DNA of 63,777 nucleotides, filler included, from Aduncisulcus paluster (GCA_024181965.1; 34 parts of 34 records of this genome joined end to end with filler, not necessarily neighbours in it); one strand, 5' to 3'; positions 1-63,777 are shown, counted from the whole stretch's first letter. Notes: generated by a model from the sequence alone, not told the origin. A program made the numbers and translations.

Positions 1-1
1 A

Positions 2-1272
2 GACAAAAAGAGAATATTTGTCAGATGTAAGCATTGCCAACGCTCCATAGGGCATATGCACCACTCTAAGTGGCGATCACGATGGACAGAGGATGATTTC
101 AAGTGTACCTGTCCCAGGTTTCTTGCCTGTCCTGTGATATCTGTGATAACCCCGAGACACCGATACTCCCTGGCAATATGTGGAAATGATTACATCTTGC
201 ATGAATCATTGTCCCTCACATATGATCAGATATGTGCCGAGTTTGCTTCCCTTACCTTGCCCCCCCCAGCTCAAGTGGAGGTTCCAGCAGAAGCTCATAC
301 CCCCGAAGTTGAATGTCTGCCCATCGCTGAAGACGACGAATTTATTCCGCTTGAAGACGATTTTGGCCTGAATGAGTGCTACGTCCCATCTGAAGACAGC
401 GACTTAACGACCCATTCTTTGATACAACCCCCTTCATCGATACCTGACGTGTCTTCTATTACAGATTACGTAGACTTTCACTCCATGATACCCATTGAAG
501 AAAGGGTTAGAACTCTTATTGGAAAGCTTACTCACACCGCTACCCTTTTATTCGCCCGGGTTATAAGACGACAGCTGTCCGACACACTATACCGTTCTCT
601 ACGTTCAGCCATGATTACTGACAAAAAGGAATATGGCACGATGTATAGTTTACCTTCCCTCAAGACTGTCCATCAACTGCGGAAGAGTGTTATGCGATCG
701 AATAGGCAGTGCTCGTTCAAATACGATGGTGAGACCGTTAACTTCACTTGGAGATCGCCGATATCCGTATTACCGAGTTTTGTCTTCCACAATTTTCAAA
801 AATTCCGCCACTTTTCACCGTATATAACTGTTCCCAAATATGATGAATCTGACCCTCATTGTTGTTCATATCGAAAATACTACGAGATATGGGATCACAC
901 AAGAAAACAGATTGCTTTAGAGCCATTTCCATGCATTGATAAAGACTGGGAGCCACTCACTCATCCGGATTACTTCGATTATGTACGAATATGTGAGAAA
1001 CACCATGTCACACCTGTATTTATTATACCTATCTTAGTATTCATGGATGGTGTAATGACATGTAGAGTTGGACATACCGCTCTTACTATAAGATGGACAC
1101 TGGCCAATGTTGAGAACGCTTTTAAAACAAAGGATTTTGCCTGGAAAGAAATCTCCGTCCTCCCTGAGAACGGACAGATCGACACTTCGGCCTTTCTTAC
1201 GGAACTTGTAACCGACGCAGTCGCTTTACAAAAGGGGTTTGATGTCGTTATTAACGGTACAACCGTTCGCTT
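2..1272 (+). mobile_element. Partial DDE transposase, Plavaka/CMC (CACTA-Mirage-Chapaev)-like; open at both ends
   Basis: Frame is open from base 2 with CKHC..H..H near the N-terminus; C-terminal IIPILVFMDG...IRWTLANV...ISVLP...FLTELV.D...LQKGF.V matches the first catalytic-Asp region of Plavaka/CMC transposases as I recall it. Confidence 0.6.
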
Positions 1273-1372
1273 NNNNNNNNNNNNNNNNNNNNNNNNNNNN
1301 NNNNNNNNNNNNNNNNTTAATTAATTAANNNNNNNNNNNNNNNNNNNNNNNNNNNNNNNNNNNNNNNNNNNN
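1273..1372. other. Artificial contig-joining spacer (N44-TTAATTAATTAA-N44); first of 33 such spacers in the window
   Basis: Identical 100-nt N-flanked six-frame stop linker recurs at about 2487, 4205, 5565, 6727, 11213, 12566, 14166 ... 62551; ORFs break at each one. Confidence 0.99.
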
Positions 1373-1373
1373 C

Positions 1374-2174
1374 CTCTGTATACCTTTTGTGCAACACGCT
1401 TGCAACACTGCTGTCAACAGAACGACAGGAACCTCAGCAATGGAGGCAGTCTTCGGAGGAATGATACCTCCCGACAGAGGACTACTGAAAGATTGGCAAG
1501 AACCAATTGTAGATGTGACGCCCAGACCCACAAAGAAGATGGTCGAGTATGTGCGTCACCTGAAGAAGTTGAAAGACTTAGTGTCTGCAGGAATCAGAGA
1601 GATTCAGGATAAAGAGAAGGCTAAGAGGCCGGCGATACCACTGGAAGGGTGGGAACGAAGAATGTTACCAGAGACATTCGACTCAGACGCCAATGGACGC
1701 GAGAAGATTCCCATGGGATTCAAGCTACAGCCCCACACATTCGTGGTGATAATCCCAAAGACAGCCCCCACCAAAGGATCCTTGACACCAGAGATGCTGG
1801 GACCATATCAGGTGATTACTCATGACCAAGTATTCAAAAGAGTAAAATTAAAAGACATCCTAGATGGAGAAGTCAAGACGTGGTCGGATGACTCAGTGGT
1901 ACCATTCGATGACACGCTGTATGATATAGATCAGCTCAAGAAGCTATGTTCAGTCGGCAAGAACGACTATATTATCGAAAAGATAATGAGCCATTACAAA
2001 GGAGTGACTGAGCTCGGGGATGAGGAGTACTTCTTTGAGGTAAAATGGTTGACATGGACGGCACCGTCCATAGAGCCAGGACTGGGTTTGGTACACAATG
2101 AGACCTTTAAACTGTACATACAAGATTTCCCAGAGGTGGCGGAGTTTTATTCTGTTGCAACAGATACGGAGTGA
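1374..2174 (+). mobile_element. Ty3/gypsy integrase C-terminus with GPY module and chromodomain
   Basis: CNTAVNRTTGTSAMEAVFG (end of integrase core), LTPEMLGPYQV (GPY/F), YIIEKIMSH...FEVKWLTW...EP chromodomain; stop at 2174. Confidence 0.9.
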
Positions 2175-2430
2175 CTGATGTGATGCGCACACGGAGGTCA
2201 CAGGAGTAGAAGGTGCAGTATCCTTCTGTGTGTGAAGCCAAAGAGAGTTTTTCCCACAACAGTGTTTTTTTCAATGCTCACACTCAGACAAGTGATGGAT
2301 AGTAACACAGACCAAGTTGTGTTGAGATAGTAAAGGAGTACAGGATGGAGATCAGCTAGAGGCTGCAGAGTACAAGAGTAAGGAGGTGCAGGAGTGCCCC
2401 GCACACCCTCAGGTGGAGCTCAAGTGCTCC

Positions 2431-2486
2431 AGAAGAGAGTTGAGGAGGGTGTTGGCGGCGGCAGGGCACGGCCGGACCGGTGATGA
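2431..2486 (+). mobile_element. Polypurine tract and start of 3' LTR (TGTTG at 2450)
   Basis: AGAAGAGAGTTGAGGAGGG directly followed by TGTTGG, 275 bp after the integrase stop; truncated by contig end. Confidence 0.6.
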
Positions 2487-2586
2487 NNNNNNNNNNNNNN
2501 NNNNNNNNNNNNNNNNNNNNNNNNNNNNNNTTAATTAATTAANNNNNNNNNNNNNNNNNNNNNNNNNNNNNNNNNNNNNNNNNNNN

Positions 2587-3149
2587 TCTTTGCGGGAGAC
2601 ACTGCATATGATACTCGTATGGTTGATGACTGGAAAGAAGTTCTGTACGCATCTCGATTTGTTCCTTCCTCTTCCTCTTCCTCTTCCTCTGTCCCTCGTC
2701 CACTTGGAGACATTCCTCTATCCCTCTCGAGTAGTCCTATGATAAGTGTCAGTGAGGTTGAGAGGTCTGATGAGGATGATTTGTTATCCGAGAAGAGAGG
2801 GACTCCAGGCCACTCTGATGCTTCTTCTGGCTCAGATCCTTCTTCTTCTCCTCTCCATTCTGTCGAACCTGATATTTTCCCCGCCGTTGATCTTGCCTTG
2901 CTTCCGATCGGAGCATATGCCCCTCGAGCTATTTTCAAGACAATGCATGCTGCTCCAGAGGATACCGTTAGGATGATGGAGGCTCTTCAACCAACTCAGG
3001 CAATTGCAATGCATTGGGGGACCTTTATTCTTACCATGGAACCATATTTAGAACCTCCACGATTATCAAGAGAACTCATGGAGAAGGCGGGATTAGCTGA
3101 AAGATTTTTCATTCTTCAACATGGAGAAACAAAATTATTCTTAAAATAG
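2587..3149 (+). CDS. NAPE-PLD-like metallo-beta-lactamase-fold hydrolase, C-terminal part
   Basis: FAGDTAY, LALLPIGAYAPR, MHAAPED, IAMHWGTFILTMEP..EPP motifs; Ser-rich insertion. Confidence 0.85.
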
Positions 3150-3477
3150 ATTGGGCGAATAGCAGTGCTAACATTTCGCAAACAAGAAACCGATCAATAT
3201 TTTATGAATTATTTATGTTTTGAGTCGAGAATCCCGGCTTGGTGCCATTTGAAAATAACTTTTACATTTCAACATCTTTTTGGATCACTATTTTATGTTC
3301 ATCAAACATGCTTGATTTCTGGATGAAATTCAATTTTAACTAACAAGAATACTGGTAATAGTTTTTTTATTTTTTTTAATAACAGTTCAGTGTTTTTCCT
3401 CAATATTTCAGTGTCTAGATGAGAAATTGATCTGTTTGATTCAGACTTACACTCAGAACCTCACAGAGAAATAAGGT

Positions 3478-3919
3478 TGTCAATCATTCTGATTATGTCA
3501 TTAATCTTGTCAAAAAAAAACACCAAAACATTGGTTATTATCCAATTTTAGAGTAATTTGAAAAATGTGAATTCTAAAAATAGAATTTCTAAAAATAGAA
3601 ATTTACAAAATGAAAGTGGTGTTTTGATCCCATTTACACGGTCTAAACACCTGAGAAATGTGTGTTTGTTGTGAAAGACGGTGTTTATTGAGATGAATAA
3701 AATTAACTTTCTTGAAATTCAATGATTTTGGACAACTCCTCGTTTTCATCGTTTCTATTGTTAGATCTATCTTTCGAAGCTTTCGAAGTGCTTTCCATCG
3801 TTGATAAGTGTTCTGTTGGCCTTTGAAGATGTTTTGGAGAGAACTTAACTCTGGGCATTGGTGATAGTCACCGTGACTTCCTGAGGAAAAGTATCTCATC
3901 CAAATTCAGCATCTACACC
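3478..3919. repeat. Dispersed ~442-bp repeat, near-identical to 16582-17024; contains a 98-aa minus-strand ORF
   Basis: Direct comparison shows two substitutions and one poly-A length difference. Confidence 0.95.
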
Positions 3920-4050
3920 GAGATTTATTCTATTCCATCGATATCTCAGATATCTCCTATGAAGCCTCCAGAACGTGAACTGGATCTTAGAAAGATCTTT
4001 CAATTCTAATTCCTCAATCCTAATGCAGATTATTTCATGTCCATTCGGTA

Positions 4051-4203
4051 TCATTCTTTTTCATCTAGTTGCATTTTGATCTCAATAGTATCTTTATAAT
4101 GTTCCCATGGAAGAAGGGACAATCGTTCAATAATTTCACTTTCATCTGGCATTGTAAAAACAAGGGAGCAAATGCCAAACCATCGACAATTCTTCTCATC
4201 CCA
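4051..4203 (-). CDS. C-terminal fragment of the lineage-specific family of 37116-38210, with a 15-aa extension
   Basis: Manual translation WDEKNCRWFGICSLVFTMPDESEIIERLSLLPWEHYKDTIEIKMQLDEKE* aligns with ...SLVFTIPEESEIIERLSLLPWE*. Confidence 0.85.
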   Translation of the reverse strand, partial: WDEKNCRWFGICSLVFTMPDESEIIERLSLLPWEHYKDTIEIKMQLDEKE

Positions 4204-4304
4204 CNNNNNNNNNNNNNNNNNNNNNNNNNNNNNNNNNNNNNNNNNNNNTTAATTAATTAANNNNNNNNNNNNNNNNNNNNNNNNNNNNNNNNNNNNNNNN
4301 NNNN

Positions 4305-5563
4305 TGCATAACGGCTGTTAGATTTTCGATAAACTCCTTCTTGTTTTTTCCGAATATCAAGATGTCGTCAATGTAGACGTAACAATTAACTCCAATAAGA
4401 TCCGCAAAGATCGTATTCATCGCCATCTGGAAGAAACGAGGAGCATTCACTAGACCAAAAGGCATTACCTTCCAATGGAATACTCCAAAAGGTGTTGAGA
4501 AAGCCGTCAATTGTCTAGATTTCTTTCCGACTTTAATCTGGTGGAAACCACTTTGTAGATCAAGTGTTCCGAACACCATGGAACCCGAAAGTCCATCAAG
4601 AATCTCATCGATTCGGGGTAAAGGGTATGGATACTCCTTCGTGATTTTGTTGAGCTCCCGATAATCTACGCACATCCTGAGCTTATCTGGCTTCTTCTTT
4701 ACAACCACAATAGCCGAATAGAATCCCGATTGAGACCTTTCAATCTGGTCTTTCTCGAGCAACTCTTGCGTGTGATCTTTAATGAACTCACGGTACTTCC
4801 GGGCCAATATTCTCCTCTCAGCCACCGTGAAAACCTTTCCTTCGGTTAATTCAATTTCAAATTCGGGGAAGTCTCCCACGATACCAGGTGGTCTGGCTGC
4901 CACAGATTCTTGATACTTAATGGCTACCATTGCAATTCCTTCTGCAATGATTGGGTCATCACTGTTCAAGCCACAAAGTTGGTCTGTCGAAACAGCATCA
5001 GTGGGCTCATCAGTGATGACCTCCTTTCGAGTGAATGGAAGTGACAATAAGTCATTGTCCAATATCACATCCATCCCCAAGATTAAAGGATACTCAGGGA
5101 TCTCCTCCAGAATGACACAGTTCGTGATCATAGTAATATCTCTTCCGATAAAATCATTCGCTATGGTAAATTTGCAAGTTATGACTCCTGAACTAATTCT
5201 GTCTGTTCCATCTCCCAAAGATATGGTGGTTGTAACCGACGAGTCTATAAACTCCAGGAGATCATTGTAATCCAAAAACTTCTTTGAAATGAATGAGCAG
5301 GATGCGCCTGTGTCGATTAATGCTAACACCTCCCACGACTTTTCCAGTGATTGTTCTGGGATCCTGACCGATAAAGGGATTGTAAGGAGAGGTCCTTTCG
5401 CGTTGTCTAACCTTAATAGATACTCATCCTTTTCCTTTACTGCGGTCTTGTTCGGACAATTAGAAGCATAATGTCCCTTCTTTCCACAGATAAAGCAAAT
5501 GACATCTCCCTTACTGCGTTTTGGTGTACCAACCTTCCTATCACCCTCACTGTACCTACGCTT
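4305..5563 (-). mobile_element. Ty3/gypsy gag-pol fragment: zinc knuckle, aspartic protease and RT in one frame
   Basis: CFICGKKGHYASNC, LIDTGAS, RMCVDYRELN, LDLQSGFHQI, MPFGLVNAP, YIDD; no stop or frameshift between knuckle and protease. Confidence 0.96.
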
Positions 5564-5665
5564 TNNNNNNNNNNNNNNNNNNNNNNNNNNNNNNNNNNNN
5601 NNNNNNNNTTAATTAATTAANNNNNNNNNNNNNNNNNNNNNNNNNNNNNNNNNNNNNNNNNNNNG

Positions 5666-6726
5666 TTTTGTGAGACTGTGCTCGTAAATGTTGATGGTGT
5701 TGCATTCCCATGTGTTCTGAAGAAGATGCTCCAAAGTGCAGACCAAACTGTTGTGAAGGCTTGTGAAGCCGAATTCAAGACCCAACTCAAGCTATTTTAC
5801 AATCCCAAATGTTTCCACCGAATCCCACGTCCTCTGTATATTCTTGATCTTCTTGATGATAACTACAAAGGTGTGTATGGGTTCTTGATGGAATTCTGTG
5901 TTGGAGGCAGTGTGAGTTCCTTTGCAAAGAGATGGTGTGTCGATGACAAGTATGTGAGTGCGAAGGATGATGAAGATTCTGACGATTCTTCTCTCTCCGA
6001 CTCTGATTCGAGTTGTTCCTCAGATTCTGCCTCTCGCCAACATTCCTCATCCTTTGACCCCATGACACTGAACCCTGTGAAAGTTGCTGCCCTGTGTGTT
6101 GGAATGATTGAGTGTCTCGATGATGTGTTCACGGCTAAACCAAGTCTTGTTCATCGAGACATCAAACCTGACAACTTCCTTGTTCGTGTTGATCCCGATT
6201 CTAAGAAGTGCACTATTGTTCTTGCTGATCTTGGATTCGTGCAGATCCAGGATTCCATCTCTGGTTCAGCCTCTTCCAGAAGGTACTATTCCTCATGCCT
6301 TTTGTCTGAAGAAAGTTCCATTATAGGTCCTCTTGTCTACAACTCATACCAAGCCCTGTGTGGAATTCAAACTCAGTCCAGCGATGGCTACTCTCTTGGA
6401 ATTGCAATCCTTGCCCTATTTTTGTGTCAAATCCCATTCTTACAAATCCCAGTGCTTCGAGGCATCTCCGATAAAACTGTGTTCAGCGATGCTCTCATGA
6501 CTCTGATTGAGAAGAACAGAACAACCAAACTCAAGGACTCGCCTCTGTTCAAATCTCTCAATCACATTGACGACGGGAAGTTCAAGGCTGTTTATTCTTG
6601 TCTGAATGACGTCTTCACAGGTTTGACTCGGAAGGATGATGACAAACGCATGAGTGTGCACCAAGCCCGTGAAAAGGTCCAATCCATCAAAGCATTATTG
6701 CCCATGCTTGGAGAAGGGTTTGAGTG
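5666..6726 (+). CDS. Divergent Ser/Thr protein kinase domain (partial), lineage-expanded family
   Basis: CVLKK, LMEFC.GG, HRDIKPDN, DLG in place of DFG, SDGYSLG. Confidence 0.9.
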
Positions 6727-6827
6727 NNNNNNNNNNNNNNNNNNNNNNNNNNNNNNNNNNNNNNNNNNNNTTAATTAATTAANNNNNNNNNNNNNNNNNN
6801 NNNNNNNNNNNNNNNNNNNNNNNNNNA

Positions 6828-7757
6828 TTACAAAGCTGTATCCCTCGTCCTCTGCATATCCTTGATCTTCTCGATGGTGATCTGAAAGGAACGTTTGGGA
6901 TGGCGATGGAGTTCTGTCAAGGTGGGAATGTGATTGACTTTGCCAAAAGCTGGGCTGTTGATCTCGACGAATATGATCCTTGTGAAGATGATGAAGAGGA
7001 CCTTGTGTATGATCCTGTGAAGATCGCTGCTCTGTGTGTGGCTATCATCGAGTGTGTTGCTACCTTGTGTGTTGCGAAGAAGAAGCTTGTTCATCGCGAC
7101 ATTAAACCCGATAACTTCCTTGTTCGGTATGATGCTTTGAAGAAACAGTGTCATGTTCTTCTTGGAGATTTGGGCTTTGTTGAGATCCGTCATTCTATGT
7201 CTCGCAATTCTTTCATTAGCGCTCTGTGTTACAATGCACCCGAGAGTCTTGCCAATGGGTTTTACTGCCAACGCAGTGATGCATGGGGAGTTGTGCTGAC
7301 AATATGGTCTCTCTTCAATGATATGAAGCAGCCTTTCATGACTCATCCGGATGTCACGTTTATTCCCCCATCCAAAGAATACAACAGGCGTCTCCGATCT
7401 GTTTTGCATGACTTGACGCACGAGAGAATCAGCCTCCCACAGCTGACAGACAGTGAGATCTTCTGTTCCCTTGAGACGATTGAAGGTGGGAAATACAATG
7501 CCGTGTATCAAGTGTTTCTTGCCGTGTTCGATGGTCTGTTGAACCCTGACCGTCTGAAACGAATGACGATCCACCAAGCCCGCTCTCTGACGAATGATAT
7601 CAAATATTTACTGCCGCGTCTTGGAGAAGGGTGGGAATGTCCATCCATCGAGGAGTACATTGCCCGTCAGCTTGAAGAGTATGATGGGTGTACAGGGACA
7701 ATCCATAGCAGTAGCAGTAGCAGTAGCAGTAGCAGTAGCAGCAGCCGTGTGAAATAA
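6828..7757 (+). CDS. Divergent Ser/Thr protein kinase (5'-partial), paralogue of 5666-6726
   Basis: MEFCQGG, HRDIKPDN, DLG, YNAPE, SDAWG; poly-Ser (AGTAGC)n tail. Confidence 0.92.
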   Translation, partial: LQSCIPRPLHILDLLDGDLKGTFGMAMEFCQGGNVIDFAKSWAVDLDEYDPCEDDEEDLVYDPVKIAALCVAIIECVATLCVAKKKLVHRDIKPDNFLVRYDALKKQCHVLLGDLGFVEIRHSMSRNSFISALCYNAPESLANGFYCQRSDAWGVVLTIWSLFNDMKQPFMTHPDVTFIPPSKEYNRRLRSVLHDLTHERISLPQLTDSEIFCSLETIEGGKYNAVYQVFLAVFDGLLNPDRLKRMTIHQARSLTNDIKYLLPRLGEGWECPSIEEYIARQLEEYDGCTGTIHSSSSSSSSSSSSSRVK

Positions 7758-8062
7758 GGAGTTGATAAAGATGTGCTCTAGTTGGTGACGTGTGTAATCT
7801 CCCAGCTCTCACAAAAAGATCTCACACTTTCACTGTTCTATTCTATTTTCTGTTGATCTCGTTAACGGGATTTTCGTTAGACTCCAATCAGTTCCAATAT
7901 ACTTCTTCCTTCACAAATGACTCGTACATTCCTCTAAAATGTGCTTTATTCCCTTCTTTTTTTTTCTTTGTAGTTTTATAATATATTCTAACTCAGTAAA
8001 GCATGAACAACAACAGCAATACAAAAACACAAACTGTTGCTATAATTAGAATATTTCTATAA

Positions 8063-9120
8063 TTAGAACATTATGTGATAGCATTCATGATGCCACACTG
8101 TGACTGTCCGTTTCTTTTGATCGACAATAATAAACATAAAATTTCGAATATCTGAGGAATGAAAAGGACACGTTCCAAAAATAGATTTGATCTTAAACAC
8201 CGAACAACGTGAAGAAAGACTAATTTCAGCAATAAGAGATGAACCACGAGTTATTTTTGTCATCTTAATTAGGTGTTTATACAACCATTTCGTAGTTCCT
8301 AAATAACCTTCGCATACAATGTCATATTGATTCATACTACCACCAAGAAGTACATGTTGGAAAAGCTGGAAGATAAATTCTTTCCTTTCGGTCGGTTCGA
8401 ACAGATAATACTCATCATCTTCTTCATCAAACACGGCACAATCAAGTGTGGTATGAGCCTCAATTTCGGTTCCTTTAACATCAATAGGATGCCACATACA
8501 CTCTTTGAGAGGCAGTGAGCTCATTGAGGCAGCTTTTTTCTTTGATTTGGGCAGACAAATGAGGTTAGAAGAGACCAGACGATTGAAAAAGTTCATAGTT
8601 GTGATATTAACAGGAATAGTATCATAGTCAATACTTTTAGAGGAATCCAGATCCATGGATGAAAGACTAATGGAGGGTTTTCCTGATATATCTTTCTATT
8701 TTAATAAAAATGAAAAAAGGAACAACCAAACATCAAGAGCACGATAAGAAGAGAGGATTTATACTCGATGCAAGAATATAAAAGTTGAAAAATGTTGGAA
8801 ACATACGAATTTTAAAGAATCTTTTACATTAGAAGATTCAAAAAAAGAAGTTATGAAGGAGAGATTATCGATAGAGGGAATAAATTCCTTGTCAAAGGAA
8901 AATGTACACGTTGAAGAATATTTATAAAGACCCCTTTGTGTTGAAATCCAAAAAATGTATTAAAAATATTCCCAAAAATATTGTAAAACTAGCCATAAAG
9001 AAATGTAATTGAATGGATGATAGAAACATACCATTTGAAAATATTTTCCTGTATTTCGGGAGCATCCAAAAAGTTAGGAGTTTTTAATAGATTAAATGTA
9101 AAAGATTTGTCTTCTTCCAT
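8063..9120 (-). CDS. CFAP300: CFAP300/C11orf70 dynein-arm assembly factor; exons 9120-9032, 8933-8807, 8695-8063 (282 aa)
   Basis: Splicing two GTATGT..AG introns (9031-8934, 8806-8696) gives a continuous frame with FKWG..FSFDKEF..FF and ERKEFIFQLFQHVLLGGSMNQYD...YK.L...IVD..KR.VTVWHH. Confidence 0.88.
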
Positions 9121-9248
9121 GTGCAATACCGCCAAAACAACAAGATTGATTTCTTGAATGTTAATAGAACCCTGTATGCAAGATGCATAATGTAAAATAA
9201 AAATATAGTCCAATTTAAAAGGGATTTATTTTATTATTTATTTCTATA

Positions 9249-10019
9249 TTATCCAATATGAGGCCTCATCTCCATTTCTTCGATAATTCCTTCAGCAGTC
9301 ACAACTTTGATAAGATATTTAGGATCTTTAATAAGATATCTAACTTGAAGTTGATTGATTGCCGTTTGCAAAATACCTTTAGCTTGGTCAATGCTCAATT
9401 CATCAGCTTTAATGGGTGCTTTTTCTCCGCATTTCCTGTCGAATAATGACAATAAAAAGTGGGAACAATATCCTTGAGCAGCAAATGGAACCTCACAAAG
9501 TGTTCCAAGATAATCGATTAGATACAAATGAGCAGTTTGGTCATCCTTCTCTTCCTCCTCTTTTTCTTCTTCTCCTTTCTTTAATTCTTCCTCTTCTTCC
9601 TCTTCTTTTGATTTTTCTTCCTCTTTTTTCTCTTCTAACTTTGAAGAGGAGGTGGTAGGAGAAGAAATGTCTTCAGACTCGATAGAAAAGGGAATATCAA
9701 CTCCTCCGAAGATAGTATTCACTTGAAACGGGGATCTTGTACGAAGGGATGTGGCTAAACGAGTTCTAATGTAGTTGGCAGCAGCGTTTACCTTCAAAGG
9801 GAAACCTTGTCTGAATGAAGTGAGTTTTAGGGAAGAACGAATTGAATCAACAAACTGTTGTGAATCGCCACCTTCTCCTGTGACAGCTAGCATCTTGTGA
9901 TCGTCAATTTTCGCTATTTTATCATATTCTGTCATTTGAACTGTAATACCTCTCGCAGCTTGCATACTACAGGCCAATATAACAAAATCCTTTCCTCTAA
10001 TACCTAAAAGTGAGTCCAT
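9249..10019 (-). CDS. PSMB2: 20S proteasome subunit beta-4 (PSMB2/Pre1) with an acidic insertion
   Basis: MDSLLGIRGKDFVILA, GEGGD..QF, AANYIR..LA..LR.R.PFQVN, LYLIDYLGT, AAQGY..F.LS.FDR. Confidence 0.93.
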   Translation of the reverse strand: MDSLLGIRGKDFVILACSMQAARGITVQMTEYDKIAKIDDHKMLAVTGEGGDSQQFVDSIRSSLKLTSFRQGFPLKVNAAANYIRTRLATSLRTRSPFQVNTIFGGVDIPFSIESEDISSPTTSSSKLEEKKEEEKSKEEEEEEELKKGEEEKEEEEKDDQTAHLYLIDYLGTLCEVPFAAQGYCSHFLLSLFDRKCGEKAPIKADELSIDQAKGILQTAINQLQVRYLIKDPKYLIKVVTAEGIIEEMEMRPHIG

Positions 10020-10491
10020 CTGTGTTTGGTTTGTTGCAAACTTGATAGGATGACGAATTGATTTGACAATTTCGGGTGTGGAAAGAAACACTCAAAATAG
10101 GAAAAATCTCGGAAATAATTTACAAGAAAATATTGAAAAAAACAATTAATTTATTCAAATACTAATCGAATAATGTATTTTGCATCATTTTTAAAAAAAT
10201 CATTTGGGGGAGTCAATGAATTAAAACATAATTTAATGAGAAATGTTTGTTTAATGATATTATTTGTTTTAAAAAAAGAGATTGTTAATGCATGGCTACT
10301 TGATTCTGGTAAGATAAGAAAAGTAAATTCTTCTGGAGTTTAAACATGATAATACTAAATTTCGATTAGGTTTATTTGAAGACCCTTTATCACAAATTCA
10401 TAATGATGTGGGTAAACAATTGGTTGTCAGCTTAAATCCTATCAATAGATGAACTTTCCTTCCACGCTTCGTTTTGTCGACAGTACAAATA

Positions 10492-11212
10492 ATGGATACA
10501 GCAGGAACAACCGATTCACAAGAGAAGAGGGAGTTATATACAAAATATCGTCGTATGCAAGGTGATCATAAGTCATATGCCGAAGAGACTCAAAAAATTG
10601 TCAGACAGCAAAAGTATGTTTGAATATTGACCATTATATTATGTTAATATTGATAACTTTTTTTATTTTTCTTGTTATAATTTCAAAATTTATTTCCATT
10701 GTTTATAGAATGCTCATTGAAGGTTTAACATATGAAAACCAAATTCTAGAAACTCGACTTGCCCACGAAACACAAGCATCAAAGAGTCATTCGTCCAAGG
10801 ACGGTTTGCAACGTGTCTCAAAGCTTCGGAAAAACAAACAAGATCTTTTAGCTCAGATTTCTGCCCTTGGTGATGATGTTTCGCACCACAGACAGATGTT
10901 GAAAGATTTTTTAGGTAGATTAAATGAGTTGAGAAAGCGTAAATCACGTGTCAGTGGCCGCAAAGTCACCGACGGAGCTCTCGAAAGGAAAAGAAAGATT
11001 TTAGAAGGTAGACTGGAACAAGCCATCACATCTCTGAACAAAAAGCTTGCGAATACGAAAGTTCTTCGTGAAACCATTGAGAATTTACGTAAAGAACGCA
11101 GCTTTTTCGATAGATCCATCCGCAAACTGCAATACGAGGAAGATTCCACCCAGAAACGAATTGACGAGGCCATTGACGGATCAAATAGTGCATATGCCCA
11201 TCGTGAACAACT
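10492..11212 (+). CDS. ODAD1: Outer dynein arm docking complex subunit DC2 (CCDC114/CCDC63 family), 3'-partial; intron 10614-10708
   Basis: Exon 1 ...KYRRMQGDHKSYAEETQKIVRQQ joined through a GTATGT..TAG intron to a coiled coil with LEGRLEQA...LRETIENLRKERSFFD...SNSAY. Confidence 0.8.
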
Positions 11213-11312
11213 NNNNNNNNNNNNNNNNNNNNNNNNNNNNNNNNNNNNNNNNNNNNTTAATTAATTAANNNNNNNNNNNNNNNNNNNNNNNNNNNNNNNN
11301 NNNNNNNNNNNN

Positions 11313-11407
11313 AATTCATTGGTGAAACGGTTCCAAGATTCAGTCGTTACTTCTTCAAGGAACGGTTGGCTAAGTTCGTCCAGAACTTTTGGATTCTTTA
11401 CAGGCAT
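11313..11407 (-). mobile_element. Start of a retrotransposon gag-like ORF (not in the ORF track)
   Basis: MPVKNPKVLDELSQPFLEEVTTESWNRFTNE is homologous to 32638- MNSKRLFSEEIVRPFLDQVTTESWAQFVAE. Confidence 0.8.
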
Positions 11408-11429
11408 TTCTTCTACTCAAAAATATTTT

Positions 11430-11511
11430 TGTTAAAAGCTTATGCTTGCTTCAAATTTATTAAATAAAGGTGGATGTGATAATCTAAAAATAGAACGATG
11501 AGAAATTAACA
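11430..11511 (-). mobile_element. 5' LTR, 82 bp (TGTTAA...TTAACA), followed by palindrome CAAAAATATTTTTG (11418-11431)
   Basis: 6-bp inverted termini; internal TCTCA, CTATTTTTAG and AATAAATTTG shared with other LTRs; gag ATG 10 nt after the palindrome; truncates the upstream ORF. Confidence 0.8.
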
Positions 11512-11756
11512 CCAGTGACTATAGGACAACAAATAGCAACAACGTTTTCGAAAAGTGCCTTTGGGATGCCAAAGAATTCTCTAAATGTACTATCTAATTC
11601 TATTAATTCCAGTAAAAATCTATTACTAACAGTTCTTTCCCCAAATTGATCATCTCCAGTTTCTTCTTCAAATCCTGATTCTTCACTTAATCCAGATATG
11701 TCTCCAGACACATCATGAATTTCCTGCGACAATTCTGTTATAAATCTTCTGGCCAT
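11512..11756 (-). pseudogene. N-terminal fragment of an ORF resembling a PIF/Harbinger-type transposase HTH, cut by the LTR insertion
   Basis: MARRF...STFREFFGIPKALFENVVAICCP resembles the F+..F.+....F..L HTH motif; frame runs into the LTR and stops. Confidence 0.4.
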
Positions 11757-11778
11757 ATATTTTTTTAAAATATTAGAG

Positions 11779-11927
11779 CTGTTGCAAAAAAGACAGACTT
11801 GTTCCACAAAAACAGGACCTGTTGCACAACAACCGAGTTGTTGCACAACAAGCCGATTGTTTCAAAACAATAAAGTTGTTTCGCAACAACCCCTATTTAT
11901 TTGCAACAATACTATTGTTGCTAGAAA
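11779..11927. repeat. About 8 degenerate ~19-bp tandem units with quasi-palindromic core TTGTTGCACAACAA
   Basis: tgttgcaaaa / ttgttccacaaaa / tgttgcacaacaa / ttgttgcacaacaa / ttgtttcaaaacaa / ttgtttcgcaacaa ... Confidence 0.7.
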
Positions 11928-12665
11928 ATAAAGAAAGTCTGTTTATTACCTTATAGTTGCATAATCCGCGTAATTCCAAAATAATTGTAAAAATATTAAT
12001 ATTATTAAGTTTTATTAATAATTCATTTTATTTTTTTAATTTTTTTTCTTAATTTAAAAATATATAAAAAGACCTCGAAAAACGGCCACTTTACTTTATA
12101 AAATTGAAAAATTTGCCGGGATAAATCGGCAAAAAGGGACCCCCCTCAAAAATCACGGGAAAAAAGAGCAGTCGGGTTGGATAATCACCGGGGGGAGGGG
12201 GGTACTATCAGCATCCCCCGGTGATCATTTGAATTAAAATAAAGTATAAAAAAAAGATCATCTGTAATAATTATTCGAATATTAAATTATAATTAAAAAA
12301 TTTTTTTACATACCATTTTACCAAAAAAAAGACTTGCAACTATCCCACATAGACTTTTTGACGATCATAGATAATCAGTCATAAATAGTTTTATTCATTT
12401 CCAATAAAGAAGTTTTCTTATTTTTTTCATCAAAATTATTAGCCATTTAAGTGGTAAAATTGATTTTATTATGGCCTTGATAAGGTGCACTATATAAAAA
12501 CAATAATCAATAAATAAGAAGATATTTCTCTTTTAATTTGATTTATTATGATATTTTTATAATAANNNNNNNNNNNNNNNNNNNNNNNNNNNNNNNNNNN
12601 NNNNNNNNNTTAATTAATTAANNNNNNNNNNNNNNNNNNNNNNNNNNNNNNNNNNNNNNNNNNNN

Positions 12666-13026
12666 AATTAATATACGCTGTAACCGATAGATCCTTTTCC
12701 ATAATTACACCAGACAATGCCATATGAAGGTCAAACGAAGACGTTGACCCATCCAAAGAATAAATGGCCTTTTTAAACTTTTTTAACTCTTCAGAGGTCG
12801 AAATGGAATCAAAGCCCAAAATATCCTTCAATGAAGATAATAAGGCTGGATCAATAAGCCTATGCCAAGGAGAAGGGTTCGAAACTTTTGGGTTAGACTT
12901 ATAAGCATCGTAGCGTAAGAAAAAATCATTCAAATTCTCCATAGAATAACTTTTCAAACAAGGAATATCAACATGCGCCACAGTGCTTTCCGAAGAAGAC
13001 GTAGTACTACTAGTAGTTGCTGGCAT
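12666..13026 (-). mobile_element. Retrotransposon gag-like ORF, N-terminal part
   Basis: IPCLKSYSMENLNDFFLRYDAY...PWHRLI pattern parallels the 32638 gag; starts 10 nt after the LTR-adjacent palindrome. Confidence 0.7.
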
Positions 13027-13048
13027 TGTATTTTAGCAATAACGTTAT

Positions 13049-13276
13049 TGTTAGTTTATCTGGGATTTATGTCCGTGAACAAATTTATTAAAATAAAAGC
13101 GCAAAATCTCTTTACAATAATTTTTGGATCTCCCAGAAATGGAAGTCAAAAAAGTATTAATCTCTGCAAGGTGGCGACAATAATTAATTCGAATTATATT
13201 AATATAAAAATTAATATAATTATAATCCTAAAATAAAATAATAAAATAAACCATTGTAATATCAGTCCTGCTAACA
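13049..13276 (-). mobile_element. 5' LTR, 228 bp (TGTTAG...CTAACA), followed by palindrome CAATAACGTTATTG (13037-13050)
   Basis: 6-bp inverted termini; TTTTATTTTAATAAATTTG about 30 nt before the LTR end as in the other LTRs. Confidence 0.78.
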
Positions 13277-13495
13277 TTTGTTTGATAAGAATATAAGTAT
13301 TTGGACATATGGATCAAGAATCATGACGAATTCATGTCAAATACCTTGATCAGCAAATGATCAAGGCATATCCCAAATTTCTCAGGAAAATTAAAGCGAA
13401 AAAACAAAAAACATATCCTTCAAGATTCACTCTTTCATAAAATCAGAAGTGTTTGGAAATATTATTAACCTTCCCTCGGTCAAAGTCTCTGATAT

Positions 13496-14165
13496 CTACT
13501 CTTCAGAGTCCTTCTGAGCCTTTTCAGCTGCAGCCACAACCTCCAAGAACACCTGCTCAAGCGTTGTTCCACTAAGACTCCAATCGATGACCCCAATCGA
13601 AGTCTTCAGGGCCTCCAATTTCTCGAACAACCCTGCAACACGCCCCTTGATGACGTCTCCAGGGATGTCAAATTCGATAACTTGAGACACGACGCTGTTC
13701 ACGACAGCCTCAGGGATGAGTCCCTTGATTGTCTTTGTGGCAAGAGTGGTGTCAGGACATGACATGACCAACCTCGAACCCTTGTCGAACCTGTTCTTCA
13801 AGTGAGTGTGAGACCCACCAGCAATCACCCTTCCACTACTCATGATAAAGATACGATCAGCGAGAGCCTCAGCCTCCTCCATTGAGTGGGTTGTGATCAA
13901 AATGCATCTGTTCTGCTTGGCCTGCAAGAAGGCATTCCATAGCTTACGACGACTGTGGGGATCGAGACCCGTGGTGGGTTCATCGAGAAGAATTACCTCA
14001 GGATTTCCACACAAGGCCATTCCCACTGCCAGTCTCCTCCTCATTCCTCCACTGAGATGGGAAGATGGGATGATAGATTGATTCCCAAGACCAACAACAT
14101 CCAGAATAAACTGACAATGTTGCTGCTCGAGACGTTTGGGAACACCCTTGACACGACTGTAGAAA
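13496..14165 (-). CDS. ABCA-subfamily transporter, C-terminal NBD and regulatory domain (5'-partial)
   Basis: LSGGMRRRL, ILLDEPTTGLDP.SRR.LW, TTHSMEEAEALADRI, TTLEQVF. Confidence 0.95.
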
Positions 14166-14265
14166 NNNNNNNNNNNNNNNNNNNNNNNNNNNNNNNNNNN
14201 NNNNNNNNNTTAATTAATTAANNNNNNNNNNNNNNNNNNNNNNNNNNNNNNNNNNNNNNNNNNNN

Positions 14266-16576
14266 TCTTTCCTACAATTCTATCTCTGATCCTAGCTTGA
14301 TTTCCTCACTCCCTGCCTTCGAGAATTTGTCTCATATTTCCTTGGATAATAATGAAGTGTCGGATATTTCATTCTTGTCAACCATTGTGGATAGCATTGA
14401 TCGTCTTTCGTATATGAATGTTTCTAAGAATCTTCTTGACTGTGGAGATTCTGACGAGTGTTTCATTCTTTTGGATGACATTTCAACAAAAGATATGAAG
14501 GATGATGGTACTACTGTTGTGTTTGGAACTCAAGATACAACCTCAACATGTGGATCTGAGTTTTCGTCATGTGATTTCTTGGTATCTCATGAAGTCTGCT
14601 CCTTTAGTAGCTCTGGAACCGAGGAATGTAAATGTGCTGGAGAGTATTACCTTGATAGCTCAAACCACTGTATGCCTGCTTCATACGTTCCAAACTCCAC
14701 TTGTTCTGGATGTGGAGGAAACAGAGGAGAGTGTTCATATTCATCTGACCTTAGCACTGCCACATGTGAATGTTATGATGGGTGGTATGGAGATGATTGT
14801 TTCTCTGCCTGTCCTTTGTCCTCTGGATTGAGTCCTCTGATCTGTAGCGGAGATGTATATGGTTCTTGTGATACAGCAACTCATACTTGTGTCTGTGTGG
14901 TTAACTATATTGGATCTGCCTGTGAATTTTATTGTAATGATCTTGAGAATTGTGGTGAACACGGATATTGTGATATCGAATATGTTTCATCAGAAGAAGA
15001 TGGTGAAATCGTTATTTCTGAGGAACTTACTTGTACGTGTGATGAGGGTTGGTATGGTTCCAAGTGCCAAAGTGAATATCCTGTGGAGATAATTGTTGGG
15101 GAAGACGAGGATGGAAACCGTATTAAGGTGGATTATGTATGTGGAAAAGACCATNNNNNNNNNNNNNNNNNNNNCTCTGGATTGAGTCCTCTGATCTGTA
15201 GCGGAGATGTATATGGTTCTTGTGATACAGCAACTCATACTTGTGTCTGTGTGGTTAACTATATTGGATCTACCTGTGAATTTTATTGTAATGATCTTGA
15301 GAATTGTGGTGAACACGGATATTGTGATATCGAATATGTTTCATCAGAAGAAGATGGTGAAATCGTTATTTCTGAGGAACTTACTTGTACGTGTGATGAG
15401 GGTTGGTATGGTTCCAAGTGCCAAAGTGAATATCCTGTGGAGATAATTGTTGGGGAAGACGAGGATGGAAACCGTATTAAGGTGGATTATGTATGTGGAA
15501 AAGACCATTCATCAGTTGATAGTGATTATTCTTATCTTGCCGATCCAGATATTCTGCAATGTGATTGTAATTCTTATGGTTATGTCTTCCTTGACTCCGG
15601 ATTATGTATCGATCCTGCCACACATCCAGATTATAAGGATATTGGTGAAAATTCAACTGTTTGCTTGACATGTGGTCTTTCTGATGAGAGTCATGGTGCT
15701 TGCATATTTGTTGCCGAGGCAAATGAAGAAACAAACGAATCCGAACTTCATGCAAAATGTGAATGTGAATTTGGATGGGGTGAAGATCCTTACCATCCTG
15801 AGCTTGCTTCTTGTTCAACTAATGTCTGTATTCTCACATATGATGAAGGAAAATACAATATTTTAGATGAGTGTTCTTCCCACGGTTATTGTGAAGTTTC
15901 ATCATACTCTTCCATTTGTGAATGTGATGGTGGATATCGAGGTGTATCTTGCGAGCTTAAGATTCCAATTAAGATCCCTAAATTATATATTTTCATTGGT
16001 TCAGGGATTGCTTTTATTATAATAATGATTATTGTCATTGTGGCTACATATCGTAGGCTTAGGGATCAGAAATCTGAATCTTCAAAGGAACAAGATGGAC
16101 CTGTTCCATCTGTGTATGATTTGCCTGAGCTTGTGCCAATTGAAAGTTCCTCAAGCGAGTCTCAAATGGTGGAACAGGAACTTGATATTGCTGATAGAAG
16201 TGGTTCTATTCACAGCATTATTGATAGTGACCGGATTATTAAGCATGAAAATAGATCTGCAACTCACAGTGGAACTCCTAAACTCAATCCCATCACACCT
16301 GGGGTATCAAGTGTTCGCATCAAAGATACAGGGAGTCCAATGGCAATTTCATCGGGAGGAAGCTCGGGAGTGAGACGAAAGGTGAGGAAAAGGAAGAGAA
16401 GAGTTCCGATGAGAACTCATGTTGGAGAGTTTAGTCCCCATGTCATGGAGTCAATGGGATCAGCTGGTATTAGACCTGGATATCTGTTCTCACCAATTTC
16501 TATGACTTCTCCTGTACCCTCTTCCGAGCAACAAAATAGTGATAGTATTCACAGAGTTGTTATTAAGAATTTGTGA
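14266..16576 (+). CDS. Type I membrane surface protein with LRR, tenascin-like EGF repeats, one TM segment and a cytoplasmic tail (5'-partial)
   Basis: LxxLxLxxN repeats, many CxCxxGWYGxxC units, TM YIFIGSGIAFIIIMIIVIVATY then RRLR; the internal duplication around the 20-N gap is an artefact. Confidence 0.88.
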
Positions 16577-16581
16577 TCTAC

Positions 16582-17024
16582 TGTCAATCATTCTGATTAT
16601 GTCATTAATCTTGTCAAAAAAAAAACACCAAAACATTGGTTATTATCCAATTTTAGAGTAATTTGAAAAATGTGAATTCTAAAAATAGAATTTCTAAAAA
16701 TAGAAATTTACAAAATGAAAGTGGTGTTTTGATCCCATTTACACGGCCTAAACACCTGAGAAATGTGTGTTTGTTGTGAAAGACGATGTTTATTGAGATG
16801 AATAAAATTAACTTTCTTGAAATTCAATGATTTTGGACAACTCCTCGTTTTCATCGTTTCTATTGTTAGATCTATCTTTCGAAGCTTTCGAAGTGCTTTC
16901 CATCGTTGATAAGTGTTCTGTTGGCCTTTGAAGATGTTTTGGAGAGAACTTAACTCTGGGCATTGGTGATAGTCACCGTGACTTCCTGAGGAAAAGTATC
17001 TCATCCAAATTCAGCATCTACACC
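16582..17024. repeat. Second copy of the 3478-3919 dispersed repeat
   Basis: Near-identical sequence starting 5 nt after the stop codon of the EGF gene. Confidence 0.95.
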
Positions 17025-17125
17025 NNNNNNNNNNNNNNNNNNNNNNNNNNNNNNNNNNNNNNNNNNNNTTAATTAATTAANNNNNNNNNNNNNNNNNNNN
17101 NNNNNNNNNNNNNNNNNNNNNNNNG

Positions 17126-20100
17126 ACAAAAGAAATTGAAGCACTCATTGTTTCAATCAAAAGAACAGACTCTCGACCTGCCATTAAATCCCTTTATGAA
17201 GGATCCCATTCTCGTCTCAAGACTATCTTTGATGAGTTCACTTCTTCACCCTCATCTGCTGTCACATCCGCTCGAGATCTGTTCGCCCTTTGTTTCGAAT
17301 GCTTGTCCTTGTTCGTGAAGCATAAAGTTACAAAAGACGATGGAACTCCAGATGAGGATGATTTTGAGGTTATTCTGGATAGTTCTTCCATCCAGGATAT
17401 GATTGACTCTTTCTTGCCTTCAATGATCCGAGTTGAAGCTATTCTGAGAGTTGAACGAGAAGAAATGGAGGAAATGGAAGAAGAAGAAGAAGGAGCTAAA
17501 ACTGCTGAATCTAGAGTGAATTCCATTACAAAGACATTGTTCAGCATTCTCAGTATCGCAACAACAAGAAGTGTTCTATCTCAATGTATTGCCATTTTCC
17601 CCCAGATCTCCACTCTTCTCTCCAAGATGTTTATTCTCGGCCTATTTGAGAAACTTGATGATTCTTTTGTTGAGGATATCCTCCAGACATGTAGGAATAT
17701 TGCATTTGCCAAAGACGATCCCACCAAGAACTCCCTTTTATCCATTCTTCTCCCACATATCTTGCCATGGATGAAGAAGTATCCTGATAAGAAGTTCTTT
17801 TTCTTGTGGATAAATATCTTGAAGAATATCACTCTTGATAAGGATAATACCTTCTCTGATAAAGATCGTTCTTCACAACTTTGGTTTGTCTTCCACCCTG
17901 TCTTGGCTATTATCAAGGACACTGCTTCCAAAGGTATTACATTTGATGATGATGCTGTAATTTGTTGTTTGTGTTTCTTTGGTAACTTGAGTTGTATTCC
18001 TTCCCAAGCCATTGAAGTTCATGCTTGCATTAAAGATGGTCTTCTTGATAGCTGGTTTGAGATAGTGAAGAGGAAGAAAAGTGAAGGACTGGATCCTAAT
18101 AGTCAGGGAGTCATACACTGCTCTAAACTCATTTCCATGCTTTCCAGTGTCCCATCAATAATTCCTCAACTCTCTCCCAAATATGATGCCAACATGGAGT
18201 GGTGCAAGAAGAATGGAGGATGGAGTGGATATTATACAAGATATCTTGGTAATTGTTATCCTTCTCTGAAGAAATGGGTTGAATTAGTTGAAGCTATTAA
18301 GAAATGTCCTGACTCAGAATCATCCTCAATTCTCTACCACAAACATCGAGAAGATATCCTTTCTGTCTTCCTTGCATCCCAATCAAAGAGTGAGATTGAA
18401 GAGCACAAGAGAGAGATAGTGTTTTGTGTTGAGTGTTTAAGACGGTTTGCAGGACATGATATTGCTGGAAATCATATCTGTCTCCTAATACCTGATCTCA
18501 ACGATCTCATTGACACTTTCATTGATTATCTTTCAAGAATTGAGGAAATATTGGAAGAAGCTGTTGATGAAGAGTATTGTAGCATTTGTGTTTCTTATTC
18601 TTTCAAAGTTGAAGATAAATGGGATTCTTTCCTTCTCAAGATCCTTTCCACTTTCCATCGAATTCTTGAGAGAGGAAGCAAGAAGAAGTTATCTGATAAC
18701 ATCGTTCTAAATTTATTGATGACTCTCAGAAACATCTCTACTTTTTCCTCTCCTTCCACTCGATCCTCTATTTTCACCCTTATCAAACCATACGTCAGAG
18801 ATTGGTTGAGGATGTACGATAATAGTAAGTGCTATGGCCAATGGATGTTAATTTTATCATTTATTGTCATCTTAAGTGATAATACTTCCCCCAACAAATC
18901 CCTTTGTTCTGAAGCTTGGCCTCTTTTCCACCCTGTCCTTGATGTTGTTAAGAGAGAGTTTGTTGGGGACAAGATTATTGAGGATGAACATGAAGAATGT
19001 TTGCGATTCTTCTCCAACTTGTGTTGTGATCCAATACATACCCCCGAAATCTATGATAATATTAAGTATCTTCTTGATAGATGGTTTGAGGTTATCAAGA
19101 GGAAACAACATAAATGGGGAAGCCAATTCTGGTCCAAACTCATTTCCATGCTTTCCACTATCCCATCTCTTGTCCCTCAACTCTCTCCCAAATATGATAC
19201 CAACATGGAGTGGTGTAAGAAGAATGGAGGATTGCGTAATGATTATACAAGATATCTTGGTAATTGTTATCCTTCTCTGAAGAAATGGTCTGAATTAGTT
19301 GAAGCTATTAAGAAATGTCCTGACTCAGAATCATCCTCAATTCTCTACCACAAACACCGAGAAGATATCCTTTCTGTCTTCCTTACATTCCAATCAAAGA
19401 GTGAGATTGTAGAGCACAAGAGAGAGATTGTTCTTTGTGTTGAGTGTTTAAGATGGTTTGCAGGACATGATATTGCTGGAAGATATATCTTCCTCCCAAT
19501 ACCCGATCTCAACAATCTCATTGACACTTTCATTGATCATCTTTCAAGAGTGGAGGAAATATTGGAAGAAGCTGTTTATGAAGAGTATTGTAGCATTTGC
19601 GTTTCTTATTCTTTCAAAGTTGAAGATAAATGGGATTCTTTCCTTCTCAAGATCCTTTCCACTTTCCATCGAATTCTTGAGAGAGGAAGCAAGAAGAAGT
19701 TGTCTGATAATATTGTTCGATATTTATTGATAACTCTCAGATGCATCTCTAATTCTCCCTCTACTTCCACTCGATCCTCTATTCTCACCCTTATCAAACC
19801 ATATGTCAAAGATTGGTTGAGGATGTACAATGATAGTGAGTGTTATGGACAATGGATGTATATTCTATCATTTGGCACCACCTCAAGTGATGGTAAACCC
19901 CCCAACAAATCCCTTTGTTCTGAAGTTTGGCCCCTTTTCCACCCTGTTCTTGATCTTGTTAAGAGAGAGTTTGTTGGGGATAGGATTATTGTGGATGATC
20001 ATGAATTTGTTTTACTGTTCTTCTCTAACCTGTGTTGTGATCCTTCACATGCTCTTGTAATCTATGATAATGTAAAACATCTTCTTGATGGTTGGTTTGA

Positions 20101-20689
20101 GGTTATGAAGAGGAAACAACAAGAATGGGGAATCAAATACTGGTTCAATCTCATTTCCATGCTATCCACTGTTCCATCTCTTGTCCCTCAACTATCTCCC
20201 AAATATGATGACAAGATACTATGGTGCAAAGAAGAATGGTATTGTTCAACTCAAATCTATAACCAATACCTTTCCAACATTTCCTCCTTCGTATCTTCTT
20301 CATATCTCTCTTCAACTCTTTTCCATTCTGTTCCAATGGTTTCATTTCTCCCATCAATTGAGACATCTTTGTGTCCTGAGAAAGATGGATATTCATACGC
20401 TTCCCATGTATGTTCTGTTATGAATCTGCATAAAACTCCCGATCCTTCTCAATATCAAGAAGACAAAATCTCTTGCTATCATGATATTATCAGTGGAAAA
20501 GAAATGCAAATTCAACATGTTCTTAAACGTGATGGATCGAGTTCCCAAGATATCCTCACACACTCTTCTCTCATCCAATACACTTCTCCTCCCCAACACA
20601 TGCTTGTTAAGATGCCATTTGATGATGAGAGATCCTTGAGACAATCTGTGTATGATCTGATTGAACGCACAGGTGGAGGTGTTGAAGTG
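17126..20689 (+). CDS. Large alpha-helical (ARM/HEAT-like) protein with 337-aa tandem repeats; partial at both ends
   Basis: LISMLS..PS..PQLSPKYD recurs at a 1011-bp period (18125, 19136, 20147); paralogue at 35313-36533. Confidence 0.85.
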
Positions 20690-22010
20690 NNNNNNNNNNN
20701 NNNNNNNNNNNNNNNNNNNNNNNNNNNNNNNNNTTAATTAATTAANNNNNNNNNNNNNNNNNNNNNNNNNNNNNNNNNNNNNNNNNNNNTTTGGAGACCC
20801 CTCAGGACTGGATATAGTTCCATTTCACGTGTTAAGAACATTTATGAACGATTTCAATGCTATTCAATAACATGGATATATTTCCATTTCATTTCTATCC
20901 TTATCCTTGCCTTTCTGTTTCATTTTCACTTGCTTTTGCTTACAATCAAAAATATCAAGAACTCGGAATATGATGGTATACATATGTCTGTATACTGCTA
21001 CGAATCTAATCCCCTGATGCTTCATGGAACATGACATTTCCTGCTCCAACTCCAACTCCAACTCCAACTCCAACTCCAACTCTAACTCTAACTCTAACGC
21101 TCCAATGCCAGATCCTGATCATCTGATACTGAGATTCGTGCCATATCACCCCAGATTGACAATGTGACAATCATGGAAAGTGATATAGATTCTATTCCAC
21201 CTGATTGCACTGTCATATTGATGTTGAATTATTAGGAATCAAGAAATAACGCCTGAAAAGAACAAACGAATTGATTTTATTGGTTTTTAGATTTATTTTT
21301 TCTTGATCAGAAATCAAAGTTCCAAAAAAATGACCGTGTTATTTTGGCTAACAGATGCTCAAATCATCATTTGATTTGCCGATTGGAAATATCTTGATGG
21401 GTATAACCCATCACAAATTATATTTAAGCAAAAATTATTGCAACTTACATCATTGAAAGAGAAAAATCAAAATGATTTATTTTGGCGTCAAAGAAAAAGA
21501 CGCAATTCAATAGAAATAATAATAAAAATAAATATAACAATATTTTGTTATAAAGAATGTGGAACAAGGGAAAGGTTGGAAAGATTCTCTCCCAGAATGT
21601 TCCAAATTTAGATTTGAAAGAAAAAAATATGAACAACCAAAAATATGCAAAAAAAGATAATAATGAAAAGCACAAAAATAAAAGCGAAACACTAAAAAAT
21701 TTGTTTAACAAAAACAATCAAACATGCAAGAACCTACTCCAGTTTCCATAGTGTTCAGAGTTTTCATCACGGGTGAAACGTGGGGGATTGGAGGGAAAAC
21801 TCCACTGGGACCAAACTCATCACGAGGAGGCAAAACAAAAGATTGGTCGAAATCGCTGTAACTTGCGAGACCATCACTCTTAGAATCACCTTCACGCATC
21901 CAAGTAGGAGGAGAGAACACCGAGGAGAAATCAGATTCAGATACATCGAGCATAGGAATTGAAAATTGAGAGCTAGATGGGGNNNNNNNNNNNNNNNNNN
22001 NNAAATTTGT

Positions 22011-23222
22011 TTAACAAAAACAATCAAACATGCAAGAACCTACTCCAGTTTCCATAGTGTTCAGAGTTTTCATCACGGGTGAAACGTGGGGGATTGGAGG
22101 GAAAACTCCACTGGGACCACACTCATCACGAGGAGGCAAAACAAAAGATTGGTCGAAATCGCTGTAACTTGCGAGACCATCACTCTTAGAATCACCTTCA
22201 CGCATCCAAGTAGGAGGAGAGAACACCGAGGAGAAATCAGATTCAGATACATCGAGCATAGGAATTGAAAATTGAGAGCTAGATGGGGTGTAAGAATCCA
22301 TAGGGCTGGCTACAAGCGGAGGAGAGGGGAGGGAGTCAGACAAACAAACAGGGAAAGGGAAGGTAGAGGGTTCAGGTTCTTGAGAAATAAGAGGAGGGAG
22401 ACAAGGAAGAGGGGGGATAAGAGATGCGCTTCTTTTGAGATAAGAAAACTCAGGTGATTCATCGTCTAACAAAGAAGAAGATCTGCGCTTGCCGCAAGAG
22501 GCAGAAGTATAGTCACTTTTCTTAGCCGATTTGGAAAGATAAACGGCCAAGTCTTCTTCGTATTTTTTCTTGAATTTCTTATCATATGAAACGTAATCTT
22601 CGCCCCAAGATTTTATACCCTTCCGAGCTCTAACGTTAGAAATAGTCTTTCGAGATGGCACCAAAGCACGACATTCAGAAATCTCCAACCCTTCAGGCAA
22701 GTGGATGAAAGGATTGGTAAGAAGGAACAATTTGGCCTCTTCAATCATACGAGCAATAATTTCAGCATTTCCAAGTTTAGGAACACAGCAATCGACCAAG
22801 TCAATAAGTGTTTGACGAGCAGAATTAGTAAGTCTCAGCAATTTGTATTCTTCAATGGAACCAACAGAATGGTGGGAGTGTTCAAGGTGAATGGGAGTAA
22901 TATACCACATCTGAGGGGGAGCGGGATTCGAGGAATCGGCAGCATGACTGGGAGCAGAAGTGGGGAAGTAACGAACAGCCTTCACTGAGTGTTTGCATCC
23001 AACAGAGCGATGTCTAGAAGAGTGAGCATCAGCCTTGCCTTTGGAAGCACCGGATCTATAGCATACAAATACGAACTCCTCGCCGAATTTTTGAACTTTA
23101 TGACTCTTTACACGATATTGAACACCGTGCTGGACTTTAGTGACGTCTAACCACTCGCTGATAGATTGATAAGGATCTTCAATAGAATAGGAAAATGACA
23201 TTGTATCTTGAAATTTCTTCAT
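22011..23222 (-). CDS. Protein with a Mutator/FAR1/WRKY-GCM1-like Zn DNA-binding domain and Ser/Pro-rich tail; no DDE domain seen
   Basis: FVCYRSG...SVGCKHSVKA...WYI...HSHH motif. Confidence 0.6.
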   Translation of the reverse strand: MKKFQDTMSFSYSIEDPYQSISEWLDVTKVQHGVQYRVKSHKVQKFGEEFVFVCYRSGASKGKADAHSSRHRSVGCKHSVKAVRYFPTSAPSHAADSSNPAPPQMWYITPIHLEHSHHSVGSIEEYKLLRLTNSARQTLIDLVDCCVPKLGNAEIIARMIEEAKLFLLTNPFIHLPEGLEISECRALVPSRKTISNVRARKGIKSWGEDYVSYDKKFKKKYEEDLAVYLSKSAKKSDYTSASCGKRRSSSLLDDESPEFSYLKRSASLIPPLPCLPPLISQEPEPSTFPFPVCLSDSLPSPPLVASPMDSYTPSSSQFSIPMLDVSESDFSSVFSPPTWMREGDSKSDGLASYSDFDQSFVLPPRDECGPSGVFPPIPHVSPVMKTLNTMETGVGSCMFDCFC

Positions 23223-24024
23223 GTGAAAATAAATAAAAAAAGGTTATAAAATTTTGCTTTGGGTTAATAGCAAGAAAAGTTAAATGAATCCGAGCCTTCT
23301 CAACTGTGATATTTTTAGAAAAATGAAANNNNNNNNNNNNNNNNNNNNAATTTTTGAACTTTATGACTCTTTACACGATATTGAACACCGTGCTGGACTT
23401 TAGTGACGTCTAACCACTCGCTGATAGATTGATAAGGATCTTAAATAGAATAGGAAAATGACATTGTATCTTGAAATTTCTTCATGTGAAAATAAATAAA
23501 AAAAGGTTATAAAATTTTGCTTTGGGTTAATAGCAAGAAAAGTTAAATGAATCCGAGCCTTCTCAACTGTGATATTTTTAGAAAAATGAAAAAATGGAGG
23601 GTTTAACAGCTATTCAAAAAAAATATTATTGAAGAAATTAAGGGAAATGACAAAATCAAAGATTTATTTTTATGCTTTCTGCCATTTTGTTGTCGTCACT
23701 GATTTGAAGGAAGAGGGAGTGTAAATGAATGGCATATGATACATACAATTGAATTTTGGTATTTCACAAAAAATCACCAATTAATTTATGTGTTTTTTCT
23801 TTGTTTCATCCTTCGGATAATTATTCTGTGTACCTTCAAAGAATTAGGGAATAAATAAATGATATACAATGGCTACAACCCATTAGAAATAAAAACTAAC
23901 CTGGTTGTTTCTGAAAATGCACTCACCGAACTAGAGAGAAATCACTTCTATTTGGGTGAAATTCCTCTCAAGATATCAGGCTCATAAAAGTTTTTTAAAA
24001 TATTTACTGCTTTTATAATTCAAT

Positions 24025-24354
24025 ATGGACAATTCTACAGCTAAAAAAAGGACTACCCCCCAACCTAAAAAAACAACCAAAGTAATAAGGCCTAAGAGAA
24101 GAAATGTGCCTTATAAATCAGAAAATTATGAAGAAATAGATGATACTAGAGCAGCAATGCTATTGATTATTTCTATTGTTATTGGATTAGCCGGTCTCTT
24201 TTTGAAAAAGCGTATCCTTCTTTATATTGCTTGCTTTTTCTCTATTGCTCGCGGTGCCACTTGGATATTTAAAGAAATTGATGGCGGTATGATGATGCAA
24301 ATCGCCTCTTATATGCCATTTATCTTCCTTGCGATCGATGTTTTTAAAAAATAA
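24025..24354 (+). CDS. WDR83OS: Asterix/PAT10 (WDR83OS, UPF0139) PAT-complex subunit
   Basis: 109 aa; RP....PYK...DD, then three hydrophobic helices with GL.LK.+ and E.D..MM, matching the Asterix pattern. Confidence 0.7.
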   Translation: MDNSTAKKRTTPQPKKTTKVIRPKRRNVPYKSENYEEIDDTRAAMLLIISIVIGLAGLFLKKRILLYIACFFSIARGATWIFKEIDGGMMMQIASYMPFIFLAIDVFKK

Positions 24355-24620
24355 AATAGCCAGTGATTATGCAGTTAGATGATATGTTGTTGAGTTTATT
24401 TCATCATTCATTTGAGAATCCCCTTGGATAGTCGTTTTAATTAAATAATACCGATTTATAACGTGATTAAATTTTTAGCCACTTCCCGTGCAATTATTTT
24501 GCTATAAATTGCATAATCTTTTTTATTTCCTTGTATTTTACCAATATAATATATAAAATTATATTATTATTATATAAAGCCTCTAATGTGAAATTGAAGT
24601 TTTCTCTCTGTTAACATTTA

Positions 24621-25803
24621 ATGTCTGAACTTAAACTTGTGCACGCAATTGGATATAGTGGTCATATTCCAAATTCAGTACAGGTATTACCTGATAAACA
24701 TGTTGCTTATGTTCTCGGAACTTCTGTCGTTATTGCGTCATTGACTGATCCTGATGATCAATGTTTCTTGAAAGGACACAAAAATGATATTATTACAATG
24801 AATATTAGTCCCAATGGTAGATATTTAATCACTGGAGAAGGAGGAGTGGAAAGTGATGTGTGTGTCTGGGATCTTTCGACTCTGAAATTAAAATACACTA
24901 TTAGTGAGCATGATCATGGAATATATCATGTTTGTTTTAGTGGAGATGGAGAGTTCTTCGCTTCTGTTGGTGGACCCAAAGATGGGAGGTTAATTATTTA
25001 TGAAATGAAGACAGGATACCTTGTTCAAACTGTATATTTACCCGATTTTCCTATCACATCTGTTTGTTTTTCCCCTCGTTTGATAAATGATAGGGGAACA
25101 GAAACATTTGATTATCGTATCCTTGCTGCATCAGAGCGTTCCCTTGTCTCAATTTTATTCCAACCTGCCAAGGAAGATGGAATAACCACAACAAAGCTTC
25201 CACTCGGTTCATTACACCGTAATTTCAAATCTATGCTTATTTCCCCGAGTGATCCGTGTATCTTATTTGGGGGTACCAGTAGTGGTGATTTATTGATAAT
25301 CGATATCAGATCGGGCACAGTGCTCAAAACACTTCCAGTGTGCCACGGTGGAATATGTAGTATTGTCTGTGTGTCTGAAGGAGCCAGTCGTGAAGGAAGA
25401 GGAGGAGGAACACAAGAGGAAAGGAGAGCACGCAGAGCTAGAGGTGAGAAAAGAACAGGGTATCGTTCATATGGTGCCCAGATAACGACTACTCTTTATA
25501 TTAGTGGTGGGGATGGTTTTGTACGGGAGTTGAAGAGCGATGATAAAATAGATTGGGAGGAAACCAGCAAAGTATCTGTCTCTGGTACATCAGTTACATC
25601 ACTCAGCCTTGATCTTGGAGATAATGGACTTGTGTATGGCACAAGCGATGGAACACTGGGACGTATCAATGTAGCGACCTTCACCCACGCTGCTTTCTCA
25701 ATGAATAATGTGAGTTCTGTGGTTGGTATGGGTTTTCTTGAGGATACCAATGAGATATTTGTCACTGTGACCGCCGATGGCCTTGTGAGAGTGTGGGATT
25801 GTA
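24621..25803 (+). CDS. CFAP52: WD40 ciliary protein of the CFAP52/WDR16 family (3'-partial)
   Basis: LKLVHAIGYSG, YVLG..VVI, QCFLKGH.N.I, VCVWD, FS.DG...ASVGG..DG, GT.SGD. Confidence 0.75.
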
Positions 25804-27104
25804 NNNNNNNNNNNNNNNNNNNNNNNNNNNNNNNNNNNNNNNNNNNNTTAATTAATTAANNNNNNNNNNNNNNNNNNNNNNNNNNNNNNNNNNNNNNNNN
25901 NNNGTTTAGCAATAACAGCCACATCAATAATATATTCGATGGGGATGGAATTGGTGGATATCCGCAGTGGGTTCAATCTCCTGATTACAGATCATGTGTA
26001 GAAATCGATAGAACGAGCAGTGTAGACGGCATCAGGCGTCATGTGGCACATAGCACCATCAACAGTCAGTAAGTAACAGTCAAGAATGGAGATCCATCGG
26101 AGTTAATGATATTATCAGCAACAATTTGTCCAGGTTTACCCATTTGGGAATCAACTGAAAACTCAATATCTCCGTTCACAATGATGGCAACGTTTTGCGT
26201 ACTACTATCTGAAACAGCCTCAATGTAGGTACCTGGGAGCAGGCACCATAAGTTGGCGTACATATAGGTGGATCTTTTCTGTTATCACACATATCAAATT
26301 GAAAAATATGTGGGTTTTTAGTTGGGAATTCGAAAGAAAAAGCGGTTGTGGTGACGGTAAACGAGAACAAAAATTCTGTGCATGAAGAAAGTTGATGCTA
26401 CTAATTCTACTCGGACTAAACCGTTATTTTGTTTTTATTTTTATTTATATTTATATTTTTCCTTGACTAGATAGCTGATTTTACAGTAATAAACGATATA
26501 TAAAAGTGTCATTTTTTGTCTTTTCAAATTTTCTGTAATTGATATAATATACAGAAAATAAATCAATATCTCAAATGGGCAATCTCTATTTTATTTATCA
26601 CGTTAATAATTTTCTTGTTTGTGACTCGAACGCAGATTCGGAAGTTTTTTTTTGTTTTTTTTCGCATTGCCAAAGTTTTCCTCAAAAAATACGGGTTTTT
26701 CTTGGGCAATTGTCGCAAGTTCTTTGTCAATTCTGTGTGTAGAGTGTCAACTTCAAGTTGATATTATTGGAGTTGACCTCCCAATTGATCTCCCCTACCT
26801 GACGTTTCGGATGGACACCCCGGTTAAAAAACGCATTTTCAGGCGGGAGATTTATTGAGAGACCCTTTATAACCTAAGGTTATTAACCTTCAAATTGATC
26901 TTTACCTTGAAGTATTTTTTATACCTGGCTTTTGATGACCTGTTTGTGGGTGGTCGGGCGGTATTCTTTTTATACCTGGCTCTTGATGGCCTTGGCTCGA
27001 TAGCNNNNNNNNNNNNNNNNNNNNNNNNNNNNNNNNNNNNNNNNNNNNTTAATTAATTAANNNNNNNNNNNNNNNNNNNNNNNNNNNNNNNNNNNNNNNN
27101 NNNN

Positions 27105-27664
27105 ACCGAAACTTTTACATTCCAGACCAGCTTGTCACCACCGGACATTTCTTTCAGCTGTCGTTGCAAATCATTAATCAGCTCCTGCAACTCAGCAATC
27201 TTAACCGCAAGTTTTGCTGATTCAGTATAGAGCTTTGAAAGATTACTGACCACCTGTCCGGCTACATTGCCCAAATCTGAAGGCTTTATCTGCTGATCTA
27301 TTCCCCGTTCTTTCCAAAAAGCAATCCCCCCGTCCACAGCCTGCTTCTGGGAAACTACAGCATCTTTCTTAAATCTGAGCTGATCTATTTTTTTCCCCAA
27401 CTCAATGGCTGCGGGCGAACGGGACAAATCACTCCGGGCCCATGACACATCATTAATTGCAACGCCCTTAGTCAAAGAAGCTATAGTGAATGTTTCCGGC
27501 ACAGCCTGCCCGGAAAGAGTAAACATTGCATAATCCCCATTTACATCACGTTTCAAATCAGCTTTTACTTTACTGCTAAAATCAGCCCCGGAAGGGTAAA
27601 ACACAACCCTTTCGGAAGCAGCAAAGGCTGAGCTGCAAAGCAAACCACATAATACCAAAGTCAT
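27105..27664 (-). CDS. Bacterial secreted DUF4140/DUF4139-like coiled-coil protein, N-terminal part
   Basis: Signal peptide ending AFA, then V.FYPSGA and a long coiled coil; GAGG RBS-like site upstream. Confidence 0.6.
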
Positions 27665-27898
27665 GCATATAATTTTTTTTGCAAATCATCATCCTCGGTT
27701 AATAATCATATTTAAATAATCCTAGGTTAGACATCATAGCAGATATCGATCAGGTTCAACAACACTCAATCAGCACTCACTCAATTAGATTCTACTGCTT
27801 TTAACCTTGGTTTAAGCCTCCTCTCGACAAATCATTCAATTTGATAAATAGTCTTTGCGTTTGAGACTAAATCTACTCACTACAACCGGAGCATAATA

Positions 27899-28205
27899 AT
27901 GAGCAATAAACTTTCGCTGCTCGTCTGCGGCGGTGCAGGATATATCGGTTCACACATGACCAGAATGATTGCCGAAGCCGGACATGATGTCACAGTCTTC
28001 GACAACCTTTCTACAGGACATGCAGAAGCACTTAAATGGGGAAAATTTGTGCAGGGAGACCTGCGCAACCCAGAAGACCTTGCAAATCTTTTTGCTGAAA
28101 ATTCATTTGATGCGGTCTTTCATTTTTCCGGGTTGATCGTAGTCAGCGAATCTGTTGAAAAACCTTTTGAATATTACGATAACAACGTAACCGGAACTCT
28201 AAATC
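27899..28205 (+). CDS. galE: Bacterial UDP-glucose 4-epimerase (3'-partial)
   Basis: GGAGYIGSH, DNLSTGH, GDL, AVFHFSG.I.V.ESVEKP.EYYDNNV.GT; GGAG Shine-Dalgarno at 27888-27891. Confidence 0.95.
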
Positions 28206-28503
28206 NNNNNNNNNNNNNNNNNNNNNNNNNNNNNNNNNNNNNNNNNNNNTTAATTAATTAANNNNNNNNNNNNNNNNNNNNNNNNNNNNNNNNNNNNNNN
28301 NNNNNGCAACAAATCAACAATACCAACCGTTAATCAACAAAAGAGTTTTATTTCAAAATCTAAATAATAAAATCCAAAAATAATGTAATATTTTAAGTAA
28401 AAATACAATTATAATTTTAAAAAGATAATTTGCTAATTTCCTGTCCAACTAAACAAAACAGAGATTTCAGAAATCCCGTTTTTCTCCATGTTTGAGAGAA
28501 ACA

Positions 28504-28838
28504 ATGCCTTCAATATATGAGTCTTTCTCACAATCAAAAACATTTAACTGGAAATTTATCGTTGGTGGACTTGCTGTTATTGGTGTTTTGAGTTATGCAA
28601 ACCATAAAGTATGTTTCTCTTTGTCTTTTGGCTAATAATATTGATATTTGTTATTTTTGATATATTTATTTGAATTTATTTGAATTTATTTCAATTTCAT
28701 TCCATTATATTTGTCCCATTTCTTCATCTTAAGCTAGATCGTGAAATCGAAGAGTTGAAGGCTGAGAAAGCCAAAAGGGATGAAATGGAGAAATCTTTCT
28801 TTGGAAGGATCAAGAAATCCCTCAATTTACTTCAATAA
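28504..28838 (+). CDS. Spliced 69-aa single-pass membrane microprotein; exons 28504-28608 and 28734-28838
   Basis: Removing the GTATGT..AAG intron 28609-28733 gives MPSIYESFSQSKTFNWKFIVGGLAVIGVLSYANHK|LDREIEELKAEKAKRDEMEKSFFGRIKKSLNLLQ*. Confidence 0.75.
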
Positions 28839-29165
28839 TTAAAAACAATTACTCTCAAATCCACACTATTCTCTCCTCTATACTATCTTCTCCTCTATAC
28901 TATCTTCTCCAGTTTCTTTATGGGTATACCACTTTCAACTGTATTGGTGATCCCTCAGGGACAGGCTGTCCACGTTCATCTGATCCCTTGTACACTGAGT
29001 ATCCTTCTCTTCTCATTCGCTTCTCTTCTCACTCGCTCCTCTTCTCACTCCCAGCAGCAACAAGGGCAAGTCAACTAACATGGCAGTTGATCACTGGTGG
29101 TGGAAGAGGAAGGATACAGAAGTTATGGGTACTCTCTCATGTATGTTCTCTGAAGCCACATCCAT

Positions 29166-30460
29166 GTTACTGCAATGTCATCATGGTTGAGTTGAACTTG
29201 CTGTTCCACACTGCCCAGAGTGATGCCCGAGGCATGTTGAGGCGTCGTTGGAGACGTGCGATGATCGATATTGTCCGTCTTATTCGTTTGATCATGACCC
29301 ATGAGAACCTGCACGATGCTGTTGATGCCATCTCTTCACACTCACACAATGCAGAGAGTAGAAGTGAAGAGTTCATCCACCGTGCCCTTGTATTGTTGCA
29401 GCAGCACCTCACACACACGTTGACTGTCACCCCCCTTGGTGTCGAGTATCGTGACCGTCTGATCGATGAAATGATGATGCATGAAGTCATTCGGTGTGCG
29501 TTATGGATGTACCTCAGGATGAAGGAGTCAGTCATTGAAATGAGTGAGGAAGAGTGTGCCAATGCAACCATTAAGATCTCAAGAGAAGACAGGATCAAAG
29601 CACTCAATGTAGCCATTGCCGCCATTGCTTCATTGCATCTCAACCTTATCTACCATAAGAATCAGAGCATCCTTAAACGTGAGTTTGCTATCTCTGGCAA
29701 GCTCTTGCTCAAGTCAGAGATCCCATTGCCATCAACAGAGCAAGAAGAGTGTGAGTACACCATCCTTCGGAACCAACAGGGAGAGAAGACACTTGGCATG
29801 GGTATGGTTGTGACTGAACCTGTCCCTTGTGCTCATCCTCTGAGAGACTATTTCAACGTTGATGTCCACCCATGCATGAAGGAAGGTATGTTTAGTACTG
29901 AACTGGCTCAATTCGTGTACAAGTATGGAGATGATGATCTGAGGATCAAGACTGTCCTTGCTCACATCTATAACACTGCCATGAATGGAGATTTCTATAA
30001 GGCACGTCGTATGCTCCTCCAAACACGTATCCAGGACACCATTGCATCAGCCCCACACCTTATCCAAGCTCTCCTGAACCATGTCATTGTGCAGATCGCC
30101 TTTGCTGCCTTTAGAAAAGGACTGTTCTCTGAGGTCCAGCGTTCATGTCTCAATGAGCTCTGCTTTGGAACATCTCGTGCTCTCCGTGTGAATCTTGGAC
30201 AGCAACGTGGGAACAAGAACGAAGAAGAGGAAGGATACAGAAGTTATGGGTACATTCCATTGCATTTACGAATCAACGAGAACCTTGTCGACACTGTGTT
30301 CACTCTCTCATGTATGTTCTCTGAAGCCACATCCATTGCAAATGCCTATATCCAGGGACCTATCGATGAGTTGATGTATGCCCAACGTCCTGTCCAAAGA
30401 ATTATCCAACGGGTCGAGCGTTGTGCTGTCCAGGCCACTGAGGTTGACGGTGATTGTATT
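29166..30460 (+). pseudogene. eIF3 subunit C (NIP1)-like fragment with a truncated, rearranged 5' end
   Basis: L..FVYKYG...RIKTVLAHIY..A..G.FYKARRMLLQTRIQDTI...QAL.N...VQ.A.AAFR.G matches eIF3c; no proper start; 29103-29165 is copied from downstream sequence. Confidence 0.65.
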
Positions 30461-30562
30461 NNNNNNNNNNNNNNNNNNNNNNNNNNNNNNNNNNNNNNNN
30501 NNNNTTAATTAATTAANNNNNNNNNNNNNNNNNNNNNNNNNNNNNNNNNNNNNNNNNNNNAG

Positions 30563-31960
30563 AGAACCCGTACAAAGGAAAAGGATAGAGATCAGGATGA
30601 GGACGAGCTCGAGAGCGAGCAAGAACTGTCTGGTCTTTCTGAATCGGAGGAAGAACGTCCGAAGAAGCCTCGTCGCGAGTCGAAGGAAGTGACGTACTGG
30701 GGAATCCCACAGAAGAGAGGAAACTTTCCCCCGTGCCCGTATTGCGAGATGACCAATCATCCGCCAACACATTGTATGAAGGCATACGGTGGTGATCACC
30801 ATCCCTTGGGAAGAGGGAGGAAGGTGCCACTCACCAAGGAAGAAATTGATGGCTACATCCTTGAATTCCCCAAAAAGCTGGGACGCAAACCGAACCAGGC
30901 AATGAGGGAAGCGCTTCTCCATAAGTGGAAGAGAGAAGCACTGTTCAACGCCGTCCAACCATGGATGAAGAAAGCTGAGCTAATACACTCAGGAGTGAAG
31001 GCACTCGTCAAGAGGGGGAAAGAGTACTCCCTCAGCTACGTGCAAAGACGTCTGGCGAGGAAGAATGGAGAAACCTTCCAACCGGAAGACCTGGATACAG
31101 GTAAGAGAAGGGCCTCCAGTAGATCAAGGTACGAGACACCAGTCTCTGGGACGGTACCCCAGTGGGGACCAATGGAAGGAATGGGACAAAGCATGACACA
31201 TGCACCCACAGGTCCAAGCTCTGTACGAGGATGGATGATGGAGGTCCCACCAGCGGGTCCTACCGGAACATCTCAAGGAGGACCTGGGAATGAATGCTTC
31301 CACTGCCACCAGTTTGGACATTTCAAGAGAGATTGTCCACTGTTAACGGAGGAGGAAAGGACCAAGCTCCGGGCTAAGCATGCGGAGCGGGAAGCAGAAC
31401 GCAAGAGAAAGCGTAATGCCAGATCTGGACACAAGGCGGGAGCCGCCAAAATCTCTAATAAAGATGAAGAATGTTATCCGGAAGAATTAATCAAGATGGA
31501 TTGGGCGCGAGCTCATTCGAAGATAAACATCAGGAACGCTGATGGGAAAACCACTGAAGTGATGGCCCTGCTAGACAGTGGGTCGAACATCAACTTGTTG
31601 TCCAAAGAGGCAGCCGAAAGACATCACCTGCTCCCAGACAGTTGGGAACGAAAGAAATTGGGTCATGAGATCCTGGGTGTGGCTTCATCATCCCTCAAGG
31701 TTGAGGGTGAAGTGGAGCTGGTGGTCTCTATACAGCGAAAGGGAGGCATTACCCCTTGTCGGAAGAGAATACCCTTCTGGCTGTGTGAGAACTTGTCCAC
31801 AGGGGACGAGGTGATCCTGGGCTTCAAGGCTGCAGTTGCTCTGGGTGCCATCAAGGTGATGGTTCCGGTTGAAGAGGAGAGTGCCTCGGATCCAGGGGAA
31901 GAAACCCGACAGGGATCTGAAGTCGAAGTAGAAGACTGGATCAAGGAAGCTGACGAGCTG
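30563..31960 (+). mobile_element. LTR retrotransposon gag-protease fragment with two widely spaced CCHC knuckles
   Basis: CPYCEMTNHPPTHC, CFHCHQFGHFKRDC, ALLDSGSNINL, VILG. Confidence 0.88.
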
Positions 31961-32060
31961 NNNNNNNNNNNNNNNNNNNNNNNNNNNNNNNNNNNNNNNN
32001 NNNNTTAATTAATTAANNNNNNNNNNNNNNNNNNNNNNNNNNNNNNNNNNNNNNNNNNNN

Positions 32061-32638
32061 ATAGGAGGTTTTTGTGCAGGCGTTTCGGGTCCAACAAGCA
32101 ACTTCTCAGCCTCAAAAGCCATCATCTTTTTCACTTCTTTCACCGCGATTTGAGTGAGAGTCGGAATATCATGGGTGCCAGATGGAGCCATCGCAGACAC
32201 GCGTTCCTGAAGACGCTCGGGATGTAGTCCGTCACAGAAAAGCTTAGCCACCTTTTTTGGGTCAGGTTTGGCGATCGAACGGTTCAGAATCTTAGAGAAC
32301 TCCTGAGAGAACTTTAAGAACGAATCCATGGTTAGGGGTGAGATCATGTGAGTTATTCGGAGCTTGTCGTACAGCTCGATGTTCGAGGAAGAGGAAAAAA
32401 GGCTCTCGACCTCGAGGAAAGCGTGGTCTCGCTGCGATTGTAGAGTAAACTCCCCGACACCTGAAATAGTGGTAATGAAAGACAGCGCAGACACAGAGCA
32501 GAAGTGGGGCCAATGTTCTTTGCCTCCAAGGGAGAGGTAATGCTGAAATTCGGCTACAAACTGGGCCCAAGACTCGGTAGTGACCTGGTCCAGAAAAGGC
32601 CGAACAATCTCCTCGGAAAATAGACGCTTTGAGTTCAT
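32061..32638 (-). mobile_element. Retrotransposon gag ORF, N-terminal part
   Basis: P.L..VT.ESW..F...F..Y...GG and KLFCDGLHPERL capsid-like motif; starts 11 nt after the LTR palindrome. Confidence 0.78.
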
Positions 32639-32661
32639 AGATATTCGTTCAATAATATTAT

Positions 32662-32749
32662 TGTCGAAAACTTTTTTAAAGCAATCAAATTTATTGAAAA
32701 TAAAACAGATGGAGACTCTGATCTAAAAATAGATCATGAGAATCTAACA
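32662..32749 (-). mobile_element. 5' LTR, 88 bp (TGTTAG...TCGACA), followed by palindrome CAATAATATTATTG (32650-32663)
   Basis: Aligns with the LTR at 11430-11511 (TGTTA..TTCTCAT..TCTATTTTTAGAT...AATAAATTTGA); abuts a 5'-truncated gag on the opposite strand. Confidence 0.8.
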
Positions 32750-33877
32750 GAGCTTACTGCCATGATTTTTCAACAACAAGCTCTCGTTAAGGAAGGAATT
32801 GAAGAATTCCAGCGTTATTGTTCCACGCCATTCAAACGTCATTCTGATCCCCGAAGTGTGAGCTCTGACTCTAGAAAAAGAAGGACTTTCGGAAATCCGA
32901 GACACACGAAGAAGCCTGTTGATTTGTCGAAGGTGGAATGCTACAAGTGCCATGAATATGGACATTTTGCTCGTGATTGCCCTTCCACCAAAGGAAGTGA
33001 TTCTAAAAAGAATCACAAGTTCAAGTCCTTATCTACTACAAAGCCTACGACTGACGCTGAGCGACCCATTCTCCAGGTTCAGCCTATTGATGAAAAAGGT
33101 CACAATATTGGTGAAAAACAGGCGGCATTACTCGATTCTGGTGCCACTACGTCCTTTATAAACTCCGATCTAGTCGATAAACTCATGTTATCTCACTTTG
33201 TACCCTTGAAAAGGACAAATTCCAAAATCGAACTTGGTGATGGTAGAATGATCGAAAGTTCGTGTCAAATCACTCTGAGACTGAGAATTGCTCCTGTGAC
33301 GACGTGTGAATCAATCATTATCCATCAGGATTTCACCGTAATCCCCATGACGTCCGCCTCTGAAGACATTATATTTGGCTTTCCTGCTATTAAGGAGAAA
33401 GGTCTTCTCAATGTCCTCCAGGAGGATCAAGAACCGATCAGTGATGATTTTGAGGAAGATGATGGTGAAAAGACTTCTGATAATCCAAAAGATACCATTG
33501 TCGAACACCTGAAATCTCGTATATTGCCAATGATTGATGCTTACAAGGAAACCATCGCTCAACGTACGAAGCCCGAAGCTGAGGTCGAACCCTTTAAGAT
33601 TCTGATTAAGGAAGGGGAGAAATTTACTCTATCGACTTCAAGAAGAGCGAGTCCAGCGGATCGTGCTTTCCTCGAAAAGGAGATTGCAGAATTGTGTAAG
33701 AAAGGAATAATATCGAGAAGTAAGAGTCCATTCTATTCCCCAATAGTCATTGTGCCGAAAAAGAATGGATCTAAGAGGCTCTGTGTTGATTTCCGTGCGC
33801 TGAATGAGATCACCATCCCTTTCCGTTTCCCTCTACCAAGGATAGATGATGCTCTTGAAGGTCTTGCAGGATCTTCC
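32750..33877 (+). mobile_element. Ty3/gypsy gag(C-term)-protease-RT fragment, 5'-truncated by a nested insertion
   Basis: CYKCHEYGHFARDC, ALLDSGAT, SPFYSPIVIVPKKNG..RLCVDFRALN, FPLPRIDD. Confidence 0.95.
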
Positions 33878-33977
33878 NNNNNNNNNNNNNNNNNNNNNNN
33901 NNNNNNNNNNNNNNNNNNNNNTTAATTAATTAANNNNNNNNNNNNNNNNNNNNNNNNNNNNNNNNNNNNNNNNNNNN

Positions 33978-35210
33978 AAAGAAAAGAAGATGAAGAAGAG
34001 AGAAAGGAAGAGGAGAAAAGAAGCAAACAACAGGAAGAGAAGAGGAGAGAAGAGGAAAGAAAACTACAAGAAGAGGAAAGAAGACTACAAGAAGAGGAAA
34101 GACAGAAAGACAGAAAACAAATTGAATATCTCGAACAGAATTTAACAGAAACGAAAGAGATGTACGAACAAAGGTTGATAACCTCTGAAGTTCAATGGAA
34201 AGAAGAGAAATGCCGTTTAGAAGAAGAGAACCTTTCCTTAATTAGAGAAATTGAGCTCTTAAAGCAATCAGTGGCTTCATTCCGTAGTTCTTCTTCTGAT
34301 GAAGATATTTCATCCCAAGTTGGCAATGCTCTCTCTGAAAATGAAAATGAGTCAGACCTGCATGATATTATGCCAGAGGTTTCAAAGGTAGTCATTATCC
34401 GTCCTCCCAGCTCAAGTGTTAGTGCTAGTTCTAGTGCGAAAGAGAAAGAGAATAATGTAAGTACCAATAATGCTATTGATGTCCCTGAACACACTGATGT
34501 GATAGAAAAGAGTGAAGAACAAACAAAAGATATTAGCATTAAACAAGACAAAGATTTGAGTTTCCAACCCTTTAACTTCAATGGTTTCACAAACACCTCC
34601 CAAGATCAAGAGATTATCCCTTCTTCTCAAGAGATTATTGGATCTTCCATTGCCTCAGGGTGGAGTCAACACAATGGCAATAGAAGTCATCATCAAGACA
34701 TCACAACAGGAGCTCCAACAACATCTGCTTATCATCAGCACAAAACATTCAACTATGCAGGCCGTGGAATTATGCCACACCCGACTCGAGACTTGCATAA
34801 ATCCTCCTTCAAGACTTCAATGAGTGATGGAGGGTATCAATTCCCATCTGATTGGAGTCTCCAACCCAAACATCCTTCTGATCCTAAGGAGTCATCATTC
34901 CAGGCGACCACATCAACGTTCGATCCTTCCAAACAGATAACCTCTCATACTCCTCAGCATCAAGCAACCCCACCATGGCCAAATATATTCTCTGATCAGT
35001 CAAAACAACCACATCAACAGATACCATCTCTCTCTTCTTCATCCTCCTCTTCTTCTTCATCCTCCTCTTCCTCCTCTTCCTCCTCCTCTTCCTCTGTGAG
35101 ACCCACAGGCACCAGTAGCCATCAGAACAAGACTATATTCTCACCCGAACAAAGGGATGGCGGTCATGCGAAATCTGATCTATTTTCGTCTCCTCTGTTG
35201 CAAAAAGAGG
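33978..35210 (+). CDS. Hypothetical coiled-coil plus Ser/Gln/Pro low-complexity protein (partial)
   Basis: Long open frame, E/K/R-rich then S-rich; no recognisable domain. Confidence 0.65.
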
Positions 35211-35312
35211 NNNNNNNNNNNNNNNNNNNNNNNNNNNNNNNNNNNNNNNNNNNNTTAATTAATTAANNNNNNNNNNNNNNNNNNNNNNNNNNNNNNNNNN
35301 NNNNNNNNNNAA

Positions 35313-36533
35313 TTTCTTGAAAAGATTTTCCCTTCTTTCCATCGAATTTTTTCCAGAAGGTGGAAGAAGTGGCCCGAAGACCGTTGTCTCCACACTTGTT
35401 TTGATGTTCTAATGAAAGCCTCCACGTCTCCATTGAGTTCTTCATGTTCCTTGATATTCACTTTCATAAAACCTTACCTTCGAAATTGGTTAAGGAAAGA
35501 TCCGAATTCAACGTTATTTGGATATTTGATGGTCATTTTGGGCAATATTACATGCTATGAACGTGAAAAATTACCGAACAAAGCTCTGTGTTCTGAATTG
35601 TGGCCTTTTGTTCAGCCGATATTAAAAATAGTTTGCGAATCCTTTGTCGGGAAGAAGATTTTTGGAACGATTGATGACGTTTCTCAAGTTTGTAATTTAC
35701 TTGATGAAGATCTTGAAGTAAGTACAGAACATTATCGGTTTAATGTTCTTCTGTTGCTCGCTAATTTATGTTGTGATCGCGAATTCTCTATAATAATATT
35801 TGATAGCATTGGGGAACTGTTGATTGGTTGGATTAAAATAATTAGAGAGAGGGATGATCTATTAGGAATGAAATATTGGTGTCAACTTATCACAAGACTT
35901 TCTGACAATCATCTTCTTATTGCGTACTTATCCCCAAAGTTTGATGAAATGATGAAATCTTGCGATGCTAAATTGTGTAAAAAGAAATCGTCGTCTTGGT
36001 ATAACAGGTTTCGATCAAATGTATTTTCTTATGATGCGTATTCTCATTTCTTGAGACTCATCCGTTCTATTCCCATGATAGCGACTATTCCGACGATTGA
36101 GACTTCTCCACGTCCTGATTTTGATGGACATTCATTCGGTTTACGTGTTTGTTCTTGGCTGAAGTATTATAGAAATAGTGATCGTCCTTCTTTTGAAGAT
36201 GTTACATATTTTGATCTTATCTCTGGAAAGAGAATGAATTATTCAATATGTAAAGTAATTCAATCCGGTGAATATTGTTATGAATTTAGCGATGATGAAA
36301 AGGAAAGAAAAAAAGACAAAAGATATAAAAGACATTCTTCTATTGCAAAATGTTTGCCTTCCAAACACCTTCTTGTTATAATGCCAGTCGCTGAGGAAAG
36401 ATCTTTACAACAACATATATATGATTTTATTGAACGAACCAGTGCTGGTGTTGAATTATTGTTTGAGGATTCCTTTTTTGAACCAAAATCACCCCAACAC
36501 AAAACACAAAATGATCAATGCGAAATTGTATAG
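35313..36533 (+). CDS. C-terminal part of a paralogue of the 17126-20689 helical-repeat family
   Basis: Shared IKPY.R.WLR, PNK.LCSE.WP, NLCCD, LSPK.D, IETS, D.ISGK, ERSL.Q..YD.IERT..GVE. Confidence 0.85.
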   Translation, partial: FLEKIFPSFHRIFSRRWKKWPEDRCLHTCFDVLMKASTSPLSSSCSLIFTFIKPYLRNWLRKDPNSTLFGYLMVILGNITCYEREKLPNKALCSELWPFVQPILKIVCESFVGKKIFGTIDDVSQVCNLLDEDLEVSTEHYRFNVLLLLANLCCDREFSIIIFDSIGELLIGWIKIIRERDDLLGMKYWCQLITRLSDNHLLIAYLSPKFDEMMKSCDAKLCKKKSSSWYNRFRSNVFSYDAYSHFLRLIRSIPMIATIPTIETSPRPDFDGHSFGLRVCSWLKYYRNSDRPSFEDVTYFDLISGKRMNYSICKVIQSGEYCYEFSDDEKERKKDKRYKRHSSIAKCLPSKHLLVIMPVAEERSLQQHIYDFIERTSAGVELLFEDSFFEPKSPQHKTQNDQCEIV

Positions 36534-37115
36534 AATATCGAGATAGAAGTGTCAAAAAATAATGCTAAAATCGAAGAATATTTCACTTTCGTTTCATTCA
36601 TTTCTAAAAATAGAAATTCTAAAAATAGAATTGTTTTTTCCAAAATCCATCTATAACGGGTAAATTGGTGTCTAAACTGCTGTAATGTTTGGCATTGTCC
36701 CTTTATTAGAATAGAACATCCCTTGTATAAAATAGATGGAGAAGATTTCTGTTGTTCTGATGGAAATGATCGAAATAATTGACCATTCTTCTCAATAAAT
36801 CCAAGAATCAAGGAGAGAATCCCAAACTATCCTCATTTCTGAAGACTCTCCAGTCGAGAGGTGTTCTGGTCCTAAAGTAGTCTCCTCAGCTTCAGAAAGA
36901 TCCCTTCAATCAGTGATTCAACATGAATTAAGATGCTTTTATTGTTGTGAATAGGGCCAAAGAATGGTCAAAAAAAAGAGATACTCATTCGAAAAGTCGT
37001 GAAGGCAGTGACCATCATCAGAATGTTTCAATGGCAGAAGAGAGATTCGTTCAGCAGCCAATAATTTCTATTGGCAGAGAAAAAAACAAGGGAGAAAAGC
37101 CACAACATCCTTGGA

Positions 37116-38210
37116 TTATTCCCATGGAAGGAGCGATAATCGTTCAATTATTTCACTTTCTTCGGGGATTGTAAATACAAGGGAGTGGATCAAGAAATCT
37201 CGACTATTCTTTTTATCCCACCTTCCTTTCCCTTCAATCTCACATAACACAACATTATCTAAATCAATAGGAAGAAAGTGCCATTCGTAATCATGTTCAG
37301 GTTCTGTGAATTCATACTTCTTGAATGTCTTCTTACCATCACAATCAGTGAAAGTGAAGAGAAGAGAGGGTGAACTCCAAGACGAATCCACACAGATATA
37401 AGCACCTTTCATTGGACTAGGTGATGGGAAAGGGATGGAAAGATGGGATAACCATACACCACATTCTCCTTTTAACATTCTTTGTGCTCGTAAACTCCTA
37501 TCATACCACTCAGATTCCTTACTCACCGAATCATCCTTGCACTTAACCATTGAGAATGAAGGAACTACAAGCTGTGGATCATCTCGTGGAACGGGAATAG
37601 AATCTCTACCTTCAGATTCTTCATCTCCTTCCTTAACAAACTCTGGTTTTACAACAGGAGCATCAGACCATAGTTTCTCTCTGGCTTCGCGAGATGTGAT
37701 TTCTTCATGAGTTTCTTCTCTACTAATGAAAACAAGGGATTGGATGTTAAAATACTCTTCCTCTCTTCCTTTCCCTGTAATCTCACACAAAACAACATCA
37801 GGGAGATCGACAGGAAGAAAATACCAATGCCAACCTTCAAATTCAGGAAATTCGTATTTCTTGGATGTTTTCTCACCCTTTGAAGATGTAAGAGTGAAGG
37901 TAAGATGTGATGGAGGTGAGATATAAAACCATAGACAGATATAAGCCCCTTTCATTGGGGAACATGAGGAGAAAGGAATGGAGATATGGGTAAACAATCC
38001 AGCATTAAACTCTCCTCTCATCATATCTTGTGCTTTAACACTTTGATCGTACTCTTCGTCATCTTCTTCCTTGGTTTCATTGATTCCCGTGATAGTTGGA
38101 AATTCTGGATTCTTAACATTGGGTGAATCTATAGGAATTGGACAGCATCCGTAATCTCCTTCATGAATAAACTCTGGTTTTACAATTTGTATATCGGTCG
38201 AAGAACTCAT
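37116..38210 (-). CDS. Lineage-specific protein made of two tandem ~175-aa beta-rich domains
   Basis: Internal repeat VKPEF..EGD...P.P.D.P...AQ.M..GE...H.SIPF.S.SPMKGAYIC...KKYEF.E...W.FLP.DL..VVLCEI.GKG...I.SLVF. Confidence 0.85.
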   Translation of the reverse strand: MSSSTDIQIVKPEFIHEGDYGCCPIPIDSPNVKNPEFPTITGINETKEEDDEEYDQSVKAQDMMRGEFNAGLFTHISIPFSSCSPMKGAYICLWFYISPPSHLTFTLTSSKGEKTSKKYEFPEFEGWHWYFLPVDLPDVVLCEITGKGREEEYFNIQSLVFISREETHEEITSREAREKLWSDAPVVKPEFVKEGDEESEGRDSIPVPRDDPQLVVPSFSMVKCKDDSVSKESEWYDRSLRAQRMLKGECGVWLSHLSIPFPSPSPMKGAYICVDSSWSSPSLLFTFTDCDGKKTFKKYEFTEPEHDYEWHFLPIDLDNVVLCEIEGKGRWDKKNSRDFLIHSLVFTIPEESEIIERLSLLPWE

Positions 38211-39149
38211 TGACAATGGAAAAAAGTCGGGATCTTAAAAAAATATAAAACAAAAATTTCATTACAATACAGTCAATATAATTGCATGACATCGCATAAA
38301 ATATGTCTTGATGCGCATTTAATGAAATGTGTGACATACAGTAAATCTTGAATTGCTTGCAACGAAGGAAAAGCAGAAGACGAAAACACAAAGTCGCGAA
38401 TGACAACCTCAGGAAGCAATATCATACAATATATAAATAAATTTATATGGTCATTTTTCTTTCTATCATATATTGCATGCCATCCTTGTGAGTCCACTCC
38501 TGACACGAAATCGTTTCAATGAAACGGTTTCATAACTTCGACATTTGTTTACATAGTGGATTATAAAGTGACAAAATATGCTGATAAGTTGCAGTTGAAA
38601 TCTATGAATTTTGTGAATATATCATCGACTTCTTGGCAGAGAAGCTATTCTTCTGGTTTTCTTTGCTTCTCGAATCGTTCTCACTCTTCTCTGCTGAGCA
38701 TGTTCTGCTCGATTGATAATAACTAATTCAGTTTATTATTTGTTTATTATTTGTTTTCTTTCGCTTTTAATTCCTTACTAAGATGTCTTCGAAAGGAATT
38801 AACAACATTTATCAACACAACTTCTTGTTCGAATCATTGGTGATCTATGACCCACCCCCCATCCAAAGTGATCGTTAACTCGTTCAGCCCAATGCGTGTT
38901 GGATCTCTGCTGCTAAGTTCTAGTTGTAGTCTATGAATATTAGTCCTTTATGTTTCAAATGTTGGATAAGTTATCGGATAAGTGTTATCCATCGTCTTCC
39001 TGACTCCCGACATTTGTCATCCCTATTTGAATTATAAAGTTCTTCCCTCNNNNNNNNNNNNNNNNNNNNNNNNNNNNNNNNNNNNNNNNNNNNTTAATTA
39101 ATTAANNNNNNNNNNNNNNNNNNNNNNNNNNNNNNNNNNNNNNNNNNNN

Positions 39150-39975
39150 TTTGTAGAGAAATTGGAATAGGAGAGTGCCCAATTCCTCTTGATGATCCCG
39201 AACTTGTTAAACCGGACTTTCCAAGTATTACTGGTAGTCTTTATACTACAGATTCTGAAGGAAATACAGAGGATGATAAAGAGCTTCCAGAGGTGAAGCA
39301 AAACATATTTTTCAGGGAATCAAGAATAACGACTTGTTTTCAATCATGAGTGGTAATTTTGATCCACCTGCCACAATTAAAGGTGCTTCCGTCTGTATTC
39401 AGATTGGTCAAAAATCAAGATTGACTTATTCACCACCCGACAAAGTTTCCTTGAAATTTACTATTAGACACAACACAATTGATGGAGTAGCAGTAGAAGC
39501 AGAGTCTTATGAATTTATTGATCAACCCAAGACATGGTCTGAGAAAGTTCAAGAGTTTGCTTGGTATTATCTCCCTGTTGATTTGGATAGTGTTTCTCGC
39601 TGTAGTGTCACGGGGACAACTTCTGGAGAAGAAACCTTCAGAATCTCCTCTCTTCTTTTCACAAGGGAGGAGATAAGCATTCCCAAGAAAGTAATCCATG
39701 AAGAGAAGGGATATGGAGACTCTCACATTCTTCGACAAAACAAGAACAAGAGGTTACTGAAGTCAAAGAAGTCAAAGAAGCCAAAGAAGGAGGATGTTTC
39801 TCCTGTTAAAGTTGTGTATCTTTGTATGCTTGAAAAGTATCCGTGTTCCTTGCGCATTGTTATTCGTTTTCCTACTGGGATATTTCGTTTGTTTTTGTGC
39901 TCTATTTGCTTCTGTATTATTGTTCTAAATTTCTATTTTAATAAAATAATTTTATTTCCTTTACTGCAGTCTTAG
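39150..39975 (+). pseudogene. Frameshifted divergent member of the 37116-38210 family
   Basis: ECPIPLDDPELVKPDFPSITG in one frame; IKGASVCI...WYYLPVDLDSV..C.VTG...ISSLLFTREE in another; shift at about 39310. Confidence 0.65.
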
Positions 39976-40638
39976 GAGGCTTAACCTTTGGGAAAAGAAT
40001 GTCCCTTTTTATATTATATTAATATTAATTTTATCAAAGCTGAAATAAACCGCCACGGCATCATTATAAGGATTTTACGATTTGATTTGCCTTAACGGCG
40101 ATCTCGAGTGCAGATCCAATATCAACCGAATTGAAATATGTTTAACATAATAGTTTTACAGAGAATATAATGATTAAATCTTTGAACTAATGCTCAAACT
40201 TGTAGAAATCGTTGTCTTGAAATTGTGTCATCTTCCAGTTGACAAATATATCATATAATTGCTATTTCTAACTTACAGCAACATTAAGGCCTGTAAAACT
40301 GAAATATCATTTTCTTCATCACCATCGGATTTGGAAGAGGTACATCGGATGTATTTCTTGTGTGTTTTCTTGACAATCACATCAAATGAAGACTTGTAAA
40401 ATATATAGAGATGATTCTGAGATAGCCTCTTTTCAGATTTCAGCGACAGAAACCATCGAAAGTGTTCTAAAACGTTCTCGTTTTGCCATTGATTCATTGG
40501 GTGAGAGATTATCACTTCCTTCCTCTCTCACTTCATTTNNNNNNNNNNNNNNNNNNNNNNNNNNNNNNNNNNNNNNNNNNNNTTAATTAATTAANNNNNN
40601 NNNNNNNNNNNNNNNNNNNNNNNNNNNNNNNNNNNNNN

Positions 40639-40981
40639 CCAGCTTCTGCACTGGGGTTTCACTGATGTCGGAAGGAAAATCACCACTTCTACGACTTCTC
40701 ACTGTTTCGGCTCCTGAAACGCTTTCACGATCTTCCACTAGGCGCTGCTCCATTGTACCATCGGAATAAATTGTTGTAGTCACGTTAGGTCCATGTTTTT
40801 CACCATCATCAACCTGTTCATCATCTTCGGACGGAACTTCTTTTTCAGTAGAATTCACGGTAGTAGTAGGTGTTTCTGTCACCTTAGACTGTTCCAAATC
40901 ACTGTTTTGGGTTGATATTCCCTCGGCACGGGTCACTGCTTGTTGTTCCAACTGTTTCTGAGATCTCGTTAAAACAACCAT
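40639..40981 (-). mobile_element. Retrotransposon gag-like ORF start (low-complexity N-terminus)
   Basis: MVVLTRSQ start typical of gypsy gag; lies 43 nt after the LTR palindrome. Confidence 0.6.
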
Positions 40982-41037
40982 AATTTTTCACTGTACACGG
41001 TTAGTTTAAAATTCGTATTATGGAATTTTGATCAAAA

Positions 41038-41127
41038 TGTGGTATTACGTATAATAAACGATTTACAATTTATTGATATGACAGTTCACCGAACGTGTCT
41101 ATTTATAGATCCTGAGACATTACCACA
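41038..41127 (-). mobile_element. 5' LTR, 90 bp (TGTGGTA...TACCACA), followed by palindrome ATTTTGATCAAAAT (41025-41038)
   Basis: 7-bp inverted termini; TCTCAGGATCTATAAATAG and AATAAATTG at the same relative positions as in the other LTRs. Confidence 0.82.
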
Positions 41128-41973
41128 ATGGAAAGTCGCGAATAGAAATATTTAAATCTTATTTTCCAGAGATACAAAAACGAATTCAAAGTCATGTTAG
41201 TACCCTTTTTGGTGGATTAAAATACCGATATCTTATGTCTAAGGGAGATGACAATTTAAATGAGGAGAAGGAATGTGAGCTTATAAAACTCTGTGAGCTT
41301 CTAAACCTTTGTTTGTCTCCTCCGAAAGATTCTGAAACATTTGAAGAATGTTCATTGGTTTGTCGCGGATCATTCATACTTTTTGCGGATATTTTATCCC
41401 ATATTGTTAACAAATATTGGAAAAACTCCAGGGTTGTGGTTCAAATACTGACATATTTTGTTCAATTCTATCAATGTCCATATTTTGACTCTACGAAGGA
41501 TTCTCTTGATCATCCATATCTTGACGATCCCTCTACTCCACGTTATATTACAAAGTTCTATTCTTTACTTCTGAAGAATTATTCAAACTGGTTTTCGCTT
41601 CACCTTCCTGACTCTTCTTCCTCCATCTCTCTGATATCCACTCTTTCACAGTTATTTCGACCTCTATACTATATTTTGCATGCTGAAAGTGAGAATTTAT
41701 CCACATTATTTCAAATTCTCCTATCGTTGACTCGATCGTCGATTTCAAATGTTCAGGATCTTGTTTGTATATCGAAATCTATTTCATTTGTCCTAGAAAT
41801 GGCCACTGTCGAGTATTCTTCTGTGCATTTGTTTGTTATTTGGAATATTTTGTCCAATATATTGAATCATTATACATCAAATTACAAGATCATTCTCGAT
41901 GCCATTTCCATTGAGTATAGAAAATGTGGCATGTTTGACGATGGATCAATGTTAACACAATCATTATTTGATC
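41128..41973 (+). CDS. Host helical protein of unknown function, apparently interrupted at its 5' side by the LTR element
   Basis: The frame of ORF 41235 stays open upstream up to the LTR boundary (GKSRIEIFKSYFPEIQKR...). Confidence 0.55.
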
Positions 41974-42073
41974 NNNNNNNNNNNNNNNNNNNNNNNNNNN
42001 NNNNNNNNNNNNNNNNNTTAATTAATTAANNNNNNNNNNNNNNNNNNNNNNNNNNNNNNNNNNNNNNNNNNNN

Positions 42074-42691
42074 ACAAAAGAACAATTGAGTCTCATCAAA
42101 GATAGGGTTCAACAATGTGAACAAAAAGAGGAAGAAACTGCCAAAGCTGTGGAAAATAATAAGAAATATATGTCCTCTAATTCCGATAATAGCAAGGAAG
42201 AGTTCGAAAGACTTGAAGGCAAGTTGGCCATTGTAGGTGATCGAGTTACTTTGGTGGAAAAAGATGGCGAAATCATGTCAGATCGAGCCAAAACCATTGA
42301 AAGGAAGATTGCCATCCTTGAAGGTAAAGTTGCCGTGGGAACAAAAGAAAGAGAAGATATTGTTTCTTCCACCAAACGATTGGGAGATCTGTGTTCAACA
42401 AATCGTTCTGAAATTGCCCATACAAAAGTATCTATGCGTAAACTTACCGAAAATCTAACAAAGAAAATGACCGAATTGAGCACTGCCGTTTCGATGCAAA
42501 ACAAAGCTCTTGAGAAAAAATTCATTAGTCTTCTAACAGAAGATCCAAATTTTGCAAGACTTTCGGAGGCAAGATTCTTTGCTCTGGAAACAAGAATGAA
42601 GAAAGAAGAAGATTGTCGGATAACTTCACAGCTTGGACTTGAAAAAGACATGAAATCTGTTGTCACTGCAATTAGGAAGAAAATAGTATGA
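42074..42691 (+). CDS. Coiled-coil protein, C-terminal part
   Basis: Heptad-rich ORF with stop at 42691 followed by an AT-rich UTR. Confidence 0.65.
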   Translation, partial: TKEQLSLIKDRVQQCEQKEEETAKAVENNKKYMSSNSDNSKEEFERLEGKLAIVGDRVTLVEKDGEIMSDRAKTIERKIAILEGKVAVGTKEREDIVSSTKRLGDLCSTNRSEIAHTKVSMRKLTENLTKKMTELSTAVSMQNKALEKKFISLLTEDPNFARLSEARFFALETRMKKEEDCRITSQLGLEKDMKSVVTAIRKKIV

Positions 42692-43088
42692 TATTTAAAA
42701 TATTTTGAAAATAATTATTTTCAGTATTTTTATTAAAAAATTAATCATTTCAATGAGATGATCTCATGTAGTACAATGTACATGACATGTACTGTACTGA
42801 TTTTTCCTTGCCAAATTGAATTGGAAGATTTGGGGCTCAAGGATTTGGCATTCAAATTGCTCAAAAATAAATGATTCAGATCGTAACATATACATTTGGC
42901 ATGTGACACATAGATTCGATGTATAGATTGTATCACATTGCTGTCACGTCAAGTTCCCAACGGTTGAGAACAGACGCCATCTACAAGAACAGATAACCTT
43001 AAACATTTCTTTGCTTGGCACATAGTTGTTTGTTTGACACATTATAACATTCTAACAACTACACGACCGAAGGTACTGGCAGAGAAAT

Positions 43089-43590
43089 CTATCTGGCAGA
43101 GAATTTATCTTTGAGTGCTTGCAATCCAAATGGCGCATCTTCTTCCTCCTCTCTTCCTCCTCGAGCAGTTAAAGCTTCTTCCACTTTATCATCCAATGTT
43201 GCACGATACCTTGCCGAAAGCATAGGTAATGAATTCATATTAACGGACAATCCCACCGAGCCATTTCCACCTTCTTTAAAAATACGGATTAATTCTTCAG
43301 TGATTATTCCGCGTGCTGAATCCAATTCACTTTGAATCACAGCTTGAACATCCTGCGAAAATGACTCACTGAGTGTACGCAAGAGACCAAGCTGTTTCGA
43401 AGGATGGAATACAGATGGAGCTGAAGGTCTTGATAACACCCAGGCTCTGGCATAAGAAAGAAAAGAATCAAAGTTAAGGAGAAGAGTGTTCGTATCCTTA
43501 TCTTCTTCAAGAGAATCATTAAGAGATGAAAAACTTTCTCGAATCAACGCTATCCATGATTGGTCAACATAACTACCAAGTTTGATCTTT
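43089..43590 (-). CDS. Hypothetical protein, C-terminal part
   Basis: Open frame from the contig end to a stop at 43089. Confidence 0.5.
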
Positions 43591-44467
43591 NNNNNNNNNN
43601 NNNNNNNNNNNNNNNNNNNNNNNNNNNNNNNNNNTTAATTAATTAANNNNNNNNNNNNNNNNNNNNNNNNNNNNNNNNNNNNNNNNNNNNAATATTTAAG
43701 AGAGTCACAGTAACAAAGAGCATTTTTTCAATCTGACTTGCATGAGTCTTCATTTCAATTTGACTTGTTTTGTCTTCTTCGTCTTTCTCTTGGTATGATC
43801 TTTTTTGAACAAGTTCAATTTTCTTTTCCAGACTCACGATTTCTTTGTCGAGGATATCTAATGATTTTGATAATATTTCCATCTGGTTGCAATCAACTCG
43901 GGGATGTTCCTCTCCGAAAATAATCCCTTTCTCGTATTCTTTATTATTGGTGTTGAATCGAATCACAATAATTATATTTTAGTGCAAAAGACCATAATTT
44001 TGTTTTTGCTTGGCTTGTTGATTCTGAATTTCCTTTTCATGCTTATCGAATCTTCATAAATAATATCCGGCATTCTCTGAAACATCGAATTACGACTAAG
44101 CAAAGATTAGGCAAAGAAAATACTTTATTAGACACATGTTTATGATTCTTATTGACGTCAACTCTGGGTCTGAGTTGAAGAACTCCAATATAATATTTAT
44201 CTATTCAAGACGACAAAAGAGAAAGAGATATAATGATCTATGTGTCTACCACAGCACATGATATACAGACACTAACTGTGCCAACAACCAATACTCAGTC
44301 ACTCTATGATTGAGTCGATCGAAAAGGGTAGGGGAAACATATGAGTTGAAAGAGATGAAAAAAACTATAGAAATGATGAGGAGATTCTCCTAAAGAATGA
44401 ACAATCCAAAGTGTTTAACAATGTTAACAATGCTGATAATAAAAGATATCGAACGAATAACAACACC

Positions 44468-45214
44468 TTAAAACTCGTCAGGAAGCAGACTGATGGGACT
44501 CTGCTGATCAATTGATTCGTGCTCAGTTCCAGAGATGTCTGCCTTCAGCATTCCATCATAAGGGTTCTCCAAAGAATCGGGGTGGATATCATGAGTCAAA
44601 GAAGATGGTGCTCCGAAGGAAAGACGCTCTTCAAGCAAAATATCTCCGAGCTCAACAGTCTCCTTAATTTCTTCCTCCTCACCACGCTTACGTTTCTCGA
44701 TCACATGTGAAACGTAATCAATGACAACTCGCACGGCCACTGTATTATGGGTGTGGAAAGGAATGATCAAGTTTGCATGCATTTTGGAGGGTTCGATGAA
44801 TTGGTCATGGGAAGGTTTCACAGTGGAAAAATACTGTGTTAACACAGAGTGCAGATCTCTGCCACGGCTTGCGATGTCTCGTTTGATTCTCCTTGCAAGA
44901 CGAATGTCAGCATCAGTTTGGACATACACACGGATATCCAACAAGGGGCGCAAAGCATCATGGGAAAGCACAAGAATACCCTCAAGAATGATGACGGATG
45001 CATCGGAAATTTTTGTGGCCTTATCAACACGAGCTCTTGTGACAAAATCATAGTGTGGGATCCAAACATCATCACCGCGTCTGGCACGGGCGAGGGTTGA
45101 CATAAGAAGTGTCCAATCAAATGCGTTAGGATGGTCAAAGTTGTAAGAATCATGGTCATCAAAGGGCACTCCAGCGTGTGGCTTGTAGAAGGAATCCAAA
45201 CTTATGATATAGAC
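44468..45214 (-). CDS. UCK: Uridine-cytidine kinase (5'-partial)
   Basis: DSFYK, NFDHPNAFDW, IILEGIL, DADIRLARRIKRDI..RGR, VKP....FIEPSK..A.LIIP. Confidence 0.95.
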   Translation of the reverse strand, partial: VYIISLDSFYKPHAGVPFDDHDSYNFDHPNAFDWTLLMSTLARARRGDDVWIPHYDFVTRARVDKATKISDASVIILEGILVLSHDALRPLLDIRVYVQTDADIRLARRIKRDIASRGRDLHSVLTQYFSTVKPSHDQFIEPSKMHANLIIPFHTHNTVAVRVVIDYVSHVIEKRKRGEEEEIKETVELGDILLEERLSFGAPSSLTHDIHPDSLENPYDGMLKADISGTEHESIDQQSPISLLPDEF

Positions 45215-45314
45215 NNNNNNNNNNNNNNNNNNNNNNNNNNNNNNNNNNNNNNNNNNNNTTAATTAATTAANNNNNNNNNNNNNNNNNNNNNNNNNNNNNN
45301 NNNNNNNNNNNNNN

Positions 45315-46451
45315 TCCCTTGCCATTCTCAATATTAATGCGACATCCATTGTTTTGCCCGACACATCCGAGGCCACTCAGTTAATCCCCGACTCTTTGGT
45401 CCAACTGCGTATGTACGACACTGCTACTATCCAAGCAGGGTTTGACACTCAGGTCGGTTCGAGTCACCTTAGTGGTTTGAAGATGATTGATCTTGGAAAC
45501 ACAACATCCATCACTTCGATTGATTCTCTTAGTACATCCCTGGAGACACTGTACATTGCTGACACGACTTCAATTTCTGACCTTCAGCTCACTCTTAATT
45601 CTATGTCTTCGTTGCATAGTGTCAAGTTCGATAATATTGGTTTGTCTTCCATCCCTGACTTATCACTTTCCTCATCCACACTGATATCCATCAATCTCTC
45701 GAACAACAGTGACATCTCGTCTATATATCCCTTGGTTGAGCAAGGCTTGACTGCCATCGAGATGTTTATCTGTAACAACTGTTCCATTTCTGACCTGTCG
45801 CCACTGTCTTCAATGTCTGCCCTTAAAACATTTGAATGTATCAACTGTTCCATTTCTGACCTTTCCCCATTGTATTCCTTGCCAAACCTGCTGACCATAA
45901 ATGTTGTTGGCAATAACATCTGCATGGGTTCTGAGTCCACCGAAGATCTTGCTGGGAAGTTCCACAATTATGGAGATGCTGGGTTCAGGCTTGCTCTTGG
46001 GTCTGATCTTGCAACTGATCAAACGTGCGACTCTACTGGTTGTTCTTCGATCGCATATACCTCTGATTCCTCATGCACTCCGATCGCTGACAATCTTGTG
46101 TGCAGTGAGACAAAGCCTGGGTCTAACACATGGTATGTTGTGTGTGCCAGTGATTCATACACGTCATACACGTCTGCTGAGGACTTTTCATGCACTCAGC
46201 CAGATTCATCCACCACGAACTGTTTTGGAGGGTGTGAGTATGGATATGAGTGTAGATATCTTGGCGATGAAGTGGTTGGCACTGTTTCTTATTCTACTGG
46301 AGAGTGTCAGCAAGTGATCGTTGATGAGAACTTGCATGATTGTGTTGCTGATATGTTTGGCACAGATGCAAATGGAGATCCTGATTACACTCATAGAACA
46401 GCTACCTCTCCTTCCCTTTTCAGTGTTGCTTCGTTAAAAACTCTTGTATCT
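45315..46451 (+). CDS. LRR plus Cys-rich surface protein fragment
   Basis: NCSISDLSPL repeats; VCSET.P.S.TW.V.C.SDSY and GGCEYG.ECR shared with 53700-55227. Confidence 0.85.
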
Positions 46452-46552
46452 NNNNNNNNNNNNNNNNNNNNNNNNNNNNNNNNNNNNNNNNNNNNTTAAT
46501 TAATTAANNNNNNNNNNNNNNNNNNNNNNNNNNNNNNNNNNNNNNNNNNNNC

Positions 46553-47826
46553 ATGACATATTGTAACACCTCTCGTAAGTTGCTTGCATTCCTCAACTCA
46601 CTCTCATCATCGCCTTCCCTTCTCATTGCCACCACAAGGATGCATGGATGTGGATACGATGGGACTGTCGTGGCATCTGTGAAGTTGGAGATGGATCTTC
46701 CTAACCGACCGATGTCATTCTACATCTCTTACTCCTTGCTCGAGGCATGTCCCGGGGAGTTCCATTTCGGTGCGTTGTCATCGAACCTGTCTTCCCTCGT
46801 CTCCTCGTCCTCGCACGCATCTTCCTTGCCCGTGCTGTTCTGTGAATTGATGCAACGTTCGACTTCGTATAGCATGAAAGTGCTGAACCCTGAGGCTGCA
46901 CACATCATGAACAAGAGGAATGTCTCCATGAAGATCCGAGCCCTGAAGGAAGGTATAATGCATGCCATTGTTCGATCCTTGGAACAAGATGTTGTCAAGA
47001 AGTATTATGATAAACCAAAGCAATCGTCCGGTGAGTTGTTTGCTTCCTCCCGTCATGTTCAGTATCCATCCTCTGTTTCCTCCTCGTTGTTCCCCCATTC
47101 ATTCTCTGACACATTGGCACCACCACCACCGCAGCTCTCTTTGACATTGACCAAGAGGGGCGAAAGTAACATTGACCTCGACACATCTGTGAAGGAGGAG
47201 GAGGAAGGTGATGATGATGCGAATGATCGCAACGATGATGATGCTGTCGGGCAATCTATGGAAGGTATTAACACCCACTCATCTCGCTCCACCGAAAAGC
47301 AAGAAGAAGAAGCTCCCATCGCTGGTCATGTTTCCCTTGCACATCGCTCTGCTCTTGAGCATTATCTTGGCGTGTGCATGGATGAATGTGAGGTTGATAT
47401 CCAAAAGGTTCGAGACGGGATCGGTAACGTTTTGCGTGAGGAACGTTATATGAAAGAGGCCAGCCTGCGGAATGTGTGGAAGATGCATAAGGATGACCTC
47501 AAGGACGACCTCAAGGATGACCTCAAGGACGAAGAGCATGAGAGTATGTCCGTCCCATTGTCATCTACAGGTATGTTTGATAAGCATTGTGGATGGTATG
47601 TCTGTGGGTGTGAGGCTGCCTCGAGTCCTCATGATGGTGTTACTTCCTTGTCTGCACAGGGGCTGCACTGTCTTCGTGTCACTGATGTCAACATGCGGGA
47701 GCAGAGGGTATCATTCTTGGTGATTCTCATGTATAACAACCCTGAGTATCGCTGTGTGGATGTCAGTGACTCTACCCTTGCGGACCTGTTCATTCCCCCA
47801 TTGTCATCGCTGCCACAGCTTTGCAA
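46553..47826 (+). CDS. Hypothetical protein (internal fragment)
   Basis: Frame of about 425 codons open across the whole contig; no recognised motif. Confidence 0.6.
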
Positions 47827-48373
47827 NNNNNNNNNNNNNNNNNNNNNNNNNNNNNNNNNNNNNNNNNNNNTTAATTAATTAANNNNNNNNNNNNNNNNNN
47901 NNNNNNNNNNNNNNNNNNNNNNNNNNGTATTAAATCTTGTTTTCTTAAATTATATCTTTTCAGATAAATACATAATAACAAACACTAAAATCGAGTTTGC
48001 TTAGCTTACAGCGTTTCAAAAAGCCTGGAGGAGAAGGAGAAGAGGACTGGTCGACCATAAATCGAAAGTCCACCATTAAAATTGGAAATACTATTTTTCC
48101 CTCAGGTTTCAATGACAATTATAAAAGAAAACAGGTTAAAATAACTTATACATGAAGAAAAAACAAAAATAATTAACAGACCAACAAGATTTCAAGCAAA
48201 CAAAGGAAAAAATTTCATTTTTGCTAAAAGTTATTCTGATATCTATGAAATCCGACACAGAGAAATAACTAATAATAATGTTGTTATTTATGTAATTAAA
48301 TTCGAGATAACTGTAGGTAACACCATAATTTTCTATCAAATATGTTTAGTCTAAAATATTATTAATTCAATTT

Positions 48374-48445
48374 TGGTTCAATTGGTAAAGTATCTGTCTT
48401 GTGAAATACTTTCCTCGGGTTCGAAACCTGGTGTCGCTTCCTTTT
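48374..48445 (+). promoter_or_regulatory. Degenerate tRNA-like Pol III unit (A box, B box, T4) immediately upstream of a PPT
   Basis: TGGTTCAATTGG (48374-85), GGTTCGAAACC (48418-28) in a pairable T-arm, TTTT at 48442-45; acceptor and anticodon stems do not pair. Confidence 0.55.
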
Positions 48446-48447
48446 CT

Positions 48448-48599
48448 AAAAAGGGCAGGATGTAATATACCTTATATTATATCATATTTTTATTATTTAT
48501 TTTACTCTATTCATTATTCTCAGAGATCTATTTTTAGGAGTTTCGGTTCATGTGTTTATTCTTAAATAAATTTGTCTGCGCTTTACTAAGCCTGTCACA
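48448..48599 (+). mobile_element. PPT (48448-48460) plus 139-bp 3' LTR (48461-48599, TGT...ACA)
   Basis: AAAAAGGGCAGGA|TGTAA; contains TCTCAGAGATCTATTTTTAG and AAATAAATTTG as in the 5' LTRs; no palindrome after its end. Confidence 0.75.
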
Positions 48600-48986
48600 C
48601 GGATATATGAATCAAAATATAATCATGTTTTGATCCGAGATCAAATATGGACCATTTTGAAGTTTTGATCAATATTGGAGCAAATATGATCAATGAAATG
48701 GGATCAAATTTAATCCATATTTACTTGAAGATCAGAATTGGATCAAATTTTGATCTGAGAAAATGCTCCACAAATGATCTTGGACCATTTTCGGACAAAA
48801 GTGCGCGGCTATGCACTGGTGTGCCATTATCATCGACTAAGTAAATAGTACGATTTAAACGAATTTTTTACATAATAATTACAATGTACATATTATAATA
48901 TACATCCAATATAAATCATATATCAATTATACTACGAAATATTTTATTTATTTATTACATTTTATAATTATTTTATATTATCGTTA

Positions 48987-49060
48987 CCCTCCGTAGTCTA
49001 ACTGGAAGACCGGCATCCTCTTATTCCGTAAACCCCGGGTTCGAATCTCGCTATCGGCCA
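48987..49060 (+). ncRNA. tRNA-like sequence (pseudo-tRNA or SINE head)
   Basis: TAGTCTAACTGGAAGAC with a perfect D-stem, GGTTCGAATCT T-loop, ends in CCA at 74 nt; acceptor and anticodon stems non-canonical. Confidence 0.55.
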
Positions 49061-49321
49061 ATTTCGAGAGTAGAACAACCGGCAAGTACCGGGCAAACGA
49101 TGCTACCCCAAAGGTTAAACTCGGTGTTCTTACCGTGAGATGTCGTCTATAGCCGATATTCGGAATTCTCACTGGCCTTGAATGCCCGATGTTAGATTGC
49201 AGCGTTAAGGGGGTTTGAAAGNNNNNNNNNNNNNNNNNNNNNNNNNNNNNNNNNNNNNNNNNNNNTTAATTAATTAANNNNNNNNNNNNNNNNNNNNNNN
49301 NNNNNNNNNNNNNNNNNNNNN

Positions 49322-49794
49322 TTCACCGCCAAGCTGACACCCAGTCTGATCATGTTTCATCAGCTCGAACATCCTCATCTACAACTCAGTCAGGTGGTTC
49401 GTCTTCACTTCACCGCCAAGCTGACACCCAGTCTGATCATGTTTCATTAGCTCGAACACCCTCATCTACAACTCAGTCAGGTGGCTCGTCTTCACTTCAC
49501 CGCCAAGCTGACACCCAGTCTGATCATGTTTCATTAGCTCGAACATCCTCATCTACAACTCAGTCAGGTGGCTCGTCTTCACTTCACCGCCAAGCTGACA
49601 CCCAGTCTGATCATGTTTCATTAGCTCGAACATCCTCATCTACAACTCAGTCAGGTGGCTCGTCTTCACTTCACCGCCAAGCTGACACCCAGTCTGATCA
49701 TGTTTCATTAGCTCGAACATCTTCATCTACAACTCAGCCAGGTTGCTTATCTTCACTTCACCGCCAAGCTGACACCCAGTCTGATCATGTTTCA
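49322..49794 (+). repeat. 87-bp coding tandem repeat, about 5.4 copies (29 aa: HRQADTQSDHVSLARTSSSTTQSGGSSSL)
   Basis: CACCGCCAAG at 49324, 49411, 49498, 49585, 49672, 49759. Confidence 0.97.
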
Positions 49795-50501
49795 TCTCAA
49801 GCTACACAGAACACCAATGAGACCCCTCTTCTTACAGTACGACTCCCGGAGTTCCCTCTTGATCATTCAAGTCCACCGGTGCCGCAAACATCAACTGAAT
49901 TACAACTAGTAACAACTCACCCTCGTGGAGACTTTAACAACTTGAGTGAAGTCATATCGGATCTCAGACAGCAGGAGTCACAAGATCCACTGACGGAGCT
50001 CCCAAGACTGGACAGAAGGACGATATCCCGTATGGAGCATCACATCAACCATCTTGTACCTGAACTAAGACTGGATACCGATCCTCTAATGCCTCCCACG
50101 CACGAACGAACCATCCCGGACAGGCCTAATACTGAGCCAGAAACAAGAATACGACTGAGGGAACTTACCCTACCCGTCGAAATCAAGGATGGCCTTCTCC
50201 GTGACTATATCCTGGCGATCAAAGATGGAGATGACATCGATGCAATGATGGATATCCTACGAAAAGAGGCAAAAAGACGATGGGCCGCTCTAACGGCACA
50301 AAGAAGATCACGAAGAGAGGATGTAACTGACAATACCTCATCAATCCCAAGGAGAATCGAATCGCTTGATGACATCCCTGATGATCTCCCACCAACACTT
50401 CAAATGACCCTCCATTACTCCATTATGATGGAGAATATCCCTATGATAAACCGCCTGTTAGGTGAATACAGAAAGGAAAGAGAGCTGAGCAAAAAGACAT
50501 A
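49324..50501 (+). CDS. Hypothetical protein with 29-aa repeats, possibly a mobile-element ORF; partial at both ends
   Basis: The repeat frame is continuous with ORF 49879. Confidence 0.6.
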
Positions 50502-50601
50502 NNNNNNNNNNNNNNNNNNNNNNNNNNNNNNNNNNNNNNNNNNNNTTAATTAATTAANNNNNNNNNNNNNNNNNNNNNNNNNNNNNNNNNNNNNNNNNNN
50601 N

Positions 50602-52158
50602 CAATCGGGTCTTTTGACAAATAAGGCATGTTGTTACCGTTTCGTGAATGCTCTTTTTTAAATTAGTCCACGTTAATCCAAGGCCATGAATAAACTTTAC
50701 CATAGCACTTTCTCCATGATGTCCTACCAAATGAGAACCATGGGCTAACTTCAATATCTCTTTCTTCAACTTATCTGCCTTTTCAGGGATTATCAAAAAC
50801 CCATCTTTTGTAACGAATAAACCATCTTCCCTCATCAATCCAGAATAATTCTTCATTTCCGTTTGCTGAGCAATGCGAACCTTTCCAATAAAAGAATCAT
50901 CTAATTCGGTATAAATAGAAGCCAATAATTTTGGTTGTCCTTGGTGAAACCGGGATAATACATCGGCGATGATATTATCCTTGCCAGGTACATGCTCGAT
51001 TTCGAATTCAAACTCCTCTAATCTCAAGCGCCATCTCGTTAACTTGGCATTAGGGGCTTTCTGCAGATATACCAAGTTACGATGGTCCGTCTTGAGCATA
51101 AATGGTCGGCCTCTTAAGTACGATTCACAGTTCAAGACTGCCATTACTACTGCATAGGCCTCTTGTTCAACCGTACTCCAACGGGATTGAACTTCAGTCA
51201 ACTTCTTCGACATGAACTGAATTGGTCGTTCTTTACCATCAATCGGATCGCGCTGCATCAACACAGCTCCGATTCCCACTGACGATGCATCAGTATACAA
51301 TATAAGGTCTCCTGATTCTTTTAAAGGGGCTAAGATTCTCCCTTTCTGTAACTCATCAATGACCATTCTAAATGCCTTCTCTTGCTCCTCAGTCCACGTC
51401 CAGTCCAATTCCTTATTTAATAACCGAGTTATTGGTTCCATTACAACTGAGTAGTTCGGAATGAACTCTCTGAAGTAATTCATCAATCCAACAAAGGACT
51501 GTACCTCTTTTCTCGACGTTGGGGGAGATAACAAAGCCAGATCAGAAACTCTGGATGGGCTTATACGTCTTCCTTCTTCAGATATCACCCATCCGAGATA
51601 CTCAACTTCGCGAGTAGCAAAAGAACATTTGCTTTTGTTCAATCTCAATCCATATTCAGCTAACCTCCCCAAAACTTCCTTCATCAACCTCATGAATTCC
51701 TGTTCAGTCTCTGAATAAATCACAATATCATCCAGATAAACTAGAACCCCATGATACAATAGGTCTGCAAATAGTTCCGAAATCACCTTTTGAAAATATG
51801 CAGGGGCAGTCGTTATCCCAAAGGGCAAAACATTAAACTCATAGAGCCCCAAGGGTGTAGTAAACGCGGTCAATGGTCGAGAAGTTTCTTCTACTTTAAT
51901 CTGGTGGTAGCCATGCTGCAAATCGAGAGTTGAGAAGTATTTAGCTCCTACCAGATGCATCAATAAATCATCTATCCGCGGCAATGGATAGCGGATAGGA
52001 ATAATGTGGTTATTCAACTCACGATAATCCACACATAATCGGTATGTACCATTCTTTTTTGGTACTAAAACAATGGGAGAAGCATATGGAGATGTCGAAG
52101 GGCGGATAAATCCCTTATCTAACAAGTCCTGGAGAATCTCTTCCAGAATCTGTCTCCT
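50602..52158 (-). mobile_element. Ty3/gypsy pol fragment: RT, RNase H and integrase HHCC
   Basis: SPYASP, LCVDYRELN, YLDD, YTDAS..GIGAVL, EQEAYA, TDHRNL, N.IADVLSR, H....GH...C..CQ; RT-RH-IN order. Confidence 0.97.
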
Positions 52159-53470
52159 NNNNNNNNNNNNNNNNNNNNNNNNNNNNNNNNNNNNNNNNNN
52201 NNTTAATTAATTAANNNNNNNNNNNNNNNNNNNNNNNNNNNNNNNNNNNNNNNNNNNNCATCTTGAAGGAGATCGAAAAGAAGAGGGCGTGGCCCGAAGG
52301 GGCAAGCCCTTCCATCGCGGCCAGAAACAGGCAGTTCTGAGTCCGATCGATTTAGTTTTTATAGGTATTCAAGGTATTTAGGATGTATTATTGATGATTT
52401 GTAAGGACTGGGTTTTGGCATATTACTGACTATCAGCGTATTAAAGGGCTGGATAGAAGCGAAAATCCGAGGTAAACAAATGAATTAAAGGTCTATAAAG
52501 ACAATATTGAGCATTATAAAGGAAGCAGCTCATACTATGCTAGTAGTATTGAGAAAAAGACAATGACTCTATATATAATGAAGAAGATCCCAAGATTTGG
52601 ATCTTATACAGTGAAATGTCACACTGTATAGTATGAAATGACCTTCTAAGAACATATCTTGTAAAGAAATATGGATAATTGAGTCAAGCTCACGGAAGTG
52701 CTGCTAGGAAAATTTTTCAGAATGCATGTTGTGATTAATCCTTGTCAGATTTAAAAGAATAATCGGCTTAATATACAATTATTTCATAGAGAAAATATTA
52801 AAATTGAATTATTAGTGGACGAAAAGGTTCCAACAAAGATGTTACTAACATGTTATTAGTAATAACATCGATACCCATCCGTTGGACTTGTGAGTCACAA
52901 GTACACATCATCAGAAATGAAGTATAACAGAATCGAAATCGTTTTGAGGACTGTACACCCTCAGAGCCAATGAGAGTATGACAATTATAAAGGGAGTGGT
53001 TTTAAAGGTATAGTTTCCACTTCAACACGTTATTTATGTTTATAGATATATTAGAAGGAATTTTAAATTGTGATTGGGTTTTTAAATATATATTTTTCCC
53101 TTTCAATGAGATGAATCAAATCATAGAAGAGTAATTATTCCATCAAAGAATTTAGGATGTCTTGGAATAGGTATTTAAACAATTGGGTAATTAAGATACA
53201 GAACTTCGATAATAATATAAGATAGAAAAAGCAAAGGAATACAAAGCACGTATATAATAACACTGGGAGAAGAAGTAATAAGATAGAACCTTGAAGCCAT
53301 AGAGGATGCGCGCCCGATATGACCTTCATACGTTTTACTTAGTAACAGCTCCTTTGAATTATGTCCAGTTATATATATTGTTGTTCCAACAGGTAAGGTT
53401 TTACAGTGATGTGCTGAACGTACAGTGAGAGACCTTGGCATGAACAATGTAGAATCTCCTGATCCTCACT

Positions 53471-53598
53471 GAGGAGGGAAGGGAAGTGTGTTTGAGTTTC
53501 AGCAAGAATCAGAAGATTCAAGATAGAGTTTTGCGTTCAATCGAGATTTGAGTTCTTTAGAGTTCAAGACGCTCAAGGAAAGAAGTTGTGGCTACACA
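53471..53598 (+). mobile_element. PPT (53471-53486) plus candidate 112-bp 3' LTR (TGTGT...ACACA)
   Basis: GAGGAGGGAAGGGAAG directly followed by TGTGT; ACACA one base before the contig end. Confidence 0.55.
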
Positions 53599-53699
53599 GN
53601 NNNNNNNNNNNNNNNNNNNNNNNNNNNNNNNNNNNNNNNNNNNTTAATTAATTAANNNNNNNNNNNNNNNNNNNNNNNNNNNNNNNNNNNNNNNNNNNN

Positions 53700-55227
53700 A
53701 ATACCAAGATATAATAAATATTTTTCACTTATATCATCCAAAATAAAACCTGCCAAATCCAATGACGTAACAGTTGCTGGCACAGGAGACAAGTCATACA
53801 CGCTCGTGCCACTCAGATCCAACGTCGTCAGCGCGGGGAGGGCTGACCCATCGGACAGGGCAAGACTCGAAAAGAACCCGGGGAACGTGACGTTCGTGCG
53901 CCCAGAGATGGAAAGCGTGGTCAGGGACGATGGGAACATGCCTTGCACAGTCACATCATAGTGATTGTCAGAGTCGAACAGAGGACTCAGGGACGACAGC
54001 TGAGTCGCCCAGTAGTCGCCAGAAGAAACGGCTCCAACAGTCAAGTACAATGCACGCAGAGACGTCAGACGCGAGAAATCAGTGTTCGGCGCAATGTCAA
54101 TGTTATTCAGCGTAAGCGTCTCCAGGCTCGTGGGAAGATCATCGATGTCACTGGTGCTCAGTTGTTTGGACACAGAGTCCGTGTTGCTCACATACAGCGT
54201 CGTAAGGTTCGTCGCTGCACTCAGGCCTGCGAAGGAGTCAACAAAGTATGTGTTCAACGAGGTTAGGTGTTGGAGGTCACCTGGGGTTAAGTCATCACAA
54301 TGGGCAGCATGATCAAGGACAAGACAGATGTCGTTCCGAAGGTTGGCATCGGGCATAAATGTTTTAAATTGTGTACACCTCTCAGAAGAGTCAAAAGTCA
54401 AATATCCATCCCAACATTCAGACTCCCAAGTATCAGACGAAGTCTCGGAACATATCTCATAATTACTGAAATCAGGCACTGGGGAACACATGCACGTTTG
54501 CTCAGACTCAGTGGACACGAGGGAGAAGGATGAGTTCGTGAAGTATGAAGACAGGATGGTGTTCACATCAGCAATGTCACAGATCAGATTGTCACTGATA
54601 TCGAGGTACTCCAATACACCGGTGGGCAAGAGTGTCGTTTCGTTCTCATTGATCAGAACAGACACATCAGAGATCTGGTTGGAATGGACATCGATGCTCG
54701 TTAATGAGGGGACAGTTGAAATTGAAGAAATGTCAATAATACCATTGGAACTAAGATTTAGTGTAATCAACTCAGTGAGCGTTGAAAGTGGAGAGATGTC
54801 AACAATACTATTCGAGCTGAGGTCAACAGTCGACAGAGTACCAACATGCTCCAGACCAACAAGAGAGGAGACACTGCTCGATGAACACGTCAGAGACGAG
54901 GATGCAGGGATGCTCTTCAAGGAGGAAACTCCAAACGCATACGTCCCATCGCCAACAGAAACCTTGTCAGCAGCATCGATCAGGCCGGACACACAGCCAT
55001 GCAAGCCCACATCAGGCACAACACTAGCACACCCATGAGTGCCATCGGAGTTCACACGGCATTCGGAGCCATACTCACACCCACCAGAACAGTCGGCAGA
55101 ACGTGTGCATGTGAATGTGTCCGAATCAAAGTACGTGTAATATGAGTCGCTCATGCAGGTCACATTCCAGGTGTCGGAGGAAGGAGCAGTCTCAGAGCAC
55201 ACGAAACCCTCAGAGATGGCTGCAATC
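53700..55227 (-). CDS. LRR plus Cys-rich surface protein fragment (internalin-like repeats)
   Basis: LSSNSIVDISPLSTLTELITLNLSSN repeats; Cys modules shared with 45315-46451. Confidence 0.87.
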
Positions 55228-55327
55228 NNNNNNNNNNNNNNNNNNNNNNNNNNNNNNNNNNNNNNNNNNNNTTAATTAATTAANNNNNNNNNNNNNNNNN
55301 NNNNNNNNNNNNNNNNNNNNNNNNNNN

Positions 55328-55644
55328 GAGACAGTCTTTTGGGGTGCAGACCCGATTTCAACTTCTTCATCTTCAGAGCATTTCAGGACTTCTTGCACAT
55401 CACTGTTGGTGCGGGGCTCTTCGGTATCTTCATCTTTGGAGTCCTTTGGAGCGATTGGTGCAGATTCGACAGTGTCAAATTTGTCGATTTCAACAGGTGC
55501 AGAATCAAACTTTTCTTCAACACTTTTAGGAGTAACGAACTTTTGTTTGATCTTTTTCGTAATCAAAATTACTTTTTCTGACCCATCTTTTGATGGAGCA
55601 ACGGCTTTGGCGGTTTTGGCGCTTTTGATTCCCTTGGGGCTCAT
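55328..55644 (-). mobile_element. Gag-like ORF start (K/E-rich low complexity) downstream of an LTR
   Basis: ATG 49 nt after the LTR-adjacent palindrome; no diagnostic motif before the contig end. Confidence 0.5.
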
Positions 55645-55707
55645 AATGGCTTAGTAATAGGTAGCAAAAATAAAGGTAGATAGTATCTTATCGCAATTTA
55701 ATTAAAT

Positions 55708-55770
55708 TGTGGTATACCTTCCTAGGGGTAATGTGATACAATTTACTTATGGGGAATCTGACCTACCACA
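55708..55770 (-). mobile_element. LTR, minimally 63 bp (TGTGGTA...TACCACA), followed by palindrome CAATTTAATTAAATTG (55694-55709)
   Basis: 7-bp inverted termini identical to those of the LTR at 41038-41127; AGTAAATTG at the poly(A)-signal position; 5' boundary could extend to 55894. Confidence 0.68.
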
Positions 55771-55956
55771 CGACCATTGGTTTTGTCTCCAGCTCGACTA
55801 TAAAATCTGTTTTCATCAGATTTTTCTGAACTCTAAGCTTTCTTTAGGTCAACTGTTAATCAATATATTATTGTTATTGCTTATGTTTTCGACATATTCA
55901 ATCTCTACTCCTACTCTTTCTTTTGAGCTCCTTTCTCCGGGTTTCATGTAATTTGT

Positions 55957-57171
55957 TTACTTCTTTGCTGTTTTCTGCTCTTTTTCCAACAGCTCCCACT
56001 CTTTCTTACTGAAGAGGTAATGCAGAGTTTTATGGCCAACTACATACTTTTCATAAGCTTCTGTATCCTTTATATCCGACCAGGATTGCCAAGTATTCTC
56101 CTTTGAAGAGTATCCTTCCCATTTAACTCTGAACTTGATCGACCTTTTCCCCTTTCCTCGATGAGCCACGATTTTTTCTACTTTAAACTCTCTTCTATCA
56201 GCCTGTTCAGACCTCTTTTGGAGTTCTTCTAGTGTTTCTTCCTCTGGTTCCTTAAATTTTCTCAGGTCTGAGATGTGTGACGTAATAAATTCACCCCCAT
56301 TAATAGATTCCAGCTCAAAATAATAGTCCCTGACCTTATTTTTGATAGTAAAAGGTCCAAGGTTTGTTGGATCAACCTTTCTCTTCTTGTTCTTGTTAAA
56401 CAACAATACTTTTTCGCCAATTTCGAAAGTACTTTCTTGTTCATTGATTTCTTTTTGTTTATCTATCCCTTTGTCTTGTATTTTTGTTATTTTAGAGTAC
56501 ATCTGTTCCCTGAAAAGTTGATTCTTTCTCATAAACTCTTTCCAAGTTTCTCCATATGAAGTCTTTTCTTCTTCATCTTTAATAATCTCTGTTAATGGTG
56601 TTTGCTTTGCCTGCACACCATACAAGACCTCGAACGGCGAGAAGCCAAAGCGTTCTGATTTTCTATTGTTCAGCGTTGCCATGATTAGTGGCACCAAAGG
56701 AGCCCATTCTTCCTTATTCCAGCCGGATGTAAAGTAGTACTTTAATTGTTGTAGTATTTCTCTATTGAACCGTTCAACAATTCCGTTCGCTTGATGGTGG
56801 TCAACAACGGCAATTGTATGTTCAATTCCAAACTTTGTCGTGAGTTCATTCATCAGCGAATTCTTGTATTGACTACCAGCATCCGTTCTGATTCTTCTGG
56901 GAATCCCATGGCGAGCGATTACCAGACATATGCATTCTACCGCCTCCTTTGCTGTCGTCGAGCGGCATGGAAACAATTCGATAAATCTCGAGAAATTGTC
57001 TATAAGCACTATGATATAACTGCAGCCCGTTTCTTTATCCATGGTTAATGGACCAAAAGTATCAATTGAAATCTCGTCAAAAGGTCTTGTTCTAGAAAGT
57101 GTACCCATTGTTCTTGGCTTGTGAAGGGGTTTCAACTTCTGACATTCTAAACATTCAGAAGTGATTCTTTC
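55957..57171 (-). mobile_element. Ty3/gypsy integrase core with GPF module and chromodomain
   Basis: ISIDTFGP, IDNFSRF, RTDAGSQY, HHQANGIVERFN, GPF, FKVEKIVAHR...FRVKWEGYSSKENTWQ. Confidence 0.97.
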
Positions 57172-57272
57172 NNNNNNNNNNNNNNNNNNNNNNNNNNNNN
57201 NNNNNNNNNNNNNNNTTAATTAATTAANNNNNNNNNNNNNNNNNNNNNNNNNNNNNNNNNNNNNNNNNNNNT

Positions 57273-59291
57273 GAAGAAGGATCTTGTCGAATGCTTGAGT
57301 TTTTATTAGAACAGAATCCTCGATGTGATGAGATATTAGACGATAAGGATGTTAAGATTATTTCTTCCCTTATTCTCGGCAAAGACAAAGCTGAAAAGGG
57401 TGTATGTAGCTCAGTTCCATCATATTTATATGATATCGTTAGCAACAGTCGGAATAGCATTGATGTTGACAAATTCGACTATCTCGCCAGGGACAGTCAG
57501 TACTGTGGAGTTTCTTCTCTCTCTTTCGATTCTACAAGGCTTATCTCAGCTGCTCGAGTCATAGATGACCAGGTCTGTTACAATATTAAGGAAGTTCTGA
57601 ATCTGTATAACTTGTTCCATACCAGATATATCTCATTTCGAACCATCTACACTCACCGGGTTACGATGACTATAGAGCGGATGATATGCGATGCCCTTCT
57701 CAAAAGTGACCCATTCCTGCATTTGAGCAAGAGTATTGATGACATGAATGAATACCAACGAGTCAATGATGGCATCTTGGATACAATTGGTTGGTATCGA
57801 GGTGGACAAATATTTCGACCAAGTGCAGTGACCGACAAATCAACAGTTGCGAGCGAGGGTACATCATCTGTGAGATCCATTATTGGGACAAGTTATCACG
57901 AAGAGGATGAAGGAATGAAGCAGGGTAGGGAGATCGTCCAACGAATATGGAATCGAGATTTATACAAGCGTGTCCGTTTATTGATATTGCGTTCTGAAGA
58001 TCCGATGAGTCAATTGTCAAATGCCAAGCTGAAATCCCGGATTCTTAGACTTGCCACTGCCAACGGCATTAAATTGCGAGAAGACGAGTTCATTGTTCAT
58101 AAAACTAAGTTAAATTATGCTTTAAAGGACCATAATCCAATTGAACACACTGGGTTTTACCTGTCTTCTGATCCCAATCGCAAGAGAATAGTCAAGTCTG
58201 ATGGAGTTAGCTACCTTGTCCCGCAACTATTTCAGGAAGTTCATGTCAACATCATTGTTCGAAACCCTCATTCTGACATTGGAAGAATCAAGAAGGTCGT
58301 CGATCTCCTTGTAAAAACTCTTGAAAAAGAAAGTAATTCGTTCTCTGTCAAACCCAGACATACTGCTCAACGGCGCAAACATTCTTCTGCTTCTTCCTCT
58401 TTCACTTCCCTTGGAACCAAGAAAACAACGCACTCGAGTCTTCCTATTTCAATACCGACAGTACGAAAACAATCATCTCCAGGTTCTTTCTCAAATCCTC
58501 TTCTAGCCAGCGGTGGAAGATCTTCCTCGTCATTCCCGCTCGGAATTAACCCTCTCGTTGAAAATGAAGAAGATGTTATTGTTGTCAGTAATAGTTCTTC
58601 CAAAACTCATTCAAGGCATCCCCAAAGACTATCTAAAGAAGGAGGGTTTGACCATCCTCTAGCTCGCCCTTCTACCTCTTCTTTCCACCCAATGGGATCT
58701 CCTGAGTTATTCCATGCCCATCCTTCTCCTTCTGGTTCCCAAGAACGTGTGAAATCCTCTGAGCCCTACTCCCTTGTCGTCAACAGTCAGATGAACGATG
58801 AAACAGACCTGAACACAGTGCTTCCAGGTTCTCCATCTCCCCCTGGCTCTGCATCCCTCGGAGATCATGAAGAAGCTGAGACGTTGCTCTCACGACCATC
58901 GATGAGGACTTCTGGAGGGGCTTCAAAACGAAGGTTTTCTTCTCCCACTTCTCCAACAAAATACGGCAGTCATAAAAGATCATCCAAAAACCTTATTCTC
59001 GGTGAGAAAGAAGTGGGCAGCGATGGATCTTATTCAGATTCGGAGAAAGCTTCATGTTGTGTGCGAACAAGAAAGAGTGTTGAGCATCAGGAAGGAGACT
59101 TGAAGGATGCAGAAAAAATCGATGATGGATTACAAATTGGATTCAAAGCATTTCAATATTCTTCGCAGATGGCTTCACAGGGCGTTGGAGATGAGAGTTG
59201 TTATGAATATGTTCAAGTTCCAAAGAGTTGTGAAAGTCAGGAAGAATCCTCAGAAAGTGAGGGTGAGATTTCTGGATCTATTGAAGAATAG
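57273..59291 (+). CDS. SAMHD1-like HD-domain dNTP triphosphohydrolase with a long Ser-rich tail (5'-partial)
   Basis: EEGS..ML, YLYDIVSN.RNSIDVDKFDYLARD, YNLFHTR....R.IYTH, R..NRDLYK, NP.....FY. Confidence 0.9.
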   Translation, partial: EEGSCRMLEFLLEQNPRCDEILDDKDVKIISSLILGKDKAEKGVCSSVPSYLYDIVSNSRNSIDVDKFDYLARDSQYCGVSSLSFDSTRLISAARVIDDQVCYNIKEVLNLYNLFHTRYISFRTIYTHRVTMTIERMICDALLKSDPFLHLSKSIDDMNEYQRVNDGILDTIGWYRGGQIFRPSAVTDKSTVASEGTSSVRSIIGTSYHEEDEGMKQGREIVQRIWNRDLYKRVRLLILRSEDPMSQLSNAKLKSRILRLATANGIKLREDEFIVHKTKLNYALKDHNPIEHTGFYLSSDPNRKRIVKSDGVSYLVPQLFQEVHVNIIVRNPHSDIGRIKKVVDLLVKTLEKESNSFSVKPRHTAQRRKHSSASSSFTSLGTKKTTHSSLPISIPTVRKQSSPGSFSNPLLASGGRSSSSFPLGINPLVENEEDVIVVSNSSSKTHSRHPQRLSKEGGFDHPLARPSTSSFHPMGSPELFHAHPSPSGSQERVKSSEPYSLVVNSQMNDETDLNTVLPGSPSPPGSASLGDHEEAETLLSRPSMRTSGGASKRRFSSPTSPTKYGSHKRSSKNLILGEKEVGSDGSYSDSEKASCCVRTRKSVEHQEGDLKDAEKIDDGLQIGFKAFQYSSQMASQGVGDESCYEYVQVPKSCESQEESSESEGEISGSIEE

Positions 59292-59414
59292 AATGCCATA
59301 AATTAAATTTATTGTCAATGAGAAAATAGACCGAGTTAAAATAGTATTGACAGTGATTCAAAGTCAAGAAAAAAAAATAACCTTCGAAATCAAATCACTG
59401 GATTTTACAATAGT

Positions 59415-59458
59415 CTAAAAATAGAAATTATCTAAAAATAGAAATTATCTAAAAATAG
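59415..59458. repeat. Three tandem CTAAAAATAG motifs at a 17-bp period
   Basis: Copies at 59415, 59432, 59449; doublets also at 3574/3589, 16679/16694 and 36604/36619. Confidence 0.9.
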
Positions 59459-60039
59459 AATTTAAAAGATGGAAAATATATATAAAAAAAACTCCAATCC
59501 GTCATGGATATAATCCTTTTTCAATGATGGGAAAGCTAAATTCAAAGAATTTGAAAGATGTTTAAAATTAAACCNNNNNNNNNNNNNNNNNNNNNNNNNN
59601 NNNNNNNNNNNNNNNNNNTTAATTAATTAANNNNNNNNNNNNNNNNNNNNNNNNNNNNNNNNNNNNNNNNNNNNCCGAAATTTGAACAGAGAAAGAACTC
59701 GTAATAATTGATGATACTTTGAATAAATGGTCACAATTTGACTGTTGATGATTGTCAGTGCCACTGATTCCGAATCATGAGACTGTCTCACAAAGAATCA
59801 ATCTCGTTCTCACTCTGAACTTATTTTCGGTAATTTAGGGATAAAATAACAACAAGATAATTTATTAAGGATGAATTTGCAATTAAAATTTATGATCACC
59901 TTAATCTTGCCCACAATTAATTTTGAACCAAAAACTCTGTCGGTTTGGAAGCATTATACTTATTTTAAAGAGCAGACCACACTAATTCATATTCAAATTT
60001 TATTAATTTTTGTTATATTTGTTCTTTTTTTCTTATTCG

Positions 60040-61019
60040 ATGATATATAGAAAGATATATTCCAATAACCAGGAATGGAATTCATTCCGCCAAAAATATA
60101 TCACGAATTCTGTGCGAACTGCTAAATATACTTGGTATTCTTTTCTTCCACTCCATTTGTTTAATTCATTCCGACAAATATCCAACATCTACTTCCTCAT
60201 CGTTATTGTTGTCAACGCTATCCCCCTCTTCAATATTGTTCCTCCTTTTACCGGATGGATGCCTTTGGTTTTCGTTCTAACTGTCTCTGCTATTAGGGAA
60301 TTGATTGAAGATCTTCAGCGACAAAGACAGGACAAAGAGGCCAACAGTGCTGAATGTCTTGTAATTCACGACGGAAACCCAACCGAAGGTGTTACATCCG
60401 CAGATGTTGAAGTTGGAGATCTTATTTATCTTGATTCTGGAACAGAAATTCCAGCCGATTGTCTTCTCGTCACTTCTGATGATGGAGGAGTTTGTCATAT
60501 TGAAACTGCCAATCTTGATGGCGAAACAAGTCTTAAACGTAAGGTTGCTCCACCAGTATTTGACAATATCGACACAATTGACAAGTTGAGGAATTTGCGT
60601 GTTTTCCTTGAGATTGAACCTCCAAACAAGAAAATTGATAGTCTCAAAGGTCGTGTATTTCCAAAACAGCCCGTTCCTGAGGGTTGGGAAGGTGAACAAT
60701 CATCATATGGCATCGCTCGTCCCCCTTCTTCCGTCTCTAAAGAGCCTCTTCCGATTGAGATGATTTCTACAAGACAAGAAGCCATCGTTGAAACCGGTAG
60801 GAGCGTTGAACCTGATGATATCACCGGAAGAATCGATTCTATCGCTAATGAAACTCATCTCCCTTCTCCTCCTTGTGCTTCTGCTCCTGTACCCCTCAAT
60901 GGGTCCAATTTCCTGCCTAGAGGAGCTTCTGTCGCATATACAAAAGGTGTGTGGGGTCTTGTATTATACACTGGAGATGATACGAGACTTTTCCAGAACA
61001 AACAGGGATCAACCGTTAA
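60040..61019 (+). CDS. P4-type ATPase (phospholipid flippase), N-terminal part
   Basis: NSVRTAKYT..FLP, NIYFL, VGD, EIPAD, IETANLDGET.LK, G.V.YTG.DT. Confidence 0.95.
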
Positions 61020-61119
61020 NNNNNNNNNNNNNNNNNNNNNNNNNNNNNNNNNNNNNNNNNNNNTTAATTAATTAANNNNNNNNNNNNNNNNNNNNNNNNN
61101 NNNNNNNNNNNNNNNNNNN

Positions 61120-62550
61120 ATTTCTGCCCTCTCCTCCATGAATGCATTAACAGAGCTCAACCTCAGCAGCAACCCCTTATCCACAACACTATCTTCCTCC
61201 CTGACAACATTGTCCTCCCTGCCCTCTCTGACGACATTGATCCTGGATTCTGTTGGATTATGTGACACTTCCTTGCGTTCTCTCAGCATGTTCCCTGCAT
61301 TGTCCACCCTGTCCATCCGTTCGAATGGTCTCACGGACATCTCGCTCTTGTTCCCGATCTCTGGTCTGTCTTCGCTTGACGTGCGTGAGAACAAGCTGTG
61401 CAATGTGTCCGACACTGTGTATGCTGCACTGTTCCCTCTTTCGCCAGCTCTCTCCGTGAATGTGGGTAGCAGTGATTCTTTGATTGCTCAAGATTCATCG
61501 TATTGTGCACACTGTTCCGATGCTCTGTCTTCCATGACGCCCTCGGACAATGTTGTGTGTCGTGAAGTGTGGAGTGATGAGTATCAGGTCGAGTGTGCCC
61601 TGTTCAGTTATCGTGATTATAACTCCTCCTCCTCCTCTTCTTCGTCTTCGTCTTCGTCTTCGTCTTCGTCTGCTCCACCGACATGTGTCTCCCTCGATGC
61701 TTCACAATCCGCCTCTTCTATCCCATCGTGTGTCGATACACTTGTTGACTACCCCACAACTCAATGTGTTGTTGATGAAGGAATGGATGCTGCTTCTGTG
61801 CATTCTGATTGTATTGAAGATTGGTATGGTGATGATTGTGATTATGAGTGTCCATATATTGTGATGAGTGAGGATGACCTTGACACATTCTCCATGTGTG
61901 GTTATGCATATGGGCATGGAATGTGTGATGTCTACTCTCATGAATGTCTCTGCAATGATGGCTATGAAGGGGCTATCTGTCAGTATCTTGCTTACGATTC
62001 ACTTGAAGAATTCATCTGTTCAAATACATCCAATTCTTCCATTGTTACACTCTCCTCTGTAGATGGCAATGCATCCCTTGATTGTATTGGAAATGAATTG
62101 ACTCCTTCTGAGATGCTTGATATCATTGGTCTTGATCTCTCAACATCTAGTCTCTCTGATATCTCAGGGCTACGCTTTGCAACAAACATCGAGACTCTGA
62201 ATATCAGTGGATTGTTGTCATTAGATATCGATGAAGCCTTGTCAAGCATCCCAGCAGATTCTTTGACGACGTTGGTTATGGACTCTCTTGATGTTCATAT
62301 TGATACCGATTTCTCCAAGTTCACTCATCTTTCCACGCTTTCATTGCAAAACAACACATCCTTTTCTCTATCCTCTTCTTCATCTTCATCTTCACCATGT
62401 CTACCATCCTCACTCACTTCGCTTGATCTCAGTGGATGCTCGTCCTTCACAGATTTGTCTGCACTCGTTTCAACGGAAGCAGATGATTGCATGAATCTCA
62501 CCGAGTTGAGTGTGAATGGGATTGTTTTGACGAACAATGAAAGTCTTGCA
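61120..62550 (+). CDS. LRR plus EGF-like surface protein fragment
   Basis: LxxLxLxxN repeats; C...WYG..C...CP and C.C..GY.G..C modules. Confidence 0.87.
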
Positions 62551-62650
62551 NNNNNNNNNNNNNNNNNNNNNNNNNNNNNNNNNNNNNNNNNNNNTTAATT
62601 AATTAANNNNNNNNNNNNNNNNNNNNNNNNNNNNNNNNNNNNNNNNNNNN

Positions 62651-63777
62651 TCTAAATGAGAGGCCTTCAGTCTCTCCCTCTGACAAACCAGACATTCTGA
62701 CACGAATACCGATATATCCTTACGGATCCCTGTCCAAAGGATTCGATTTCTTTTAAGGAATTTTAAGGTCGAATTTATCCCTTTGTGCCCCGCGAGCAAA
62801 CTAGAGTGCCCCCATGTCAATAACTTTGTACGAAAATCGGGGTCTTCTGGGATATATAACTCCCCGGATTCCTTAATTAAGAGCCCATCCTCTGATGTCT
62901 CCAGCTTCTTTTCAGGCGGAATCTTCTTCTGTAGATCCTTCAATTCTCTAAACAACCCGTCATCCTTAATTTGAGACAGTCGAATGTTCTTGAAGGGACC
63001 TCGATTGACCGGTAAACGTGACAAACAATCCGCTGCTCCATTCCTGGTTCCTTGGATATGCTTAATGTCATAAGAATATTCAGACAAAGTTAGAAACCAA
63101 CGGCCAACTTTAGCATTTGGGGAGCTTTTCAGGAATGTTAAGTTTCGATGGTCGGTATGTAACACAAAGTGTTTACCCCGGAGAAAATAGTCCAGTTTAT
63201 GAACAGCGAAAACAATGGACCACGCTTCTTTCTCATATGTGGACCAACGCAACTGAGTTGAGTTTAATATTTTAGATATGAACGCTAGAGGTCTTGAGAT
63301 GCCCTCAGAGTCCCTCTGAAGCAATATTGCTCCGATGCCATAGTCAGAAGCATCCGTGAACAAATGTAACTCCTGCGTATCATCTGGAAATGTCAAGCAT
63401 ACAGCATTCTTAATGACTGCTTTTAACTTGATAAAATCAGTATCCACTTCCTCCGTCCACTCGAACTTGGTTTCTTTTTCAGTTAGTCGGTATAAGCGAG
63501 CGCACAGACTCGAACAACTCGGGATAAAGTCCCGAATGAAGTTTATCATTCCCAAGAAACTTCGAACATCAGACTTGTTGGAGGGTCTGGCCATCTTCAG
63601 AACTGCTTCTGTCCTTGTTGGGGATATCGTCCTTCCTTGTTTAGAAATAATAAAGCCCAGGTATTCTACTGCTCGAAAACCGAGCAAACATTTCTCTCTG
63701 TTGAGCACTAATCCAAATCTTTTGATTCTCTCAAGTACTAGTTCTACATTGTGCAGAAAATCAGTTATGTCTCTGCC
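62651..63777 (-). mobile_element. Ty3/gypsy pol fragment: RT thumb, RNase H and integrase HHCC
   Basis: EYLGF.IS, RSFLG, FTDASDYGIGA, EKEAWS, TDHRNL, N.AAD.LSR, H....GH.G...C..CQ. Confidence 0.97.

Follow-up and report, generated by a model that had tools for sequence, protein, structure and literature searches.

Perfect palindromes in place of the primer-binding site in gypsy-type LTR retrotransposons of Aduncisulcus paluster and their possible use in priming by a second genomic RNA

In the two-jump scheme of LTR replication, the primer of the minus strand anneals directly 3' of U5. To our knowledge, a tRNA-free start of the minus strand has been solved for Tf1 only among LTR elements. Short palindromes in the 5' leader, the retroviral DIS and the Ty1 PAL, pair two genomic RNAs. 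They are shorter than the palindromes described here, lie in hairpin loops and are present besides a primer-binding site (PBS), whereas here the palindrome stands in the place of the PBS. For Tf1, the passages cited report that RNase H cuts an RNA duplex, thereby making the primer (PMC7175516). In the fungal GalEa elements (Ty1/copia, Pezizomycotina), the cited part of a 2017 report describes the lack of a PBS and a conserved sequence that forms a palindrome once the last A of the 5' LTR is counted in (PMC5445492). According to the same part, this Conserved Hairpin Site has no Tf1-type complement in U5 and its mechanism is unresolved (PMC5445492). Priming is still open for both GalEa and Skipper, the chromoviruses of dictyostelids, in the portions of the two descriptions cited here (PMC5006619, PMC5445492).

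We analyzed one window, a stretch of 63,777 nucleotides (filler included) of the Aduncisulcus paluster genome in which 34 small contigs are chained with N44-TTAATTAATTAA-N44 linkers. The sample consists of five sites (S1 to S5), all on small unplaced contigs of this window; no element is complete, no contig holds both LTRs, and no LTR is repeated within the window. These sites resemble GalEa, as described in the cited part of its report, in lacking a tRNA-type PBS and in having a post-LTR palindrome that includes the terminal nucleotide(s) of the LTR; S4 and S5 also contain TGATCA and TAATTA, which are central hexamers in GalEa (PMC5445492). However, the GalEa palindrome given in the main text of that report is 10 bp long and nearly fixed, whereas those found here have 14–16 bp and five different sequences, and the second GalEa box, CHSeq2, located 12–41 bp downstream, has no counterpart here (PMC5445492). 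GalEa is also copia-type and fungal in that account, while the present elements are gypsy-type (RVT_1, with IN after RNase H) and belong to a protist. Like them, Tf1, Tf2 and Tj1 are gypsy/chromoviral without a tRNA PBS, and in the passages cited the element itself supplies the RNA from which RNase H, cutting an RNA duplex, makes the primer (PMC7175516, PMC4600332). In contrast to the present self-pairing site, the first 11 nt of the Tf1 transcript pair with a non-palindromic PBS in this description; here, no LTR complement of at least 9 nt is found in the 45 nt after the LTR at any of the five sites. Skipper likewise has its canonical PBS replaced and lacks a complement in the left LTR, but the replacement reported in the cited part is a degenerate polypyrimidine stretch and not a palindrome (PMC5006619). 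A palindrome at the PBS therefore already has a partial precedent in the fungal GalEa copia elements, although the sequence-only reading that started this work knew of no such description. Our literature search for palindromic PBSs returned only the GalEa report and one TRIM paper citing it, and a search for Aduncisulcus retrotransposons found no paper naming the genus.

The predicted proteins support the five loci as 5' ends of Ty3/gypsy LTR retrotransposons of a protist host, the class assigned from the sequence alone (Table 1). The closest named proteins of the host are those of A. paluster. The domains of P0001, an ORF with integrase and chromodomain, and the protease of P0011 all point to this class. 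P0001, a 995-aa gag-pol closely related to the S3 and S1 ORFs, has the domain order zf-CCHC, Asp_protease_2, RVT_1, RT_RNaseH, Integrase_H2C2 (Pfam), and contigs 27 and 34 carry RT-RNaseH-IN. Together they suggest the Ty3/gypsy order Gag(zf-CCHC)-PR-RT-RNase H-IN. At least for S5, located on contig 30, a chromodomain accompanies the integrase. The S1 ORF aligns over 31 aa with P0001 residues 1-31 (48% identity, E 3e-8). The S3 ORF, gag-like by its protein features, matches the P0001 N-terminal part with 78% identity, and the two N-termini, read side by side, agree from the first residues. In P0011 (591 aa), the relative of the S2 ORF, the match spans residues 8-123, and residues 334-418 form an aspartyl protease. 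By these matches, the ATG after the palindrome is the predicted start of the polyprotein in S1 and S3 and of gag-protease in S2. The earlier claim of a gag-like ATG 10-49 nt further on thus stands for the spacing at all five sites (10, 10, 11, 43 and 49 nt from palindrome to ATG in S1 to S5) and for the protein in S1–S3, but in S4 we infer gag, and in S5 the leads to gag are weak. Pfam, searched up to E 10, gave nothing for four ORFs downstream of the palindromes. An all-against-all BLASTP of the window ORFs revealed no additional gag N-termini, and therefore no additional element 5' ends, and neither two metagenome scans (S3 Gag; P0001) nor a viral-contig scan with RT-RNaseH-IN found relatives.

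Table 1. Features of the five sites and of a related LTR (positions in the window)
Feature	Position	Strand	Remark
S1 LTR, 82 bp, TGTTAA...TTAACA	11430..11511	-	motifs TCTATTTTTAG and AATAAATTTG
S1 palindrome CAAAAATATTTTTG	11418..11431	-	homodimer -10.8 vs hairpin 0.0 kcal/mol
S1 predicted polyprotein N-terminus, ATG 11405-11407	11315..11407	-	ends at contig end
S2 LTR	13049..13276	-	AATAAATTTG at 13080-13089
S2 palindrome CAATAACGTTATTG	13037..13050	-	homodimer -15.3 kcal/mol
S2 gag-like ORF, ATG 13024-13026	12667..13026	-	relative P0011
S3 LTR, 88 bp	32662..32749	-	LTR sequence
S3 palindrome CAATAATATTATTG	32650..32663	-	homodimer -12.0 kcal/mol
S3 predicted Gag N-terminus, ATG 32636-32638	32063..32638	-	P0001 match
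S4 LTR, 90 bp, TGTGGTA...TACCACA	41038..41127	-	carries TCTATAAATAG and CAATAAATTG
S4 palindrome ATTTTGATCAAAAT, overlaps LTR final A only	41025..41038	-	homodimer -12.6 kcal/mol
S4 ORF, ATG 40979-40981	40640..40981	-	sole match: unnamed partial protein P0004
S5 LTR, 63 bp, TGTGGTA...TACCACA	55708..55770	-	word depth and second context
S5 palindrome CAATTTAATTAAATTG	55694..55709	-	identical in a run contig
S5 ORF, ATG 55642-55644	55330..55644	-	N-terminal region common to P0002 and P0003
Integrase core and chromodomain ORF, upstream of S5 LTR	55960..57171	-	rve 3.6e-12, Chromo 9.5e-12 (Pfam)
Related LTR, 139 bp, no palindrome after CA	48461..48599	+	preceded by AAAAAGGGCAGGA

The five LTRs have TG..CA ends and terminal inverted repeats, and their architecture is common to them and the related LTR. 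They are of very small size, from 63 to about 230 bp. The 3' end of the S2 LTR is firm, while its 5' start is placed by the inverted ends TGTTAG/CTAACA. Upstream of the S2 LTR lies an ABC-transporter fragment. A small ORF without a Pfam match, presumed to be of the host, reads into the S1 LTR from upstream, and S3 is inserted head-to-head next to a truncated plus-strand gag-PR-RT. The related LTR has the motifs TCTATTTTTAG and AATAAATTTG in common with S1–S3. It is followed by CGGATATATG, with no ORF after it and, as had been noted, no palindrome (none of at least 12 bp after the CA). In the DNA sequencing run, word depth is 49445 over the S5 LTR versus about 2600 over pol (~19x), so this LTR is high-copy, and it occurs in at least two contexts. 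Because the second context has the purine tract AGAAGGAGGAGGG directly before the TG, the 5' boundary of the S5 LTR is fixed. In the sequencing run, an alternative path exists at the junction between pol and LTR on contig 30, where the purine tract is also weak; a second run of the same sample, possibly of RNA and with almost none of the window's words, covers contig 30 only in the LTR, from another copy. A second S5-type copy, seen in run contigs only, has the same LTR and a palindrome interrupted by a 1-nt insertion, after which its leader is unrelated. With this copy counted, the palindrome is perfect in five of six. Such divergence exactly after the palindrome would be expected of a site that acts in cis and moves together with the LTR. 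The 3' boundary of the LTRs is based on the TG..CA rule, the one palindrome-free relative and what the end of a run contig implies.

All five palindromes proposed from the sequence alone are perfect and lie at the LTR/leader junction on the minus strand. Each begins in the terminal (C)A of the LTR and so occupies the PBS position, as that reading had it: the overlap with the terminal CA is 2 nt in four sites, whose palindromes end in TG, and 1 nt in S4. The palindromes of S1 and S3 differ at the paired positions 4 and 11 only, and those of S3 and S2 at the paired positions 7 and 8 only. These are two compensatory pair changes, with no one-sided change among the three. The comparison supports the earlier view that symmetry, rather than sequence, is what is conserved. 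The window contains 10 palindromes of at least 14 bp, against 5.1 +/- 2.4 in 300 dinucleotide shuffles, of which 14 reach 10. For CA..TG palindromes of at least 14 bp, 4 are present versus 0.35 expected, and none of 300 shuffles reaches 4. Palindromes of at least 14 bp are thus not rare, and across the window they exceed the chance expectation by a factor of only about two. The real signal is their position, because all five sit at junctions of loci defined independently by polyprotein starts, integrase and LTR motifs.

No recognizable conventional primer site accompanies these palindromes. From the LTR end up to the ATG, none of the five sites has a TGG, the single instance belonging to ATGG at the start codon of S4; the earlier claims that a tRNA-type TGG and a Tf1-type LTR complement are both missing thus hold. 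Scans of the whole window for tRNAs and Rfam families gave no match, and suspected tRNA-like pieces in 47927-49221 were dropped after a permissive Rfam scan of that segment gave nothing. No second complementary box is found within 90 nt; the one near-match, at +84 in S2, is a 9-mer that has 1 mismatch. According to our calculations, the hairpin of each palindrome has 0 to -0.6 kcal/mol, versus -10.8 to -15.3 kcal/mol for the homodimer at 37 C. Self-complementarity spans the center and ends sharply at the palindrome edges, and pairing between the flanks stays within the range of shuffled sequence (53, 270, 80, 35 and 143 of 300 at the five sites). A snap-back of the palindrome onto U5, one of the priming modes first suggested, was rejected, given a hairpin of about 0 kcal/mol and the fact that beyond the CA nothing pairs with U5. 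Priming by a poly(A) tail, suggested by CAAAAA/TTTTTG in S1, was rejected because S2–S5 do not fit. An origin of the palindrome from a 2-LTR junction was also rejected, since the right flank is not an LTR start.

Since the primer anneals directly 3' of U5, the primer in these elements would pair with the palindrome. The site is self-complementary and is kept so by compensatory changes; therefore, the simplest primer would be a second genomic RNA, through its own copy of the site. Our tentative reading, which we hold to be possible rather than probable, is that the palindrome is the PBS, pairs with its counterpart on a second genomic RNA and is cut once to prime. Two sense RNAs would form a duplex of 14–16 bp at the palindrome. 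One strand of this duplex might then be cut, much as RNase H cleaves an RNA duplex in Tf1, and the resulting 3'-OH would be extended across U5-R of the partner. We infer that the site primes, that the pairing is between two RNAs and that the 3'-OH originates in this way. The two-genome duplex fits the predicted thermodynamics and the logic of priming. Plus-strand strong-stop DNA would end, at its 3' side, in a copy of the palindrome able to fold back on itself, a cost for which the model has no explanation.

Alternatively, the palindrome may serve solely for dimer linkage or packaging, as the retroviral DIS or Ty1 PAL do, with another primer in use, which we consider unlikely. The strong preference for the homodimer over the hairpin would suit such a site, but the primer anneals directly after U5, and in S1–S3 only 10-11 nt, with neither TGG nor LTR complement, separate the palindrome from the ATG. 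The cited part of the GalEa report treats palindromic dimerization sites of retroelement leaders and also places a DIS normally in a hairpin loop and in addition to a PBS (PMC5445492). Here, in contrast, no stem arises from the flanks other than what chance gives and a separate PBS is lacking, so the features of a retroviral-type DIS are not found.

Priming in cis as in Tf1, in which the transcript 5' end within the LTR would fold onto one arm of the palindrome, appears improbable. In its favor, the elements belong to the gypsy type, a chromodomain is present in at least one of them, as in the Tf1/sushi group, and in S1, S3 and S5 LTR stretches of 7-8 nt complement a portion of the palindrome. 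However, these best matches are what chance would give in about 80 x 45 comparisons of AT-rich DNA, the arms and LTR positions involved differ, and S4 has none; Tf1 itself uses 11 nt in the passages cited (PMC7175516). Folding in cis would also leave the need for a palindrome unexplained. Equally little speaks for a site acting at the DNA level, either a symmetric site for a dimeric protein or a promoter/initiator just upstream of the ATG. The AT-rich palindromes do lie 10-11 nt before the ATG in S1–S3, and host intergenic regions appear compact. Yet the five sequences differ, and compensatory changes among the related ones maintain pairing rather than a sequence to be recognized; of the other five palindromes of at least 14 bp, none lies upstream of a presumed host ATG, and a transcript starting at the palindrome would be without R. 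Finally, that the palindromes are incidental, or lie inside an LTR with the true PBS after them, is highly improbable: about five of at least 14 bp are expected by chance in the window and the 3' boundary was set without an LTR pair, but all five share one junction at independently defined loci, no TGG follows the palindrome either, the related LTR ends in CA without one, and the run contig with leader and palindrome stops 28 nt into the LTR, which fits a high-copy part starting at about 55706 as judged from 31-letter words.

A self-complementary primer site sharply narrows the possible primers. The loci add five differing palindromes with compensatory changes, from gypsy-type elements with extremely short LTRs in a little-studied protist lineage. 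It is conceivable, if on balance doubtful, that dimer-primed reverse transcription arose independently in the gypsy-type elements of this fornicate-like protist and in the fungal GalEa copia elements. If dimer priming is true, genome dimerization and priming would be a single step, and it would constitute a third general mode beside tRNA priming and Tf1-type self-priming in cis.

The five palindromes that the sequence-only reading had placed at the LTR/leader junctions of the LTR retrotransposon 5′ ends S1–S5 are all perfect and all lie where it had put them. The window has 10 palindromes of at least 14 bp, whereas 300 dinucleotide shuffles gave 5.1 ± 2.4, with 10 reached in 14 of them. In AT-rich DNA such as this, palindromes that long are not rare. 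CA..TG palindromes number four against 0.35 expected, a count reached by none of the 300 shuffles. The other five palindromes of at least 14 bp sit in coding sequence, within the S2 LTR or past a presumed host stop codon. The longest one, TGAAAATAATTATTTTCA (18 bp), is unrelated to any LTR and lies 15 nt past the stop codon of a coiled-coil ORF.

Palindromes and other features, with sequences in element orientation
Feature	Position	Strand	Before LTR end	After LTR end	Nt to ATG
S1 palindrome	11418-11431	-	..TTAACA	AAAATATTTTTG	10
S2 palindrome	13037-13050	-	..CTAACA	ATAACGTTATTG	10
S3 palindrome	32650-32663	-	..TCGACA	ATAATATTATTG	11
S4 palindrome	41025-41038	-	..TACCACA	TTTTGATCAAAAT	43
S5 palindrome	55694-55709	-	..TACCACA	ATTTAATTAAATTG	49
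S5 LTR	55708-55770	-
Region shared with P0002 and P0003	55330-55647
Sixth, palindrome-free LTR	48461-48599	+
Repeat-rich stretch past sixth LTR	48600-48780
18-bp palindrome TGAAAATAATTATTTTCA	42706-42723
TCTATTTTTAG in LTRs	11484; 32723; 48527
TCTATTTTTAG outside LTRs	3574-3599; 16679-16704; 36604-36629; 59415-59459
Identical 100 aa, contigs 3 and 9	3606-3905; 16711-17010
1188-aa open frame	17126-20689
Contig 18 ORF	35313-36530

The 63,777 bases of the window come from 34 unplaced contigs (1.1–5 kb each), joined by linkers of the form N44-TTAATTAATTAA-N44, and adjoining pieces are not genome neighbours. About one quarter of them carry retroelement pieces, of gypsy type throughout: zf-CCHC, protease and RVT_1 on contigs 4, 15 and 16, RVT_1, RNase H and an integrase zinc domain on contigs 27 and 34, and an integrase core with chromodomain on contig 30. 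The remaining contigs hold long, intron-poor ORFs, presumably of the host, including kinases, LRR and EGF proteins, a proteasome subunit, eIF3c and an ODAD1-like coiled coil. Among named entries of the public collection, the nearest are hypothetical proteins whose source labels them Aduncisulcus paluster. Contigs 3 and 9, which share a stretch of identical translation, are probably overlapping or duplicate contigs. The 1188-aa open frame has internal repeats and no Pfam match; over its C-terminal 350 aa, it shares 36% identity with the contig 18 ORF.

Indirect evidence suggests that six short TG..CA segments, those of S1–S5 and a sixth, related one of 139 bp, are LTRs. Second copies of them were not found inside the window. 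All six align to one architecture, consisting of TG, ~15 nt, (GA)TCTATTTTTAG(A) or TCTATAAATAG, ~25 nt, A(A/G)TAAATT(T)G, 20–35 nt and ACA, and each of the four occurrences of AATAAATTTG in the window falls in one of these segments. The sixth segment, which the sequence-only reading had called a 3′ LTR, is preceded by AAAAAGGGCAGGA, and the sequence after its CA contains neither palindrome nor ORF. The stretch past it is rich in TTTTGATC and GATCAAAT repeats, which resemble the S4 palindrome core. With 63 bp, the S5 LTR is unusually short for one of autonomous type, the remaining LTRs spanning 82–139 bp and ~228 bp.

Reads of a public run were mapped, with 31-letter words, to contig 30 only, which holds S5. 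Summed word depth was 49445 in the bin with the S5 segment versus ~2600 over pol. In a second-run contig, AGAAGGAGGAGGG is joined directly to the TG of this segment, which fixes the 5′ boundary of the S5 LTR and places the segment at an element 3′ end as well. A run contig with leader and palindrome (depth 5630) ends 28 nt into the segment; from this stop and the word length, we infer that the high-copy part starts at ~55706, at the CA ± 2 nt. The run offers an alternative path for the pol-LTR junction of contig 30, whose own purine tract is weak. A contig reading pol-LTR-gag may reflect an assembly collapse or a real tandem pair with one common LTR. For Tf1, passages of PMC11042837 describe tandem pairs sharing one LTR that arise by an integrase-independent route.

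The TCTATTTTTAG motif has 17 hits with at most one mismatch versus 2.5 expected. It occurs once in each of three LTRs and elsewhere as 2–3 tandem copies, 15–17 nt apart. The motif immediately follows the stop of a − strand ORF in contigs 3 and 31, and it lies between convergent ORFs in contigs 18 and 31. At S1, a presumed host ORF runs into the LTR and ends at the TAG of the motif. TCTATTTTTAG is a candidate host 3′-end or terminator signal carried by LTRs too.

The S3 ORF shares 78% identity with the N-terminal part of P0001, a database protein of 995 aa that carries two zinc knuckles, protease, RVT_1, RNase H and an integrase zinc domain, and the two N-termini, read side by side, agree from the first residues. 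The 31 codons left at S1 align to P0001 residues 1–31 (48% identity, E 3e-8). Relatives of S2 include P0011, where the S2-like region (residues 8–123) is followed by an aspartyl protease (334–418). S4 and S5 ORFs matched unnamed proteins only, and an integrase-chromodomain ORF lies upstream of S5 on the same strand. The proposed gag-like ATG 10–49 nt downstream holds in its spacing at all five sites and, through P0001 and P0011, in its identity at S1–S3; for S4 and S5, a Ty3_capsid match of P0003 (E 0.024) and atlas scores of ~0.91 are weak leads to gag. P0002 and P0003 begin with ~60 residues like those after the S5 palindrome and differ in the rest, and the S5 leader and N-terminus have 3–9 times the word depth of pol. 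Together, these suggest mosaic or non-autonomous relatives with a common LTR, palindrome and gag start.

As the sequence-only reading had it, no TGG lies between LTR and ATG at any of the five sites, and five differing, all-symmetric sequences are not what tRNA complementarity would give. Nor is there a Tf1-type LTR complement: the longest match between each LTR and the 45 nt after it is 7–8 nt, the arm and the LTR position vary between sites, and S4 has none. This is chance level and far below the 11 nt of Tf1 self-priming described in passages of PMC7175516. The S1–S5 sites also have no polypyrimidine stretch, unlike Skipper as described in part of PMC5006619.

The symmetry itself would suit pairing between two molecules. 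At 37 °C, the palindrome is computed at 0 to −0.6 kcal/mol when folded as an RNA hairpin and at −10.8 to −15.3 kcal/mol as a two-copy duplex. Complementarity extends across the four central bases, whose pairing would be superfluous in a hairpin loop, and ends sharply on both sides; the 12-nt flanks are no better than shuffled, the observed value being reached in 53, 270, 80, 35 and 143 of 300 shuffles. Among the related elements S1, S3 and S2, the palindromes of S1 and S3 differ at positions 4 and 11 only (A-T to T-A), and those of S3 and S2 at positions 7 and 8 only (TA to CG). The LTR and leader sequences beside them are widely diverged. With two compensatory changes and zero one-sided ones, the claim that symmetry is kept, not sequence, is upheld. 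A second S5-type copy in the runs has the same LTR and palindrome with a 1-nt insertion, followed by immediate divergence.

The earlier reader knew of no such description, and the sites are less singular than was thought. Passages of Donnart et al. 2017 (PMC5445492) describe fungal GalEa copia elements without PBS, in which a sequence of 9 bp, usually CTGATCAGT or CTAATTAGT, forms a palindrome together with the final A of the LTR and is followed 12–41 bp downstream by a complementary second box (CHSeq2); in these passages, a U5 complement was not found and no priming model could be fitted. In contrast to these copia elements of fungi, S1–S5 belong to the gypsy superfamily, one being a chromovirus, in a protist host, and their palindromes are 14–16 bp, diverse and covarying; a second box was not found downstream of them. 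Phrase searches for a palindromic PBS gave nothing beyond the GalEa report and, in the literature searched, a single further paper citing the GalEa site. The S1–S5 sites are not without precedent.

In the standard scheme, the LTR end marks the start of minus-strand synthesis. The primer must therefore anneal directly after U5, on the palindrome, and any primer that pairs with a palindrome must itself read as that palindrome. For five different sequences, the only evident source of such RNA is the same site on another element RNA copy. Two sense genomic RNAs would pair through the palindrome, and one strand of this sense-sense duplex would be cut and then prime on its partner. We favour this reading, tentatively. 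Tf1 offers an example of a primer generated by a retrotransposon RNase H through cleavage of an RNA duplex (PMC7175516). If a primer copy were kept past the LTR end, as in about half of Tf1 cDNA according to part of PMC11042837, the palindrome's leading CA would give an integrase processing site.

Among the rival readings, a dimer site only would share the two-copy duplex, and the palindrome occupies the very place where the primer must anneal. Cis self-priming through a short complement would have to use the chance-level matches. A DNA-level protein site would also be symmetric, and the five sites differ in sequence. Chance, or a mis-set boundary, is the weakest: five of five at the same junction, at loci set by other evidence, cannot be chance. 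Under the favoured sense-sense duplex, a primer taken from the sibling RNA's site would explain selection on symmetry, not sequence.
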